Shown: positions 1-56,880 of the stretch, piece by piece
Position numbering within the stretch: the first letter of the stretch is position 1
Layout: every line of letters starts with the position of its first letter
From: a virus
Lineage: Duplodnaviria; Caudoviricetes
IMG/VR virus record: IMGVR_UViG_3300032285_002671
Coordinates: 1-56,880 of that record
DNA: 56,880 bases
Reading direction: 5' to 3' (one strand)
Notes under the pieces: model-generated
The model's input: the letters and a program-made list of their open reading frames with translations, nothing else
The model's database searches: none
Told to the model about the DNA's origin: nothing
Position numbers and translations under genes: made by a program

Positions 1-284
1 TTATAATTAGTTATATATTGTCCTTCTTCAAACCCGTAAAGTTCTAAGTCTTTTTCAGGTGTAAGATTAATTTGATTATTTAATATAGAATAATTACTAA
101 ATAAACTAGTATAGTATAATAGATTTTGATTTAGATCATATATTGTATATTCAATATAATTAACACTAGAAGTAAAATCATTTTCAATATCAAAACTAGA
201 AATTAGATTTTGATCTTCATTTGAATATGTTTGTAACTCTAAAGTTATAGGGTCAATATTTTGTATGTTAATTATTTTATCCAT
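1..284 (-). CDS. hypothetical virion protein, partial (runs off window)
   Basis: ATG at 282-284 overlaps the TAA of the upstream ORF; open frame MDKIINIQNIDPITLELQ... to the window edge; not in supplied track. Confidence 0.75.
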   Translation of the reverse strand, partial: MDKIINIQNIDPITLELQTYSNEDQNLISSFDIENDFTSSVNYIEYTIYDLNQNLLYYTSLFSNYSILNNQINLTPEKDLELYGFEEGQYITNY

Positions 285-628
285 TATTTAGGTATACTAT
301 TACTTAAATTCAATATTTGTTGGTTTAATTCTAAATTTTGCTCTCTTAAAAACGTAATTTCATCAATTAAAGCTTGTATATTATCTCCTTGAAAAGTACC
401 AGCGTATTCTTGACTCGTCTTTATAATATATTCATGAGAATTAGTATCTCCAAATTTAGGAATATCAAAGAATAATTGATTATATGTTTGAAAAAAACCG
501 GGTATGTCCGTAGGAGTTATAGATGCTGTAGTAGGTATAGGCACAGTTAATTGAGTAAAAGAAGTATCAATTACTTTTTTATACTGATTTTTTTCAAATA
601 CTTTTTTATTTAAATTAATTTGAGCCAT
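284..628 (-). CDS. hypothetical virion-associated protein, C-terminal coiled coil
   Basis: Translationally coupled within baseplate operon. Confidence 0.6.
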   Translation of the reverse strand: MAQINLNKKVFEKNQYKKVIDTSFTQLTVPIPTTASITPTDIPGFFQTYNQLFFDIPKFGDTNSHEYIIKTSQEYAGTFQGDNIQALIDEITFLREQNLELNQQILNLSNSIPK

Positions 629-1752
629 TATCCGTTAACTATTTTAAAATAATAATCATTATCTAATACTATTGTACTACCATTAATAGTTGTTTTAATT
701 AATATTTTGTAATAACGTTCTGGTTGTAAACCATTCATGTATATATCAAAATAACTACTATTACTATCCGCACTAACTTGTGTATAATTACTATCAAAAT
801 CTATTATATACTCATTAGTATCTAAATCTTTTATAGCATAATATGACGCTGTAGGTAAATAATAATTAGTAGTATAAACTGATGCTGTTTGAAATAATTT
901 TGCTGGGTATTGTGGTCTACAATTTATTCTAAATCTATTAATACTTTCTGGGTAGAATACTCCTGGATTTTCTAATATAGATGCATATATTTGAGCTGTA
1001 TTAATTATAGTTTGTGTTGAAGATCCTGTATTAAATGTATAATCTCTCCATTTAAATTCTAATTCTGGTGGGTAGATAGTATGAGTATCTATTGAAAAGA
1101 ATTTTAAATCAGGTTGTATAGATTGTGAAGTAGAAAATTCAAGACTAGAATCCCATTTAACTATAAATCCATTATTTGGTAAAAATGAGCCTGACCATGC
1201 TTTAATTATATCTGTAACGTCAACGTTAAAATCTTTATTACTTCTAATATCATATGATTGAGAAGCTACTACATTTAAAGATACATTTGAAGATCCAGTA
1301 AACCATACTCCTCCTCCTTTATTTGTACTTAAAAAAGAAGCAGTAGCTCTAGCATTAAAACTAGATGTAGTCCAAATACTTCCACTAGCATAATTAGTCC
1401 AAGTCCAGCTTACTCCATCAGTTGTTATAGGACTATCACCATAATGTCCACTACCGTTATTCCAAGAACTAGATATTGGGTATACATAAACTGTACTATC
1501 AAATATTATTCCATCTGCGTTAGCAATATAACATCTTAAATTAGACTGCCAAGTTGATGAACTTATTTTAGTTGTTAAAATATCATTAATTTCAGTTTGA
1601 TCAAATGCTATTAAAAATCTAGAAACATTATTACTTCCATCTATAGCTAGAGGAGTTCCTACTTCTATAATAGAATCTAATCCAGTATTAGCTGATGGAT
1701 AATACGAGTATATAGTAGCGTCTTTATAAGGATATAATTTATATATTGCCAT
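628..1752 (-). CDS. DNRLRE-like beta-sandwich virion protein
   Basis: DATIY..SRFLIAFD..DVTDIIKAW..NNGFIVK..FFS.DT.TIYPPEL pattern; baseplate context. Confidence 0.55.
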   Translation of the reverse strand: MAIYKLYPYKDATIYSYYPSANTGLDSIIEVGTPLAIDGSNNVSRFLIAFDQTEINDILTTKISSSTWQSNLRCYIANADGIIFDSTVYVYPISSSWNNGSGHYGDSPITTDGVSWTWTNYASGSIWTTSSFNARATASFLSTNKGGGVWFTGSSNVSLNVVASQSYDIRSNKDFNVDVTDIIKAWSGSFLPNNGFIVKWDSSLEFSTSQSIQPDLKFFSIDTHTIYPPELEFKWRDYTFNTGSSTQTIINTAQIYASILENPGVFYPESINRFRINCRPQYPAKLFQTASVYTTNYYLPTASYYAIKDLDTNEYIIDFDSNYTQVSADSNSSYFDIYMNGLQPERYYKILIKTTINGSTIVLDNDYYFKIVNG

Positions 1753-1754
1753 TT

Positions 1755-3611
1755 TTATATTGTTACAATTTTACCTTGAATATCGGTGTTAGGATATTTA
1801 ATTTCAAATATAGAAGGATCTAAACTAGGATATATAGTATTATTTTGTGTAGCTCCTTTTAAATCGTAAGCATATTGAGAGTATCCTAAACTAGTACCTA
1901 CTTTATTCACTACATCTACTGATTTAACAGTTTGAACTCCTTCAATTTTATCTAACAATAAATATAAATCCTTCAATAATATTGGTTGATTTATTAACCA
2001 TTTATCTATAGCAAAATAATTTTGTAAAGATTGGATACATGCTATTAATACTTCATTACTATTATAATCAGGTAAAACTGTTATTTCAAAATTTATTCCA
2101 ATATTAACAATAAAACCATCTTTTATTCTAATAGAATCTCCAATAACTCTATTTTGAGATAAATAAGTTGATAAATTTTGTTTTAAAGTACTAGAACAAA
2201 TATTTAAATTTTTATTTATATCATATGTTAAAACATATAAATCTAAAGTTGAAGGAGTTTCACCTAAATGTATATTTTGAGCTTTAACTGATTCAATATA
2301 TGCTTTAGCTATTACTCCATACTGAGATGGCATACTTAATACTCTAACTAAATAATCATCTTGAGTTACTGTTCTTTGTTGTGTAGCAAAATTTGCTATT
2401 GAATTTTGTCTTAATTCTTCGATAGTATCTCCGTCTTGTCCTCCATTTGCAGCTGCTGGGTTATTAACAGCTATAGATGAAAATATAGCGTTAGCTGTAG
2501 TACTATTTAAATTAGGAGTAACAAATGTTGGATTATTAATTAAAGTATTAATAGTATTAGCAGGTACATTTGCATTTACTCCTCCGCCAGTTAAATATCT
2601 AACGGTTAATGTAGTATTTGAAGGAGCTATACCATAAGTTTTAGTAAATATAAAGTTAGAAGGAGAATAAGCAGTTGTTAATTTACTTTGTTCTGATGGT
2701 AAACCTAAACCAACATTAAACGGATTAGGTGTTATTTCTTCATCATCATCACTTGTTGTTCCAGCTCCAAATTGAATTTGTAATGATCCTGAGTTAATAA
2801 AACGTGTAGCAAATCTACGTTGTACTTTTTCTAGTTTTAATAAATACGGAGCATCTCCATTATTAATTGCTGAGTTTGGATCATTAGTATTAGTATTTTT
2901 AATATTTTTATATACTGTTTCTTGAGCTAAATAATCTACTTCATACCAAATATTACCATTACTATCAGTAATATCTAATATACCAATTAAATTTTCAGTA
3001 TTTATATTTACTGTACTAAAAGATTGAGGTGCCCCAAAACTAAATGTAGTAGTATTGATAGTAGCAGATATAGCTTTGCGAGTCTTTTTTAATAAGAAAT
3101 AAGCAGGTTCATTACCTGATAAACTATATACTGTTACTTCTGTAGGATCTACTGAGCTAGATGTTGAAAAATCTATAGGATCTTGAATAAGAAAATTAAT
3201 AGAACCAGATGAATTTGATTTAACAGATGTATTTGGTGAAAAATATAATGAATATGAAAAATCAGGTATTTTTACACTTCCACTAGTGATAGCAGGTACT
3301 TGTTGATATATATCTATATCTGTCACTGCTACTCCTGTAACATTTGGTTTATATCCAAACATATAAGCTAATTCATATAAATTATTAGTTTGTCTGGCGT
3401 ATTGTAAAAATGTTTCTTGTATTTGATTATCTTGATAAAAAGATAAAACATCTCCTACATATGCGGCCATTTCCATAAATGCCATACCTGGTGAAGATGG
3501 ACTAAAATCATTATATGTAGTTGGAAAGTAAGTTTTAGTAAAATCTATAAGTGCTTGTCTTAATTCACTAAAATCTTTATTAATATATTTTATATCTCTT
3601 TTATCAGCCAT
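1755..3611 (-). CDS. baseplate wedge subunit (T4 gp6 / baseplate J-like)
   Basis: KDFSELRQAL..YFP..YNDFS..G..FMEMAAYVGDVLSFY.D N-terminus; VRYLTGGG; GGQDGDTIEELR..QQRTVTQDDY. Confidence 0.85.
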   Translation of the reverse strand: MADKRDIKYINKDFSELRQALIDFTKTYFPTTYNDFSPSSPGMAFMEMAAYVGDVLSFYQDNQIQETFLQYARQTNNLYELAYMFGYKPNVTGVAVTDIDIYQQVPAITSGSVKIPDFSYSLYFSPNTSVKSNSSGSINFLIQDPIDFSTSSSVDPTEVTVYSLSGNEPAYFLLKKTRKAISATINTTTFSFGAPQSFSTVNINTENLIGILDITDSNGNIWYEVDYLAQETVYKNIKNTNTNDPNSAINNGDAPYLLKLEKVQRRFATRFINSGSLQIQFGAGTTSDDDEEITPNPFNVGLGLPSEQSKLTTAYSPSNFIFTKTYGIAPSNTTLTVRYLTGGGVNANVPANTINTLINNPTFVTPNLNSTTANAIFSSIAVNNPAAANGGQDGDTIEELRQNSIANFATQQRTVTQDDYLVRVLSMPSQYGVIAKAYIESVKAQNIHLGETPSTLDLYVLTYDINKNLNICSSTLKQNLSTYLSQNRVIGDSIRIKDGFIVNIGINFEITVLPDYNSNEVLIACIQSLQNYFAIDKWLINQPILLKDLYLLLDKIEGVQTVKSVDVVNKVGTSLGYSQYAYDLKGATQNNTIYPSLDPSIFEIKYPNTDIQGKIVTI

Positions 3612-4018
3612 TAGTTGAATTGTATTTGTAAATTATCGTTTATACCTGTATCTTTAATTGAATAAAACATTTCTACAACTATTGCATTATCATCTTCGTA
3701 TTGAAGAATATTTAAATTATTAATTATAACACTAGGAAAATATGTAGCTACTAAGCGTTGTATATCTTCCTTTAAAAAATCGGTAGTATTATTGCTAATT
3801 TGTTCAAAAATATAACTTCTTAAGTTAGCGCCAAAATTTGGTCTTAAGTATCTTTCAGTAGTATTAGTTAAAAAAAAGTTAATTAAATTATTTTTTATAG
3901 CATCTTTTGTTTGATATGATGAACCAAATACTCCTGGTTTATTGAAAGGTATAGTTATACCTATAGCCAATCTAGGCTTTAAATCAATAGGATATATTTT
4001 TTTAGCATTAAACGCCAT
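3611..4018 (-). CDS. baseplate protein, GPW/gp25-like
   Basis: IKNNLINFFLTN..ERYLRPNFGANLRSYIFE motif; adjacent to gp6-like gene. Confidence 0.85.
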   Translation of the reverse strand: MAFNAKKIYPIDLKPRLAIGITIPFNKPGVFGSSYQTKDAIKNNLINFFLTNTTERYLRPNFGANLRSYIFEQISNNTTDFLKEDIQRLVATYFPSVIINNLNILQYEDDNAIVVEMFYSIKDTGINDNLQIQFN

Positions 4019-4368
4019 TATTTAGTATTTAAAAGTCCCATTATTTGGTTCATATTTAACTCACCAGGTGGTAAAGATGATCCTTCTGCTGCGGTATTCA
4101 TTGGTCTAGGTACAAAAGAGTTAGTATTAAAACTAATAGTATCTTGACCTACACCTGCTGTTTCATTTAATATTTCCATATATTTTTGACGTTTATCAGC
4201 TGCTGGAATAACATTTGATAAATTTTCTGTAACAGCTCCATAATTTCCTGCGCTAGCTTGTTGTATTTTAGGCGCTTTAACTGCTTCTAAAAGAATATCT
4301 TTCAATTCTTCTTGAATTGCTTCTTTTACTGCTTGTTTAATAATTTTTTTAAAATCATTTGCTTTCAT
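4018..4368 (-). CDS. hypothetical protein, probable head-associated
   Basis: N-terminal FKKIIK.AVKEAIQEEL..ILLEA motif shared with other late proteins. Confidence 0.5.
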   Translation of the reverse strand: MKANDFKKIIKQAVKEAIQEELKDILLEAVKAPKIQQASAGNYGAVTENLSNVIPAADKRQKYMEILNETAGVGQDTISFNTNSFVPRPMNTAAEGSSLPPGELNMNQIMGLLNTK

Positions 4369-4386
4369 ATAATTATAAATATTTGA

Positions 4387-5340
4387 TTAGTTAGCTTTTA
4401 AATTATCTTTATCGATAATAAATTTAAGTTCGTCTATTAATGTTTGTTGATTTTCTGTAAAGGATAATGCTGTTTCAATAAGTTTAATACCACTTGAATT
4501 AATAGCTACAGCTTTTATGCGATTAACTGTTGGAGTATATGGTACTGTTTCAATTTGAAATTCAAATCCTTTATATGAATATGGATTAGTTTGTCCAATT
4601 GTATTATTATTTTGTTGTTCAGCTATAGCAGATAAATTATTAGATATTGGTACTAAATTTGATGTAGGGTCACATTTTGATAATAAAGCATCTAATGAAT
4701 TTAATATATTAATAATAACAGTTATAGTTATACTAACTAAACTTATTGCTAAAGATGTATTATCTATTATAGATTTATATTTATCTATTTTAGGTTTATT
4801 ATCTCGTATTAAATCTTTTAATTTAGATAAAGCCACAACTGGGGCCCCAGATAATGCAGGTGGTGGAGTAGCTGCTAAAGTACTTTCAGCTATAGGAATT
4901 ATAGCGTCTGTTGTTAATATTAAATTAGAAATAATATCATAAGTTAATGATACTCCTGTTAAAGTCACGGCAGTTGCATTTAATGATGAACCTATTTGAT
5001 TTAACATATTTACTATTTCATTACGTTTTTGAATTAACGATTTTAATAAATCATTATTAGGACATAAATCTGGTAGTTTAGGTTTTTGTGCTTTTAACTC
5101 ACTTAAACCAGCTTGAGTAGCAATTGTTATTAAAGCAGGTAATATAGTAATTAATAACGTTTTACCTTGATTTAAAATACGATTTTGTAAAGCAGCTGCA
5201 CCTGTTGGTTTTAAATCACTAGAGGTAGCATTATTAATATCAGTTTCACTAGTACCTAAAGTATCTCCAATACTAGCGTTTGTTTCTCTAGTTTGTTTAT
5301 CTTTTGCTCTTTCTTGCTCTTTTTGTTCAGTACTAGTCAT
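4387..5340 (-). CDS. hypothetical helical virion protein
   Basis: 317 aa ORF in baseplate operon. Confidence 0.55.
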   Translation of the reverse strand: MTSTEQKEQERAKDKQTRETNASIGDTLGTSETDINNATSSDLKPTGAAALQNRILNQGKTLLITILPALITIATQAGLSELKAQKPKLPDLCPNNDLLKSLIQKRNEIVNMLNQIGSSLNATAVTLTGVSLTYDIISNLILTTDAIIPIAESTLAATPPPALSGAPVVALSKLKDLIRDNKPKIDKYKSIIDNTSLAISLVSITITVIINILNSLDALLSKCDPTSNLVPISNNLSAIAEQQNNNTIGQTNPYSYKGFEFQIETVPYTPTVNRIKAVAINSSGIKLIETALSFTENQQTLIDELKFIIDKDNLKAN

Positions 5341-5341
5341 A

Positions 5342-6574
5342 TTATATTACGAATACGTCTTTAGATTTTAAAGAATTTAAATTAGATGCTAATTGTTGTA
5401 ACAAAGCAGCAGTTTGAGAAGCATTAGCATTTATTGGACCTAAAGGAGTTCCAGGAGCTGTACTTACTGTTGTTGCTGTTATATTCATAAACGTAACTAA
5501 TGAATTAACTAACTGTTGTAATAATTTTATAGTTGAATCACCTAATAATACTGATTCTGTAGCATTTTTAGAACCTAAATATAAAGTGTTAGATTGTATT
5601 GTAGTAATATCTGTATCTATATTTATACTATTAATAGCATTTAAATTAATAGATTTATTAGAACTTAATAAAATATGATCTACAGTCGAATTAAATATTA
5701 AACGTCCTGAATTTAAGATTATTTGTTTTCCAGTATATTGATCTGGTGATTGAGGTGGATTAGATTTATAACTAAAATAATTAGATGATGCTGCTTTTAA
5801 TGGTATTTTTTGAGTACTTGTAGCATAAATAGAAGAATCATCATTATTAATATCTTCTAATATCGGAACCCAACCCTCTTCTGTTTGTTTACCTTGACCA
5901 TTTTTAATTATTAAAATAGGATCTCCATTTGAACCTGTTGTAGACCAATTGTTAGATTTATCTTTTACAGTAGAACCAAATCTAATACTATTTCCCCATC
6001 TACCTTCAGTAATAATATCCCCTTCAAAAGGTAATAACGGATGAATATTAGAGCGTTCTTTAAAAGTATTACCTAAATTTATTTCAGTTGATTTATCTGT
6101 AATTCTTCTAGCACTACCTCCTTGAGTTTGAATATAATCTTTATTTTGATTAGCATTTAATTCGTAAGGATTAGTAGGAAATCCATTATGATGTGGGTGA
6201 TTCCATAACGATACTATACTAATATAATACTTCTTTTTAGAAGATGAAAAATTAGCTAAACCAGTATCTGGTAAATCTATTAAATAAATAATCTCATTAA
6301 TTAAAGGATATTGTTTATTATTAGGATTAATAGGATAAGCGTATCCTTCAACACTTGAATCATATGGTTTATCAGCACTTATATATTCTACTACACCTAA
6401 TCCGTTCCATTCTCCGTAATCTTTAAATTTAGGATTAGAACTATCTAATATTATATTTTTAACCCTAACAGGAACTATTATTTGTTGTAAAGCTGTTTGT
6501 AAATTAGCATTAAAATTATTGCTACTTTTATTAGCACTAAACTTACTATTTAAACCACCAAATCCGTACTTCAT
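5342..6574 (-). CDS. baseplate hub/spike protein (gp5/gpV-like)
   Basis: OB-like N-terminus (AYP..YPLINEIIYL..YYIS), EGDIITEGRWGNSIRFGS, beta-repeat C-terminus; position in baseplate cluster. Confidence 0.55.
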   Translation of the reverse strand: MKYGFGGLNSKFSANKSSNNFNANLQTALQQIIVPVRVKNIILDSSNPKFKDYGEWNGLGVVEYISADKPYDSSVEGYAYPINPNNKQYPLINEIIYLIDLPDTGLANFSSSKKKYYISIVSLWNHPHHNGFPTNPYELNANQNKDYIQTQGGSARRITDKSTEINLGNTFKERSNIHPLLPFEGDIITEGRWGNSIRFGSTVKDKSNNWSTTGSNGDPILIIKNGQGKQTEEGWVPILEDINNDDSSIYATSTQKIPLKAASSNYFSYKSNPPQSPDQYTGKQIILNSGRLIFNSTVDHILLSSNKSINLNAINSINIDTDITTIQSNTLYLGSKNATESVLLGDSTIKLLQQLVNSLVTFMNITATTVSTAPGTPLGPINANASQTAALLQQLASNLNSLKSKDVFVI

Positions 6575-6918
6575 TATTTGCTTTCCTTTTCAATTTTTTC
6601 AATTTCAGCTAATAATTGTGCTTTCTCAGCTTCTGATATTCCGAATCCTCCATCCTCATTTGATGTAGCATTGGACATAGCTCGTTGAATAATAGTTGCT
6701 ACTTTAATTAATTGTTCATCATTTTTTACATCTATTTCAAGATATTCTTTAATTAACGGAACAATTAATGTTGCATCAGCAATACTTTCTACTAATGGTT
6801 TTAATTCTGATATTAAAGCAGAAATTTGCTTAGATTTCTTTTTTTGGTTTTCATATATTTCTTCTAATAAACTAGAAAATGTTTTTTTACCAAATATTAT
6901 TTTATCAAAGTCAGCCAT
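6574..6918 (-). CDS. hypothetical protein
   Basis: 114 aa helical ORF coupled to spike gene. Confidence 0.6.
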   Translation of the reverse strand: MADFDKIIFGKKTFSSLLEEIYENQKKKSKQISALISELKPLVESIADATLIVPLIKEYLEIDVKNDEQLIKVATIIQRAMSNATSNEDGGFGISEAEKAQLLAEIEKIEKESK

Positions 6919-6952
6919 ATTTATATTATTATTTTATAATAAATATAGATAT

Positions 6953-7654
6953 TTAAAACTTTACATATCCATTCTCTAAATAAAACGCATAACCGCGTTT
7001 AAATATATCATATAATAATCCTGCGATTTTAGTAATTTTAGGAGTTTTAATATCAATAATTTCTCGTATATAAATATATAATGCTTTTTTATTAAAAATA
7101 TCTAGATGCTCACGTTTACGAAATAATTCTAAAATAGCATCAGCTGCTTTAGCGTCGTTTTCTTTAGGAAATAATTTAAAAATATTACCGGTACAATATT
7201 CTACATATTGATCTATAAACCAATATAATTTATCATGATTATCGTTAGTATTTACGATATAAGTTAACGATTCATCATCATCTATATTATCAATATTAAT
7301 TTTATCTATACGTTTTTTATAGTTTTTAGTATTATTAATTATAAGATAACGTTTAGCTATAGTTCCAAAGTATGAATAAGCCTTAGCTCCTTTACTAGGA
7401 TCAAATAAATGAATCTTAGATAATAAAAATGTTATTACCTCATGTTGTAAATCCTCAATATTATCTACTTCTGTATAATAAAATTTAAAAGTATGAATAA
7501 TATTTTCAGTTAGTTTAAAAAACGCTGGGTGGATTTCGTTATTATATATTTTACTTTTTTCCGCTGAAGATAAAGTATTATTATACTTAACTATTGCAGC
7601 TTCTGTTTCTGATGTAAAATATATTACTGAGGTTTTCTTTTTAGTTTTAGCCAT
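6953..7654 (-). CDS. phage sigma factor (sigma70 region 2, gp55-like late sigma)
   Basis: EDLQHE...FDPSKGAKAYSYFGTIA resembles sigma70 regions 2.2-2.4. Confidence 0.75.
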   Translation of the reverse strand: MAKTKKKTSVIYFTSETEAAIVKYNNTLSSAEKSKIYNNEIHPAFFKLTENIIHTFKFYYTEVDNIEDLQHEVITFLLSKIHLFDPSKGAKAYSYFGTIAKRYLIINNTKNYKKRIDKINIDNIDDDESLTYIVNTNDNHDKLYWFIDQYVEYCTGNIFKLFPKENDAKAADAILELFRKREHLDIFNKKALYIYIREIIDIKTPKITKIAGLLYDIFKRGYAFYLENGYVKF

Positions 7655-7655
7655 A

Positions 7656-7934
7656 TTAAAAATTTCTCAACTTATATTGGTTTATAATTTCTTGAATTGC
7701 TTTTATTTTTTCAAAAAACCAACCTATTTCGTCGTCATTTTTAAATATACCTTGCTCGTCAATTTCTTTAAGTTTCTTATCAGTTTCGTAAATAACGTCG
7801 TTCATTCTATTCATATATTCTCTATATGAATAAATGATATCTTCGGCTTTTTCATTTTTACGAAGTAAGTTAAAGGTCGTATATCCTAAGATTACGACCA
7901 AAACACTTAAAACACTAATTAATACTATTATCAT
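7656..7934 (-). CDS. membrane-anchored hypothetical protein
   Basis: N-terminal hydrophobic helix plus coiled coil. Confidence 0.6.
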   Translation of the reverse strand: MIIVLISVLSVLVVILGYTTFNLLRKNEKAEDIIYSYREYMNRMNDVIYETDKKLKEIDEQGIFKNDDEIGWFFEKIKAIQEIINQYKLRNF

Positions 7935-8803
7935 AAATTATCTAACATATTTTTTAAACTATCACTTTTTATAGTTGATAAAGCTTTAGTTTTAGCTGGT
8001 AATGATTTAATTTTTTGTTCTGTTGATTTTTTATTATCTAAATCACTTGGTGTTTCAAATAATTTATCATACGACGATTTAATTGAATCAGACTCGGTTG
8101 TTTTTTTCTTATCTAATGTAAAATTCTTTTCTGGCTTAGACACGTTACCTTTAAGTTTAGGCAACCATTCTTTTTCAAACTCAATCCTAGCTGCCATTAA
8201 ATCAGCTTGATGAATAATATAAACTAATGATGTACGTGGTTTAGTTTCTGGTAAATATGATGTTAAATACGGTTTATTTGAATCATCATATAACCCATCA
8301 TGTAATTTAATTGCTAAAATTTCGTTTTTAGAAGCAAAAATACCATGTGTTGTTAACATATATAATCCTCTATCTGGGATAGACATATATTCTAAACGAT
8401 CATTAAATTTATATTCTTCTCCTAATTTATCTCTACGCCATTGATCCGTTTGAGGAATATAAGATTCATGATTCTCATCACCCATTTTACCTAAGTCATG
8501 ATTAAGAGCTGAAAAGACCAATTCTTCACGAGTATAAGTAGAAGTATCTACCCCCATTTCCTCCCAGATATTATGTACTTTAATAGCACATTGCACTACT
8601 CGATTAACATGGTCTATATATCCTCCTGGAAATACATTATGATATTCTTTCTTATAAGATGCAGGCATTAATATAAGACGATCTTGATATTTCTTATAAA
8701 ACTCAAGTAATTTATCTTTACGTTCTCCTGTAATCTCATTTTCTATTAAAGTAATAATAGAATTCCAGTTTTCTTGAATCTGTTCAGCTGTTAATTTTTC
8801 CAT
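7931..8803 (-). CDS. HD-domain phosphohydrolase
   Basis: H..FPGGYIDH, LNHDLGKMG, LHDG, HQAD motifs. Confidence 0.85.
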   Translation of the reverse strand: MEKLTAEQIQENWNSIITLIENEITGERKDKLLEFYKKYQDRLILMPASYKKEYHNVFPGGYIDHVNRVVQCAIKVHNIWEEMGVDTSTYTREELVFSALNHDLGKMGDENHESYIPQTDQWRRDKLGEEYKFNDRLEYMSIPDRGLYMLTTHGIFASKNEILAIKLHDGLYDDSNKPYLTSYLPETKPRTSLVYIIHQADLMAARIEFEKEWLPKLKGNVSKPEKNFTLDKKKTTESDSIKSSYDKLFETPSDLDNKKSTEQKIKSLPAKTKALSTIKSDSLKNMLDNL

Positions 8804-8826
8804 AACTTTTATTTTTATTAAATTTT

Positions 8827-9027
8827 TTATTGTAATCCGTATCCTTCGTCAGCAGATAGTGGTTCTTGTTGGATGAGTGATTTTACTTCTGCTAATATTT
8901 CTTCAGTAGCTTCGATAGTATCGAAATATTCTTCAATAGGTTGTTGTCTACTTACCATAAATCTTAAATTCTTTAATTGCGCCTCGATATTCTCTATCTT
9001 ACGCGTTGTTAATTCTCTATATCTCAT
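8827..9027 (-). CDS. hypothetical protein
   Basis: 66 aa ORF downstream of promoter 9122-9153. Confidence 0.6.
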   Translation of the reverse strand: MRYRELTTRKIENIEAQLKNLRFMVSRQQPIEEYFDTIEATEEILAEVKSLIQQEPLSADEGYGLQ

Positions 9028-9121
9028 ATTTATAATTATTTATACGTTCTATCCCCTAACCCGTTATCTATCCTCCCTATTCTCAGTTCCTTATTCTTCT
9101 TTTATTCCTATACTCGTAATA

Positions 9122-9153
9122 GTAATATATGATATTATTTATACAGAGCCAAA
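9122..9153 (-). promoter_or_regulatory. Bacteroidota-type promoter (TTTG-N20-TATATTAC)
   Basis: Matches repeated -33/-7 motif with 20-nt spacer. Confidence 0.6.
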
Positions 9154-9154
9154 C

Positions 9155-9613
9155 TTAGGTTAAATTTTTTTCAACTATATTTTTAATTTTTACTAAAAAA
9201 GAACATTTTTCATATTCTTCAATATCTTCAAAATATAATATAGCATAGTTTAATGACTGTAATACTTTTATATTTGAATTATTTTTTAATACAGTAAAAT
9301 CTAAATCTCGCTCTACATCAATTTTTCGTATAAATTCATACGCTTTATTGTATATAATAAACTCTCCAGCGTCATTAACGTCATTTATGTTAAAATCTAA
9401 GAAAGTGGTTTTAAACGTATTTAAAAGAGTCTTATTATATATATTATAATTATTAACCAATTTATAAAACATTCCTAACCAAACTACTGGATGTTCACGA
9501 TATTTATCAAAAAATTCTATCCTAGCTTTCAGATCATATTGATCTAAAGCATCAATTCCTAAATCATCATAACTAGATGATTCAAATAATCCGAATATTT
9601 TATTTATGTCCAT
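9155..9613 (-). CDS. hypothetical protein with C-terminal UVR-like motif
   Basis: AILYFEDIEEYEKC..L motif. Confidence 0.55.
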   Translation of the reverse strand: MDINKIFGLFESSSYDDLGIDALDQYDLKARIEFFDKYREHPVVWLGMFYKLVNNYNIYNKTLLNTFKTTFLDFNINDVNDAGEFIIYNKAYEFIRKIDVERDLDFTVLKNNSNIKVLQSLNYAILYFEDIEEYEKCSFLVKIKNIVEKNLT

Positions 9614-9623
9614 AATAAAAGAG

Positions 9624-9668
9624 AAAACCCCAACTAGTTTCTAATACGTCTATTAGTCTTAGTTGGGG
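9624..9668 (-). terminator. hairpin with U-tract (probable intrinsic terminator)
   Basis: CCCCAACTA...TAGTTGGGG followed by TTTTCTCTTTT on minus strand. Confidence 0.6.
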
Positions 9669-9710
9669 ATGCTAATATAAGTTATGCCTTAGGCTATTCC
9701 TTTATTTAGC

Positions 9711-9750
9711 AAAAAAACCACAGGGCTGATCTTACGGGAAGCATCGTGGT
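9711..9750 (-). terminator. hairpin with U7 tract
   Basis: ACCAC..GCT..AGC..GTGGT then T-run on minus strand, just after lipoprotein gene. Confidence 0.55.
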
Positions 9751-9756
9751 ACTTTA

Positions 9757-9948
9757 CTACTTAACTTCTGTAGTATCTACAGTTTTTTCCATTTCTGCGT
9801 GAATTGAATCTTCAATTTCAAAAATACCCATAGTATCTTCTGATACTTGAGCTGAATCTCCACCCATTAAACCTGATTTTGTTGTTGTGTTGTTTGAACA
9901 CGATGCAAACACTGTTGCAATTGCGATTGTTAATAATACTCTTTTCAT
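9757..9948 (-). CDS. small lipoprotein
   Basis: Signal peptide II with lipobox FASC. Confidence 0.75.
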   Translation of the reverse strand: MKRVLLTIAIATVFASCSNNTTTKSGLMGGDSAQVSEDTMGIFEIEDSIHAEMEKTVDTTEVK

Positions 9949-9966
9949 TTTTTGTTTTTTACTTTT

Positions 9967-9998
9967 TAAATATAATATAAATATCTTTATTCTCCAAA
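9967..9998 (-). promoter_or_regulatory. Bacteroidota-type promoter
   Basis: TTTG-N20-TATATTTA; -33 box lies inside the 3' end of the upstream ORF. Confidence 0.65.
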
Positions 9999-11069
9999 TT
10001 CTATATCTATAATATTAGTATCTGCTACTGATGATAATAATCTGTTTATGTTATTAATAATAAACTGTTTAGTTATATTTGCTTCCTCTCCACTTTTATA
10101 ATTCATTCTTAAACCTGATGCTAATTTTAACCAATCTTGATCCCAATATATCTTTTTAGATTTAAATAAATTATTTAATGTTTTTAAATTATTATTTTCC
10201 ATTAATAATTCATTAAATTCTGTTTTTGAGAAATTATCATGATTATAATATTCATTCATTAATAATGCTAATCTAAGTATAGTTAAATCGTCTAATATTA
10301 GATTAGATATCATTTCAAAAGCTAATTTAACATTTCCTCTATCATTATTAAAAATCATTTGTCTTAGAATTTTTTCATAATCTTTATCTAATTCTATACC
10401 GTTTTTATTTAAATCAATAAATATATCTTCATCAAATATTATTTTAATATCTTTATCTAATAACTCAATTATATCCATAATACTATCCATTAAACCTGTT
10501 TTATCTCTTTTAAAGATAAGATTTTTAGTAGGAGTAATTTTCATAAATTCGTTATAAGTTTTAGGATCAATTGTACTTGATGATTTAAAATTCTTATCAT
10601 TAAGATTAATATAGAATAAATCTTTTTTAATATCATTAAGATACTGAGAATTATATTGTAATAATTTTATAATTTTATCTTTTAGTAAAGATTCTTCAGG
10701 TATTAATAAGACATCCATTAACTTAATATCTTTAGTTAATTCATCAAATCGTTTTCTACTAATCAGAATACATGTACTTTGTTCAATACGAGATGTTCTT
10801 TTTAGATTATGCTCGCCCATATACTCTTTTAACTTAAATCTAGGTATATTACTTAATTTACCAGTATATATTACATCTTTTGGTTGTATTTTATATTGAA
10901 AATTTTTAATTTTTGAAATACCATCTGTAACTTTTTGAGTATAAGAACTATCAATAATTCGTTCTTTATTCCATCCAATACTATAATTTATATTTGATCC
11001 GTTTGTATTTGATCCATTTCGAACGTACATATATACTTGACGAGTATCATTAATTTTTATTTTTTTCAT
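9987..11069 (-). CDS. hypothetical protein, possible BRCT-like N-terminal domain
   Basis: VIYTGKLSNIPRFKLKEY...RTSRIEQSTCILI resembles BRCT; adjacent to MoxR. Confidence 0.4.
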   Translation of the reverse strand: MKKIKINDTRQVYMYVRNGSNTNGSNINYSIGWNKERIIDSSYTQKVTDGISKIKNFQYKIQPKDVIYTGKLSNIPRFKLKEYMGEHNLKRTSRIEQSTCILISRKRFDELTKDIKLMDVLLIPEESLLKDKIIKLLQYNSQYLNDIKKDLFYINLNDKNFKSSSTIDPKTYNEFMKITPTKNLIFKRDKTGLMDSIMDIIELLDKDIKIIFDEDIFIDLNKNGIELDKDYEKILRQMIFNNDRGNVKLAFEMISNLILDDLTILRLALLMNEYYNHDNFSKTEFNELLMENNNLKTLNNLFKSKKIYWDQDWLKLASGLRMNYKSGEEANITKQFIINNINRLLSSVADTNIIDIEFGE

Positions 11070-11080
11070 AATTTTTATTT

Positions 11081-11112
11081 TAAAAATATTATTTAATTAT
11101 TATTAAGCCAAA
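11081..11112 (-). promoter_or_regulatory. Bacteroidota-type promoter
   Basis: TTTG-N20-TATTTTTA. Confidence 0.65.
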
Positions 11113-11119
11113 TTTAAAT

Positions 11120-11143
11120 AAAAATAGCTCCATATAGGAGCTA
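11120..11143 (-). terminator. intrinsic terminator after MoxR gene
   Basis: TAGCTCC-N5-GGAGCTA plus T-tract on minus strand. Confidence 0.65.
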
Positions 11144-11166
11144 AATTTATAAAATTAAAACACAAT

Positions 11167-12351
11167 TTATTTAGTTAAATACTTGACTAAATCTTTATTT
11201 AACATTAACAAACTAAACTTATTTGGATTTGAATTGTAAATTGATTTTATCATTTGATAACAAACATCTGTTTCAAATATTCCATCTGTAACAACTTTAC
11301 CTAATCTATCAATTATTTCACGTTCAATTTTATTTGATTTAGAAAATACTTCTAAATAATTAGAAATACGTGTTCCTAATGTTGATGCGATATCTGCTCT
11401 ATAATTTGTATCTTTAGAAACTAAAGATTTTAATGTACTTAAAACATATTTTTCATCTTGTTCAAATATATTTTGAGGAGAAATCATTTTATCTAATTTA
11501 TTATTAATAAACATAGTAAATAAACTAGCAAATTCTTGTCCAACACTTCCTTCACCAATCATTTGAATTAATGGTAATTGATCATCAAACGACTTAATTG
11601 AAGAAATAGAATTAAAAAACATAACTATACTACGAGCGTTAATTTCTTTTGTAACTAACTCTGGATGCATTAATAAAAAATTAATACATCTATTATCTAA
11701 ATTATTTTCTTCAGCCCACTTACCCCAACATTTTAAATCAAATTTTAAATTAGCTGAGATAAATCGTGTTTTTTGGGCGTTATCAATACTATTAACTATA
11801 TAATCACCATTATCTGGATTAGATGTTAGTATAATATGCCAATCTTTTGGTAACTTCCAACTAATATATTGTTGTCTATCGATTAGTTCCATTACAGCTT
11901 GAATAAACCTAAAATCAGCTCTATTCCAATCGTCTAATAATAAAATTCCTCCATTTGTTTTATTACTAATCCATTCAGGTGGACAATAACTCATTCTGTT
12001 TTTACCAGTTGATTTAAATCCTAATTTAAGATATTCATCAAAAGCGTGTTCATCAACCCAACTTTTTTCATTATTTGATTCAACTTCAAATTGACGAATT
12101 GGAAAACCTACTAAGTCACCAATTTCTTCAATTTGAGCTAAATTTAATTTAACAAAATTTAATTTTAATTCTTCAGCTAATTGTACAATAGAAGATGTTT
12201 TACCAATACCACTATCTCCTACTACTTCTACAGATACTGGTGGTTTGTTCTGATCTTGTAAAAAACGATTATTTGAAATAATGTGATTTAAAAAATCTTT
12301 TAACTCATTAGCATTAAGTGATAATGCTTCAGTTTTTGATGATTTTGACAT
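11167..12351 (-). CDS. MoxR-like AAA+ ATPase
   Basis: Walker A GDSGIGKT, Walker B LLLDDWNR, sensor IILTSNP, TRF arginine finger. Confidence 0.85.
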   Translation of the reverse strand: MSKSSKTEALSLNANELKDFLNHIISNNRFLQDQNKPPVSVEVVGDSGIGKTSSIVQLAEELKLNFVKLNLAQIEEIGDLVGFPIRQFEVESNNEKSWVDEHAFDEYLKLGFKSTGKNRMSYCPPEWISNKTNGGILLLDDWNRADFRFIQAVMELIDRQQYISWKLPKDWHIILTSNPDNGDYIVNSIDNAQKTRFISANLKFDLKCWGKWAEENNLDNRCINFLLMHPELVTKEINARSIVMFFNSISSIKSFDDQLPLIQMIGEGSVGQEFASLFTMFINNKLDKMISPQNIFEQDEKYVLSTLKSLVSKDTNYRADIASTLGTRISNYLEVFSKSNKIEREIIDRLGKVVTDGIFETDVCYQMIKSIYNSNPNKFSLLMLNKDLVKYLTK

Positions 12352-12384
12352 AACTTTTATTTTTGTGTTTTAATTTTAATAATA

Positions 12385-12415
12385 TAAAGATATCATATAA
12401 AATCTAAAGGGCAAA
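12385..12415 (-). promoter_or_regulatory. Bacteroidota-type promoter
   Basis: TTTG-N19-TATCTTTA. Confidence 0.6.
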
Positions 12416-13114
12416 ACTTACTTTATTTTTTTGTAAAGTGTAATTTACTTTTTTCATTATATAATAATAACGTTTTGATTCATCATTATCCTCAAATAAT
12501 GGTTTAATATCTGTTCTATGTTTATATTGCTTACCTACTCTTGTATCGAGAGCATATCTAGCTTTATATGATAAAATAATAGATGGTTGAGTTAAATTAA
12601 TATCATATTCATAATTATTATGTACTAAAACAATAGGTATTATATCTCTTTTTTCTAAAAACGATTCTTGGAAAAAATCAATATTGTATCCGTCTATCCA
12701 TTCTCCTTTTTCATTTAAAATATTTTTTGAAAATAATAGTAATTTTTCTTTTAATAATTCATCAACTTTACTTACATCACCTGGTGCTCCATAATCATTT
12801 CCTAACCTAGGTGATAACCCAAAGAAATTTATTATTTGAGATAATTCTTCTTTACTAAATGATTCTGTTAAACTAAAATCAATATCTGATACTCTATTGT
12901 TATAATCTATATCTATTAATTGAAGTAAATAAAGAGCTATACTTCCTCCTAAAACAACTTTAGGAGACCATTGAGTATATGCTATAATACTATTAATATA
13001 CTTATCAGGCATACTATTAATAACAACATATATTTTATTGTTTTTAAAAATTAACTCGTTTTTATTTACAGAATGAATTAATTTTTCTTCATAGTTAAAT
13101 TTATTATTATTCAT
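12404..13114 (-). CDS. pol-beta superfamily nucleotidyltransferase-like protein
   Basis: VVLGGSIAL...SDIDF and later IDFF motif. Confidence 0.6.
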   Translation of the reverse strand: MNNNKFNYEEKLIHSVNKNELIFKNNKIYVVINSMPDKYINSIIAYTQWSPKVVLGGSIALYLLQLIDIDYNNRVSDIDFSLTESFSKEELSQIINFFGLSPRLGNDYGAPGDVSKVDELLKEKLLLFSKNILNEKGEWIDGYNIDFFQESFLEKRDIIPIVLVHNNYEYDINLTQPSIILSYKARYALDTRVGKQYKHRTDIKPLFEDNDESKRYYYIMKKVNYTLQKNKVSFAL

Positions 13115-14349
13115 TATCTTTTAATTTGTACTTTAGCACCTGGTAAATCTTCATTAAATCTTCCTTTTTCACAAAACACCCATAAAACAGGTTTAATTGG
13201 TGTAATATTAGTACTACATTCTCCATCTGTTAAATAAATTAAGTTTTGATATTTATCTTTATGTTCAGATAGATATTCTAATACTGGATCAAAACTTGTT
13301 CCTCCTCTTCCTTTTACAGAAATCTCATCTCTATTACCTTTATATTTATAAACTCGTTGTATTTCAGCATCACATTCAATTATATCTATATCAGTACCTG
13401 TTTTATATATGTGATATATTTCATTAAAAAATTCTACTAAATCTTGATTAGAAACAGAACCTGATGTATCAATTGCTATTAACGTATTTTTACGTGGTTT
13501 GATACGTAAAGCTGGATTATCACTAAAACGTCTACTTGGTTTACGTCTTGTTTTTTTAGTAATAACTTTAATAGACATTCCATTAAAACGTCTTAAATAT
13601 GCTTTCCAATCAATAACTGGTTCTTCTACTTCATATAAATTCTTAATATACTCTTCTAATTCAGAAGGTATTAATCCTCTACTACGAGTTGTTTGTTCGG
13701 CTGCTTCTTTTAATTGATGATCAATTTGTTTAGCAATTAATTTTTTATCTGCTTCACTTAATCCTTCAAATTCCTTCCACATTTCATGACTACCCATTAC
13801 TGTTACTTCAGTACCGTCTTCTAATGTAATTTTAATTGGTGTACCAGAACCATTTGCTTCTTTAAGTGCACTATGAAATTTAGCAACATCACCATCTGGG
13901 CATTCTTTAATTTCTTTATCTAATAATTCATAATACTTTCTTGTACCAGCTTTTACAGGTAAATTTAATTCTTTAAATATACCTTCATTATATTCTAATC
14001 CATCCCATGTTGGACCTTTAAATTCATTTTGAATAAATTGATTGATTTCTAAATCTGCTGATATATTTAATAATTCTCTATCATTATATTCTCCTATCAT
14101 TGATAAATGATGAAATGCAATATGTAATAGTTCATGTTTTAATACAGCTACTTTTGTCATTTCGTCTTGTTTAGACCAAAACTCTGGATTAATCATTAAA
14201 GAAGTATTAATATTTTCACGACAAACACATGCTGTTTGAATATTTTTACTTATTTTTTTATTTAAACCAATTAAAAATAAACCATAAAATGGTTCTTTAA
14301 ACATTAATGTTTTAGAATATTTAGCTATTTCTGAATGTATGTTTTCCAT
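13114..14349 (-). CDS. HExxH metallopeptidase plus vWA domain protein (DUF2201-like)
   Basis: HELLH, NISADLEINQ, MIDAS DTSGS, GRGGTSF, YLTDG; start reassigned to MENIHSE. Confidence 0.85.
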   Translation of the reverse strand: MENIHSEIAKYSKTLMFKEPFYGLFLIGLNKKISKNIQTACVCRENINTSLMINPEFWSKQDEMTKVAVLKHELLHIAFHHLSMIGEYNDRELLNISADLEINQFIQNEFKGPTWDGLEYNEGIFKELNLPVKAGTRKYYELLDKEIKECPDGDVAKFHSALKEANGSGTPIKITLEDGTEVTVMGSHEMWKEFEGLSEADKKLIAKQIDHQLKEAAEQTTRSRGLIPSELEEYIKNLYEVEEPVIDWKAYLRRFNGMSIKVITKKTRRKPSRRFSDNPALRIKPRKNTLIAIDTSGSVSNQDLVEFFNEIYHIYKTGTDIDIIECDAEIQRVYKYKGNRDEISVKGRGGTSFDPVLEYLSEHKDKYQNLIYLTDGECSTNITPIKPVLWVFCEKGRFNEDLPGAKVQIKR

Positions 14350-14350
14350 A

Positions 14351-14590
14351 TTATTTATCGTCTGATGAAGGGAGATATAAAACTGCAAATACAAGTGTTA
14401 AAAACATTAACCATAATGTTCCTAAAATACACCATGAAAGTGTTATAATGAATCTAACAATCCAAGATAACCAATTTGGTAAAAAATATAAATTTAAATT
14501 TACAATTTTCCGGGAACCGGAAATTATTGCTTGTAATGAGTAAATAAATACTCCCATAAGGCACATAAAGCCTAAAAATGCTATAATCAT
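14351..14590 (-). CDS. small membrane protein
   Basis: Two hydrophobic helices; first gene after promoter 14612-14643. Confidence 0.6.
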   Translation of the reverse strand: MIIAFLGFMCLMGVFIYSLQAIISGSRKIVNLNLYFLPNWLSWIVRFIITLSWCILGTLWLMFLTLVFAVLYLPSSDDK

Positions 14591-14611
14591 AACTTTTATT
14601 TTTTAATAGTA

Positions 14612-14643
14612 TAAAGATATCATATAAAATTCGGCAAGCCAAA
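14612..14643 (-). promoter_or_regulatory. Bacteroidota-type promoter
   Basis: TTTG-N20-TATCTTTA. Confidence 0.65.
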
Positions 14644-14649
14644 CTTATA

Positions 14650-14952
14650 TTAAAATTTTTCCCACTGTCTGGGCTCTAATGGTATTGGTGTAGTTAAATA
14701 TTGAATACCTATTTCTTTAGGTTCTTTTACTATTGTATTAGTCATGTGATAATAAATAGGTCCATCATATTTAGTATATAATGGATCCCTATTTATATCC
14801 CATTCTGTTATTCTTCGTTCACCATTCCATGAACGAAATTCTTTTGAAATGACTCTATGCCATCTTTGTTGTGATTCTAGATAAACTTCTAAACATTTGC
14901 CTGTGTCAAATTGATTAATTAATTTACCTGTTTGGCCTCTTTTTTCACCCAT
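14650..14952 (-). CDS. hypothetical protein
   Basis: 100 aa ORF with own promoter (14969-15000, TTAG variant). Confidence 0.6.
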   Translation of the reverse strand: MGEKRGQTGKLINQFDTGKCLEVYLESQQRWHRVISKEFRSWNGERRITEWDINRDPLYTKYDGPIYYHMTNTIVKEPKEIGIQYLTTPIPLEPRQWEKF

Positions 14953-15009
14953 AACCTTTATTTTAATATAAAAATAAAGATCTTATTTTAAAAAGCCTAA
15001 TCTTTTAAA

Positions 15010-15600
15010 TTATTTTATATCTGAACTTTCAATTAAGGTATAAGTGAAAGATGCACCGTGTACTTTTGCTGCCTCTTTAGCAATTACCATGAATGCATCA
15101 AAATCAGCTGATCTTTTAAATACCTGACAGCCTTCTGACCAGTTTTCAACATAAGTTGAATCAGCACCGGCTTTATGGATATTAATACCAAAAACACCAG
15201 TTTCAGTTTTGCTTTCATCATAAGTCATATCTTTATTAGCGTCTCTGTAAACTTTAACAGGTTTAGCTTGTTTCAAAGCTTCATATTTACCTTGATGTAA
15301 ACCAATAGTATGTGAACCTCTGTATTGACCTTCTACTAAACGAGCAACTCCATTCGCATTATGAAATTCTTTTACTCCTTTAGTACCTGGATCGGTTGTA
15401 CATGGCCATTGTTTAAATACCCATTCGCCATTAACTTTGTATGATACTGTCATAATATCATCAAAAACATTAGTAACTTTGTTACCTGTAGAAGAATTTC
15501 TAATTCCAACGATGTTTAAATCGTAATCTTTAGCTCCTTCGAACCATACATAACCTTTGCCTTTTACAGCATTTTCAATTTGTTCTCTTTTGTATGTCAT
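15010..15600 (-). CDS. L,D-transpeptidase (YkuD)-fold putative endolysin
   Basis: GINIH...WSEGCQV matches the H-x(n)-S-x-G-C catalytic signature. Confidence 0.55.
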   Translation of the reverse strand: MTYKREQIENAVKGKGYVWFEGAKDYDLNIVGIRNSSTGNKVTNVFDDIMTVSYKVNGEWVFKQWPCTTDPGTKGVKEFHNANGVARLVEGQYRGSHTIGLHQGKYEALKQAKPVKVYRDANKDMTYDESKTETGVFGINIHKAGADSTYVENWSEGCQVFKRSADFDAFMVIAKEAAKVHGASFTYTLIESSDIK

Positions 15601-15992
15601 AGTTTTTTAGATTTAATACGGTAATAAATATGATTAACATATTTTTTTTCATTATCTCGCGCTTCTACTTCAAAAGGGTTATCCCAATAACCTACTTCTT
15701 TTTCATATTTAGAGTATAATCTATCTTGTCTATCACTAGGTAATTGTACATAATGAGTATATTCATGTATTATCATTCTTATTAAATGATTAACCGATTT
15801 TATTTGGTTAGAATACACTCGAATAGTATCATCACTAGGATCGTAGTCTGACCAAACTACGTTGTTTATACGCGAGATTTTAAGATTTGGGAGATAATTT
15901 TTTCCACGAGGTAAACCTATATAATGTGGGCACCATGATAAAATATCATTTGAAAGCTTTTTAAACTTATGCTTTGAACGTGGAAGTTTCAT
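15597..15992 (-). CDS. zincin metallopeptidase
   Basis: IIHEYTHYVQ and NPFEVEAR. Confidence 0.7.
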   Translation of the reverse strand: MKLPRSKHKFKKLSNDILSWCPHYIGLPRGKNYLPNLKISRINNVVWSDYDPSDDTIRVYSNQIKSVNHLIRMIIHEYTHYVQLPSDRQDRLYSKYEKEVGYWDNPFEVEARDNEKKYVNHIYYRIKSKKL

Positions 15993-15998
15993 AACATA

Positions 15999-16358
15999 CT
16001 ACTTAGTTTTACCCCATTTTTTACCTTTGCCTTTAGTTTTACATTGAGCTGGTGTAGGACGACATGATGGATATTTAGAGCGTTTTTCACCTTCTTTTCT
16101 ACCACATGCTTTACATTTTCCGTCTCTACAAGTATTACAATCAACCCATCCGCCTTCTTTACCTGATGGACCTTGACGTTTGAACCATTTATGAAGTGAT
16201 TCGTCTTCTTTTAAATTTTTCCAGATTTTACCTTTACGACATCTAACAATTGCTCCTGATTTATAAGCAGAAGGTTTATCATACTTACGATCAGCTATAC
16301 GTTTACAGCGATCTTCTACAAGTAATATCTCGTTTAGTATGTCTATTAGTTTAATCAT
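15999..16358 (-). CDS. Cys/Lys-rich hypothetical protein, probable head-internal
   Basis: MIKLIDILNE leader; KWFK..GGWVDC..CGR..KYPSCRP. Confidence 0.6.
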   Translation of the reverse strand: MIKLIDILNEILLVEDRCKRIADRKYDKPSAYKSGAIVRCRKGKIWKNLKEDESLHKWFKRQGPSGKEGGWVDCNTCRDGKCKACGRKEGEKRSKYPSCRPTPAQCKTKGKGKKWGKTK

Positions 16359-16615
16359 GATTTATTTATTTTTACACGTAGATTACCTGTACCTTTTATA
16401 GTACGGTGCCACATATGTCTAGGAATAAATATTGGCTGATTAATAGAAGTAGGTAATTGGTTATCTAATTGTATTTTCCAATCTGTTTCACCAATTATCT
16501 CTACTAATCTATCTTCATTATCACGATGCCACATAAGTTCGATAGGATCTATATTTTCGTTAAATTCACGAATAATATACTTATCTGTAACTTCTATGTC
16601 AACGTACGGTCTCAT
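16355..16615 (-). CDS. cupin-fold protein
   Basis: WHRD.EDR and IFIP..WHR.IKG. Confidence 0.6.
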   Translation of the reverse strand: MRPYVDIEVTDKYIIREFNENIDPIELMWHRDNEDRLVEIIGETDWKIQLDNQLPTSINQPIFIPRHMWHRTIKGTGNLRVKINKS

Positions 16616-16854
16616 TTAATTGGTTCCCACCAATTAGTACAATATTCATCAGCAGCATAAGGAATTTTATTTGTTCCTGCCCATTCTGCATAATAAGTAC
16701 TATCACAAACTTGTTCTTCTTTATCCCACCATTTACAATTAGCACAACAAGAACCACCTTTAGGTACTTTTAAACCCGCTTTATGAGTTGGAGGTAAAAC
16801 CATTTCACCGGGTCCTCCGTAGTTTTCAGCTAATATATCTGTTAACTTAAGCAT
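16612..16854 (-). CDS. Cys-rich small protein, probable head-internal
   Basis: MLKLTDILAE leader; CANC..C..C pattern. Confidence 0.55.
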   Translation of the reverse strand: MLKLTDILAENYGGPGEMVLPPTHKAGLKVPKGGSCCANCKWWDKEEQVCDSTYYAEWAGTNKIPYAADEYCTNWWEPIK

Positions 16855-17207
16855 TTTAATTTATATAAAGTAGACTCTAATAATTCCATAACAGTATCAA
16901 TTTGGTTTTGGATATATGAATCTGTCATTTCTTCTCTTAAATCAGTAACTCTATTAACTAAAGCTTCAAAATAAGTAATTACCTGATTTTTATCAGTGTA
17001 CTCTAATAATGGATAATTTGAATATCCTTTTAATATACCATATTTACCTTGATGAGATTCTATTAAACCATCTACTAACTCAATTATTTCATCATAATAA
17101 TCATTTAAAGCTTTATGCTCAGCAAATGATGGTGTTTGTAAATGGAACACGTGTGCTTGTGTTCTAGAATGAAACAAGAAAGATACTAATTTTGCGAAAT
17201 TTTTCAT
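16842..17207 (-). CDS. ferritin/Dps-like protein (DUF5856-like)
   Basis: AHVFHLQT.SFAEHKAL..YYD....D..IE..QG pattern. Confidence 0.7.
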   Translation of the reverse strand: MKNFAKLVSFLFHSRTQAHVFHLQTPSFAEHKALNDYYDEIIELVDGLIESHQGKYGILKGYSNYPLLEYTDKNQVITYFEALVNRVTDLREEMTDSYIQNQIDTVMELLESTLYKLKCLS

Positions 17208-17231
17208 TTTATTTTTTATATTATTTATATA

Positions 17232-18149
17232 CTACCAATACCCGCTAAATGATGTTTTAAATCCTAATAATTTAGCATATCTAGGTAAACGACATGACCA
17301 GTAACGAGCAGTTGTTCTATCTTTAGCTTGTGAACATCTCATTCTTTTTGCAAAAGCTTGACGAGCTTTAGGATTATTTAATTTAGCACGTAATCCGCCT
17401 CCGGCCATACCAAAAGAAACTTTCTTAATTCCTCCACCAGGTTTACGAACGTAAACATAGAATTTTTTAGACCCACCCCTATGTGGTTTTCCTAATGGTG
17501 GGTGTTTTTTATCTTTACCAGCTTCAGATATAGGTTCGTCTGCTATTTCTTCTTCGTCTTTAGCAAGAGCAGCGTCGTCATCATCTTCTAGGATCAAATC
17601 CAAAGGCACAACCTTTCCTTCGTATATACTAAATTTACCTAAATCTGTTTCAGTGATTAACTTTTTATCATCTCCGTACACGTTTAGTTTACCTTCGTTA
17701 TATAATGTACGAGCATCTTCCCATAAATCCAAAAATGCTTCAGAACCATATCTAAAAGTATTTTCCGTTAGTTGAATACCTTTACTAACATGGTATTTTA
17801 TATGTTGACTAAGCGCTAGTTCATTATGAGATTCACGTAAAAGTTCTGTGTTTAACGTTGGAGCTTTAGCAGAGCAACTGCCTCCACATCCACACCCACA
17901 ATCGTGTTTTATACCGCGTAATTTTAGTATTTCTTTAACTAAGGATTTAATTTTATTTTCAGAGATATCATCATATCTCTCGTCGGCATCCATGTTAAAT
18001 AAAAGATATTCTATCTCTTGTCTATCACTAGGTGTTAAGTTGTACTCCATAACGTATTCATTAACTAATCTAGTTCTATCACTAGAATCGTATGAATCCA
18101 TTTGATTTAATTTAGCGTATATTTCTTGCGCTATATCTTGTAAAGTCAT
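17232..18149 (-). CDS. hypothetical protein with acidic N-part and basic C-terminal domain
   Basis: KKFYVYV..KKVSFG..ARQAFAKRMRC..ARYWSC C-terminus; several (L/I)xE sites. Confidence 0.6.
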   Translation of the reverse strand: MTLQDIAQEIYAKLNQMDSYDSSDRTRLVNEYVMEYNLTPSDRQEIEYLLFNMDADERYDDISENKIKSLVKEILKLRGIKHDCGCGCGGSCSAKAPTLNTELLRESHNELALSQHIKYHVSKGIQLTENTFRYGSEAFLDLWEDARTLYNEGKLNVYGDDKKLITETDLGKFSIYEGKVVPLDLILEDDDDAALAKDEEEIADEPISEAGKDKKHPPLGKPHRGGSKKFYVYVRKPGGGIKKVSFGMAGGGLRAKLNNPKARQAFAKRMRCSQAKDRTTARYWSCRLPRYAKLLGFKTSFSGYW

Positions 18150-18174
18150 AAGTATATATGTTTATTTATAAATA

Positions 18175-19146
18175 TTAGAAAGATGGTATTTCTGGTAATA
18201 ATTTCTTAAAATTATTATTGAAATAATCATCGAAAGGTTTAATATTATTAGTTCCTTCACCTCGGCTATTATAAAAGTTAAACATAACTTCCATCATAGT
18301 AGGATACATTTCTCCAACATTAATACCGTTTGCGATTTTTGATGTTACTAAATAAATAGCATATCCTGTACCCCATTTAGAATCTTTTATTTCTTCACCG
18401 TCTTGTTTAGCCCAATCGTAATACGATGACCCATGAACTTTAACTATAATAACATATAATCCAGGTTTTGTAGTACCTGTTCCTGTTTTACCTAATGTAG
18501 TTGATGTATCAGTGTATTGACTTAAATCAGCTTTAGTATATGGTTGTAATCTTTGAGCTATCTCTGGAGTTAATTTAACTTTCTTAACAACCTCAATTGG
18601 AGTAATACCATTAGATCCATAAGCAAACGAATCTGGGTAATTTTGTCCATATACCGCTCCGTAGTTTTTATCACTATTTGAATAATCATGGTATAAAACT
18701 CTACTAGCAGTTCCGCGGCCTCCCGATTGATTACCAGCCCAAACATAAATTTTATCTTTAGAACTAACTGGGCTATCAAATGCTTTTCTACCTTGTGTGT
18801 TTAAAATACTTGGTTTTATTATATAACGAGCATCTCTAGTTAAGTTATACGATTCTTCTTTATTACAAGATACTAAACCGGTAATAGCAATAGTACATGC
18901 TATTATAACCTTATTCTTAAGATCTTCTTCCATGGGTGGCTTTGAAAACTCACCATTACGAAGTGTAACGATTCTGGTTTTACCCGTCTTTTCATCAGTT
19001 ATTTCAACATCCACCGTATCCTCCTCCGTATCTACACCTATGTCTTTTAGCGCGCTTTTTACTTTATCGGTAAGAGGTGCGTTTTGTTCCTCGCGAACAT
19101 TGTCAAGTTCTTCTTTAATAATTTTTTTTAACTGTAATTGTTTCAT
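18175..19146 (-). CDS. hypothetical protein with internal lipoprotein signal
   Basis: LKKIIKEEL leader; internal KNKVIIACTIAITGLVSC. Confidence 0.6.
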   Translation of the reverse strand: MKQLQLKKIIKEELDNVREEQNAPLTDKVKSALKDIGVDTEEDTVDVEITDEKTGKTRIVTLRNGEFSKPPMEEDLKNKVIIACTIAITGLVSCNKEESYNLTRDARYIIKPSILNTQGRKAFDSPVSSKDKIYVWAGNQSGGRGTASRVLYHDYSNSDKNYGAVYGQNYPDSFAYGSNGITPIEVVKKVKLTPEIAQRLQPYTKADLSQYTDTSTTLGKTGTGTTKPGLYVIIVKVHGSSYYDWAKQDGEEIKDSKWGTGYAIYLVTSKIANGINVGEMYPTMMEVMFNFYNSRGEGTNNIKPFDDYFNNNFKKLLPEIPSF

Positions 19147-19149
19147 TTG

Positions 19150-19478
19150 TTATTACTAATGTTTACGTATAAATATTACTGAATATACTATTAATGTATA
19201 TACTTTTGTCGACGTAGAAAAGTTATACTTTCTTACTTTTTGAATCTGTGTGGGTTTTATCCAAAAATGGCATTTTGGAATTTCGCTTGTATATTTGTAT
19301 ATACGGCTCGTGCCGGGTTTATCGTATTCGATGTGAGGGTCGGTCCAATTCATGCATACGTACCCCCTACGCGTGTATGGATATCAGCGCGCGTGTGCGA
19401 TACATACGCATATATACCGTATGTATATATACATGATGGCGTCCCGCGAGCGTACACCTCCAGTGCTTACCACCAACC
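19150..19478. other. CpG-rich palindromic non-coding island (possible pac/terminus or origin)
   Basis: Alternating purine-pyrimidine runs and palindromes; composition distinct from flanks. Confidence 0.4.
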
Positions 19479-19510
19479 AAAAAAGGGCCGGGGCAACTAG
19501 GCCCCGACCC
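19479..19510 (-). terminator. strong intrinsic terminator ending the cassette array
   Basis: GGGTCGGGGC-CTAGTT-GCCCCGGCCC-TTTTTT on minus strand. Confidence 0.85.
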
Positions 19511-19536
19511 TACCAATTAAACAAATAAACAATATT

Positions 19537-19608
19537 TTATTTGACGCGTGACTTTTTAATCGATTTAATTGCTCCCGTTAACGTTTTTGGTCTTGTTGCT
19601 TTCGCCAT
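19537..19608 (-). CDS. 23 aa basic micropeptide
   Basis: MAKATRPKTLTGAIKSIKKSRVK; below ORF-track cutoff. Confidence 0.35.
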   Translation of the reverse strand: MAKATRPKTLTGAIKSIKKSRVK

Positions 19609-19762
19609 CGTCTAATCTAATTATATAAAGTGTTAATAATCCAAATAAGCTGAACATTGTTAATCCAAATAACTGATGCTCGTCGCTTGTAATAATAATC
19701 AATAATGCTGCTTTCAATAAAAATAATAAAATAATCAAAAACACTAATTTAATTATACTCAT
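19565..19762 (-). CDS. small membrane protein
   Basis: Two TM helices; own promoter 19784-19815. Confidence 0.6.
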   Translation of the reverse strand: MSIIKLVFLIILLFLLKAALLIIITSDEHQLFGLTMFSLFGLLTLYIIRLDDGESNKTKNVNGSN

Positions 19763-19815
19763 AATATTTAAAATTTTATAATATAATAATATGGTGAATT
19801 AATTATTACTCCAAA

Positions 19816-20085
19816 TCAATCATTTAATAATTTAATTTTCTCTAATGTGTCATCGACTTCCTGCTCAGTTAACCAACCCAATACATCCTCAGTGATTGGT
19901 GTGCTATAACAAATAATCCAATCCTCAGCGGTACCTTTAATTACTGCTAATTCCCATAAGTTTTCTTTACCACCATATGAGAAATCATGTTGTACAATTG
20001 ACGCCCCATACCCATTTGGATAAAATGCTAAATACTGAATACCGGTGTGGTGAACTGTTTTGCTTGGTAAGTTTTTAAATGACAT
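19816..20085 (-). CDS. hypothetical phage protein
   Basis: YPNGYGASIV..SYGG...WELAV; own promoter. Confidence 0.7.
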   Translation of the reverse strand: MSFKNLPSKTVHHTGIQYLAFYPNGYGASIVQHDFSYGGKENLWELAVIKGTAEDWIICYSTPITEDVLGWLTEQEVDDTLEKIKLLND

Positions 20086-20180
20086 AATTTGTTTATTTAT
20101 TAATTGTTAAATTTATAATATAAATATAAGATGAAATATAATATACTCCAAATCAGTCATTAAATTATTTTAAGTGTAAT

Positions 20181-20210
20181 GGTAACGGAGGCTCTTCATA
20201 CCCCCGTTAC
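20181..20210 (-). terminator. stem-loop after 78 aa gene
   Basis: GTAACGGGGG...CTCCGTTAC hairpin, weak U-tract. Confidence 0.45.
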
Positions 20211-20231
20211 TCATATAACACCAACCCAATT

Positions 20232-20468
20232 TTAATTTATAGTAATAAACAATTCGTTTTCAATTGTGTTCATAAAATCCCTAATTTTAATATCATCATC
20301 ACCACTAAAATCATCCTCATATGGATCTTTACCTGTTATTTCTCCTAAGCAATCCATCCATTCTTCTTCACCGGTAATGATTTCATTGTCATTATTTTCT
20401 AAATAATCTGCATCAATACCATTACGTGATAAGATGTCTAATACTTGTTCTTTAGTGAATTGTTTCAT
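20232..20468 (-). CDS. acidic hypothetical protein
   Basis: D/E-rich 78 aa ORF; own promoter. Confidence 0.7.
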   Translation of the reverse strand: MKQFTKEQVLDILSRNGIDADYLENNDNEIITGEEEWMDCLGEITGKDPYEDDFSGDDDIKIRDFMNTIENELFITIN

Positions 20469-20549
20469 GTGTTTTTTATTTATTTATTTATTTTTAAAAA
20501 ATTATTTAATATAATAATATAATGAAATATTAATTACTCCAAATCATTC

Positions 20550-20741
20550 TTAATAATTATCTTCTTCACCATTTAAAAATGATATATCAAAATCATCTAA
20601 TTTACCGTCAAATATATCTGTCAGTTTATGTATAAGAGCTTCACCTGACATTCCATCATCGTGAAAATTATCAATATACATTCCAACTAATTCTAGTTTT
20701 CTTGTGTTGTCAAATTCTTTTGTTTCAATAAAATCTACCAT
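20550..20741 (-). CDS. acidic hypothetical protein
   Basis: 63 aa; own promoter. Confidence 0.65.
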   Translation of the reverse strand: MVDFIETKEFDNTRKLELVGMYIDNFHDDGMSGEALIHKLTDIFDGKLDDFDISFLNGEEDNY

Positions 20742-20852
20742 AATGTTTATTTATTTATTTTTTGTAAAAATTTATAATATAAATATAAGATGAATTTTTT
20801 AATACTCCAAATCTTACTTTATTTATTTATTTTTTGTATATATTTTTGTATA

Positions 20853-20971
20853 TGTGAGTCAGGTGTGGGTGTGTTCAGTTTTTTCCTACCCGACACTCTT
20901 ACCATTTAACACCCACGGTATGTTTGTCCTATACTATTGGTATATTAAATAACATCCACACCCGACACACA
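20853..20971. repeat. ~20-bp imperfect inverted repeat enclosing ~75 nt
   Basis: TGTGAGTCAGGTGTGGGTGT versus reverse complement of ACATCCACACCCGACACACA (17/20). Confidence 0.6.
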
Positions 20972-21010
20972 CGTTTTAAACACATTGTGTATTATACTTG
21001 TCCCACGTTA

Positions 21011-21196
21011 TTACCCTGCACATTCCACATAATAATAATCAGTACACGCGTCCATCCAATTCATATTATATTCGTCTTTACATGCGTTTGCTTCATCCAG
21101 TGTTAAATTTTTAAATACTATTTCTGAACTAACACCCACACCACGTACATATTCTTTTGTGAATTTACGTACCACATTATATTTTACATTTTCCAT
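21011..21196 (-). CDS. hypothetical protein
   Basis: 61 aa ORF coupled to upstream gene. Confidence 0.6.
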   Translation of the reverse strand: MENVKYNVVRKFTKEYVRGVGVSSEIVFKNLTLDEANACKDEYNMNWMDACTDYYYVECAG

Positions 21197-21197
21197 A

Positions 21198-21440
21198 TTA
21201 TCTTCCCATTTTATATTTTAAATCAAACATGGGTGTAAATATCACCGGTTCTTCTATTTTCTTTTTCTCCGTCGTCTTTATCTCCGGTCTCTTTCTATCT
21301 AATAATTCCATAAACCTAAGATGTTCTCTACGTGCTTCTAATTCCTCTTTGTACTCACGTTCTGCTTGAATCATTACTCTTCTAAACATACTTAATGTTT
21401 GATCTTGTACCGTAGCACGATCTTTACCTTTTTTACCCAT
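21198..21440 (-). CDS. hypothetical protein
   Basis: 80 aa; own promoter. Confidence 0.65.
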   Translation of the reverse strand: MGKKGKDRATVQDQTLSMFRRVMIQAEREYKEELEARREHLRFMELLDRKRPEIKTTEKKKIEEPVIFTPMFDLKYKMGR

Positions 21441-21525
21441 AATGTTTATTATTTATTTAATTGTTAAATTTATAATATAATAATATAATGAATTATTTAA
21501 TTCGCCTAATCTTTCATTTTTAATT

Positions 21526-21554
21526 AAAATGGGGGAGCAACTCACACTCCCCCA
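21526..21554 (-). terminator. intrinsic terminator
   Basis: TGGGGGAG-N9-CTCCCCCA plus TTTT on minus strand. Confidence 0.7.
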
Positions 21555-21649
21555 CTAACCATCAACCCCCGTTACCCAATATTCTTTTTAACCAATTGAT
21601 CAATGATACTTTGTATATCAAAGGAGTAATATTAATTACTCCAAATCAA

Positions 21650-21940
21650 TCAATTTGTTTCTTTATTATAAAATTTAAAACGTATTCCTGGGAAATCTGT
21701 TCTTTCCATTTTTGTTGTAACTTGTTTAAACTTAAACCCTTTAGACTCCATACTCGCTATTACTCTTTTAGTATTTTGTTCCGAGATCATTTTACCCCAA
21801 TCTCGATATCCTTTTGCGAATTTTACACTTACAACATTGTCTTTACGTGGGTCTGAGAATACTACTGAGTATTTAAATTTACCCTTAGTAACTTCATTTA
21901 ATGATTTCTTAAGTTCGGTGGTTACGGCTACTTTTTTCAT
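21650..21940 (-). CDS. basic hypothetical protein
   Basis: 96 aa; own promoter. Confidence 0.65.
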   Translation of the reverse strand: MKKVAVTTELKKSLNEVTKGKFKYSVVFSDPRKDNVVSVKFAKGYRDWGKMISEQNTKRVIASMESKGFKFKQVTTKMERTDFPGIRFKFYNKETN

Positions 21941-22017
21941 ATTTATTTTATTTATTTATTAAATTTATAATATAATAATATAATGAATTATTATATACTC
22001 CAAATCTTTCATTATAA

Positions 22018-22284
22018 TTACCAATCACCCCATTGTCCACCACGATAATATTCAAGAGCGTCACTCTCATCAAATACGAACCACATTCTCATTGGACCAT
22101 CTGCCCATTCTGCACTTTTCTCAAAAGATGTTTCAGCATCAATAATATCTTGAACACTATTAATAGTAGTAGAACTTTGACTTGAACACCTATCGCAATC
22201 TGTACTTGAATAATTAACCCACACTGGTAAATTTTTCTTAATACGTTTAACGGCTTCGTTTCGTGTCTTAAAATAATAATTCAT
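22018..22284 (-). CDS. hypothetical protein
   Basis: 88 aa; own promoter. Confidence 0.65.
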   Translation of the reverse strand: MNYYFKTRNEAVKRIKKNLPVWVNYSSTDCDRCSSQSSTTINSVQDIIDAETSFEKSAEWADGPMRMWFVFDESDALEYYRGGQWGDW

Positions 22285-22320
22285 ATATTTATTAAATTTA
22301 TAATATAATAATAAAATGAA

Positions 22321-22698
22321 TTATTTATTACTCCAAATCGTTCTTAAATGAAATTTTAAATTTTCATCATTTTGGTCCTCAAGTCTAATGAAATAATTCA
22401 TATGACCATATAAAGTAACCATCAAATGACTTATACTATTACATAAACAACATAGATTCCAATTATGTTCATTTGTAAATTCCATACTATCATTTTGGAA
22501 ACCATATTCATTTCTAGCTATTATTAATGCTAATTCATTAATAAGGTTACCATCTTCTATTTCATACCCAAATTGTTCACTATCAAATACTTCATATTCA
22601 GTTAGTAATTTAGGTATAATACTTTTATAGTATTTAAAATTACATTCATCTAATACTTGTTTAAGTAATTTTGAGTTAATCTCTAACACATTATCCAT
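22321..22698 (-). CDS. hypothetical protein
   Basis: 125 aa; reads through next promoter repeat. Confidence 0.65.
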   Translation of the reverse strand: MDNVLEINSKLLKQVLDECNFKYYKSIIPKLLTEYEVFDSEQFGYEIEDGNLINELALIIARNEYGFQNDSMEFTNEHNWNLCCLCNSISHLMVTLYGHMNYFIRLEDQNDENLKFHLRTIWSNK

Positions 22699-22733
22699 AT
22701 TATTTATTAATTTATAATATAATAATAAGGTGA

Positions 22734-22949
22734 TTATTTTAAATCACCAAATCTTTCATTATAAATTTTATTACATTCTGGGCATCCACACTCTGTTAGT
22801 TCTTCAATTCTAGCCCAATTAGTGGATAGTGCTGGTGTACCACATAAATTACCTTTACCACTCTCATAAATGTGGGCTGTATTACCCCACACATTACCTT
22901 TATTACCAAAAATTGAGAATTCAGGTTTTAAATCTTTAACTGCTACCAT
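22734..22949 (-). CDS. small Zn-binding-like protein
   Basis: H..LCG..CPEC. Confidence 0.65.
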   Translation of the reverse strand: MVAVKDLKPEFSIFGNKGNVWGNTAHIYESGKGNLCGTPALSTNWARIEELTECGCPECNKIYNERFGDLK

Positions 22950-22996
22950 ATATTTATTAATTAATTTTATAATATAATAATAAAATGAAATTATAA

Positions 22997-23368
22997 TTAC
23001 GCCAAATCAATCAATATTTTTTCTGGTCCATCATAATGTTTCACACTTAATTTTATTTTATTACCAATTACATCAATAGTGTAAATATAATCTTCACCTT
23101 GGTTGGATACACTTTCTATATCACATATATAAACGTCTCCAACATCTTGTTTTAATTTGGCTATTGCTGTAGCGAAAACACACCCAGCACCATTAAAATA
23201 TTCTCCTAATTTTGGGGAACCAGATATACCATTCCCTACTCTACCATTTGAGATAATGGATTTTAAATCATCACCTAAACCACCTTTAATGTAACCGTCA
23301 TAATGTTTGTACATTGCGCCGATTGCTTTACCATTTTCTTTAAAAATTACGGATGCTCTTGTAGCCAT
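22997..23368 (-). CDS. hypothetical phage protein
   Basis: MATRA..Y.HYDGY..GLG pattern; own promoter. Confidence 0.7.
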   Translation of the reverse strand: MATRASVIFKENGKAIGAMYKHYDGYIKGGLGDDLKSIISNGRVGNGISGSPKLGEYFNGAGCVFATAIAKLKQDVGDVYICDIESVSNQGEDYIYTIDVIGNKIKLSVKHYDGPEKILIDLA

Positions 23369-23434
23369 ATGTTTATTTTATTTATTTATTAATTTTATAA
23401 TATAATAATAAGGAGTAATTTTAATTACTCCAAA

Positions 23435-23755
23435 TCAATCGTTATATGTTATAATTAATTTCATAACATCTTGAGTAAAGATATCTTTTAATTGATCATC
23501 AATTCTAGCATTTAGATCAATACCTAACTCCATATGATATTCTCTACATTTACCCCACTCTTTATAACCATTTATTTCTACTCCCATATATTTTATACCA
23601 TAAAGATCTATCCAATCATATTCATATTCTTCATCTTCAGTACGGTGAGTAATTTGTACTTCACAAATGGCTTCTATTAATGAGCCGATTTCAACTTTAA
23701 CTTCTACTGAAATTAATTGAATTTTACTTTTAATTTTAAAACGGTGTTGTACCAT
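23435..23755 (-). CDS. hypothetical protein
   Basis: 106 aa; own promoter. Confidence 0.65.
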   Translation of the reverse strand: MVQHRFKIKSKIQLISVEVKVEIGSLIEAICEVQITHRTEDEEYEYDWIDLYGIKYMGVEINGYKEWGKCREYHMELGIDLNARIDDQLKDIFTQDVMKLIITYND

Positions 23756-23839
23756 ATGTTTATTTTTTATTTATTAATTATTAAAATTTTATAATATAAT
23801 AATATAATGAATTATTAATTACTCCAAATCATTCATTTA

Positions 23840-24067
23840 TTAACTTAATACTAATACTTCTTTAGTATCTTCGTCTTCATCATTATCACCAATATCTATA
23901 ATTTTATCAGTTTGATGATAACCACTATACTTAGTTAATTCATAACCAATATTACTAATATCTCTAGCTAAAACGCTTCCCCAATAATCTTTAGATGGGT
24001 AACTAAATTTTACTTCAGTTTCAGGATCAAATCCTGATAATTCTTCAATTAACTCCTTTACTGTCAT
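23840..24067 (-). CDS. hypothetical protein
   Basis: MTVKELIEEL..DPE.EV N-terminus. Confidence 0.65.
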   Translation of the reverse strand: MTVKELIEELSGFDPETEVKFSYPSKDYWGSVLARDISNIGYELTKYSGYHQTDKIIDIGDNDEDEDTKEVLVLS

Positions 24068-24068
24068 A

Positions 24069-24236
24069 TTATTTTTTTAAATTAGAGTCTAAATATATAA
24101 TTGCTGTTTTAAGTGTTCCTTGTAAATACCCTACAATATATGCTGGGTTTTGTTCTTTTGAATCCCAAAGTCTATTTGATTCAGCTAATGCTTTTTCTAA
24201 TGCTTCTTTTAATGCATCTAATTCTAATTTATTCAT
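24069..24236 (-). CDS. 55 aa hypothetical protein
   Basis: MNKLELDALKEALEKALAES...; directly after promoter 24265-24296; below track cutoff. Confidence 0.6.
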   Translation of the reverse strand: MNKLELDALKEALEKALAESNRLWDSKEQNPAYIVGYLQGTLKTAIIYLDSNLKK

Positions 24237-24302
24237 ATATTATTTATTTATTAATTTTATAATATAATAATATAATGAATTATTAAATACCCCTAATCTT
24301 TC

Positions 24303-24365
24303 TTATTTTTTCTTTTTTAATTTCTTTTTAGCGGCTTGTAACGACGTTATCTTCTTTTTACTCAT
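24303..24365 (-). CDS. 20 aa basic micropeptide
   Basis: MSKKKITSLQAAKKKLKKKK. Confidence 0.3.
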   Translation of the reverse strand: MSKKKITSLQAAKKKLKKKK

Positions 24366-24380
24366 TCAATTTTTTCCTAC

Positions 24381-24419
24381 AAAATATGTAGGGGAGTTAC
24401 TAAACTTCACTCCCCTACA
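24381..24419 (-). terminator. intrinsic terminator
   Basis: TGTAGGGGAGT-N11-ACTCCCCTACA then TATTTT. Confidence 0.7.
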
Positions 24420-24435
24420 ATTAATAAACATATGA

Positions 24436-24672
24436 TTAAATATTACTTGGTACTTTAACTTTTGGTCTTCCACGTTGAATTGGAATACCAGCTGCTAATT
24501 TGGCTTCACGTTCAGCCATTCTTTGTTGACGCTTACTAGTTTCATTTGTTGGGCGACCTTTTCTAATCCCCTCTCCTGATTCAATTTTTAATTGACGTTC
24601 AGCAATTCTTTGTTGTCTTTTTGACCCATTTACTACTGGGCGACCTTTACGTTTTGTTTCTAAATTTTCCAT
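24436..24672 (-). CDS. AT-hook-like repeat DNA-binding protein
   Basis: Three (K/R)GRP motifs at ~27 aa period with SKRQQR.AER repeats. Confidence 0.65.
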   Translation of the reverse strand: MENLETKRKGRPVVNGSKRQQRIAERQLKIESGEGIRKGRPTNETSKRQQRMAEREAKLAAGIPIQRGRPKVKVPSNI

Positions 24673-24746
24673 TTTTATTTATTTTTTATTTATTAAATTT
24701 ATAATATAATAATATAATGAATTATTAATTACTCCAAATCAATCAA

Positions 24747-25145
24747 TTAACCAAATATAATTTCTTTATAAAATACGGTCTGTAAAATAACATCCGCTGT
24801 ATCCGCATCATCATTTTCCGTAATCATGTCTAATAAAAACTTTGTTGGGGCGGTTTGAACATTATTATGAACGTCTTCAAGTGTAATTGATTTAGTTTGC
24901 TCACTATCATCATCTTCCTCATCAACTAAAGTTAATTTACCTCCTGAACGTAAAATCTCCATTAATACATCCTCATAACAGACCATTATACCAGGTCTTT
25001 CTGTACCTAATTTAGTTTTAGCTACTTTGTAGTCGTTCTCATCACATTCAAGGACTAAACCATAACTACTAATGTAACCTAATCCATTACAAAGAGCATT
25101 ATAAAAATACTCTTCTGATTCTACTGGTGTTAATTTTATTTCCAT
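24747..25145 (-). CDS. acidic hypothetical protein
   Basis: 132 aa; own promoter. Confidence 0.65.
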   Translation of the reverse strand: MEIKLTPVESEEYFYNALCNGLGYISSYGLVLECDENDYKVAKTKLGTERPGIMVCYEDVLMEILRSGGKLTLVDEEDDDSEQTKSITLEDVHNNVQTAPTKFLLDMITENDDADTADVILQTVFYKEIIFG

Positions 25146-25200
25146 ATTTATTTATTAATTTTATAATATAATAATATAATGAATTATTAAATTCGCCAAA

Positions 25201-25485
25201 TCAATTATTAAAAACATTTTGGCCAGTTTCAGTATAATATCTCCAATACTTACGAGTTTCACCCCATACTTTACAACGCATGCGTACTCTTTTAATTTTC
25301 TTAGAATATAAAGCTCTCCTTAAAATATCAGCGTATTTCTTACTAGCTTCTTTCTTATGATCTATATAATAACCCCAAATATCTATTTGTATTTCTTTTT
25401 CAGTACGGAATGGATTATTATTTAAATAATCTACAATTTGTTGTTGATTATTTCTACTTCGTCTTTGGTTTTTAATTCTCCCCAT
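25201..25485 (-). CDS. basic hypothetical protein (possible wHTH)
   Basis: 94 aa; own promoter. Confidence 0.55.
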   Translation of the reverse strand: MGRIKNQRRSRNNQQQIVDYLNNNPFRTEKEIQIDIWGYYIDHKKEASKKYADILRRALYSKKIKRVRMRCKVWGETRKYWRYYTETGQNVFNN

Positions 25486-25546
25486 ATTTAATTATTAAAT
25501 TTATAATATAATAATAAAATGAATTATTAATTACTCCAAATCAGTC

Positions 25547-25930
25547 TTATAAATCATCTTCTTCATAATAATCATCTTCATCATCTTCATCATAATCAAC
25601 ATAAAAATATCCTTGATATGGACATGTTTCAGGTTGTTCATTAACCCATTCCCAATTTGGGTTTTCTGATAAGTTAGGTGTTATAAATGTTTTTCCTTCT
25701 TCATTAAATTCTAAATTAATACCGGCTTGTCTATCAGATCCTAAACCATTCATTTCAGCTAGTAATTCATAATAATCTTTACCACCAAATACACCATAAC
25801 CTTCATAATTGTCTTCATGCCATTTATTTCCCTTATTATCAGTCATATAAACATCAAATGTGGATCGGCCTGTGTAGTGATTGTTAATACTACGGTCTGT
25901 GTCTTGTGTAATCCAACTAAAAAATCCCAT
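25547..25930 (-). CDS. hypothetical protein with acidic tail
   Basis: MGFFSW..YEGYGVFGGKDYYEL; C-terminal D/E run. Confidence 0.7.
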   Translation of the reverse strand: MGFFSWITQDTDRSINNHYTGRSTFDVYMTDNKGNKWHEDNYEGYGVFGGKDYYELLAEMNGLGSDRQAGINLEFNEEGKTFITPNLSENPNWEWVNEQPETCPYQGYFYVDYDEDDEDDYYEEDDL

Positions 25931-25996
25931 ATTTATTTTATTTAATTATTAAAATTTTATAATATAATAATATAATGATTTATAATATACTCCAAA

Positions 25997-26224
25997 TCAT
26001 TCAATTAATATTTTAGCTGCAACCCAACATAAATCAATATGGGTTTTATGACTATCACCAGATGAGTTTTTTAAATTTAGAATAGCTCCATTCTCTCCTT
26101 CTCGGGATAAAACATCAAAACCTATTCTAAAATCTCCTTTATTAACAAAAACTGTTGATTTTAAAATATTACCTCCGTTCTTAATAAAGTCACGAGCAGG
26201 TATTTCGTATATAAATGTGTTCAT
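25997..26224 (-). CDS. hypothetical protein
   Basis: 75 aa ORF. Confidence 0.6.
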   Translation of the reverse strand: MNTFIYEIPARDFIKNGGNILKSTVFVNKGDFRIGFDVLSREGENGAILNLKNSSGDSHKTHIDLCWVAAKILIE

Positions 26225-26225
26225 A

Positions 26226-26450
26226 TTATTTTACTCTTGAGTCATAAACATTTACCATACTATCATAAAATGATTCTCTAACATCTTCCCACTTACCATC
26301 TCTACCCTCATTAATAAACATTATATTATTTTCCTTTTGTATAGTAGTATTATTACTAGGAGGAAAGAGTGAAAGTGCTATGTAACGTTTTTTCTTCTTC
26401 ATTTCTTTTAGCTTTAGAGCTATTTCCATTTCCGATAAATTATAATCCAT
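26226..26450 (-). CDS. hypothetical protein
   Basis: 74 aa; own promoter. Confidence 0.6.
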   Translation of the reverse strand: MDYNLSEMEIALKLKEMKKKKRYIALSLFPPSNNTTIQKENNIMFINEGRDGKWEDVRESFYDSMVNVYDSRVK

Positions 26451-26510
26451 ATTTATTTATTAATTTTATAATATAATAATATAATGATTTATTTAATACG
26501 CCAAATCAAT

Positions 26511-26759
26511 CTAAATAATTTCCTCATAATCATAATAATCTTCTTTTTCATTATATACCCCAATAATACTATATCCTTTTTCAATTAATGGGTTATCTAA
26601 TCCTTCTCGTTTCACCGCTTCAACTACCTCAATTCCCATAATATAATCTGGGCGATTCATTTTTTCAAAATGAGCGGGACATAATGTCATACAATTAGGT
26701 TCGTTTCCTGTAGCTTCAATTACTCGAGCAATTGCTGCTTTAATTTTTTCTATATTCAT
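26511..26759 (-). CDS. hypothetical protein
   Basis: 82 aa ORF. Confidence 0.6.
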   Translation of the reverse strand: MNIEKIKAAIARVIEATGNEPNCMTLCPAHFEKMNRPDYIMGIEVVEAVKREGLDNPLIEKGYSIIGVYNEKEDYYDYEEII

Positions 26760-26764
26760 ATTAA

Positions 26765-26971
26765 TTAAAATAAATGTTTCATTAAAGCTTCATAAACAAA
26801 ATCCCTATCATCATTTATTAGTTCAAGTTGTTCTTCAGTCATTTCTACTCCATCATAGTCAGCATTTGAAATATAAGCATCACAAAAATCTGGGTAGTCA
26901 TCATAATCAATACCATCAAACTCGATATTATCGATTTTACTATAGTCTAATTCGTTTGTCATGTTATCCAT
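26765..26971 (-). CDS. very acidic small protein
   Basis: DGIDYDDYPDFCDAYISNADYDG. Confidence 0.65.
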   Translation of the reverse strand: MDNMTNELDYSKIDNIEFDGIDYDDYPDFCDAYISNADYDGVEMTEEQLELINDDRDFVYEALMKHLF

Positions 26972-27128
26972 TTATTAAGTTAATTTCATTAGTAACATTT
27001 TTTATTTCATCTCTTATTGCTAAGAGTTCTTTGATTATTTTTTGTTCTTTTGTCCTTAATTTAACTAAACTTTTAGTTAAAGGTTCTAGTTCTTTTTCTT
27101 TTGCTGTCTTTTTTAATACTGCTTCCAT
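26964..27128 (-). CDS. 54 aa coiled-coil protein
   Basis: MEAVLKKTAKEKELEPL...; follows promoter 27154-27185; below track cutoff. Confidence 0.55.
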   Translation of the reverse strand: MEAVLKKTAKEKELEPLTKSLVKLRTKEQKIIKELLAIRDEIKNVTNEINLING

Positions 27129-27185
27129 ATATTTATTTATTAATTTTATAATATAATAATAAAATGAACTATTTAATACGCCTAA

Positions 27186-27386
27186 TCAATCATTAAAAAA
27201 TATTTTACTTTTCGCTATTAATAATCCTAGACCAGCTGCAGCGTACATACTATTTTTATCTACTAGGAATGTTTCATTTGTTTTTAAATTACGTACTTTA
27301 AATTGTGTAGAGTATATTTCAACTACTTCAAAGTTAAATCCTTGAACAGTATTGCCTACTAAATCTCCTACTTTTAAATTATCCAT
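27186..27386 (-). CDS. small SH3/KOW-like protein
   Basis: LKVGDLV..EVVEI pattern. Confidence 0.55.
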   Translation of the reverse strand: MDNLKVGDLVGNTVQGFNFEVVEIYSTQFKVRNLKTNETFLVDKNSMYAAAGLGLLIAKSKIFFND

Positions 27387-27438
27387 TTAATTAATTTTTT
27401 ATAATATAAAAATAAGGAGTAATATTAATTACTCCAAA

Positions 27439-27687
27439 TCAATCTAAATAATTTGATAAATAGTTTTTTAAATCTATAGCGTAATGTAATAATTCATTTT
27501 CAGCATCTTTATTTAATAAATTACTTTTAAGTAAACTAGTCACTGTTTGACCAATATATGTTAAAGCATTTACATTTTGTGATTCAAAGTCTCTTGACTT
27601 GAAACTAAGTTCAAATTGATCTGCTACTGACCAACCATGATCTGAGTTGATTAACTGTTTTGTTAATGTTTCTAAATTATAGTTCAT
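27439..27687 (-). CDS. hypothetical protein
   Basis: 82 aa; own promoter. Confidence 0.65.
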   Translation of the reverse strand: MNYNLETLTKQLINSDHGWSVADQFELSFKSRDFESQNVNALTYIGQTVTSLLKSNLLNKDAENELLHYAIDLKNYLSNYLD

Positions 27688-27726
27688 ATTTTATTAATTT
27701 TATAATATAATAATAAAATGAATTTA

Positions 27727-27867
27727 TTAATATCCCAAATCTTTCTTATTTTTAATTTTACGATTATATTTTTTCTTATTTTTAGAAACTGTTTGACGTG
27801 ATGCAGCCCAGATTTCTTGTATTGTTAGAGTTACTTTTTGTATCTTATTATTTTTATTTAGTTCCAT
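27727..27867 (-). CDS. 46 aa basic protein
   Basis: Start moved to MELNKN because the track N-terminus overlaps the promoter; KNKKKYNRK.K motif. Confidence 0.6.
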   Translation of the reverse strand: MELNKNNKIQKVTLTIQEIWAASRQTVSKNKKKYNRKIKNKKDLGY

Positions 27868-27923
27868 ATTATTAATTTTATGATATAAATATAAAATGAA
27901 ATTTATATAACTCCAAATCAATC

Positions 27924-27946
27924 AAAAAAGGCACGTTACCGTGCCT
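27924..27946 (-). terminator. intrinsic terminator after RadA-like gene
   Basis: AGGCACG-N4-CGTGCCT plus T-tract. Confidence 0.75.
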
Positions 27947-27981
27947 AATTTGATATAAATTAATAAATAAAACCTAGAAAA

Positions 27982-28803
27982 TTATTCTTCTTCTTCCTCG
28001 AACTCATTAACAGCTCCATACTCAATACGCATTGGACTTATTTGATAACTCATTTTTATTCCAGTGTTACCATTCCTGTTCTTAGAAAACTCCATATATG
28101 TTCCTCCACCCTCACTCTCTTTTTCTCTTCTCATTTCAATCATAGCATCAGTTAAATGTTTTAACTTATTACTACCTGCAAACTCTCCTGCTTTGGTTAC
28201 TTGTTGTATTAATAAAAACGTAGTGTATACGTTATTAGTATTTTCACCTTTATTATTTCTAACACATAAATCTACTAACCATGATTCAGCCATTTTTCTA
28301 TCCCAACCATTATCATCTCTAACTCCATCAATTACTTCGGCTATAGAATCTATTAAAATAACATCCCAACCTTGATTTATAACTTGTTCAATAACGTCTT
28401 TAGTATTATATTCTAAATAATCATTTGTAAATATAGTTTTAATAACACCAAATTGATTAAATCTTTGAGTATATTTAAACATTTGTCTACGACCCATCTC
28501 AGCACTAATAAATAAACATTTATTTCCTCTATTTGACAGTCCAGATAAAACATCTAATAATACAGTTGTTTTTCCTACTCCTGGATCACCACAACACATA
28601 ATATTACTAGATGCTGGGATTCCTTCTTCATGAGATATAAATTTATCTATGTTTTTTATCCCTGATCTCATTTGACGCATCATACGTGGGTCAATTTCTA
28701 GTGAATTTAAAGTTGTTATTTCTTTAAAATCAATAATAACTGGAGGGTAAGTAATTGAATCTAAACGTGGTCTACCACGTTTTTTAGGTGCATTTTCTAT
28801 CAT
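27982..28803 (-). CDS. RadA/Sms-like RecA-family ATPase with N-terminal AT-hook
   Basis: GDPGVGKTT, FISAE, ILIDS, QVTKAGEFAG..LKHLTD, KNRNG; KKRGRPR at N-terminus. Confidence 0.8.
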   Translation of the reverse strand: MIENAPKKRGRPRLDSITYPPVIIDFKEITTLNSLEIDPRMMRQMRSGIKNIDKFISHEEGIPASSNIMCCGDPGVGKTTVLLDVLSGLSNRGNKCLFISAEMGRRQMFKYTQRFNQFGVIKTIFTNDYLEYNTKDVIEQVINQGWDVILIDSIAEVIDGVRDDNGWDRKMAESWLVDLCVRNNKGENTNNVYTTFLLIQQVTKAGEFAGSNKLKHLTDAMIEMRREKESEGGGTYMEFSKNRNGNTGIKMSYQISPMRIEYGAVNEFEEEEE

Positions 28804-28860
28804 ATTATTTATTTTATTTATTTATTAATTTTATAATATAATAATAAGATGAATATTTTA

Positions 28861-29007
28861 TTACTCCAAATCTTTCTTAAAATTTATTTCCCACCATAAA
28901 ATATATAATCTTTTTTCATTTCCTTCATTCCATTTCCATTCATAATGAAATAAAAATGAGAATCCATGTGATTTCCAAATGTTTATATTCCAGTTTTTTA
29001 TTTTCAT
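28861..29007 (-). CDS. 48 aa Trp-rich peptide
   Basis: MKIKNWNINIWKSHGFSFLFHYEWKW...; follows tRNA-like element A. Confidence 0.5.
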   Translation of the reverse strand: MKIKNWNINIWKSHGFSFLFHYEWKWNEGNEKRLYILWWEINFKKDLE

Positions 29008-29020
29008 AGTTTTTAATTAG

Positions 29021-29098
29021 CAGTCAGGACAGGATTCGAACCTGCATGTGTGATACCCTCTGCCGAGAGACGCGATACTCCAATTACGCCACCTGACT
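29021..29098 (-). ncRNA. tRNA-like element A (non-canonical anticodon arm)
   Basis: AGTCAGG/CCTGACT acceptor, TGGCGTAATTGG D-arm, GCAGG-TTCGAAT-CCTGT T-arm; anticodon loop 4-6 nt; no CCA. Confidence 0.75.
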
Positions 29099-29104
29099 AT
29101 TTTG

Positions 29105-29200
29105 CTTTTCCGTTCACACCACCCCTTGGAGTTACAGTGACTGGTTGTTTTATACTAAGTAAATCTACCAGAGAAGCGTGTCTCGATTTACTAGTATCCG
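29105..29200 (-). ncRNA. candidate structured RNA 3
   Basis: ATACTAGTAAATC/GATTTACTTAGTAT helix, inner GAGA/TCTC, possible CTGGT/ACCAG pseudoknot; no ORF. Confidence 0.4.
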
Positions 29201-29202
29201 GG

Positions 29203-29323
29203 TAGTCAGGACAGGATTCGAACCTGTAACCAGTTTTCTAAGCTCTACGTGCAGGGTTTTCACTGCCTCGTACTGGTGTCTAATCGGACATACACAGCGT
29301 CTAACCAATTCCGCCACCTGACT
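29203..29323 (-). ncRNA. tRNA-like element B (121 nt, expanded centre)
   Basis: Same acceptor and T-arm; Leu-like D-arm TGGCGGAATTGGTTAGACGC; multi-hairpin centre. Confidence 0.75.
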
Positions 29324-29329
29324 AAGTTA

Positions 29330-29551
29330 TGAATCAATCAAAAGCACTTATTTTAAGTTCAGAAGGTCATCCATTTATTCCACACAATAATCTACAATTA
29401 GCAGTAATTTCATAAGAGATATTATCATGTTTTATGCTCGGACTTATACATGTTATCAGCCATTATAGAAGCAGGCCTATTATGAGTACTTACTAAAGGG
29501 TGGACTTCATTAGAGCCTAATCCCCAGTGGGTTTAACCAATGATTGATTCA
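29330..29551 (-). ncRNA. candidate structured RNA 2 (~220 nt)
   Basis: Perfect 11-bp terminal helix TGAATCAATCA/TGATTGATTCA; no ORF; flanked by tRNA-like elements. Confidence 0.55.
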
Positions 29552-29575
29552 ATATTTTTAAAGAACGTTTTTTTG

Positions 29576-29690
29576 TAGTCAGGACAGGACTTGAACCTGT
29601 AAACCTACTTCCCATCTTCGGTTTTTTAACTCTAATGTTTAGAATGGGTCAAACCACATTAGAGTACGTATACCATTCCGCCACCTGACT
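29576..29690 (-). ncRNA. tRNA-like element C (115 nt)
   Basis: Same acceptor; T-loop TTCAAGT; anticodon arm replaced by ACTCTAATGT/ACATTAGAGT long hairpin. Confidence 0.75.
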
Positions 29691-29695
29691 ATATT

Positions 29696-29944
29696 TTAAT
29701 ATTCATCCAACATGTTAAGTTGTTTTTTTGCCATTTTAGTATCTTCTTCAGGATTTGATTTTAGTCCCAAACTAATACTCTCACCATAACAAGAACAACT
29801 TGGATTACCTTCTTTATTAACTCCAAAAGAGATAAACCCGGCACGTACTGGATTAAAATCTTTGAATTCTGAGTGTTGTAATAATTCAGAGAACACAATA
29901 ATTAATCCTTTGTTTGTAATTACATATTTTTGTTTTAAGTACAT
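29696..29944 (-). CDS. 82 aa hypothetical phage protein
   Basis: IIVFS..QHS.F...AGFI...CYGES.SL; start moved to MYLKQK so as not to overlap element D. Confidence 0.7.
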   Translation of the reverse strand: MYLKQKYVITNKGLIIVFSELLQHSEFKDFNPVRAGFISFGVNKEGNPSCSCYGESISLGLKSNPEEDTKMAKKQLNMLDEY

Positions 29945-29966
29945 CTTTATTTTGCTATTTGTTTCG

Positions 29967-30041
29967 TAGTCAGGACAGGACTCGAACCTGCGACGCATAA
30001 GTTAAATCAATAACCCCGCTCTGCCACTGAGCTACCTGACT
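29967..30041 (-). ncRNA. tRNA-like element D (75 nt)
   Basis: Same acceptor; D-arm GCTC/GAGC; T-loop TTCGAGT; GGGTTA/TAACTT stem with 6-nt loop TTGATT. Confidence 0.7.
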
Positions 30042-30045
30042 GTTT

Positions 30046-30207
30046 TTATTTCTTTTTAAAGATATAACCTTCATAGGTTTTATCCCATACCCATCTAGTT
30101 CTACAAGTCCATACCCAAACTTGTAATCTCCACCAACGTCTTAACTTAACATGCCATGGATCTTTTTCCATTTCATCCATCAATTGTTGAACAACTTTAT
30201 TTCTCAT
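30046..30207 (-). CDS. 53 aa Trp/Arg-rich peptide
   Basis: MRNKVVQQ...WWRLQVWVW; start moved downstream of element E. Confidence 0.55.
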   Translation of the reverse strand: MRNKVVQQLMDEMEKDPWHVKLRRWWRLQVWVWTCRTRWVWDKTYEGYIFKKK

Positions 30208-30221
30208 AACATTGTGTTTAG

Positions 30222-30303
30222 TAGTCAGGACAGGTACTGCCCCTGTGTTAGTATTCATTATATTCCTAACTCCCCCACTCGTGGGAACGCTTGTTACCTG
30301 ATT
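30222..30303 (-). ncRNA. tRNA-like element E (no D-stem, GGCAGTA T-loop)
   Basis: AATCAGG/CCTGACT acceptor; ACAGG-GGCAGTA-CCTGT; two internal hairpins. Confidence 0.6.
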
Positions 30304-30530
30304 ATTTGAGGATGAGAAGTCCTCCGTGTTGTATAGTTACAATAGTATCGCTTATGTACCATACGGTAGCTCTATCTGCCTCAATTCCTTTCTCAATGGA
30401 ACAACACTTGCAACTTTTGAATACCCCCAGAGTTGCCAACTGTGCTAACCTACGCTTTAGCTGATTACTTTGAGCATTGTCAAGAGGCTTATCAGGTCTT
30501 CGTTCCATACTCGTGCACAAGTAGAGGACT
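30304..30530 (-). ncRNA. candidate structured RNA 1 with kissing-loop pseudoknot
   Basis: Helices GTGTTG/CAACAC, GCAACT/AGTTGC, CTGAT/ATCAG; complementary loops TGAGAA and TTCTCA. Confidence 0.6.
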
Positions 30531-30576
30531 AATATTTTTTATAATTAACATCTTTTTATTTATTAATTTTATAATA

Positions 30577-30608
30577 TAAATATAAGATGAATATTTTATA
30601 AAGCCAAA
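30577..30608 (-). promoter_or_regulatory. promoter driving tRNA-like/ncRNA operon
   Basis: TTTG-N20-TATATTTA with no plausible protein start downstream. Confidence 0.75.
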
Positions 30609-30612
30609 TCTA

Positions 30613-30879
30613 TTATTTTTTAGATAAATAAGTTAAAGTACTTATATCCTCTTGAGTTAATGACCTCTTATTACCCCATATTGTAGTAAGAATATCTAAT
30701 AATTCTGTTTCATTATGTGTTTGAGGATTTCCATTAAATAATTCAAACTCTTTAACTTCAATAGGTACATAACCTTCATCGTATAATTCATCAACTAATT
30801 CTTGTTTATCACTTGATGACAACCCCCAAAGTACATCATCTATGTCTACATCTACTGATACTGATACTGATCCTCTCAT
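30613..30879 (-). CDS. hypothetical protein
   Basis: 88 aa ORF. Confidence 0.65.
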   Translation of the reverse strand: MRGSVSVSVDVDIDDVLWGLSSSDKQELVDELYDEGYVPIEVKEFELFNGNPQTHNETELLDILTTIWGNKRSLTQEDISTLTYLSKK

Positions 30880-30881
30880 AT

Positions 30882-31394
30882 TTAAAATTTAATTAAGTTT
30901 CCACATTTAATTTCTTTAATACCATCTATTTTTATAGTTCTAACTACAACATCATAATCTAGACCTTGATTGGTATTTTTACTTGGTTTTGATTTGAATT
31001 TATTAATTGTATCAATTTGTTCTGATGTAGCCTCAATACCGTCAATTAAATATTTTTCTACTTTAGCATCATTACAAGCGAAAAGTAAATATTTACAATT
31101 AGTATCTGACTTTTTAGCTACAATTGAACCATTAAAACCATCATTTACTTTTACAAACCAATTTTCTTTAGATTGGAAATTTGCTTCTTTTCCTTCTCTA
31201 GTTCTAGCATTATTAACCATGTTTTGGTAATTAGCATTTAATAATACTCTATAATTAACTATTTTAGTTACAATACAATCCTTAAGTGGATTATTTGTTT
31301 TGAGTAGTTTTTGTTCTACTTCAGCTAATACTCTAGCTGCTTTAGCTCTACCTCCATCGTTAATTAATTTGGTAATAACTTCTAATTTATCCAT
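30882..31394 (-). CDS. hypothetical protein
   Basis: 170 aa; promoter 31422-31453. Confidence 0.7.
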   Translation of the reverse strand: MDKLEVITKLINDGGRAKAARVLAEVEQKLLKTNNPLKDCIVTKIVNYRVLLNANYQNMVNNARTREGKEANFQSKENWFVKVNDGFNGSIVAKKSDTNCKYLLFACNDAKVEKYLIDGIEATSEQIDTINKFKSKPSKNTNQGLDYDVVVRTIKIDGIKEIKCGNLIKF

Positions 31395-31440
31395 AACCTT
31401 TTATTTATTAATTTTATAATATAAATATAAGATGAATTTT

Positions 31441-32157
31441 TTAATTCTCCAAATCTATTATTTTATTTTCTAAACTTAGAATTGCATATTTCCATTTAAA
31501 ACCACCTGCTGTTTTTTGTTTTCCTAAACAACAAGCACGAATATCTCCTTTTATTTTTTTATTTATTTCTTTAATAGAAACCCATTCTTGAATAAATTCA
31601 TCTTGTAAATTATATTGAAGGACAGGTTTGGTAGATTTAACCCAAGATTTTCTATTTTTAATACTTATTTTAAGATTTTCTATATGTTGAGAGCTAAATA
31701 TTTTACCTTTTTTAGTTCTACTCATTTTTTCTTTAACTTCTTCTGAGAATTTAGTACCTTTATTTCTACTAATACCCTTGTTTGACTGGCTTATTTTTTG
31801 TCTTAATTCAGGAGTCATAAAATTTTTAGGTTTGGATTTATTTTTAATTTTTAATACCCAATCTATTTTAATTTTTTCATATGTTCTATTTGATATTATA
31901 TATCGGTTGTTTTTATTTTTTTGTTTTCCAATAGACATCAAAAATAAAGCATACCATAACTTTTCATTATTAGGATAAATTTCTGTTAATAATCGGTGAC
32001 ATAGAAAATGCTCTCTTGCTGTTAATTCTACTAAATTTATTTTATCATTATTACCTCCCATACAACGAGGAATAATATGATGTTTTTCTTTATATCCTTC
32101 TAATTGACGTGATTTAGCTCTTTCTATAATTTGATTATAAATTTTTTGATAGTTCAT
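31441..32157 (-). CDS. HNH homing endonuclease with NUMOD3/NUMOD1 domains
   Basis: EKHHIIPRCMGG...NLVELTAREHFLCHRLL; KTAGGFKWKY. Confidence 0.9.
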   Translation of the reverse strand: MNYQKIYNQIIERAKSRQLEGYKEKHHIIPRCMGGNNDKINLVELTAREHFLCHRLLTEIYPNNEKLWYALFLMSIGKQKNKNNRYIISNRTYEKIKIDWVLKIKNKSKPKNFMTPELRQKISQSNKGISRNKGTKFSEEVKEKMSRTKKGKIFSSQHIENLKISIKNRKSWVKSTKPVLQYNLQDEFIQEWVSIKEINKKIKGDIRACCLGKQKTAGGFKWKYAILSLENKIIDLEN

Positions 32158-32231
32158 AATTTATTATTTCTAATAAATATATGATTTCCTATAAAATCTA
32201 ACCTATATTAAATATTTGCAATTTAGATTAG

Positions 32232-33329
32232 TTATTCAATGGAATTTCTATCTATTAATATAACTTTAGGAAAACGAGGTACCGGTATTTCTGTGGTTGT
32301 TAAACCAAAATATCGTACTGTTGCTTCAAGTCCAATAAGACTTTCTTTTTTTAACCATAATTCTTCTAAATATGAATGTTCTCCATTTACTGCTGATTCA
32401 AAATTATCAAATACTAATTTACCTACTTTTCCTGATAATTTTCCTACTCCTTCTTTAACATCTCGAATTATAAACTCAGCATCATCAAAAACTTTATTTT
32501 TTAATAAAAAATTTGAGCGTTTATTTTCATATTTCCCATCTAATATTCTTATTATTTGTCCTTCAAATCCTTCAGATATGTATTTATCATGATAAATTTG
32601 AATTTCATTTTCATTATATATTAAATCTATATTTGATATAACACATGTATCAGGAAATTCTTTATTATCATACATTTCTTTTAAAGAATTATATCTAGAT
32701 TGAAATATTTCATTACTAGACGCTATATCATATATAAAATATTTAATGTATTCTTTAGACTCAACTAAATCCTGAGGTTCAGGTTTTAATTTACGGACAC
32801 AACTTATAATTTTATTAAAATCAAACTCTTTATCCGTGTAAAGTTCTCCATCTAAAATAATATCAGGATGTTTTTCAAAAAACGATTCAAGTGATTTTAA
32901 TATATGAGGAGCAGATAGAAGTTCTTTACCGTTTCTACTAAACATACCTCCTGAATGTATGATACATCTAACACCATCATATTTTTTCTGAGATGCTACT
33001 GGGTATTTTATTTTATCTTTATAATCTTCCCATTTTTTAGCTAACATTGGTTTGAAATAAATTGGTGTATCAATTTCACTAATACTTTCAAACGAACCTG
33101 TTTCCATTCGTTTACGATGCATAGCTGTTGCTTCGGCTAATGCTTGTTGTTCTGCTGTAGTAGCGTTTTTCTTACCTACATTTTTTGCTTCGCAACACGT
33201 CCATTCAGATACTACTTTAAGACCATCAGTGTAACCTGATATTGTTCTGAAGCATGCTCCTTCAATTTCAATTTCCCATTGAAGTATTTTTTTATTAACA
33301 CTTCGTTTATATAATGTTTTTAATTTCAT
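32232..33329 (-). CDS. ATP-dependent DNA ligase
   Basis: KPMLA, KYDGVR, DGELY, EGQIIR, RS..LLK, PRFP; promoter 33350-33381. Confidence 0.9.
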   Translation of the reverse strand: MKLKTLYKRSVNKKILQWEIEIEGACFRTISGYTDGLKVVSEWTCCEAKNVGKKNATTAEQQALAEATAMHRKRMETGSFESISEIDTPIYFKPMLAKKWEDYKDKIKYPVASQKKYDGVRCIIHSGGMFSRNGKELLSAPHILKSLESFFEKHPDIILDGELYTDKEFDFNKIISCVRKLKPEPQDLVESKEYIKYFIYDIASSNEIFQSRYNSLKEMYDNKEFPDTCVISNIDLIYNENEIQIYHDKYISEGFEGQIIRILDGKYENKRSNFLLKNKVFDDAEFIIRDVKEGVGKLSGKVGKLVFDNFESAVNGEHSYLEELWLKKESLIGLEATVRYFGLTTTEIPVPRFPKVILIDRNSIE

Positions 33330-33384
33330 AACCTTTTAATTTTATAATATAAAAATAAGGAGAATATTTTATGGAGCCAAATCT

Positions 33385-33477
33385 TTATAATAAAGAAGCA
33401 TTTGTAAGGATAGATGCTAAAGTTATAATTAGTACAATTAAAACTGTTGAAATGATAATGATGTCTTTTTTATTCAT
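33385..33477 (-). CDS. 30 aa membrane peptide
   Basis: MNKKDIIIISTVLIVLIITLASILTNASLL; own promoter 33500-33531. Confidence 0.5.
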   Translation of the reverse strand: MNKKDIIIISTVLIVLIITLASILTNASLL

Positions 33478-33527
33478 AATATATTAGTTAATTATTGTTT
33501 AAATATAAGAAAGATTATTTTGATAAC

Positions 33528-34313
33528 CTAACTAATTTTATATCTCCAAATAAAATTACCTGCTGTTTTGCTAACTCCTCTAGCACAATTTTCAATAGAA
33601 CTTCTACTAATGTTGGTATTTATAGAAGCTTCATAAATACTATCCCATTCTTTTAATGAAATAAAATCAGAATTATATTGAATAACTTTTTTATATTTGA
33701 TATTTCGACTCCCTGGTGGAAATTTTTTTCCTTTATTATGGTTAGTATATCCTAATTTTCTACCTGATTTATTATATGTTACTTTATTTATTATTTTATT
33801 TGAATCTATATATTTCCAGTTAAACCCACCAGATGATTTTGTTTCTTCTCTAGCGCAACTTTCAATACCGCCCTTATTTATTTGTAAATATTTACTTGCT
33901 TCTGTAGGTGAATTAAAAGTTTTAATATATTCTCCTTGTAAAGTATATTGTTCTATTTGTTTTCTATTATCAAATCTTTCTTTACTTTGTATAGAATGTA
34001 TTTTATTCTTGAAATTTTCATATATTCTAGAACTAGTAGCATGTCGTTTTTGATTTCCTAATCCATTAATCATACACCACATAGCATAATACATTTTATT
34101 TTCTTGAGGTGTTCCTTTATATATTTCAACTAATAATCTATGACATATATAATGTTCTTTAGGTGTCAATAATACTAAATTATGTTTATTGTTTGAACCT
34201 CCTAAACTTTTAGGAATAATATGATGTTTTTCAAATAGTATTCCTTTATTCTTTTTTCTATTTAATTTTTGAGTATTACTTATAATACTGTTGTAAATTT
34301 TTTGATAATCCAT
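33528..34313 (-). CDS. HNH homing endonuclease with two NUMOD1 domains
   Basis: EKHHIIPKSLGG..NLVLLTPKEHYICHRLL; repeated IEQY..S..EA..IE.CAR..GF.W.Y. Confidence 0.9.
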   Translation of the reverse strand: MDYQKIYNSIISNTQKLNRKKNKGILFEKHHIIPKSLGGSNNKHNLVLLTPKEHYICHRLLVEIYKGTPQENKMYYAMWCMINGLGNQKRHATSSRIYENFKNKIHSIQSKERFDNRKQIEQYTLQGEYIKTFNSPTEASKYLQINKGGIESCAREETKSSGGFNWKYIDSNKIINKVTYNKSGRKLGYTNHNKGKKFPPGSRNIKYKKVIQYNSDFISLKEWDSIYEASINTNISRSSIENCARGVSKTAGNFIWRYKIS

Positions 34314-34394
34314 AATATTTTATTTACTATAAATACCATAAATTATCAAAATATTTATATTCTTAACCCATAATATTAAATATTCCTATTAAGT

Positions 34395-34814
34395 TTAGTT
34401 AGTTATAATAAAAGGTACAACCCAACGAGCACAGTTTTGTGGTAAACGATGAATGTGTCTGTAGTTATTAATCCATGCCATCATATTAGCACTTCCAACA
34501 GCGTTAGCTGAATGAACCATTACAAGACAAACCGGTGCTCCATTTAACCATTGTTCAACTAACCATTTAGTACAATCCATTCCTGTTTTTTCAGTTATGT
34601 TATTATAATCTAATGTGTAATTATGGTATACATTTGTGTGCCATTCTTGCATAGCTGAATCACCTAAATCGTGGTCTAATGAGATTAACTCAATATTTTC
34701 TAAGCCAATTTCAGTTATTTTATTTACGAACTCATCATAATTACGAACTACAATCCAATCACCTGCTTCTGGTTTTGGTGTTCTTAAATCATCTAAATAT
34801 ATTTTTTGTTTCAT
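34395..34814 (-). CDS. cyclic-phosphate-processing receiver-like domain protein
   Basis: IYLDDLR, ISLDHDLG, TGMD, VHSAN.VG. Confidence 0.75.
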   Translation of the reverse strand: MKQKIYLDDLRTPKPEAGDWIVVRNYDEFVNKITEIGLENIELISLDHDLGDSAMQEWHTNVYHNYTLDYNNITEKTGMDCTKWLVEQWLNGAPVCLVMVHSANAVGSANMMAWINNYRHIHRLPQNCARWVVPFIITN

Positions 34815-34815
34815 A

Positions 34816-35211
34816 TTATTTTCTTTTATCTGTTACTACAACCCAAGTTTTATAATTATCTAAATATACAATATCCGCTTTAAATCTTGATGTATAAAAA
34901 AATCCATCTGAGTATTTTACATAATCGTTTGACCTTAAAGCATCTTCTAATATTTTATATGTTGCTCCTTCTATAGTATAAACATAACGAACACAATTAT
35001 TATAATCATCAAAATAATAGATACGCATTTGATTATGTGTTGTTGCTGTTAAGCATTTAGTTCCATTATCTGTTCTATCTATATTAATAGAATATCCTTT
35101 TAGATTCATTTCATCTCTAATATCATAAAATGAGAATCCAAGAAAATTTTGAGCGTTTGATTTCGTTACCATCGTCCCGATGATAAGGAGTAGAAATATT
35201 AGTTTTTTCAT
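34816..35211 (-). CDS. secreted hypothetical protein
   Basis: Signal peptide ending SNA-Q. Confidence 0.6.
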   Translation of the reverse strand: MKKLIFLLLIIGTMVTKSNAQNFLGFSFYDIRDEMNLKGYSINIDRTDNGTKCLTATTHNQMRIYYFDDYNNCVRYVYTIEGATYKILEDALRSNDYVKYSDGFFYTSRFKADIVYLDNYKTWVVVTDKRK

Positions 35212-35216
35212 TGTTT

Positions 35217-35603
35217 TTATTTTACGTCTTCTACTTCAATAGATTGAATTAATGCTTTATTATCCCAAGCTAAATGTAAGTAAATATATCTTATAACATT
35301 ATCATTTTTATCAACTTGTGAACATGTGATCATTCGTCCATAATTATTTTCAGATACAAATCTAATGTGTAAATCCTTATCAAAGTATCTTTCTAATTTA
35401 TGTTGAGCATCTCGTTTATGTAATGCTGATTCCTTAATATGGTTTCCTATAATAACAAAATGTACATATGATTCCATGTGGTGTTCTAAATGAAATCTGG
35501 ATAATGCACTTACATATGGCTTTACATCAACATACGAATACTCTTTATCTTGTCCTAATGACAAAAAAGGTAATAATAAAAATAGTAATATAATTTTTTT
35601 CAT
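35217..35603 (-). CDS. secreted hypothetical protein
   Basis: Signal peptide ending SLG-Q. Confidence 0.6.
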   Translation of the reverse strand: MKKIILLFLLLPFLSLGQDKEYSYVDVKPYVSALSRFHLEHHMESYVHFVIIGNHIKESALHKRDAQHKLERYFDKDLHIRFVSENNYGRMITCSQVDKNDNVIRYIYLHLAWDNKALIQSIEVEDVK

Positions 35604-35606
35604 AAT

Positions 35607-36314
35607 TTAAAAACTTGAACTTCCTTTTTTATTTCCACCACTACCATCTATTTTTTCTTCATGATGATCTTCAGGTAATGTTAATTTAGCAATTGGTTGC
35701 TTACTCATTATATTGATAATTTCAGTTATTGAATATGGTTGTATTTTATTTCCATCTACACCCACATCCATTGCCTTACCTTTAGATAATTTCTTATCTG
35801 AAGGTAAGTGGACGTGTCCATGTAAATGGATAACACCATCATTCATATTATGCCAACTAGCAATTGGATAATGCATTAATACAAAATCAAAATCTCCTTT
35901 ATATATTGGTGTACCCGGATTAATTGATACTGATAATCTTAAATACTCATTTACTGAACTAAATAAGCGTTGTATATTATCTCTATTACGTTCAATATGA
36001 TGATCGTGGTTACCTAATATTAGGTGAATGTTTTTACAATATATTCTATTTCTAAACTCTTCAATATTTTCAAACCCACCAAATGACCAATCACCCAAAT
36101 GAAATAATATATCATCCTCACCAACTATACTATTAATAGATTCAACAATATAATCATTCATATGATCTAGAGATTTAAAATCTCTTGTATTATATGTTGG
36201 AATATCACCATTAGCATCTCTCCACTTAGTTGTACTACGACATATATTACTATGTCCATAGTGTGTATCTGAAGTAAAATATACTCTTTGATTTGGTGTT
36301 ATTTTAATTTTCAT
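35607..36314 (-). CDS. calcineurin-like metallophosphoesterase
   Basis: SDTHYGH, LGD, GNHD, HYP, HGHVH; promoter 36319-36350. Confidence 0.9.
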   Translation of the reverse strand: MKIKITPNQRVYFTSDTHYGHSNICRSTTKWRDANGDIPTYNTRDFKSLDHMNDYIVESINSIVGEDDILFHLGDWSFGGFENIEEFRNRIYCKNIHLILGNHDHHIERNRDNIQRLFSSVNEYLRLSVSINPGTPIYKGDFDFVLMHYPIASWHNMNDGVIHLHGHVHLPSDKKLSKGKAMDVGVDGNKIQPYSITEIINIMSKQPIAKLTLPEDHHEEKIDGSGGNKKGSSSF

Positions 36315-36356
36315 AATATAAAGATAAAATAAAATTTTTAAATAGCCAAATCTATT

Positions 36357-37499
36357 TTAATGACTATCTCCTACGTCATGTTTTTCTCCATAAATTAAAT
36401 AATCTGGATTGATTACTTTAGCTACCAAATGACGATTACCACATACACTTTTAATAACAACACCTTCGTGTGGTACTTTAGTTCCTGGAATACCATCATA
36501 TAAAAATTTAGTTTGCAATTCTTGATACCAAGGTCCAACATATAATTCTTCTACGTGAGGTAAATTAAATACATTTGCAATTACGTGTTTAGTACGAATT
36601 GTATTTTGATACACTCCATCCTCAACAAAGTCAAATCCTGTAAATTGAATATCTTTTAATCCATAATCATAATTCTTTTGAATACCAGGACCATAAATCT
36701 CTCCATATAATATTACTCCATTGCCTATTACTTTTGGTCCGTGTAATTTAACATATGTCCATAACTTATCTTTAATATCATACTTATCAGCAATAGTTCT
36801 CCAAACATCTGTATCATAGAATCCTTGTGAATCGGAACCCTTCTCTACGTTGTGTGAACCATAAACGTATTCATATTCAATCCACTCATCAGCCAACCTG
36901 AAGAACTTCTTTACTTTATCCCAAAATGATAATCCTCTTTTCTTAACAATACCATAACGAGCATTAGTACCATGAATCTTACGGGTGATTTGAACAACAT
37001 CCAACCCACTAATAAACATTCCAGTAACGTTTTTAATGTTAGGGAATTTGTAATACACTCCAAAGTTTGGATTCTGATGATACTTAATCTTACGTCCTGA
37101 TGCTAATTGTACTTGTACAGCTGGTGGTTCGTATTTGAAAATATTCATTACTTCCATCATATCCTTACCTTCTGTGTAAGTATTTATATTACCTTTAGGT
37201 ATATATTTTAAAGGTATAATCAAACACTCAGAATATACTCCTCTTAACTTAACGGTACGTACACGTTGACCTTTACGTAAGTAATTAGTTACATTCATTG
37301 AATCAGATAATTCTTGAGGAATGACAGCATCTGTAGTTGCTACTACAACCAAACCGCCCTCAGAGTATTGTCCTTTTTGTATGATACAATTCCATCCTCC
37401 GATAACTGCTTGTTCGATGTTATCAGCTCCTGGGATTGCTTTAATTTCATTAATTTTTGCTACGTAGCAAACACTATTAGCGTTCTCGAGTTTATTCAT
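36357..37499 (-). CDS. RNA ligase (DRB0094 / Rnl5-like, N-terminal OB fold)
   Basis: IPGADNIE..GW, KLRGVYSE, KIHGTN, GEIYG, EGVV, KVINPDY. Confidence 0.85.
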   Translation of the reverse strand: MNKLENANSVCYVAKINEIKAIPGADNIEQAVIGGWNCIIQKGQYSEGGLVVVATTDAVIPQELSDSMNVTNYLRKGQRVRTVKLRGVYSECLIIPLKYIPKGNINTYTEGKDMMEVMNIFKYEPPAVQVQLASGRKIKYHQNPNFGVYYKFPNIKNVTGMFISGLDVVQITRKIHGTNARYGIVKKRGLSFWDKVKKFFRLADEWIEYEYVYGSHNVEKGSDSQGFYDTDVWRTIADKYDIKDKLWTYVKLHGPKVIGNGVILYGEIYGPGIQKNYDYGLKDIQFTGFDFVEDGVYQNTIRTKHVIANVFNLPHVEELYVGPWYQELQTKFLYDGIPGTKVPHEGVVIKSVCGNRHLVAKVINPDYLIYGEKHDVGDSH

Positions 37500-37510
37500 A
37501 ACTTATATTT

Positions 37511-38269
37511 TTAATATTGAACTACTTCTGTGATATAATCTGTATTTTTATGTGCTGCAAACAAGGCATACTTTCCGTTTTGGTGAAATGTACAATAATA
37601 CGCACACACACCTTTGGTACTAAACTTATTAACATCATTAATACAATGAGGAGTTTTGTAAAATACAACATCGACTGGTTTTGTTAAATCCATATTATGT
37701 GTTCCACAACAATGTTCGCCCGTACTTTCAATCATTACTTGACTACCCGTCTTAATTCTATCCCATTCAATAGGCTTAACTTGCTTGCCGAATATCTTTT
37801 CTAAGACTGGCTTTTGTTCTGGTGTTGCAGCGTTAAACATTTCGTTGATTTCTTCTTGTGAAAAATGAACTGTTTGGTCTAGATTTATTCTTGATAAATA
37901 GTCATTCCTAATTATAGCTTTCCATTTAATACAAGCAATCTTGTGAATTTCTAATAGCTCTTGAGCTGTGATAACTGTTTTCATTTTATTTTCTGTTTTA
38001 GTTTTAACTTCAATACCACAATACTTTAAGAATGTATCTTTATCCCATTCATCAAAATATTCTCTGTTATGGTCGTTGTTGATAGGACCACTTGCATAAT
38101 TTGTTACCATACCTAACGTTCCAAATCGATTATTCACTAATACACAGTCACCATCAAACGGTGATATACTACTCACGGTAAGTAAATTATCAATTAAGAT
38201 TGATTTAATGTCATTAAATTGTGCTTTATTGCAACGCATTGCAATAGGTTTCATTTTACTTTCATTCAT
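37511..38269 (-). CDS. hypothetical protein
   Basis: 252 aa; promoter 38298-38329. Confidence 0.65.
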   Translation of the reverse strand: MNESKMKPIAMRCNKAQFNDIKSILIDNLLTVSSISPFDGDCVLVNNRFGTLGMVTNYASGPINNDHNREYFDEWDKDTFLKYCGIEVKTKTENKMKTVITAQELLEIHKIACIKWKAIIRNDYLSRINLDQTVHFSQEEINEMFNAATPEQKPVLEKIFGKQVKPIEWDRIKTGSQVMIESTGEHCCGTHNMDLTKPVDVVFYKTPHCINDVNKFSTKGVCAYYCTFHQNGKYALFAAHKNTDYITEVVQY

Positions 38270-38345
38270 ATATTTTATTTTTATTAATTTTATAATATAA
38301 AAATATAATGAATTTTATAGGTAGCCAAATCCTTCTTAAAAAAAT

Positions 38346-38732
38346 TTATAATTTAACTTCAAATCTATTTCTCATTTGTTCTAATTTATCATCAGGTACA
38401 CCATGCTCATTAATACCACCATGACGATTCTCTACTATAAGTGAATATACTCTATAACTATATTTCTCGGCTAATTTATAATACACTTCCATTTCCCACT
38501 CCTGGGTAAAGGTGTTTGATACTGTTATTTGATATCCAACTTTCATCCACTCTTCACACTTACGTTGACAATCAGCATGAGCATCTTTTATTTTAGACCC
38601 ATCAAACTTATATTCTTGTGTTTTTGGGTCAACAAAATATTGGTCAGCTTCTAATATAATACCACCTAATGTTTTTGCAAATGTACTTTTACCTGCGCCA
38701 GGTAATCCTCTCAATAATATTAATGTTTTCAT
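38346..38732 (-). CDS. P-loop polynucleotide kinase-like protein (AAA_33)
   Basis: RGLPGAGKST, EADQYF, VSNTF, HGVP; start MKTLIL. Confidence 0.8.
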   Translation of the reverse strand: MKTLILLRGLPGAGKSTFAKTLGGIILEADQYFVDPKTQEYKFDGSKIKDAHADCQRKCEEWMKVGYQITVSNTFTQEWEMEVYYKLAEKYSYRVYSLIVENRHGGINEHGVPDDKLEQMRNRFEVKL

Positions 38733-39109
38733 TCGTCTAACCACCCTTCTTCTTGTAACATTCTTAAAAATTCTTTAAATTCTTTTTCGCCTTGCTCACA
38801 AACTGCTTCACGTAATTCTTCTAATGCCTCAGGATAATCCTTTAATACGCTTCTCATCCAAGTATCATTATCCCATACATCAGTTTTCCAATCTCCTGGT
38901 ACACGTTTATCAGTAAATTCAATACTAACTGAAAGGAATTCACCACCACTTCCATCTCTATATATCCTCTCGGCTTTAAAGACATATAACTTAGATTCAG
39001 CAACTTTACCAATATAATCAGTTACATCCCAAAATGTTGATTCTGGTTCTTCAATTGAATCTTCTTCACGTTTATACCAAACGCCATTAATTTGTATTCT
39101 ATCTTCCAT
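38729..39109 (-). CDS. hypothetical protein
   Basis: 126 aa ORF in operon. Confidence 0.65.
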   Translation of the reverse strand: MEDRIQINGVWYKREEDSIEEPESTFWDVTDYIGKVAESKLYVFKAERIYRDGSGGEFLSVSIEFTDKRVPGDWKTDVWDNDTWMRSVLKDYPEALEELREAVCEQGEKEFKEFLRMLQEEGWLDE

Positions 39110-39110
39110 T

Positions 39111-39359
39111 TTAATTAATTGTTTCTATTTCATATGTTCCACAAACAACATGTTTATATCCTATTTCATCATAAAAACTAACACATCCATTTTCATTAAC
39201 TCCATGGTGTTCAACAATGTATGAACGTTGTGCTCCTCCTACCTCATAGGTAATTTTATATCTATGTCTAGGCACCATTTCAGCTATCTTTATTATAATT
39301 CCGGTTGCAGCAATAACTAATACAATTATTGCTATAATATGTAATATTTTATTTATCAT
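39111..39359 (-). CDS. membrane-anchored hypothetical protein
   Basis: N-terminal TM helix. Confidence 0.6.
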   Translation of the reverse strand: MINKILHIIAIIVLVIAATGIIIKIAEMVPRHRYKITYEVGGAQRSYIVEHHGVNENGCVSFYDEIGYKHVVCGTYEIETIN

Positions 39360-39360
39360 A

Positions 39361-39912
39361 TTATTTATTTTTTTCTATAATTTCTTTTAATTTTGAAATA
39401 TAATTAGGATCCTCAGCATACCGCTTACCTAAAAAATCAAAATATTCATTTCTAGATAATATTGGTATATAACATGCTGAATATAAAGCGTAATCAATGA
39501 CAGACTGTCTCCAATGTTTAAAAACAGCGTGTCCATCTTCTTCTCCAATATTAGTTGTTGGTCGAGTAGTAGCTACTTTCATTCCAAATAAATTATTATT
39601 TGAACGAAATATATGAGAAGTAAATCCACCTGTCTCTAATACTGCTTGAGCATATACAATATCAGGATACTGTACATTTAATGCTATTAAGTGTTCTTTC
39701 AATTTTTGTGGAGTGAACTTATCATAGTTATTTAAGATAATTACTTTTTCTTCAGGTGATAAATTCTGTAATACATCCCTACCCGATTTAAATCCAAAAT
39801 AATACGATGAACCTGCGCTTAAAACCGCTACTACTGATGTTACGATAATAATACGTCCTAAAACAGAGTGACGTTTAATATCTAATGTTTCGGAATCAAA
39901 TTTATATAACAT
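39361..39912 (-). CDS. membrane-anchored glucosaminidase (GH73-like)
   Basis: AQAVLETG, NNLFGMK, YAEDPNY; promoter 39937-39968. Confidence 0.8.
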   Translation of the reverse strand: MLYKFDSETLDIKRHSVLGRIIIVTSVVAVLSAGSSYYFGFKSGRDVLQNLSPEEKVIILNNYDKFTPQKLKEHLIALNVQYPDIVYAQAVLETGGFTSHIFRSNNNLFGMKVATTRPTTNIGEEDGHAVFKHWRQSVIDYALYSACYIPILSRNEYFDFLGKRYAEDPNYISKLKEIIEKNK

Positions 39913-39978
39913 AACCTTTATTTTAAATTTATAATATAAAAATAAGGAGAACTTTTTAGTTCTCCAAATCTTTCTTAA

Positions 39979-40680
39979 TTACCATCTAGCTCCTTTTAGT
40001 TGGCCTTCTGAAATTTCAGCATTTAAATATAATACAACATTATCTGTTAGTTTCTTTAATGCTTGAGTTTTTTCTTCAATCTCAACTCTTAATTCAGCTC
40101 CGAATTTTTCTAATAAACGTTCTTTGGCTAATTCTTTTAATTCATTAATAGGACGAATTTCATCAGCCCAACGTGCAATTAAATATCTATCAGTACTTGA
40201 TATACTAACACCATAACAATCAAATCCAATTGTTTCAGCATAGTTTTTAGCTTGTTCTTGACTATCAAATAGTAAATCCTTGTTATCTGCTCCTTTTAAA
40301 CGGTTATATTGTCTATTATAAGCATACCATTTTTCAACAATCCCAATAGCAAATGGATCAGGTGATTTATCATCATACCATACTTCTATTTTTGTAAAAT
40401 GACTTTCTTTAACTGAAAATCCGATTTGTTTCATTACTTCTAATGGAATAGGAGTTTTACTATATTTCTTAAAATCAACGTGTGTTGGACATAATGTTTT
40501 GAATATTGTTTCCATTGATTTATTAATATAAGGATATGGAATTGGTGATTCTGCTTTTCGAATAAATTCTAATTGAGAATCCATTCCTAATTCGTTAGCT
40601 AATTCTTTCCATTCATCTAATGCTTCAACTTGAAACATGATGTCATTTAATTCTTCATTTTGATAAATTTGTACAGCCAT
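39979..40680 (-). CDS. hypothetical protein
   Basis: 233 aa; promoter 40699-40730. Confidence 0.7.
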   Translation of the reverse strand: MAVQIYQNEELNDIMFQVEALDEWKELANELGMDSQLEFIRKAESPIPYPYINKSMETIFKTLCPTHVDFKKYSKTPIPLEVMKQIGFSVKESHFTKIEVWYDDKSPDPFAIGIVEKWYAYNRQYNRLKGADNKDLLFDSQEQAKNYAETIGFDCYGVSISSTDRYLIARWADEIRPINELKELAKERLLEKFGAELRVEIEEKTQALKKLTDNVVLYLNAEISEGQLKGARW

Positions 40681-40731
40681 ATTTTTAATTTTACAATATA
40701 AAAATAAAGTAAAATTTTATGGTAGCCAAAT

Positions 40732-41169
40732 CTACTTTAAAGCAGATAATAAAGCTAATTTAATTGCAGATGATAAGGTTGTTTGTTGAAATGGAACCCC
40801 ATCATTTAATTCAAGTAACATAGCATTAGCAGTAGATTTATGTTCACCTGTACCTGTATGTTCTACACCATCTATATTCACTATAACTTTTACTTCAGTT
40901 ATTTTATTGTTTATAGCAAATCCAGCTATACGAAATGCATTTTCAGGAATACCAATATAACTTATATTTACAGTAACGGATTTACCTTTACATAAATCAT
41001 ATCCTCTATCTTGTAATATATCTTCAGTAATTTGTTTTACACCAAATAAAACATTTCTGTCTTCAATTTGCTTAACATCAGCAGTAGTGTAAACAGAATC
41101 TACTGAAACACATTGCCCCATACTAAGTAGAGGCAATGTGAATAGTATTATAAATAAAAGTTTTTTCAT
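40732..41169 (-). CDS. secreted CsgG/TolB-N-like protein
   Basis: Signal peptide; FGVKQITEDIL and QTTLSSAIKLAL parallel LGVTNIALDYL and QSTVGISTRKAL of the CsgG-like protein. Confidence 0.45.
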   Translation of the reverse strand: MKKLLFIILFTLPLLSMGQCVSVDSVYTTADVKQIEDRNVLFGVKQITEDILQDRGYDLCKGKSVTVNISYIGIPENAFRIAGFAINNKITEVKVIVNIDGVEHTGTGEHKSTANAMLLELNDGVPFQQTTLSSAIKLALLSALK

Positions 41170-41525
41170 TAGTTGTTAATAGTACTTGATAATGAATTAC
41201 CATCTTCTTCATCAACTTTTTGGATTAACATCTTATCTCTATCTTCTGAATTAAACCAATAGTCAACTACTTTATTTAAGTTACCTACAAAAGCACCTAA
41301 TAAGATTAGTAACATTTCTTTCCATGATTCTTGAATCACTATATCAAAAAATACAGCCATGTTAATTCCGAATATAATAAAGAAAAACAAGAATAATACA
41401 ATCCCTGTAATTTTCCATCTGTTGTTTTGCATTTGTTGTAACATAAAATAGAATCTATTTTTATCATCTACTTTTACAAACTCAGATTTTGGTTCTAAAC
41501 CTAATACTTCTTTAATTTTTGTCAT
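41169..41525 (-). CDS. two-TM membrane protein (holin-like topology)
   Basis: Two TM helices, LLGAFVG..VVDYWF. Confidence 0.5.
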   Translation of the reverse strand: MTKIKEVLGLEPKSEFVKVDDKNRFYFMLQQMQNNRWKITGIVLFLFFFIIFGINMAVFFDIVIQESWKEMLLILLGAFVGNLNKVVDYWFNSEDRDKMLIQKVDEEDGNSLSSTINN

Positions 41526-41555
41526 AATTGTGTTGTTTATTTGTTATAAATATTG

Positions 41556-42674
41556 TTAATTTGAATAACCCGTTCGTACTATATAAAAATTAGTTGAACC
41601 ACCACTAGTCAATACTCCGGTAGTTGTTGATTGTGTTCCTGTTATAGTTGATCTTAAATCAGATGTAGTAGCTCTGATATTAGTATGTTCTGTTTGTGTA
41701 AGTATTCTATAGTTAGACATAGACCATACTTTTCCATTTCGCTTTTGAATTTGTAAGTAAATATCAGATACAGTAAAATTACTATTTGAATTTAAATCAT
41801 ATCTAAAATAATCAGGACCTACTATAGTACGTTTTGATAATATTAAACTACTATTATCAGAAGCATCTGCTGCTTGAGGTGATGGTATAGATAAAGTATC
41901 TAGCGTTAATTTCCATTCAGTTCCAGCAGGTGATGTCCTTGATATAGAGTAATCTCCAGTTAAGTTAGTCACATAAGATGTATCTAAAGTCCATGCTGAT
42001 GTAGTTACTACACCCAATTCACTTGCTTGTAATGAGTAGCTAGTTTGTCCAGGTCGTTTCCAAACAACTGCTAATCCTTCTCCACCACCATATTCTTGCA
42101 TTCTAGCTTTAAATGTATATTGTGTTCCAGCAGTTAATGTTATGTTTCCATATTGATAACCACTCATACCATGACCGCCGTAATACGATGTTACTAATGT
42201 TCCGTTTATAATTAAATCAGCACCATCATCTGAATTAATACCAAAACTATATGTTCCTGATACAGCAGGAGTAAATGTACCTGATACTTCTGTAGAGAAA
42301 AATTCTCCATTGTTTGGCACTGTCGCTCCAGCGTTTGATATTAATTGCCAATAAGTCCAGTTAAGTGATGTACTTGCTGCTATATTGCCACTCCATCTTA
42401 AAACAGTATTACTATAAGCAGTATTAAAACACTTATCCATTTCTGTTACACTAGTAGGGTAAGCAGCATATTGACCTGTATTTCCGTTTCCGTTATGTGT
42501 TGAATATACTTTAACAGTTGTACTACTTACAGTAGTGTTAGTTCGTTTATAGAGCATCACTCTTATACCATTTACCCCAGTATTATTAATACCATACACT
42601 TTTCCTGTTTGAGAGAAAGTTTGAGCATTAACAATAGATGTTATAAATAAAAATATAAATAATAGTTTTCTCAT
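41556..42674 (-). CDS. secreted PA14-domain plus dockerin-like protein
   Basis: Signal peptide VNA-Q; GTYSFGINSDDGADL, GGHG, EYGGG (PA14); DLNSNSNFTVSD EF-hand-like loop. Confidence 0.75.
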   Translation of the reverse strand: MRKLLFIFLFITSIVNAQTFSQTGKVYGINNTGVNGIRVMLYKRTNTTVSSTTVKVYSTHNGNGNTGQYAAYPTSVTEMDKCFNTAYSNTVLRWSGNIAASTSLNWTYWQLISNAGATVPNNGEFFSTEVSGTFTPAVSGTYSFGINSDDGADLIINGTLVTSYYGGHGMSGYQYGNITLTAGTQYTFKARMQEYGGGEGLAVVWKRPGQTSYSLQASELGVVTTSAWTLDTSYVTNLTGDYSISRTSPAGTEWKLTLDTLSIPSPQAADASDNSSLILSKRTIVGPDYFRYDLNSNSNFTVSDIYLQIQKRNGKVWSMSNYRILTQTEHTNIRATTSDLRSTITGTQSTTTGVLTSGGSTNFYIVRTGYSN

Positions 42675-43918
42675 AACGTTAATTTAGCTCCAAATAATAT
42701 CTGATAATTTACTAATTGTTCTGTTACTGAATATGTTGTTCCTCCTGTTAATCCAAATCTAAACGCTTTTGTTAATTTATAATTCACATTTAAAAATGGT
42801 AATAATAGTGGTTTTGTTTGGAATATACTTTCAGTGTAGTATTTCATATAAGGAACATATACTGCCGCGAGTATAAATACAGCATCAATATTTTTAGTTA
42901 GTTGGCCTTTATACATCCCACCACCGATTGCTACTACTGTTGTTAATGGTTCTTTATTTAACATTCCATACATTGCACCTGCTCCATATAATCCTGTCAC
43001 TTTTTTGACATTGTCTATACGAATAAAAACTAATGTATTACTAAAACTATTAGGTAATATTGATACACTATTTGAAACTAAGTCAATATGTTTTCTAGCT
43101 GTTTTCTGTGTAATCCATGATTTAAATACCGATACATTACCTACCTTAGCATTAACAGTGAAGTCTATGGCTACACCAAGTGAGCGCTTTTTATCGCCGG
43201 TTATTTTGATAAAGCTAGTAGTTAATTTAGCGTCTTGTGCTGCGTCAGCTGCTCGTTGCATACCAACTATATCACCTGTAAGCATAATAGCTGGTTTGTC
43301 TTGTTTTGCTGTTGCTTTACTAGTTGATTTAGTAGAACTTGAAGATTGTTTTTGTTCTTCCTGTTTAGCTTCTTCTTGCTTTTGTTCTTCAGTTTTCTTT
43401 TCTTCAGGTTTAGATGTATTATTACCCTCACTACCACCTGAACTACTTGAACTTCTTGTTGCTGCAGAACCACCTGATACACTATTAGCAACTCCTGAAA
43501 CAGAATTAGTTGCTGTTGATGCTGCTGTAGATGCTGTATTTGAAGCTACATCTGTTATTGATGTTAACATTGAACTTAATGATACAACGTTATTTACAAC
43601 GCTATTAGATACGTTTAATACATTTGTAGTAATAGTTTGAACTCCAATTTGAGCACACGGATTACCTTTACCATAGCTGTTATATACATCATTAGCCCAG
43701 GTATCAAATGAACCATTTTGTAAATCAGATGGAGTGAATGTTTTAACTTGACCATAGTAATTCATTACAATAGGTAAGTTACCATTCAAATCAGATACAT
43801 TAATGCTCTTAACTTCCTTAGTACAAGGATCTATATAAGTGTAAGAGAAAGATTGGCCTTGAGCGGCCAATCCTGATAATATCAGTAATAATAGTAATAT
43901 GTTTTTATACCAACCCAT
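42671..43918 (-). CDS. outer-membrane beta-barrel-like protein with Ser/Thr linker
   Basis: Signal peptide, Cys pair, S/T-rich linker, amphipathic strands ending YQILFGAKLTL. Confidence 0.55.
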   Translation of the reverse strand: MGWYKNILLLLLILSGLAAQGQSFSYTYIDPCTKEVKSINVSDLNGNLPIVMNYYGQVKTFTPSDLQNGSFDTWANDVYNSYGKGNPCAQIGVQTITTNVLNVSNSVVNNVVSLSSMLTSITDVASNTASTAASTATNSVSGVANSVSGGSAATRSSSSSGGSEGNNTSKPEEKKTEEQKQEEAKQEEQKQSSSSTKSTSKATAKQDKPAIMLTGDIVGMQRAADAAQDAKLTTSFIKITGDKKRSLGVAIDFTVNAKVGNVSVFKSWITQKTARKHIDLVSNSVSILPNSFSNTLVFIRIDNVKKVTGLYGAGAMYGMLNKEPLTTVVAIGGGMYKGQLTKNIDAVFILAAVYVPYMKYYTESIFQTKPLLLPFLNVNYKLTKAFRFGLTGGTTYSVTEQLVNYQILFGAKLTL

Positions 43919-44102
43919 TTATGTCTTCTTTAAAATCAAAATAAACATTGTCAATCGGTGTATCTACTCCTTTTATAATATCTATTTGATAATATGCTTT
44001 AATTTCTATAACAACATATAAACATAACGATAGTATAAGAACTACATATAAGTATTTTAAAAATCGTAATAATTCACTAACATTACTTTTCGAAAATACC
44101 AT
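43905..44102 (-). CDS. small membrane protein
   Basis: Single TM; overlaps both neighbours. Confidence 0.5.
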   Translation of the reverse strand: MVFSKSNVSELLRFLKYLYVVLILSLCLYVVIEIKAYYQIDIIKGVDTPIDNVYFDFKEDINGLV

Positions 44103-44820
44103 CTTTAATCATTTTTGAAACAACTCTAGAACATCCTGTTTCTAGAGCTTTTCTTGTTGAAATGCCTACTGTTGATTGCGCAAACTTCATTTCAAGAGAT
44201 TTCAAAAACGATTGACCATATTGTGTAGCTTCACCCATACCAGAACCAACTCTAATTTGTCCTGATTCAGCATCTACAAATCTTACCTGTAAACCTAAAC
44301 GTGTTGTTACTTGTAATTGTTTCTTACCAGCAGCATATGTTTCTTGTTCATCAACTGAGAAATCATATACTTCGATATAAACGAAATACTTAGCTAATTT
44401 AATTTTACCTTTACCATCTAATTTGTTTTCAGTAAAACCTTTTTTACTTGCTTGGAATTGTTTAACCATTTTAAGTTTAATTTCTTCTTTATCTTCAGTA
44501 AACTCAAATCGATTAGTTCCTTCTAAATAATCCAAAGCAATATTTGTTACACCTAATCCAACATTCTTTTCTTTTAATACCGGATACATGTTTAACACGT
44601 TATCATTAATACCAATTGATAAAATTTGGATTGGGATTTGTTTTCCATCATAATCACTAACTGTTTCTATAGATTGTTTCTTTTCAAAATCAGCTTGATA
44701 TGTTTCAGTTCTAGTTGTACCACAGCTTGTCATTGTTAGTATAAGTACTACTGCAGCGAAAAACGATAACCCTATAAATAGAGCCATAGCCACTTGTATT
44801 ATTTTATTTTCCTGTTTCAT
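44083..44820 (-). CDS. CsgG-family lipoprotein (curli-pore-like)
   Basis: Lipobox TSC; TNRFEFTE, YFVY.EVYDF, LGLQVRFVDAESGQI..GSG.GEA. Confidence 0.7.
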   Translation of the reverse strand: MKQENKIIQVAMALFIGLSFFAAVVLILTMTSCGTTRTETYQADFEKKQSIETVSDYDGKQIPIQILSIGINDNVLNMYPVLKEKNVGLGVTNIALDYLEGTNRFEFTEDKEEIKLKMVKQFQASKKGFTENKLDGKGKIKLAKYFVYIEVYDFSVDEQETYAAGKKQLQVTTRLGLQVRFVDAESGQIRVGSGMGEATQYGQSFLKSLEMKFAQSTVGISTRKALETGCSRVVSKMIKDGIFEK

Positions 44821-45058
44821 CTTCTTTCTTTTTACGGCTAAATTTATCTAACGAGTCAGCACCCATACCAGCAATAGTAATAGCAGTTACAGCATATACT
44901 AATTCGGGATTAGGATTGAAATCTTTCTGTGATAATGAGTTAATAGTCATAGTAACACATAAAAATACAGCTCCCATAAGCGCAATAACGGGTTTGATAG
45001 AGGTTGAACCTCTTTCATCTTTAAATAAATCTAATACCCATTGTTTAAAAGTTACCAT
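44804..45058 (-). CDS. two-TM membrane protein
   Basis: KDERG..S.K, two TM helices, DKFS basic tail. Confidence 0.55.
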   Translation of the reverse strand: MVTFKQWVLDLFKDERGSTSIKPVIALMGAVFLCVTMTINSLSQKDFNPNPELVYAVTAITIAGMGADSLDKFSRKKKEDETGK

Positions 45059-45372
45059 GGTGCTTCTTCTTCCTTAGATTTTTCTTCTTTTTTCTTTTCT
45101 TCTTTAGCAGGTTTTTCTATTACTCTTTCTTTAATAATAGTTGTTGGAGCGGCTGATTGTTTTTGTTCGTTATTATTAGATAAATTAATAACTACAGGTG
45201 CTGCGGCTGGTGCTGCTTGTTCTGTTTTAGTTTCTTCTTTAACTTCTGGTTCAGCGTTAAAGAATGTTGTTGTAAACCAAGTACCTGCTCCAAGTACTGC
45301 TGTTGATAATGTACCGATGATAGTCTTCTTAAGACCACCCCATGTACCGTCGTTTGTTGTTTCTTCTGACAT
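45052..45372 (-). CDS. single-TM protein with low-complexity tail
   Basis: TM, APAAAP linker, EK-rich tail ending PW. Confidence 0.6.
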   Translation of the reverse strand: MSEETTNDGTWGGLKKTIIGTLSTAVLGAGTWFTTTFFNAEPEVKEETKTEQAAPAAAPVVINLSNNNEQKQSAAPTTIIKERVIEKPAKEEKKKEEKSKEEEAPW

Positions 45373-45385
45373 AATCTATTTATTT

Positions 45386-47266
45386 TTATAAAATTGTTCC
45401 GTTTAATACTTTAGTTGTACCTAATACTTTACCATCACATTCAACTACTGCTAAATATGCACTTGGAGGTAAAGAACTTAAGTTAGCTGTGTATCTGTAT
45501 TGTCCTTTAGGCATTTTACCATCATATATGCTTGATACTTTATTACCATTCATATCAACAAAATATACTGAAGCATATGCTGCTGATGGAATGTTAAATT
45601 GTACTGCTACTACACCTGAAGTTGGATTAGGATAAACCATAATGTTAATTTCACCACTCATAGTAGCTACGTTTTTAGTTTTAAATACTTCAACTCTACC
45701 ATCTGTAGGTCTGATGCTTAAGTCTTTAGCTGTTTCATTACCAACGAATTTACGAGTTACATATAATGGTGAACCATTCCAATCTGATTTAGGCTTTTTA
45801 GCATAGAACTGTAATATAACAGCTTCTTGTCCGTCTTTAATTTTATTTTCTTCACTCATATCAACTCCACCCCATTCTACAACACCGTTATTAGCGTTAG
45901 TAAATGACATCCATTTAGAAGTAGCTTCTTTTGTAGTTACTCCTTTAAATTCTAATAAATCAGTATCGTATTTCATTGCTAACTGGACAGCCCCTAGGGT
46001 CTGTCCGTTAGTCAATACTTTTACAGGAATGTTTACTAAATTACCTTCTTCAACGTTTAATGTAGGTAAATTAACTTCCATTTCGTTTAAGTTAGCATAG
46101 TAATCAGTTGTTTGGTCTATAATAAAGTTAGGAGCATTTAATGGATTAGTTATCTTAATTGGAACTAATCTAGCCATGTGATATCCAGTTTCGTTTACGT
46201 CACCTGTTGCTAACACATATACTGTAATTGAATCAGTACCGGTTCTAATTATATATGAATAATTAGCTGTTCCTGGAAGTAACGTGCTATAGTTAATCAT
46301 ACTATCTTGAGTGATTGTGTTATAATCAGCTTGTGTAAAGAATCTTACATCAGGAACTGAGAATTTAGTAAATCTACCAGCGATTCTATTAAAGATTGTA
46401 TATACGTCTGATATTGAAATACCACCGTTATTGTTTACGTCTGATGTATGGAAATCAAATGCTTTTGGACGTTCAATACCCATTACAAATCTATTTACTT
46501 TCTGAGCATCTGCTGTAGTAACTACGTTACCTAATGTTAAAGTATCACCTTGTACTTCAATTTTACAAGTCCAATATGTAGTATCTACAATAGGGCTAAA
46601 TCCAAATTTACCACTTAAATCTGTTGTATCAACTGATATTAATGACCAGTTACCACCAGTTTTTGGTTGTTTCCATAAACCAACTAGTAGATTCTTAGTT
46701 CCAGTACCTGTTACGTTTTTAAATGAACCTGAGAAATTAATACTTGGTCTAACAAATATACCACCTGCGTTAAATTGTGTTAATGTTGTATCTTTACCAA
46801 TGTTTGTAGAAGCTATTGTTGGGTAAGTATTATCAAATGCTAACGCGTTTATTTTTGTTAAATATTGAAAGGTTGATGCAGTACTATGTTTAAAATTAAT
46901 ATTGAATAATTCACCTGATGGATATGTGTAATTTAAATCAGGTCCGTTATATACTGATGTGATTACAATTTTATCACCACTCACGTAGTATTGTAGGTAA
47001 TGAAGACTTGAATCAGCAGTTGTTAATGATACTATAGGGTTAGTAAACGCTACTGCATCATAGGTAATTTTAAATTGTAAAGCGGTAATTTTCGTTGCTG
47101 TTGTGTTATTGTAACATAATTTAACATTAGTTTCATTAGCAACAGATGAACCAACACTGTATGTTGGTTTGATAATAATTGAGTTTCCGTTAGGAGTTGG
47201 ACATGTTTGTGCTGTGACTAGCAGTGTCGTTGTAATCAACGATAGTAACAATAGTATTCTTTTCAT
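45386..47266 (-). CDS. cohesin-dockerin scaffold protein with T9SS C-terminal sorting domain
   Basis: Signal peptide VTA-Q; two cohesin-like domains (ALQFKITYD, AVQLAMKYDTDLLEF); DVNNNGGISISD dockerin loop; VYPNP..LPPSAYL..K CTD; start MKRILL. Confidence 0.8.
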   Translation of the reverse strand: MKRILLLLSLITTTLLVTAQTCPTPNGNSIIIKPTYSVGSSVANETNVKLCYNNTTATKITALQFKITYDAVAFTNPIVSLTTADSSLHYLQYYVSGDKIVITSVYNGPDLNYTYPSGELFNINFKHSTASTFQYLTKINALAFDNTYPTIASTNIGKDTTLTQFNAGGIFVRPSINFSGSFKNVTGTGTKNLLVGLWKQPKTGGNWSLISVDTTDLSGKFGFSPIVDTTYWTCKIEVQGDTLTLGNVVTTADAQKVNRFVMGIERPKAFDFHTSDVNNNGGISISDVYTIFNRIAGRFTKFSVPDVRFFTQADYNTITQDSMINYSTLLPGTANYSYIIRTGTDSITVYVLATGDVNETGYHMARLVPIKITNPLNAPNFIIDQTTDYYANLNEMEVNLPTLNVEEGNLVNIPVKVLTNGQTLGAVQLAMKYDTDLLEFKGVTTKEATSKWMSFTNANNGVVEWGGVDMSEENKIKDGQEAVILQFYAKKPKSDWNGSPLYVTRKFVGNETAKDLSIRPTDGRVEVFKTKNVATMSGEINIMVYPNPTSGVVAVQFNIPSAAYASVYFVDMNGNKVSSIYDGKMPKGQYRYTANLSSLPPSAYLAVVECDGKVLGTTKVLNGTIL

Positions 47267-47334
47267 AGTAAATAATTTTTTTATAAAGAGCAACCATATA
47301 AAAAAACCAAGATACTAGAATAGTATCGCTTGAC

Positions 47335-47342
47335 TATAAATA
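47335..47342 (-). promoter_or_regulatory. putative late promoter TATTTATA
   Basis: Same 8-mer shortly upstream of starts at 4374, 18167, 19168, 34328 and 41545; common by chance in AT-rich DNA. Confidence 0.4.
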
Positions 47343-47789
47343 TTATAATTCTTCTTTTAATCGTTCTTCTTGTGTCAGAAGACCCTTTCCAAATTTTTTA
47401 ACACGATCATAATATCTTTTCTTAACACGTTCTGATATGACTAGTGGATTACCCTCATCATCAATTCTAACAAATTTAATATGAGTATGAGTAACTACAT
47501 CCTGTTTACCTGTATATACGTTATGCTTTCGCATTTCTATATACAGAGTAACAGATGTTTTACCAAATTCTTTTACCTCACCATATACTTTAATAATATT
47601 TCCTGATTTAACAGGTTTTTCAAATATTAAACTATCTATTTTAATAGTGACAACTCGAGGTGTATCACAAATTTGAGCAGCGTACGCCGCTGATGCTTCG
47701 TCAATAAGAGCCATAATATTACCTCCAAACATATTAGAGTGTACTCCTATATCTCCTGCTTTACAAATATGTGTTGATATTAATTCCAT
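47343..47789 (-). CDS. acyl-CoA thioesterase (hotdog fold, YciA-like)
   Basis: NMFGG....IDEA, VVT..ID...FEKPV, GKTS, FVRID..G.P. Confidence 0.85.
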   Translation of the reverse strand: MELISTHICKAGDIGVHSNMFGGNIMALIDEASAAYAAQICDTPRVVTIKIDSLIFEKPVKSGNIIKVYGEVKEFGKTSVTLYIEMRKHNVYTGKQDVVTHTHIKFVRIDDEGNPLVISERVKKRYYDRVKKFGKGLLTQEERLKEEL

Positions 47790-47792
47790 AAC

Positions 47793-49031
47793 TTAATTAC
47801 TTAAAGGTGCTTTAATACTTGGGTGTGATTGATATCCTTCTAAAGTGAAATCTGTATTTACATAAGTAAAGATACCACCACCAACTCTCATTTGATTATT
47901 TTCATTAATGATTAGTTTCGGTAATGGAAATGGTTCTCTTGTACGGTTTGGAATTTTATATGCTTCATAATACTCAGACATACCTCCACCGAACGGCATT
48001 AGTTCATTAATGGCTTTGTTGTATAAACGACGACTCATTGCATCTTTTAACATTATCTCTCTTTCTTCTGGTGTATATTTTCTTCCGATTTGTTCTTTAG
48101 CTTGCTCAATATGATTTGAGTAAAGGTGTACGTCTCCTAAGTTTCCAATCAATTCATCTGGAACCATATTCACTTCTTTAGCGATAATCTCTAATAATAA
48201 TCCATAAGATGCTATATTAAAAGGAAGTCCTAAGAATGTATCTACGCTTCTTTGATTCCACATTAAAGAGATTGCTCGTGTTGGGATGTTATGGTAATCT
48301 AAAAATCCATGATGTCTGTTGTCATAATCAACAGTCCCATCTCTAGTTCTTTTTCTCATTAAATCTAATCTTTCATCTAAACTCAACTCTCTTGTATAAC
48401 ACTGGAATGAAAAATGACAAGGTGGAAGTACCATTTGGTCTAATTCACCTACATTCCAAGCATTAACCATTAATCGTCTTGAGTCTGGATTTGTTTTAAG
48501 GTCATTGATTAGGCTTGTGATTTGGTCTATTTCAATTAATTGCATATTAGATTCAAAATCATTATTCATGACACTTCCCATTTTGAACCAACTTCTCCAC
48601 TGTGCACCATAAATCGGTCCTAATTCACCCCACGTCTTAGCAAACTCATCATCTGTTTTGATTTTGTTGATGAATTCTTCTTGTGTTAATGGTTCTTCAG
48701 GGTATTTTAAATGAATAATATTACCATTTGAATCAATTTCACTAATTTTCTTTTTGTAATTAGAAAAGGAATCTCCTACCCAAATATGACAATCATTATC
48801 AACTAAATACTTAATATTAGTATCGCCACGTAAAAACCATAATAGTTCAGTTACGATACCTTTCATATACATCTTTTTGCATGTTAATAATGGAAACCCA
48901 TCTGACATTTTATGTCTTATTTGTCTTCCAAAAACAGATAATGTACTACCATTTCGAGTTTGTTTCTCTACACCATTTTCTAAAATATCCTTCAATAAGT
49001 TGTTATATTGAGGATCTATATTATTTTTCAT
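47793..49031 (-). CDS. thyA: thymidylate synthase
   Basis: ELLWFLRG, GPIYGAQWR, PDSRR, LPPCH, QRSVD.FLGLPFNIASY, GDVHLY. Confidence 0.95.
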   Translation of the reverse strand: MKNNIDPQYNNLLKDILENGVEKQTRNGSTLSVFGRQIRHKMSDGFPLLTCKKMYMKGIVTELLWFLRGDTNIKYLVDNDCHIWVGDSFSNYKKKISEIDSNGNIIHLKYPEEPLTQEEFINKIKTDDEFAKTWGELGPIYGAQWRSWFKMGSVMNNDFESNMQLIEIDQITSLINDLKTNPDSRRLMVNAWNVGELDQMVLPPCHFSFQCYTRELSLDERLDLMRKRTRDGTVDYDNRHHGFLDYHNIPTRAISLMWNQRSVDTFLGLPFNIASYGLLLEIIAKEVNMVPDELIGNLGDVHLYSNHIEQAKEQIGRKYTPEEREIMLKDAMSRRLYNKAINELMPFGGGMSEYYEAYKIPNRTREPFPLPKLIINENNQMRVGGGIFTYVNTDFTLEGYQSHPSIKAPLSN

Positions 49032-49032
49032 A

Positions 49033-49596
49033 CTATATTGATTTTAAATAAAGTTCATACAATTGTTCTTCGGTTAGATACGCATACTTAGTGTACAATT
49101 CATTTTGTTCATTTACACATTCCCACATCCATTTATCTTCAACCCAAATAGACATAAAATCTTTTGCAATCCATTTAGCAAAATTAATAGCTGCTTCTTT
49201 TTCAAAAGCATCTTCCCAAGATGGAGGTGCTGATTCTGACATAAATTCTGGTTCGCAATTGGATATACCAATATCAATACCTGCTTGAATATTACAATTT
49301 TCAGGGCTCGTACAACATTCATCATCGCAATGCTCCTTTGTAACTGGGCAAGTATAGCTACTAGATGATTCTTTATACTCCTTTGCTTCATGAAAGAAGT
49401 AGCCCGAATGAATCTTACCCCCAATTCCAAATATCATATCATCTGCTTCCCAATGATATACTTTCTTTTCTTCATTTATGGATGTGATAGTTACATACTT
49501 TAAACCAGCCTCTTCTTTATCATAATCAAGAGCTTCTAGTTTATCACCCACTTTAAATTTTATCTCGTTATTCATATGTTTCAGTTTTAGTATCAC
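49033..49596 (-). CDS. hypothetical multi-domain protein with Cys cluster
   Basis: CPVT..CDDECC...C. Confidence 0.6.
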   Translation of the reverse strand: MILKLKHMNNEIKFKVGDKLEALDYDKEEAGLKYVTITSINEEKKVYHWEADDMIFGIGGKIHSGYFFHEAKEYKESSSSYTCPVTKEHCDDECCTSPENCNIQAGIDIGISNCEPEFMSESAPPSWEDAFEKEAAINFAKWIAKDFMSIWVEDKWMWECVNEQNELYTKYAYLTEEQLYELYLKSI

Positions 49597-49987
49597 CTAT
49601 TGATGCTGTTCTAATTTTTGTTGGAACTCCCATTTTATCAAGCTCTTTAGATTTCGATGCAGGATCTAATTCATCCATAGAATCACATACGTATCTGTTT
49701 GGTTTTGAATTATCAAACCAGTAATGCATTCGTTCATCTAAAGTTAGCATTCGTTCTTCAATACTCAATTTAATCTTTTGCATCGGTTCTGGTTCTGATC
49801 TTTTAGGAACTACTCTTGTAAGAGGTTCTCTGTTAAACGTATATCCTGTAATATCTACGTATTTAAGTAATTCTTTATCACCTTCTACTGTGATGCCATA
49901 GTCTTTACCTCCAATTTTAATCATTGCAGTTTTGTATCCTAGCTTATTGGCAAGCCATTTTATAATTAGTATCGGTATTCTTTTCAT
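49568..49987 (-). CDS. hypothetical protein sharing a motif with ThyA insertions
   Basis: LTLDER...LDKMGVPTK. Confidence 0.6.
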   Translation of the reverse strand: MKRIPILIIKWLANKLGYKTAMIKIGGKDYGITVEGDKELLKYVDITGYTFNREPLTRVVPKRSEPEPMQKIKLSIEERMLTLDERMHYWFDNSKPNRYVCDSMDELDPASKSKELDKMGVPTKIRTASIGDTKTETYE

Positions 49988-49990
49988 AAC

Positions 49991-50104
49991 TTATTTTAAA
50001 TATTTAGTTTTAGTTTTTTCACAATATATACAATACATTATTTTACAATAACCGTCATAGCTAAACACTTTCCAGGTATGAATTCCTAAAGAACATTTAT
50101 TCAT
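49991..50104 (-). CDS. 37 aa Zn-ribbon peptide
   Basis: CSLGIHTW...CIYC; ATGA coupling; below track cutoff. Confidence 0.55.
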   Translation of the reverse strand: MNKCSLGIHTWKVFSYDGYCKIMYCIYCEKTKTKYLK

Positions 50105-50427
50105 ATTGTTGTTGTATCTATATTTTCAAATTCCTTTTTAAGTTCTAAGTATGTTTGATAGCGATTTTGTTTTAGTTTCTTTTTCCAATTTTCGACTTTA
50201 TCCATACGTGCTTTATATTCTTCGTCCGTCTCTTCAACGAAGCGAATGATTTCGGCTTTATGATATCCGTCCTCAAATTCATGTTCATCAACGAAATAAA
50301 AGTTTAATATATCACTATCTTCTAGATTAAGATGCTTGATATCTTTCCATGTAAAATGATAATCACTTTTCTCGTTAAAGATTTGACGTGATACTTTAAT
50401 CTTATTAGTATTGTTTATGTTGTTCAT
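50101..50427 (-). CDS. hypothetical protein
   Basis: ETDEEY..R...Y.ELKKEFE pattern. Confidence 0.65.
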   Translation of the reverse strand: MNNINNTNKIKVSRQIFNEKSDYHFTWKDIKHLNLEDSDILNFYFVDEHEFEDGYHKAEIIRFVEETDEEYKARMDKVENWKKKLKQNRYQTYLELKKEFENIDTTTI

Positions 50428-50433
50428 ATCTTT

Positions 50434-50622
50434 TTAATTTAAGACCCATTGCAGCATTTTGATTCGATCTGCAGTAGTCGTAATATCCATAAGCATATCT
50501 ATATTTTGTTCTGAGTCAATACCTCCATATCGCTCTTTCATTTGAATCCTTTCTTCATGTATTGAATCTAATTCAAGTTGTAAGGTTTCTATCTTTTTAA
50601 GTATTTGTTCTTCAGTTTTCAT
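50434..50622 (-). CDS. hypothetical protein
   Basis: 62 aa in operon. Confidence 0.6.
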   Translation of the reverse strand: MKTEEQILKKIETLQLELDSIHEERIQMKERYGGIDSEQNIDMLMDITTTADRIKMLQWVLN

Positions 50623-50626
50623 GATC

Positions 50627-50824
50627 TTATTTATTTTCTTCTTTAAAGATATTATACAAACTATCTACTTGGTCTCGACATTCTTTACAAGCTGTTTCAA
50701 TCGCTATTAATCGTTTCTCTATTTCGGGAGATATATTTTCTCTTCTAATCAATTCAACATTCCTAAAGATTCTTGATGTGGAATGTGTATTATTATGAGC
50801 AATCATTAAAACGTTTTTATTCAT
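50627..50824 (-). CDS. hypothetical protein
   Basis: 65 aa in operon. Confidence 0.6.
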   Translation of the reverse strand: MNKNVLMIAHNNTHSTSRIFRNVELIRRENISPEIEKRLIAIETACKECRDQVDSLYNIFKEENK

Positions 50825-50828
50825 ACTT

Positions 50829-51206
50829 TTATATTGTTTTAAGTAATTGAAGAATTGCTTCAGAAGAATAAGACATTTTTGCTAGTTTAATAGCCGTTAT
50901 AACTTGCTCTTCAGTATAAGTTTTTTCTTCTTTTAGCTCTGTATTAGTTTCTCCCGGTTTGATTAGTCTAGCATATTCATTATCTATTTTACTATATACG
51001 CCCTCATTATTAGTTCCATAATGAAAATTATATACTATCTCAAACTCTACATCCCTACCACTATCTTCATCATCCAAAAAATAGTACTTTAAGTATTTTG
51101 GATCGATTAAATATAAACCACCTAAACAAGGCATACCTGTAAAATCTAAACCACTTGGTTCCTCAACATACCATTTTTGATTTTCTTTTTTTAATCTTCC
51201 TTTCAT
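50829..51206 (-). CDS. hypothetical protein
   Basis: 125 aa in operon. Confidence 0.6.
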   Translation of the reverse strand: MKGRLKKENQKWYVEEPSGLDFTGMPCLGGLYLIDPKYLKYYFLDDEDSGRDVEFEIVYNFHYGTNNEGVYSKIDNEYARLIKPGETNTELKEEKTYTEEQVITAIKLAKMSYSSEAILQLLKTI

Positions 51207-51439
51207 AGTAATCTCCCTTCTCCATTTTCATACCATTTTTCAACACTACCATACTTGGCAATCATACTATTCGTTTCAGCTTCAACTTTACGATATGCAT
51301 CTCTCCACTTTTGTTTAGTTTCTTCATCAGCATCTTTACTGTATGTGCCAGATTGAATCTGTAATTCATCTATTTCATTATCTGTTAAATGAAATGGGTT
51401 TTTTGGTTTAAAGTTTGTTTTCATAATTATCACACTCAT
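51203..51439 (-). CDS. hypothetical protein
   Basis: 78 aa in operon. Confidence 0.6.
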   Translation of the reverse strand: MSVIIMKTNFKPKNPFHLTDNEIDELQIQSGTYSKDADEETKQKWRDAYRKVEAETNSMIAKYGSVEKWYENGEGRLL

Positions 51440-51629
51440 TTAAAAAATTCCTTTTGATATCATACTGACCTATAAATTCGTTTACAGTATCTGTATGGAA
51501 TCCAACACCCACTAATAATCCTTTTATGGCATCAGATATCTCTTCCATATTCGCATCCCATGGAAGTTCTGCTGTTAGCTTTCTTCCGTGAAGTTCAATT
51601 GATATGATTGTTGGTTTTTCTTTTTTCAT
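51408..51629 (-). CDS. hypothetical protein
   Basis: 73 aa in operon. Confidence 0.6.
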   Translation of the reverse strand: MKKEKPTIISIELHGRKLTAELPWDANMEEISDAIKGLLVGVGFHTDTVNEFIGQYDIKRNFLNECDNYENKL

Positions 51630-51856
51630 TTTTCACCTCCGTGTGTTTCGTTTTGAAATTTTGTATATAATTGTTGAATCATATTTACCTCATTTGGATG
51701 AGATTTATCATAAATTCTACACCAATTTGCAAATTCTAACATTCTTTCATATTCCATTTCTTTGGCTTCTTTTAACAATTCATCAATATACTTTTGTTGT
51801 ACTGATACAAATGGGGTAAGCCAATTTACTGCGTATTCTACTGCTGTTTGTTTCAT
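51626..51856 (-). CDS. hypothetical phage protein
   Basis: MKQTAVE...AKEME pattern. Confidence 0.65.
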   Translation of the reverse strand: MKQTAVEYAVNWLTPFVSVQQKYIDELLKEAKEMEYERMLEFANWCRIYDKSHPNEVNMIQQLYTKFQNETHGGEK

Positions 51857-52416
51857 ATCAAATATTTTAATATTTTTTTCTTAATACCACTTTGTTTTAT
51901 TCCTTCATTAGAACGAGGAGTTAATACGAAATTACTTAATCCATGTCCATCATTAAACTTAGGAGACATATTCAAATCATCTACGGCTACCCAATGTGTT
52001 ATTTCTGGATTGAGCTCTAAATACTTTTCAATTTCTAAGATTCTTGCTTTACGAGACCATCCTTTATAATTAAACAATGATGCTGTTAATGAATCAAACT
52101 CTATAAGATTAGGAGTTTTAGCAATAGGTCTTTTAATAATACCTTGCAATGTATAGTAATCTCCTAGCTCTTCTACAGTCGCATGAAGCTTCCAATCAGA
52201 ACTAACTACAATCTCTGCTCCCGTTTCTGTTAAGATATCATTTAATACTTTAATTGCTTTAGTATCAAAGTCATCAAATCTATACTCAACCGGAGGTTCT
52301 ATATCCATTGATATGGGATTGTCTTTGGTATAAGTTTGTTTTCTTTTCTTATACCTACTACCCCAGTTGCCCCATAAGCATATTACTCCATCGTTGTCTA
52401 AGAATATAACTTTCAT
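51853..52416 (-). CDS. HAD-family phosphatase (Swiss-army-knife RNA-repair type)
   Basis: IFLDNDGVI, VVSSDWK, R..EI..YL, WVAVDD. Confidence 0.8.
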   Translation of the reverse strand: MKVIFLDNDGVICLWGNWGSRYKKRKQTYTKDNPISMDIEPPVEYRFDDFDTKAIKVLNDILTETGAEIVVSSDWKLHATVEELGDYYTLQGIIKRPIAKTPNLIEFDSLTASLFNYKGWSRKARILEIEKYLELNPEITHWVAVDDLNMSPKFNDGHGLSNFVLTPRSNEGIKQSGIKKKILKYLI

Positions 52417-52417
52417 T

Positions 52418-52615
52418 TTATTTTTGTTTATCTAATTCTTTTAATAAAGAATCTGCATACTTAACAGCTATTTCATCAAGTGCTGGCTGAGTAGCTCTTA
52501 CACCTGCAAGTAGCCCTTGTAAAGCTAAACCAGCAAAGTATTCTCTTTTGGTTAATCCTTTTTGAATAGCCCTTTCACCTTCATAAGCAAATGCTCCTTT
52601 TTCTCCGTTTTCCAT
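52418..52615 (-). CDS. hypothetical phage protein
   Basis: GLTKREYFAGLALQGLLA..AV.YAD.LL; promoter 52634-52665. Confidence 0.7.
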   Translation of the reverse strand: MENGEKGAFAYEGERAIQKGLTKREYFAGLALQGLLAGVRATQPALDEIAVKYADSLLKELDKQK

Positions 52616-52669
52616 ATTATTTATTATTATATTTAAAGATAAGATAATTTTTTAAAATAGCCAAATCTT

Positions 52670-53233
52670 TTATAATACTTCATCAATAACACCTAATTTT
52701 AAGGCTTGTTTAGAATCAATATACCAATCGTGTTTCATATCATATATAGATTGTAACTTATCCTTTGATATCTTTGTATTTTCTAAAGTATGTTCTTCAA
52801 TCATCTTTTGTAAACGTTTTGCTTCGATTACTTCATCCTCCATATCTTTAACAGTACCTCTTACACCACCACTTACTTGATGATAAAGATAAGTTGATTT
52901 TTCATATCCAATTCTTCTATGCCCAGCAATCGCAATTAAGAATCCGCAACTCATTGCACAACCTGTTACGATTGTATAAATGGGTGTATTTGATTTTTCC
53001 ATAATTGAAAGAAGTCCAAAACATTGATATACTTGCCCACCATACGAATCGATATATATTTTAATTGGTTTAGGTTGGTATATAAAATCATACAATGCAG
53101 ATATCTTTTTAATTTCAAAATCCGATTCATTAATTTGAATGATTGCTTTTGTTAGTTTATTAATCGAATCTTGATCAACTTGACTGGCTAAATATAAATT
53201 TCTATCTAGCGGCTTTGGTATTTGTACTTCCAT
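52670..53233 (-). CDS. ClpP-like protease subunit
   Basis: IYIDSYGG, G.AMSCG, HQ catalytic His, DWY...AL.LG.ID. Confidence 0.85.
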   Translation of the reverse strand: MEVQIPKPLDRNLYLASQVDQDSINKLTKAIIQINESDFEIKKISALYDFIYQPKPIKIYIDSYGGQVYQCFGLLSIMEKSNTPIYTIVTGCAMSCGFLIAIAGHRRIGYEKSTYLYHQVSGGVRGTVKDMEDEVIEAKRLQKMIEEHTLENTKISKDKLQSIYDMKHDWYIDSKQALKLGVIDEVL

Positions 53234-53251
53234 AATTATTTTTAATTTTTG

Positions 53252-53324
53252 AACTCAGGACAGGATTCGAACCTGCATCTACCTAGCTACAATGCTAGGG
53301 CGTTACCAATTACGCTACCTGAGT
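53252..53324 (-). ncRNA. tRNA-like element F (73 nt)
   Basis: ACTCAGG/CCTGAGT acceptor (compensatory change relative to A-D), same T-arm, CCTAGC/GCTAGG stem with 6-nt loop ATTGTA; no CCA. Confidence 0.75.
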
Positions 53325-53332
53325 TAATATTA

Positions 53333-54160
53333 CTATCTTACTGCTTTAAACAATGCTGGTACTTGACCATATTGAGGCAATACTCCATTCCATTTCTGGA
53401 TAAATTGTTGTTGTAATAGATTATCCGTTAAGGTTGTTTGACGTAATCTATTAGCTTCTGCTTCTGCCCTAGCTGTTGTAATCATTGCTTGAGCATCACC
53501 TTCAGCACGAGCTACTTTAATTTTAGCTTGAGCTTCTGCTGTCTTTACTTGATTCTCAGCTTGAAGTGCTTGTTGTACTGCATTATTCTTAGCATTAATA
53601 GCGTTCTTAAATGATTCTGGATATACTAAGTTACTTGTTAATTGCTGCACAATAAATCCTTCTGCAGTTAATCTACTATGTAGATCCTTCATAACTAATG
53701 ATTCAAACTTTTGTCTATTACTAATTAAACTATCGGCATTAAATTCATTAGCTGCTACACGAAATACATCTTGTACTGTTGTCTTTAAAAATGCTACCTC
53801 TAATTCTTCTAAGTCTTTTCTATATTTTCTATAAATGTCCGGAGCTCTATCTGATACGATATTGTAATTGATAATTGGATTTACTGCAAACTCACTACCA
53901 TCTTTTGAGTTAACTACGAATCCATGCTCTCCAGTGTATTCAACGTGACGAACAAATGTTGGCCATTCAATAACTGTTGATGTAAATGGATTGTAAAAGG
54001 TCCATCCTGTAACATACACGATGTCATTTACTCCTTTGTCATCACCGAAATAAGAAACTTTCATACCTACATGTCCAGCATCAATACGTGAACAACTTGT
54101 TGTGGTGAATAATGCAATGATACCTAGTACCATTAACATTGATTTTATTTTATTTTTCAT
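53333..54160 (-). CDS. SPFH/Band-7 (prohibitin-like) lipoprotein
   Basis: TSC lipobox, RIDAGHVG, AINAKN..Q.A..AE coiled coil, QKWNG.LP; start MKNKIKS. Confidence 0.85.
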   Translation of the reverse strand: MKNKIKSMLMVLGIIALFTTTSCSRIDAGHVGMKVSYFGDDKGVNDIVYVTGWTFYNPFTSTVIEWPTFVRHVEYTGEHGFVVNSKDGSEFAVNPIINYNIVSDRAPDIYRKYRKDLEELEVAFLKTTVQDVFRVAANEFNADSLISNRQKFESLVMKDLHSRLTAEGFIVQQLTSNLVYPESFKNAINAKNNAVQQALQAENQVKTAEAQAKIKVARAEGDAQAMITTARAEAEANRLRQTTLTDNLLQQQFIQKWNGVLPQYGQVPALFKAVR

Positions 54161-54162
54161 AA

Positions 54163-54372
54163 CTATTTTACAAATATAAATTTTACAAAGATTTTCCAGT
54201 TTAAAGAGATAACATACAGAAGAATTATACATCCAACAAAGAATGCAATTGTACTTGGCATGTTTACAAATGGAATAATAATGTATTCACATATACTCCA
54301 AGTAATTGCAACTTGAAGTAATAAAAGTAACGCGAGATTGCGTTTAAAGAAGTTTTCTATTTTTTGTTTCAT
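54163..54372 (-). CDS. two-TM membrane protein
   Basis: Hydrophobic; adjacent to SPFH gene. Confidence 0.6.
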   Translation of the reverse strand: MKQKIENFFKRNLALLLLLQVAITWSICEYIIIPFVNMPSTIAFFVGCIILLYVISLNWKIFVKFIFVK

Positions 54373-54373
54373 T

Positions 54374-54550
54374 TTAGATATTTTTCAATTGTACAAAAAG
54401 ATTTTGAGATATTTCATTAAATTCATATTTCCTATCTGGGTAAGTAGTTTTAATTTTAGGCCCATTAGGAAATTCAGTTTTAATTGAGTCACCAACTGAT
54501 TTTAATTGTTCAAGTGTTGGTATTTTTAATTTTGGTTCAAAATAAATCAT
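54374..54550 (-). CDS. 58 aa hypothetical protein
   Basis: MIYFEPKLKIPTLEQ...; follows promoter 54570-54601; below track cutoff. Confidence 0.55.
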   Translation of the reverse strand: MIYFEPKLKIPTLEQLKSVGDSIKTEFPNGPKIKTTYPDRKYEFNEISQNLFVQLKNI

Positions 54551-54607
54551 ATTATTTAATTTTATAATATAAAGATAAAATAAAAATTTTAATATGCCAA
54601 ATCTTTT

Positions 54608-55252
54608 TTAAGAAAGACTTATTTGTATAGGCTTATTTGTTGGATTGTATCCTAAAGTACAAGTACTAGCATTAATAAATGTAATACCATCTTGTTCTTT
54701 TATTCCGTATCCTTCATGAATATGACCAAATATATGTAATTTTGGTTTGATATTTAATACTTTATTATATAAATCCAAACAACCTACATTCCACATATCT
54801 CTCGCAGTATAATCTAATATATACATCGGAGGCCCATGAGTAATAAGAACATCAGTATCTGTTGGAATCATTTCCCATTTATCAGCTAATTCTTGACCTC
54901 TTCTCCTATTAAATGCCCAATTAAAAAATTCAGGTTGCCAAGGTGAACCATAAAATTTAACACCATCAATAATAATCTCACTATCTTCTAAATAATGAAT
55001 ATTTTCAGATAATGACTTTATCATATCAACAGTCCATGGATGTTTATATTCAAATGACATATCATGATTACCAGCGATAAAAACAATATGTTTAAATTCT
55101 TTTGATTGTTTTTCTAACCAATTAAAAAAATCTTCCACTTCATGTGGTTTACCTCTACCTGTAAAATCACCAGCATGAACTAATATATCACCTTTTGGTA
55201 ATATAAGTTGTTCATGCATTGTATGTGTATCTGATATTAATACTAATTTCAT
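54608..55252 (-). CDS. metallophosphoesterase (MPPED-like)
   Basis: ISDTH, HAGD, AGNHD, THGPP, FGHIH; start MKLVLI. Confidence 0.9.
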   Translation of the reverse strand: MKLVLISDTHTMHEQLILPKGDILVHAGDFTGRGKPHEVEDFFNWLEKQSKEFKHIVFIAGNHDMSFEYKHPWTVDMIKSLSENIHYLEDSEIIIDGVKFYGSPWQPEFFNWAFNRRRGQELADKWEMIPTDTDVLITHGPPMYILDYTARDMWNVGCLDLYNKVLNIKPKLHIFGHIHEGYGIKEQDGITFINASTCTLGYNPTNKPIQISLS

Positions 55253-55503
55253 TATGCTTCTCCCATTGGTTTTTTCCAACCTATAGATTCTGGTTCTTTA
55301 ATATTTTTAGTTGCTTCTGTTATAGCATTTATTAATTGTATATGGGCAATCATTAGATTTTTAATATCCTCATTTTGTCTTCCTTGTTCTGAGTCTAATT
55401 CCTCTAATTCTTTTTGAATTTTCATAATGTGTATAACACATCCTAATAAAAATAATACTGCTAAAAACAGTACTATACTAATTGTAATTAATGCTGCTAC
55501 CAT
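55252..55503 (-). CDS. membrane-anchored coiled-coil protein
   Basis: N-terminal TM. Confidence 0.6.
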   Translation of the reverse strand: MVAALITISIVLFLAVLFLLGCVIHIMKIQKELEELDSEQGRQNEDIKNLMIAHIQLINAITEATKNIKEPESIGWKKPMGEA

Positions 55504-55685
55504 ACTAAATAATGTATATATGCTAAAGTCATTCCTGCTGATAAAAAAATTGTTAAAGCAATAGCTGATAAAACAATATTTAAAAGTCTTTTCTTTTGAA
55601 TATCAGTAATAAATAATCCTTTTGGAAACCAAGCTGCTAATTGGAATGCCCATCCCGTTAACATTAATGCTGTAAATGTACTCAT
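55497..55685 (-). CDS. small membrane protein
   Basis: Two hydrophobic segments. Confidence 0.55.
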   Translation of the reverse strand: MSTFTALMLTGWAFQLAAWFPKGLFITDIQKKRLLNIVLSAIALTIFLSAGMTLAYIHYLVW

Positions 55686-55873
55686 ATTTTACTTTTTGTA
55701 TTAAATTCTATTTGTTTAACTAATTGTTCAGCATGAGATTCATCAATTTTTTTAGATGATATCATACTTTCTTTTAAGATTTCAATTTCCTTTTTTAAGG
55801 ATTCATTTTCTTCTAAAAGTTTTTTATATTCTCTTTTGAGTTTAAAATACTCCTCTACCATTATTAACTGCAT
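55682..55873 (-). CDS. coiled-coil hypothetical protein
   Basis: 63 aa in operon. Confidence 0.55.
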   Translation of the reverse strand: MQLIMVEEYFKLKREYKKLLEENESLKKEIEILKESMISSKKIDESHAEQLVKQIEFNTKSKI

Positions 55874-55874
55874 T

Positions 55875-56444
55875 TTAATCCCACCACCCTTCTATATCTT
55901 GATCTAGTATACGGAATAATAACTTTCTTGCTTTGCGTTGTCTATTATGTGACATATTTGAAGCAATTCTATAATCTCTTTCTACTTGATCAATACCTTC
56001 TTCATTTATATCTAACCAACCCTCACCCTTTAATACTCTTTTGTAATCTAATGGATATGCTAAAAAGTATTCTTGGAATTGTTCATCAGTAATTTTAAAG
56101 TCAATAGAATAAGAACCTCTATCATTAGTAACTTGTATTATCTTTGTATTATGATATTCCATACACTCATGATCATAAGAGTCTTCTTTGATTTTTTCTA
56201 TTAATCTAACACAAGTCATCATACGTTGAGCATCTTTTTGTGCTTGTGTATGACGATTATGTCTACCTATATACTCTGCTTGATGTTTTAATTTAGTTTG
56301 AAGTATTGTATAAATATACCAACTATCCCAATCTTTGTCTTTCCAAAGTACTGGAATCCATCTATAAAGATTATAGAATCTATTGTATATCCAATTGATA
56401 TACCATCCAACATTTTGCCATAAAAACTTTTTTAATTTATCCAT
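55875..56444 (-). CDS. hypothetical phage protein
   Basis: WIPVLWKD.DWD..Y...I.GWWD pattern. Confidence 0.7.
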   Translation of the reverse strand: MDKLKKFLWQNVGWYINWIYNRFYNLYRWIPVLWKDKDWDSWYIYTILQTKLKHQAEYIGRHNRHTQAQKDAQRMMTCVRLIEKIKEDSYDHECMEYHNTKIIQVTNDRGSYSIDFKITDEQFQEYFLAYPLDYKRVLKGEGWLDINEEGIDQVERDYRIASNMSHNRQRKARKLLFRILDQDIEGWWD

Positions 56445-56692
56445 AACATTTCTAATTTATAAGGGGAAGCACGTTGTATCATATCAAACTTACTTTCCTC
56501 TTGTAATGGTTTAGCATCATCAAAATTATTTGAAAATACTAATTTACCACCTTTTAACCCTACCCAAACTTGAGCCATATCATTCATGACTATATATTGT
56601 TTTGGTATTTCAAATTTTCTATACTTACGTTTTTTAATCAGGTAGTAATCCTGCTTTTTCGATTGTTGTCCAAATTCGCTCATACCAAACAT
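56432..56692 (-). CDS. hypothetical protein
   Basis: 86 aa; true start uncertain. Confidence 0.5.
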   Translation of the reverse strand: MFGMSEFGQQSKKQDYYLIKKRKYRKFEIPKQYIVMNDMAQVWVGLKGGKLVFSNNFDDAKPLQEESKFDMIQRASPYKLEMLWIN

Positions 56693-56864
56693 TCATTTTA
56701 GAACCTTCTAAATAACTATCTCCTTTATAACCTGCTAAGGTTTTTTTAGATAAAATAAGCAAACACCAATCTAATAATTCGTCTGCTTTTTCAATTTCAT
56801 GTTCTCCAAGAGCTTCTTTAGCTCGTGTATAATAATCTACAATAGATAATCTTGTTTTTTCCAT
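56634..56864 (-). CDS. hypothetical protein
   Basis: 76 aa with AAAGGTT-ATG leader. Confidence 0.6.
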   Translation of the reverse strand: MEKTRLSIVDYYTRAKEALGEHEIEKADELLDWCLLILSKKTLAGYKGDSYLEGSKMNVWYERIWTTIEKAGLLPD

Positions 56865-56880
56865 AACCTTTATTAAATAA

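Follow-up and report, generated by a model that had tools for sequence, protein, structure and literature searches.

The known RNAs nearest to the elements described here are the tRNA-like stable RNAs RNA1 and RNA2 of phage T5 and species 1 of phage T4. A tRNA top half with a large non-tRNA insert occurs in tmRNA, the hallmarks of which are a G3.U70 pair, a tag reading frame and pseudoknots, and in YrlA, where the stem bound by Ro is built from the 5′ and 3′ ends and Ro60 (TROVE) is the partner. The laboratory 'tRNA scaffold', in which a chosen RNA replaces the anticodon arm, is based on the same idea as the layout of the family reported below. The mascRNA of MALAT1 is a tRNA-shaped piece directing cuts by RNase P and RNase Z that set the ends of neighbouring RNAs. 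The two T5 RNAs (NC_005859, 30501-30644 and 32959-33083) are annotated as 'tRNA-like stable RNA with unknown functions', and the passage on T4 species 1 in a 2022 paper (PMC9697503) still gives its function as 'unknown'.

The DNA analysed here, referred to as the window, is a stretch of 56,880 nt from an uncultured lake phage of the Caudoviricetes (IMG/VR record IMGVR_UViG_3300032285_002671). Of the genes for tRNA-shaped RNAs that it carries, five (A, B, C, D and F) are intact and one, E, is a degenerate copy. A preliminary description had listed six such elements, and their places and lengths were borne out; all six lie on the minus strand. An identical 19-nt T-arm/acceptor block occurs five times in the window on one strand and not once in the reversed control, so that the repeat pattern is far beyond chance. 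A 7-bp acceptor helix together with a 5-bp T-stem and a 7-nt loop of the UUCRANY type is present in A, B, C, D and F but not in E. One acceptor stem and one T-arm are common to the elements, with the deviations of E described below. The Rfam tRNA model (RF00005, gathering score 29 bits) recognized A (37.9 bits), B (37.3 bits, with a 59-nt insert), D (45.4 bits) and F (50.9 bits) and gave no match for C or E; these scores stem from the tRNA frame and say nothing on decoding. With R1, our own covariance model, the intact elements score 55-66 bits (A 65.1, B 66.1, C 61.5, D 54.6, F 60.9), a match by construction because they were in its training set, and E, which was outside the training set, scores 20 bits (E = 0.009).

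The centres of the elements are unrelated, as had been described. Elements A, D and F are of the stub type. A (29021..29098, 78 nt) has a Leu-type D-arm and G73, and its centre comprises an 11-nt linker and a 5-bp stem capped by a 4-nt loop. D (29967..30041, 75 nt) combines a class-I-like D-arm and A73 with a 6-bp stem and a 6-nt loop. The same stem and loop lengths are found in F (53252..53324, 73 nt), which carries U73 and has C2-G71 where the other elements have G2-C71, a swap that proved to be real. The D-arm of F had been classified as Leu-like, but with a 4-bp stem and an 8-nt loop it is class-I-like. Elements B and C are of the cargo type. B (29203..29323, 121 nt) has a Leu-type D-arm, A73 and a centre of about 69 nt that contains three helices in a constrained fold. 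C (29576..29690, 115 nt), with A73 and the T-loop UUCAAGU, received no Rfam or ARAGORN call; its helix list includes a 10-bp helix at the anticodon-arm position, the loop of which is complementary to two downstream stretches, and these pairings could possibly form pseudoknots. The non-coding spacer between B and A folds into a long hairpin (29152..29197, minus strand), although the z of the whole spacer is just -1.45, which is weak; the hairpin may be part of the same transcript as the elements. Element E (30222..30303, 82 nt) still has the T-stem and, of the acceptor, the 3′ strand. Its low R1 score, an A2.C71 acceptor mismatch, a non-tRNA T-loop (GGCAGUA) and the loss of the D-arm indicate that it is a decayed copy. 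The 3′ half of E lies inside a possible ORF (30046-30258), the start of which it overlaps.

As judged from sequence, the elements belong to a very large, phage-only family of non-decoding RNAs on a tRNA-Leu-type frame. The 19-nt block is present in at least 119 IMG/VR viral contigs, with at least 175 copies, the family is also found in many freshwater metagenome contigs, and R1 gave 213 matches across 100 loci. None of the GenBank phages carries the family, and Rfam recognizes it as generic tRNA only. Three genomes that are 99-100% complete hold 2, 4 and 4 copies, and one 62-kb fragment holds 14. The median length is about 101 nt, and inserts extend some members to 192 nt.

By its conserved residues the frame is that of bacterial class-II tRNA-Leu: it consists of the acceptor stem, a D-arm that carries G18G19, the T-arm and, in most members, A73. 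Genuine tRNA-Leu genes account for 43 of the 82 copies of the 19-nt block in bacterial genomes and for seven of the eight R1 matches outside the family that were fetched from five Bacteroidota bins. Family-wide (162 members) A73 is found in 144, U8 in 156, A14 in 141 and the D-loop GG in 145, and the T-loop UUCRARU in all members, which is in part a product of how they were found. For bacterial LeuRS, passages of PMC2377443 describe the anticodon arm as dispensable and name A73 and a core of U8-A14, G18-U55 and G19-C56 as determinants. According to the residue counts this core is formable in the family. In the window A73 is present in B, C, D and E, and these members probably meet the leucylation rules of LeuRS, whereas A (G73) and F (U73) would fall outside the Leu discriminator rule.

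Covariation among relatives, proposed earlier as a check, was indeed found. In a loop-selected subfamily of 17 distinct sequences 98.6% of the cells are paired, and both sides have changed in 9 of the 21 pairs; this was matched by 0 of 500 shuffles, and slid controls pair at 24-48%. The compensatory changes occur in the acceptor, D and T stems and in one centre helix, and those in the three stems show that pairing in the RNA is under selection rather than identity of the DNA. The near-invariant sequence of the acceptor and T-arm exceeds the needs of RNase P, RNase Z and LeuRS, and the model preferred below does not account for it.

A 7-nt anticodon loop and an encoded CCA are absent from all six elements, in agreement with the preliminary description; the tails after position 72 read GCUA (A), ACCC (B), ACAA (C), ACGA (D), ACUA (E) and UCAA (F). 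A 5-bp stem closing a 7-nt loop is not credibly present in any member of the family, which supports the proposal that they are not decoding tRNAs. ARAGORN had been expected to return undetermined or pseudogene calls. In the window it called only D (as '???') and F, each with a 2-nt 'anticodon', and A, which was named Cys(gca), a call at chance level by the shuffled-centre controls. A tmRNA was considered and rejected, as neither ARAGORN nor Rfam called one in the window, position 3-70 is U-A and a tag reading frame is lacking. It is highly improbable that the elements are real decoding tRNAs, either with odd loops of 4-6 or 8-9 nt or with an intron removed by a phage nuclease and ligase, or that they are dying tRNA pseudogenes. 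ARAGORN does propose an anticodon for 45 of 164 members, and for 115 of 164 if introns are allowed, and an RNA ligase gene is present. However, controls with shuffled centres reach almost as many calls (30-41 in 10 shuffles, and 96-111 with introns), the stems in the called members contain mismatches, and in the one subfamily that ARAGORN names tRNA-Leu(aag) the covariation favours a helix that conflicts with the proposed anticodon stem. Decay into pseudogenes is contradicted by the compensatory changes in the frame and by its conservation in at least 119 contigs; E alone looks decayed.

Members of the family are found inside canonical phage tRNA clusters. In 15 related loci the family sits among 101 tRNA matches, two tmRNAs and one group I intron; in the window, which represents about 36% of the genome, no canonical tRNA was seen. 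The family and genuine phage tRNAs have a flank signature in common, consisting of U at -1 and an N73-C-A/U-A tail. U(-1) precedes 134 of 162 family members and 164 of 235 canonical phage tRNAs, of which 214 have C74. ACAA and ACTA are the commonest tails in both groups and are likewise the tails of tRNA-Leu genes in Bacteroidota, the candidate host. In about 60 of 160 members the stop codon of the upstream ORF falls between -2 and +9 nt, and in 55 of 160 the next start lies 10-29 nt downstream. Element F is flanked by two genes assigned by Pfam, one of the SPFH/Band-7 type (53333-54232) and one that is ClpP-like (52670-53233), and its orthologues occupy the same place in three close relatives, where the stem sequence differs and pairing is kept.

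The tight packing of elements between same-strand ORFs and the flanks typical of real tRNAs are in agreement with an earlier suggestion that the elements are processing tags. In its strict form they would be pure message punctuation: RNase P and RNase Z would cut polycistronic transcripts, the excised RNA would be waste and the centre unconstrained filler. The plant mitochondrial t-elements (PMC1920247) offer a precedent, in which a tRNA-shaped piece in a longer transcript would direct such cuts and define the ends of neighbouring RNAs. The location of F between two conserved genes, with orthologue centres that keep the helix only, would fit as well, and between A and E no sigma-70-type promoter or terminator was found on the minus strand, a weak test for this host. 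Nevertheless, punctuation as the full explanation is unlikely. One 36-nt centre is near-invariant in 21 contigs despite a variable frame, and one of its helices has three compensatory pairs; compensatory changes are found in further centre clusters too. With the median and maximum lengths given above the RNAs would be costly filler, and many members lie inside pure tRNA clusters, where there are no ORFs to part. Processing tags can be no more than part of the explanation, since in some members conservation of the centre exceeds that of the frame.

That the centres matter in some members is also suggested by folding energies below those of shuffled sequences (mean z -0.66, n = 134) and by the fact that nucleotide similarity between loci ends at the element boundaries in 186 of 210 locus pairs. 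No complementarity was seen between each centre and the sequence flanking it (z 0.06 and 0.006, n = 146). For the invariant linker of one subfamily, five candidate host bins contain no exact complement, and matches with one mismatch are about as frequent there as with a reversed-pattern control. No partner was found for any of the centres in these comparisons. In the lineage of F the centre varies freely and pairing alone is kept, so that carrying a cargo is not a general feature, and A, D and F may function through the frame alone.

A role at the DNA level could also be considered. Two constant blocks of 25-30 bp would then provide portable homology for recombination that swaps small genes and RNA centres between phages, and the shape of the RNA would have been inherited as a by-product. 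The exact end of similarity at the element boundaries in most locus pairs (186 of 210) would fit this, constant blocks of this kind are joined around different centres in metagenome contigs, and homing-endonuclease-like genes are found nearby. Moreover, the A-E array, for which no orthologues were found, lies in a hyperplastic stretch where the ATPase gene alone is common to relatives (63-67% identity). This role is distinctly improbable in view of the compensatory stem changes, which reflect selection on RNA pairing, and of U(-1) and N73-C-A/U-A flanks that are those of real tRNAs. Recombination may follow from the presence of repeated conserved genes and need not be their purpose.

Genes for an RNA ligase and a metallophosphoesterase, possibly an RNA-repair pair, are located 6-7 kb from the elements and show that this phage devotes genes to the control of RNA damage. 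Together with the multicopy occurrence (up to 14 per 62 kb) and a constant part that comprises the acceptor end, the elbow and A73, this would suit decoys or sponges for host factors binding the tRNA top half. Such factors could be LeuRS or EF-Tu themselves, or toxins of host defence that attack the acceptor end or the elbow; the many copies would absorb the attacker and spare the real tRNAs. We consider this quite unlikely: conserved, structured and diverse centres would be left unaccounted for, and none of the genes linked to the elements was recognized as one for defence or counter-defence. The more specific proposal of decoys for anticodon nucleases of the PrrC, RloC or PARIS type is not supported, since there is no anticodon loop to cut, which rules out the known anticodon nucleases.

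The explanation that we prefer, with middling confidence, is that the elements enter the tRNA maturation pathway and become stable non-decoding RNAs, either plain stubs (A, D, F) or carriers of a structured cargo (B, C). It starts from what is directly observed, namely the family, the frame, covariation, the missing decoding arm, common flanks and the conservation of some centres, and from there we infer transcription, processing, stability, charging and action in trans. The elements would be co-transcribed with adjoining small genes or true phage tRNAs. The 5′ end would be cut by host RNase P and the 3′ end trimmed by host tRNA 3′-end enzymes, as for the real tRNAs of the phage, after which CCA would be added. 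This would yield a stable L-shaped RNA, and the same cuts would part the flanking messages. In A, D and F the codon-reading part would be swapped for a plain capped helix of which pairing alone is kept, and in B and C the frame would display a folded module of 65-70 nt to some partner.

Comparison with known RNAs shows shared features as well as differences. With bacterial class-II tRNA-Leu (Opitutaceae, Patescibacteria and Bacteroidota bins) the family shares acceptor pairs 4-7/66-69, the D-arm, the T-arm, A73 and the 3′ tail, and it keeps the top-half LeuRS determinants; unlike tRNA-Leu, it has no anticodon stem-loop, its variable arm is replaced or expanded, and it cannot decode. The elbow mimicry in the manner of YrlA that had been put forward fails on topology, as the ends of the family RNAs close an acceptor stem. 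Rfam gave no YrlA or Y RNA match at E up to 10 (28500-30800), and a Ro60/TROVE gene was found neither in the window (0/1) nor in related phage records (0/5). The t-elements and mascRNA are single degenerate mimics of eukaryotic organelles or nuclei, whereas the family consists of multi-copy phage RNAs with conserved centres, often inside tRNA clusters, for which processing is predicted. T4 species 1 (rnaC, 139 nt, with rnaD beside it) lies at the end of the T4 tRNA cluster and resembles the family in its acceptor-like closing stem and canonical T-arm, with long hairpins replacing the D and anticodon arms. It differs in the lack of a D-arm, an interrupted acceptor helix and its single copy. The R1 scores of T5 RNA2 (27.4 bits), T5 RNA1 (13.3 bits) and T4 rnaC (18.7 bits) are in the range of ordinary tRNAs in those loci, and with scores this low (13-27 bits) homology of the T5 RNAs to the family can be called no more than possible. 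The T5 RNAs are single genes with their own acceptor sequences, do not form a multi-copy constant-frame array, and have E. coli as host. Like the family, however, they are found in a phage tRNA region on the tRNA strand, are not decoders, and have ends that close an acceptor-like stem beside a canonical T-arm. T5 RNA1 moreover has a Leu-type D-arm and a multi-hairpin centre of about 70 nt, and the T-arm sequence of T5 RNA2 is identical to that of the family.

The six tRNA-shaped elements of the window, five in an array (A to E) and one far from it (F), all lie on the minus strand and are treated differently by gene finders. ARAGORN reports only A, D and F: A (29021-29098) as tRNA-Cys (gca), and D (29967-30041) and F (53252-53324) each with a two-letter 'anticodon'. 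The Rfam tRNA model scores A, B (29203-29323, with a 59-nt insert), D and F above its threshold and C (29576-29690) and E (30222-30303) below it. C is matched by R1, a covariance model of the family of phage RNAs that combine a tRNA-Leu frame with a non-decoding centre. R1 was built from 75 members including A, B, C, D and F, whose scores of 55-66 bits are therefore those of training sequences. E, outside the training set, obtained 20 bits (E = 0.009), and the window held no further R1 match below E = 0.2. In E the T-stem and the acceptor strand on the 3' side are preserved, the T-loop consensus and the D-arm are lost, the acceptor contains an A.C mismatch, and the element overlaps what may be the start of an ORF; E is read as a putative decayed copy. 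Folded around a fixed frame, the centre of A forms a 5-bp stem with a 4-nt loop, those of D and F 6-bp stems with 6-nt loops, that of C a 10-bp helix with complementarity between its loop and two stretches farther downstream, and that of B three helices. None of the six has an encoded CCA. These positions, calls, R1 scores and folds, the lack of CCA, and the acceptor pair C2-G71 of F, which indeed replaces G2-C71, bear out the preliminary description of A-F as tRNA mimics with a common frame and unrelated centres, except that the D-arm of F, described as Leu-like, is class-I-like.

The 252-nt spacer between C and B (29324-29575, minus strand) folds no better than shuffles (z -0.41) and holds no real-looking ORF of at least 20 aa. 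Scanning of 28700-30700 for terminators and for promoters of the sigma-70 rather than the Bacteroidota type found nothing between the elements on the minus strand, and promoter-like sites were fewer than in shuffles. Just upstream of E, the abiF RNA motif was matched weakly and in part (30469-30489, minus strand; 24.9 bits, E = 0.16), under the cut-off of 37, and the match was set aside as likely chance.

ARAGORN returned a call for 45 of 164 family members, with many scattered anticodons and mismatched stems, and still called 30-41 when the centres were shuffled (10 shuffles). Since shuffled centres are called almost as often, the Cys call for A is at chance level. A reading as intron-bearing tRNAs was rejected as well: with introns allowed there were 115 calls on the real set versus 96-111 on the shuffled sets. 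We conclude that the family consists of non-decoding RNAs built on a tRNA-Leu frame.

Selection on structure was assessed in a subfamily fetched through two loop sequences, to avoid choice by helices (21 contigs, 17 distinct sequences). The cloverleaf frame and one centre helix pair in 98.6% of 357 cells, and 9 of the 21 pairs show changes on both sides. None of 500 shuffles reached the real value, and slid controls gave 24-48% pairing with at most two such pairs. ARAGORN calls this subfamily tRNA-Leu(aag) in 19 of the 21 loci; in one variant (L069), three pairs of the centre helix have changed compensatorily, which breaks the anticodon stem that ARAGORN proposes. The 36-nt centre is nearly invariant and the frame varies, and nucleotide similarity is limited to the element, stopping at its 5' and 3' ends, in 186 of 210 locus pairs. 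Compensatory changes were also found in other centre clusters. Folding energies of the centres are lower than those of mononucleotide shuffles (mean z -0.66, n = 134). A cis-antisense role finds no echo in the pairing of the centres with their own 45-nt flanks, which is no better than with the flanks of other elements. No exact complement of the invariant linker occurs in five candidate host bins, where matches with one mismatch are about as frequent as for a reversed-pattern control, and no known Rfam motif reached its gathering score in the centres of 15 loci.

The 19-nt block, a constant T-arm/acceptor stretch used to find members, occurs in at least 119 IMG/VR contigs with at least 175 copies. 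Among the matches listed, the 5' acceptor strand is identical in nearly all copies, the D-arm is mostly of the Leu type, and whole elements measure 55 to 192 nt (median about 101), as set by the centre between the frame halves. R1 gave 213 matches at E <=0.001 in 100 of these loci, the lower scorers including ordinary tRNAs. Three genomes that are 99-100% complete (163-271 kb) contain 2, 4 and 4 copies, and one 62-kb fragment contains 14 within 6 kb. When contigs of four freshwater DNA runs were compared with the window, many joined both frame blocks around other centres, and loose contig ends coincided with element borders. Some members carry an extra hairpin in the D-loop (L240, 5736-5843; L258, 2369-2457); a second site of the frame thus accommodates inserts. 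Searches of GenBank phages yielded no family member and no match to the 1.6-kb query region; B hit 82 records there by its T-arm only, over at most 31% of the query, with no record at 80% or more. In Rfam only the generic tRNA was seen. The C centre pattern had no match in viral contigs, and no A-E orthologues emerged from five ATPase-gene relatives, which have only that gene in common with the window. The family is real, strongly selected and very widespread, and we place it with the phage RNAs long known as 'tRNA-like stable RNAs'.

F is placed exactly between an SPFH/Band-7 gene and a ClpP-like protease gene (the pair spans 52670-54232, minus strand). The SPFH gene has a wide distribution among large phages from fresh water (39 loci, of which some are on contigs of 200-320 kb). 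An element directly follows the SPFH homologue only in the three closest of these loci (89-96% protein identity); in a fourth, a truncated match of 24.8 bits lies at the locus end. The orthologues retain the C2-G71 acceptor, U73 and the D-arm; at 7-66 and in the T-stem they have changed in a compensatory way, and one has a hairpin inserted in its D-loop. Their centre stem is unrelated in sequence yet keeps 6 bp with a 4-6-nt loop, which implies that in this lineage only a helix is kept. A metagenome scan for more F orthologues returned 12 stretches, of which 3 were true, all of a type already seen.

The origin of the frame can be approached through cellular genes. A block scan of prokaryotes with one genome per species gave 82 copies, 43 of them genuine tRNA-Leu genes (Opitutaceae, Patescibacteria, Planctomycetota and others) whose T-arm is identical and whose acceptor is closely related, and which encode CCA in full or in part. 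About 20 copies, on short contigs, are elements of the family type, and they are mostly binned with Chitinophagia, Flavobacterium, Sediminibacterium or Saprospiraceae; such copies are taken for phage DNA. Outside the family, the best R1 matches in five bins of this kind were tRNA-Leu in 7 of 8 fetched cases, and the D-arm of these tRNA-Leu is that of the family. Host tRNA-Leu genes of the Bacteroidota bins (L231-L237) end in N73-C-A-A or N73-C-U-A, not CCA, and this tail is copied by the phage tRNAs and the family. ACAA and ACTA are the commonest tails in family and canonical tRNAs alike, as in Bacteroidota tRNA-Leu genes.

The family also shares its surroundings with true tRNAs: in 15 related loci it occurs among 101 Rfam tRNA hits, two phage tmRNAs and one group I intron. 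The tmRNAs lie beside the tRNA cluster (L080, 4975-5349; L017, 7609-8193), and the intron match of L017 (97.8 bits) abuts its tmRNA match. Bacterial RNase P prefers U(-1), a nucleotide found in 134 of 162 family members versus 164 of 235 canonical phage tRNAs of the same loci. C74 is present in 214 of these 235 tRNAs; for the family it was imposed by the search pattern in the flank set, and nearly all copies have it when that condition is dropped. In about 60 of 160 members the stop codon of the upstream ORF falls at -2 to +9 nt, and in 55 of 160 the next ORF starts 10-29 nt downstream. A CCA-adding enzyme is encoded in one of five related records and not in the window record; TROVE was found in none of the six. 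The elements would be cut out by tRNA maturation enzymes along with the true tRNAs of the phage, CCA would be added, and the products would be persistent RNAs of L shape; neighbouring messages would be separated by the same cuts. For a bacterial LeuRS, one study (PMC2377443) describes the anticodon arm as dispensable for charging and names A73 and the U8-A14, G18-U55, G19-C56 core as determinants. The family keeps exactly these, so that, judged from sequence, members with A73 may be leucylated. We infer the transcription, processing, stability and charging of these RNAs, and any partner they have.

The window is a whole virus record of 56,880 bases with an estimated completeness of about 36%, a G+C content of about 28% and nearly all ORFs on the minus strand. 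Its T4-type genes include a baseplate wedge, thymidylate synthase, DNA ligase and RNA ligase. The ORF at 45386-47293 (minus strand) encodes a protein of 635 aa with a cohesin-like domain and a C-terminal type-IX-secretion sorting domain (Por_Secre_tail, 30.3 bits, cut-off 27). Such domains are typical of Bacteroidota, and the protein is a hint that the host is one of them. Nearby, 41556-42674 encodes a PA14-domain protein. DNA runs containing the window stretch are labelled freshwater or lake metagenomes, and there were no RNA runs among the 20 listed for 27500-32500. A calcineurin-like metallophosphoesterase (35607-36314, minus strand) adjoins an RNA ligase with an OB-fold domain (36357-37499, minus strand); as a pair, the two may heal and seal RNA ends, in the way that phages counter tRNA-cutting defences. 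Three homing-endonuclease-like genes, with NUMOD3 (31441-32157), HNH and NUMOD1 (33528-34313) and HNH (13114-14394) domains, lie on the minus strand, two of them just upstream of the A-E array; in T4 and T5 such genes likewise occur inside tRNA regions.

One tentative interpretation, which we regard as rather improbable as a whole, is that freshwater Bacteroidota phages run a natural 'tRNA scaffold' display. The leucine-tRNA frame would provide processing, stability and perhaps leucylation, and swappable folded modules (hairpins, pseudoknots, invariant loops) would bind host or phage proteins, for instance acting as take-over factors or as RNA decoys that counter host defences, and thanks to the constant frame phages could also exchange modules by recombination. 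Should the centres prove to be protein-binding modules, the family would be the natural equivalent of the tRNA scaffold used in laboratories and would make up a new class of RNA effectors in phages. The family matters for annotation because gene finders call its elements tRNAs with arbitrary or undetermined anticodons, and such miscalls inflate counts of phage tRNAs and suppressor-like tRNAs.

No published account of the family was found in the literature; overlap is possible with the five tRNA-like candidate RNAs in the IMG/VR catalogue of Fremin et al. 2023 (PMC10690425). Of the known RNAs considered as relatives, tmRNA and YrlA failed as members and were rejected. The nearest likenesses are in T5 and T4. 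T5 encodes RNA1 and RNA2 in its tRNA region, where the annotation calls them tRNA-like stable RNAs of unknown function. The D-arm of RNA1 is of the Leu type and its centre has several hairpins, and the T-arm sequence of RNA2 is that of the family. T4 species 1 RNA, whose function PMC9697503 still called unknown in 2022, has long hairpins enclosed by an acceptor-like stem and a T-arm. R1 scores all three in the range of ordinary tRNAs, so the scores do not establish shared ancestry. The stable RNAs of T4 and T5 are single genes each, left without a function for some fifty years. Here RNAs of this kind form an environmental family of very large size, in which a single constant frame holds many centres and natural variation runs deep; this opens the old question of their function to comparative analysis and simple tests.

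Follow-up and report, generated by a model that had tools for sequence, protein, structure and literature searches.

What kind of RNA, if any, is encoded at positions 30304–30530 of the IMG/VR virus record IMGVR_UViG_3300032285_002671 (Duplodnaviria; Caudoviricetes)? An earlier note on this DNA had read the minus strand of the stretch as one switchable unit of about 227 nt, in which a pair of kissing hairpins competes with a terminal helix, and had suggested a switchable non-coding RNA, riboswitch or ribozyme. In the present work, we examine this proposal by means of homologue collection, covariation and model searches, and weigh it together with several other explanations. The comparison of homologues indicates that the 227-nt stretch is two adjacent, independently conserved phage non-coding RNA modules on the minus strand, neither of which is in Rfam 15. 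The 121 nt on the 5′ side and the 100 nt on the 3′ side belong to separate families, called family 1 (30410–30530) and family 2 (30308–30407) in the following, that lie apart at nearly all other loci, and the reading as a single unit is accordingly given up. That both families are conserved structured RNAs is in our judgment close to certain.

The locus and its setting

The window, by which we mean the whole stretch of 56,880 nt that was analysed, is a record with a completeness of 36% (CheckV). It is AT-rich, and its minus strand holds nearly all genes. Pfam recognises a baseplate J-like protein, an ATP-dependent DNA ligase, an RNA ligase, a thymidylate synthase and a protein with a type-IX-secretion sorting domain, the last of which presumably hints at a Bacteroidota host. 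The RNA ligase gene lies at 36357–37499 and may have a role in tRNA repair, and the protein with the sorting domain, which has cohesin domains as well, is encoded at 45386–47293 (both on the minus strand). Two paralogous minus-strand ORFs, at 31441–32157 and 33528–34313, stand on either side of the DNA ligase gene; they share an HNH-like N-terminal motif, recognised by eye, and are probably homing endonucleases.

The stretch 30304–30530 sits in an island with a G+C content of 0.40–0.44, compared to 0.13–0.33 in its surroundings. Just upstream of it, and of the RNA array that it opens, a 43-nt AT-rich repeat with a promoter-like appearance is found on the minus strand at 30555–30597. The window contains three minus-strand copies of this repeat (28817–28859, 30555–30597 and 31400–31442), while 100 shuffles contain none. 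Each copy stands ahead of a transcription unit, with protein genes after the 28817–28859 and 31400–31442 copies, and the position of the repeat suggests that it is probably a phage-specific promoter. A scan for the sigma-70 promoter consensus and for terminators found no enrichment.

On its other side, the composite is closed by a degenerate tRNA-like unit on the minus strand at 30222–30303, AAUCAGG...CAGG-GGCAGUA-CCUG-U-CCUGACU-A, which is probably a signal for RNase P and 3′-end processing. The string CCTGTCCTGACT occurs in six copies in the window, compared to 0.09 expected. A similar tRNA-like unit follows family 1 in two other loci (L022 and L025), and an AGUCAGG-like unit lies at most 14 nt after 48 of the at least 137 distinct copies of family 2.

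Six such units can be discerned on the minus strand of the window, at 29021–29098, 29203–29323, 29575–29690, 29966–30041, 30222–30303 and 53251–53324. They have a near-identical acceptor stem (AGUCAGG/CCUGACU) and T arm around cores that are not those of tRNAs. The anticodon loop of one unit is of 8 nt, two others have inserts of 59 nt and of about 45 nt, in another a tetraloop hairpin replaces the anticodon arm, and one has an altered T loop. The same tRNA-like ends surround different inserts in other metagenome contigs. To judge from their sequences, the six units look like tRNA scaffolds with foreign payloads. ARAGORN and Rfam report tRNA-like matches at 29021–29098, 29203–29323, 29967–30041 and 53252–53324 only. 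A tryptophan-rich ORF of 70 aa (30046–30258, minus strand) has its start within one tRNA-like unit and its end shortly ahead of the following one.

At the gathering level of Rfam 15, tRNA-like matches are the only ones in the window. When the thresholds are relaxed, a single further match appears within 30304–30530, a weak and partial one to the abiF motif. Over the stretch itself, neither ARAGORN nor Rfam reports a match to a tRNA or tmRNA model. The suggestion that the RNA belongs to a class absent from Rfam is thus borne out, the sub-threshold abiF match being the sole one, and at the homologous loci searched no Rfam family covers family 1 or family 2 either. In the literature, we found no prior description of either family, and the 8,495 candidate phage RNAs from IMG/VR of PMC10690425 may include them.

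It is important to point out that the folding energy gives no signal on either strand relative to shuffled sequences: the z-score of the entire stretch is 0.12, and that of the 3′ half is −0.93. The support for structure must therefore come from the comparison of homologues. The contigs of one sequencing run, which we guessed to be of RNA, do not cover 30425–30538 and are uninformative on expression.

Family 1: collection and distribution

A blastn search of INPHARED with the window copy of family 1 gave one match, in an uncultured phage of 462 kb, where the homologue lies between tRNA-Gln and tRNA-Gly; three other members used as queries gave no match in that database. Two pattern scans of viral contigs returned 24 and 109 stretches, and 89 full-length copies, 70 of them distinct, were collected with nhmmer. 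These RNAs are roughly 105–200 nt in size, and the covariance model R1 scores all 70 distinct members at 72.7–128.8 bits.

A tRNA or tRNA-like unit adjoins 30 of the 70 members, and a tRNA is found within 100 nt upstream in 14 and within 100 nt downstream in 16. No protein neighbour is constant. The commonest is a glucosaminidase, which is present at 34 of 88 loci, and a general protein partner is therefore not indicated. At five loci reached via a neighbouring KaiC/RecA-like protein, family 1 was found in none.

Members in prokaryote genomes were also sought. The pattern scan gave 47 hits, compared to about 69 expected by chance from 17 fixed bases in 596 Gb (our own arithmetic). In these 47 loci nhmmer found weak partial matches in 18 and no full-length copy, and none of the 18 has the flanking elements of family 1 on inspection. 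Run over 151 sampled genomes of one phylum, R1 gave four weak hits of 18–22 bits, none of which proved to be a member when inspected.

Structure of family 1

By comparative analysis, the fold of family 1 is one of four helices with an H-type pseudoknot and a loop–loop tertiary pair. Over the 70 distinct sequences, 98.5% of the cells of the 25-pair structure are paired, compared to 75.7% for shuffles and at most 46.8% for slid partners, and 20 of the 25 pairs vary on both sides, although these counts lean toward the structure since the alignment was fitted to 17 nested pairs. The pseudoknot and the tertiary pair were outside the alignment model, so that the alignment was not fitted to them, and they were first seen in a mutual-information scan. 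That the stretch encodes structured non-coding RNA, as the earlier note had it, is thus borne out by covariation among homologues.

All elements described here are on the minus strand and are taken from the 5′ end. The tail at 30523–30530 reads AGUCCUCU (consensus AGCCCUCU) and is conserved in alignments A2 and A3. Its C residues are the probable partners of the J2/3 strand's GG in P1: in a second subfamily (B, see below) the CCC closes a hairpin directly with the GGG of GGGA.CGAAGA, and RNAfold applied to the core likewise pairs these bases. The P1 pairs are near-invariant, and covariation can therefore not test them. Next comes P2, the 14-nt self-complementary hairpin ACUUG-UGCA-CGAGU at 30509–30522, all five stem pairs of which change on both sides. 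A helix ACTTG/CAAGT had been listed earlier; it clashes with this covarying hairpin, in which ACUUG pairs with CGAGU, and is dropped.

The joining strand AUGGAACGAAGA at 30497–30508 is invariant in A3. Both search patterns had the strand AUGGANCGAAGA fixed, which by itself makes it invariant among these sequences; in seven further members, taken from loci that were picked for family 2, the joining strand varies at few positions only. It leads into the variable P3 arm (30461–30495), the base of which is the helix CTGAT/ATCAG (30495–30491 with 30465–30461). P4, CUAA-AGCGUAGG-UUAG, follows at 30445–30460, with all four stem pairs changing on both sides. The last helix, P5, is GCAACT/AGTTGC (30436–30431 with 30415–30410); all five of its pairs change on both sides, and its loop CUGGGGGUAUUCAAA is conserved. 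The helices at the base of P3 and in P5 had both been proposed previously, and both covary in the homologues.

The H-type pseudoknot spans 30410–30444 and is formed by C30442-A30441-G30440 with G30428-U30429-C30430 inside the P5 loop. Its columns 198/216 are CG in 56 and UA in 11 sequences, columns 200/215 are AU in 38, UA in 30 and CG in 2, and columns 201/214 are invariant GC. Between the loops of P4 and P5, G30450 faces U30421 and A30451 faces U30420. The corresponding columns 190/223 are UA in 41, GU in 24, GC in 3 and AU in 1 of the 69 cells with letters, and columns 189/224 are AU in 49 and GU in 13, with 7 other combinations.

Self-complementarity of P2

In subfamily A of family 1, the length of P2 is constant at 14 nt. 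Of 35 distinct P2 sequences, 34 have a self-complementary tetranucleotide at their centre, be it UGCA, GCGC, GGCC, UCGA or UAUA. The sole exception is L057, which has a non-palindromic loop. By our arithmetic, a random tetramer is self-complementary in 1 of 16 cases, and going from one of the tetramers to another takes two coordinated changes. Within a single hairpin, the bases of a 4-nt loop are unable to pair with each other, and the constraint therefore fits a 14-bp duplex between two molecules. A cofold of P2 with ViennaRNA gives −23.5 kcal/mol for the duplex dimer, compared to 2 × −3.3 kcal/mol for the hairpins.

In subfamily B, P2 is replaced by a 9-nt loop, which is closed where the 5′ CCC pairs with the GGG in the joining strand. 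The centre of this loop is palindromic in all 27 distinct members (GUAC in 20, GGCC in 6 and GCGC in 1), which were found in a search that left the four central loop bases free. Taken at the level of sequence, subfamily B is a second structural solution to the self-pairing requirement. This pattern makes it likely that family 1 homodimerises. Two molecules would then join through P2, subfamily A by means of a duplex and subfamily B by means of kissing palindromic loops.

Family 2

The first clue to family 2 was a metagenome contig of 4.7 kb that matches 30305–30409 only, with conserved ends, a diverged middle and different flanks. Pattern scans gave 3 metagenome loci and 68 and at least 120 viral loci, and the distinct homologues number at least 137, the search allowing arms of 25–55 nt. 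The exact two-hairpin pattern gave no locus in viral contigs. Model R2 scores 76.5 bits on 30305–30409. Of 100 sources picked irrespective of family 2, 6 contain it.

Every string quoted in the earlier note is found on the minus strand where the note had placed it, and three of its helices make up this family, again on the minus strand. The closing helix GTGTTG/CAACAC (GUGUUG/CAACAC in the RNA) joins 30407–30402 with 30331–30326. Inside it are hairpin 1, TTCC-ATTGAGAAA-GGAA (30401–30385; loop AUUGAGAAA), and a hypervariable arm (30332–30384), and hairpin 2, GAGGA-CTTCTCA-TCCTC (GAGGA-CUUCUCA-UCCUC in the RNA), lies at 30324–30308. All four pairs of hairpin 1 and all five stem pairs of hairpin 2 change on both sides, and for the closing helix a compensatory variant, GUAUUG/CAAUAC, is seen once, in L172. 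Hairpin 2 is paired in only 84.5% of cells because one subtype does not have it. This subtype comprises 45 distinct sequences (L255–L279 and others), retains a UUCUCA element at the same spacing, and ends with AAUGA-GUUCUCA-GCAAG after a conserved hairpin. The strings of a further proposed helix, TACC/GGTA, fall within the hypervariable arm. The long-range pairing GCCTC/GAGGC, which had been put forward as possible, would link the conserved abiF-like loop of family 1 to this arm, and it is not retained.

For the proposed kissing pair TGAGAA/TTCTCA the outcome is mixed. The two loops are indeed complementary, and the loci that were picked without regard to family 2 provide one compensatory double change, UGAUAA/UUAUCA in L079:1631–1709, and one G·U wobble in L053. 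On the other hand, one mismatch occurs (L191), and 5 of the 6 pairs are unvarying among 81 distinct sequences, part of which were selected with the loops fixed, so that the support is thin. We lean toward regarding the kissing pair as real. As a whole, family 2 looks like another payload-carrying scaffold.

The two families are seldom found together. Among a set of 58 loci of family 2, family 1 was present at two only, the window and L025, and a few more co-occurrences were found at other loci of family 2. In the window, the modules adjoin with no tRNA-like unit between them. In L315, their order is reversed and a tRNA-like unit separates them.

The P3 arm and the abiF motif

We now consider the P3 arm of the window, to which the abiF match belongs. 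Its outer stem has 5 bp and is followed on the 5′ side by a single bulged A. The 3-bp inner stem AGC/GCU and an 11-nt loop come next, and the 3′ side has an internal loop that starts with CAAA, so that the arm reads CUGAU / A / AGC / 11-nt loop / GCU / CAAAGUA / AUCAG. This is the architecture of the abiF motif, except that the outer stem has 5 bp (6 in the consensus) and the internal loop 7 nt (also 6). Model RF03085 matches 30469–30489 with its positions 8–28 of 37, at 24.9 bits and an E value of 0.14, which falls short of the gathering score of 37 bits; a control, the abiF copy of S-CREM1, gives 52.2 bits. Compared to the consensus at positions 8–28, 18 of the 21 bases of the window arm are equal. 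The loop CUCUUGACAAU is identical to the abiF consensus CUCUCAACGAU at 8 of 11 positions, and natural copies vary too, that of genome G151 being CUCUCACAGAA.

Other members come closer. The arm of L085 is identical to the consensus at model positions 9–23, i.e. over the whole loop and two pairs of the inner stem, which locally amounts to only 17 bits, and the loop of L027 is 1 base of 11 away from the loop of the abiF RNA that lies directly upstream of an Abi_2 gene in G151. The evidence moderately favours, in our view, a relationship between the window arm and abiF, as judged from sequence and shape.

The arms of the 70 members can be divided into classes. A short hairpin is found in 29 and an abiF-like arm, with a loop starting with GCCUCU and in some cases an inserted hairpin, in 22, a group to which L027 was moved by eye. 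A second recurrent type, with the flanks GAUUACWGA and GGCGWGGA, is found in 12 (L005, L003, L026, L048 and others), and Rfam gives no match for it. The remaining 7 have other arms. A further recurrent type, with the flanks GAAAGUC and GCCACUAAAC, is seen in L096, L361, L365, L372, L389 and L402.

What could an abiF-like arm do in a phage RNA? According to 10.1101/2025.04.15.648962, the toxin AbiF is bound and neutralised, in cis as well as in trans, by the abiF-motif RNA RCd22, which needs the stems of both of its abiF motifs for this. AbiF is modelled there as a homodimer, and AbiF/Abi_2 systems are linked structurally to Cas13 ancestors. In the record of the window, no Abi_2 gene was found at E values up to 0.1, the record being 36% complete, so that a phage-borne copy could lie outside it. 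Five other records with abiF-type arms, among them the 462-kb phage record, which was searched in full, have no Abi_2 gene either. Of the 151 sampled genomes of the tested phylum, 12 contain Abi_2 genes and 1 has an abiF RNA above the cut-off.

A possible if doubtful reading of these data is that the family 1 RNA of the window acts as a decoy antitoxin against AbiF. The conserved core would be a scaffold that displays the P3 arm, the dimer would show two abiF-type hairpins, and the RNA would keep a host AbiF-like toxin silent during infection. We speak of a decoy rather than of a true antitoxin because the Abi_2 gene is absent from the phage record. Against the decoy stand the sub-threshold score of the window arm and the 3 of 11 loop bases that differ, as well as the scarcity of Abi_2 genes and abiF RNAs in the sampled genomes and the incompleteness of the records. 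Furthermore, since 29 of the 70 members have a short hairpin and 12 a different arm, the conserved core must serve a purpose of its own, which the decoy leaves unexplained.

Alternative explanations

The single switching RNA of about 227 nt, alternating between the kissing-hairpin form and one in which the 5′ end is paired with GGAGGACU, draws on a complementarity of 8 bp that is real: the 5′ strand AGTCCTCT (30530–30523, minus strand) can pair with GGAGGACT (30325–30318), and these positions are paired in the minimum-energy structure of RNAfold. In the tail, the C-to-U change of the window relative to the consensus perfects this helix and is otherwise left without explanation; the same U is present in L315, another member with family 2 nearby, and the two modules of the window adjoin without an intervening tRNA-like unit. 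However, the mutually exclusive terminal helix would join two independently conserved families and has no comparative support. The 69 other members of family 1 keep the 5′ tail without a downstream partner, at least 137 distinct copies of family 2 retain hairpin 2, and of the few loci that hold both families, L315 has them in reversed order around a tRNA-like unit and would have a G–G mismatch in the helix. The folding z-score and the searches for known families tell against it as well. Self-cleaving ribozyme classes of Rfam have no match over 28700–30800 at E values up to 10, nor in 16 other loci of the two families, no riboswitch family matches, and no result points to either function. We therefore regard the switch as very improbable. 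A protein of 72 aa, encoded at 30302–30520 on the minus strand, would fare worse still. An open frame with a TTG start is present, and conservation of its coding pattern had been named as something that would speak against an RNA, but the frame meets a stop after 4 codons in 48 of the 70 homologues and stays open for at least 50 codons in only 3. The arm lengths range from 20 to 122 nt irrespective of frame, and the substitutions in the helices are compensatory, so that this reading is practically refuted.

Two further explanations accept family 1 as an RNA in its own right and differ in what it does. Its core could be a ligand-binding aptamer, either as a riboswitch for the downstream gene or as an RNA sponge for a small molecule. 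The compact pseudoknotted fold with its many invariant unpaired bases would suit such a role, and in the group with short arms P5 is followed by a U-run and a protein gene, the glucosaminidase neighbour mentioned above being a case in point. Yet there is no variable expression platform, and the same fold stands between tRNAs (L001, L015, L027 and others), with no gene for it to regulate, or, in L026, ahead of an apparent terminator made up of a hairpin and a U-run. Together with the lack of a match to known riboswitch families and the conserved self-pairing element, which an aptamer leaves unexplained, this makes the idea quite improbable. Alternatively, family 1 might act in trans by titrating or mimicking a host factor different from AbiF (an RNase or an RNA-binding protein, for instance), or it might stabilise or process the array, P3 being decorative. 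This would account for a core that is kept irrespective of the type of arm, for its frequent place as the first unit past the promoter-like element and within tRNA arrays, and for the want of a constant protein-gene neighbour. It does not explain why several discrete, recurrent, structured arms, including one that matches a known antitoxin motif, should appear at a single position, and for a host factor no candidate partner was found; we consider it rather unlikely.

Our preferred explanation thus keeps the anti-AbiF decoy as one of its parts. The stretch would be the head of a phage small-RNA array that is transcribed from the repeated phage promoter. A dimerising family 1 scaffold with a decoy arm would come first, with family 2 as a second scaffold, and tRNA-like units would punctuate the array, probably directing RNase P and 3′-end processing. 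We hold this explanation as a whole with somewhat less than even confidence. A more general proposal is that diverse environmental phages use the self-dimerising pseudoknotted scaffold to present swappable P3 decoys, i.e. the abiF mimic and at least two other types, and that these scaffolds, with family 2 and the tRNA-like punctuation, constitute RNA-only anti-defence cassettes that are cut by the tRNA-processing enzymes of the host. In this wide form the proposal is speculative and distinctly unlikely to hold.

Implications and comparison with known systems

Whatever their function, the two families are well-supported new RNA families (70 distinct members and 27 of a second subfamily for family 1, at least 137 for family 2) that are suited to structural work. 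Family 1 would offer a natural homodimer with two alternative solutions for the joining, and tRNA-like units whose cores are foreign may be natural analogues of the tRNA-scaffold and tRNA-guide arrays that have been engineered. Very few cases of counter-defence by RNA mimicry are known, and here a documented antitoxin motif is carried without its toxin by many uncultured phages, on a scaffold that seemingly pairs with itself. If the decoy is true, AbiF/Abi_2 systems face a widespread RNA-based antagonist, and the other types of arm are leads to further RNA-controlled defence systems.

The habitat of the two families has precedents. The stable species 1 and 2 RNAs of phage T4 are structured RNAs of its tRNA cluster, and S-CREM1 has wcaG, manA and abiF RNAs among its tRNAs. 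Families 1 and 2 share the tRNA-cluster habitat with the T4 RNAs and with the manA, wcaG and freshwater-1 motifs, while they have no match in sequence or structure to manA, wcaG or freshwater-1. In one locus (L046), a freshwater-1 RNA (RF02979, 86 bits) lies at 1382–1443 in the same tRNA cluster as one copy of family 1 and two of family 2. A T4-like cyanophage has a stand-alone abiF hairpin between two tRNAs (PMC9964418).

The P2 element can be compared to the dimerisation initiation hairpins of retroviruses, which are kissing loops with a palindromic centre. The 9-nt loop of subfamily B similarly has a 4-nt palindrome between A residues that is kept through sequence change, and subfamily A likewise retains a fully self-complementary 14-mer. 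The differences are that the palindrome is of 4 nt, that the molecule is a small phage RNA and not a viral genome, and that the dimer is here predicted from sequence.

With abiF RNAs and RCd22, the window arm shares the outer stem, the one-base bulge, the 3-bp inner stem, the 11-nt loop that starts with CUCU and the internal loop that starts with CAAA. Unlike them, it is part of a larger pseudoknotted RNA, whereas abiF motifs stand alone or in tandem, and it is not located upstream of an Abi_2 gene. Antitoxins of the ToxI type consist of repeats in tandem, which the toxin cuts. No tandem repeat is present within 30304–30530 and no toxin gene was identified nearby, in which respect the RNA differs from ToxI. 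A parallel is offered by pseudo-ToxI, an RNA of phage PhiTE that is reported to imitate a type III antitoxin (PMC3475682): family 1 would similarly be a phage-borne, toxin-less mimic of a host RNA antitoxin that blocks abortive infection. Family 1 would differ from it in imitating another motif and in mounting it on a conserved scaffold.
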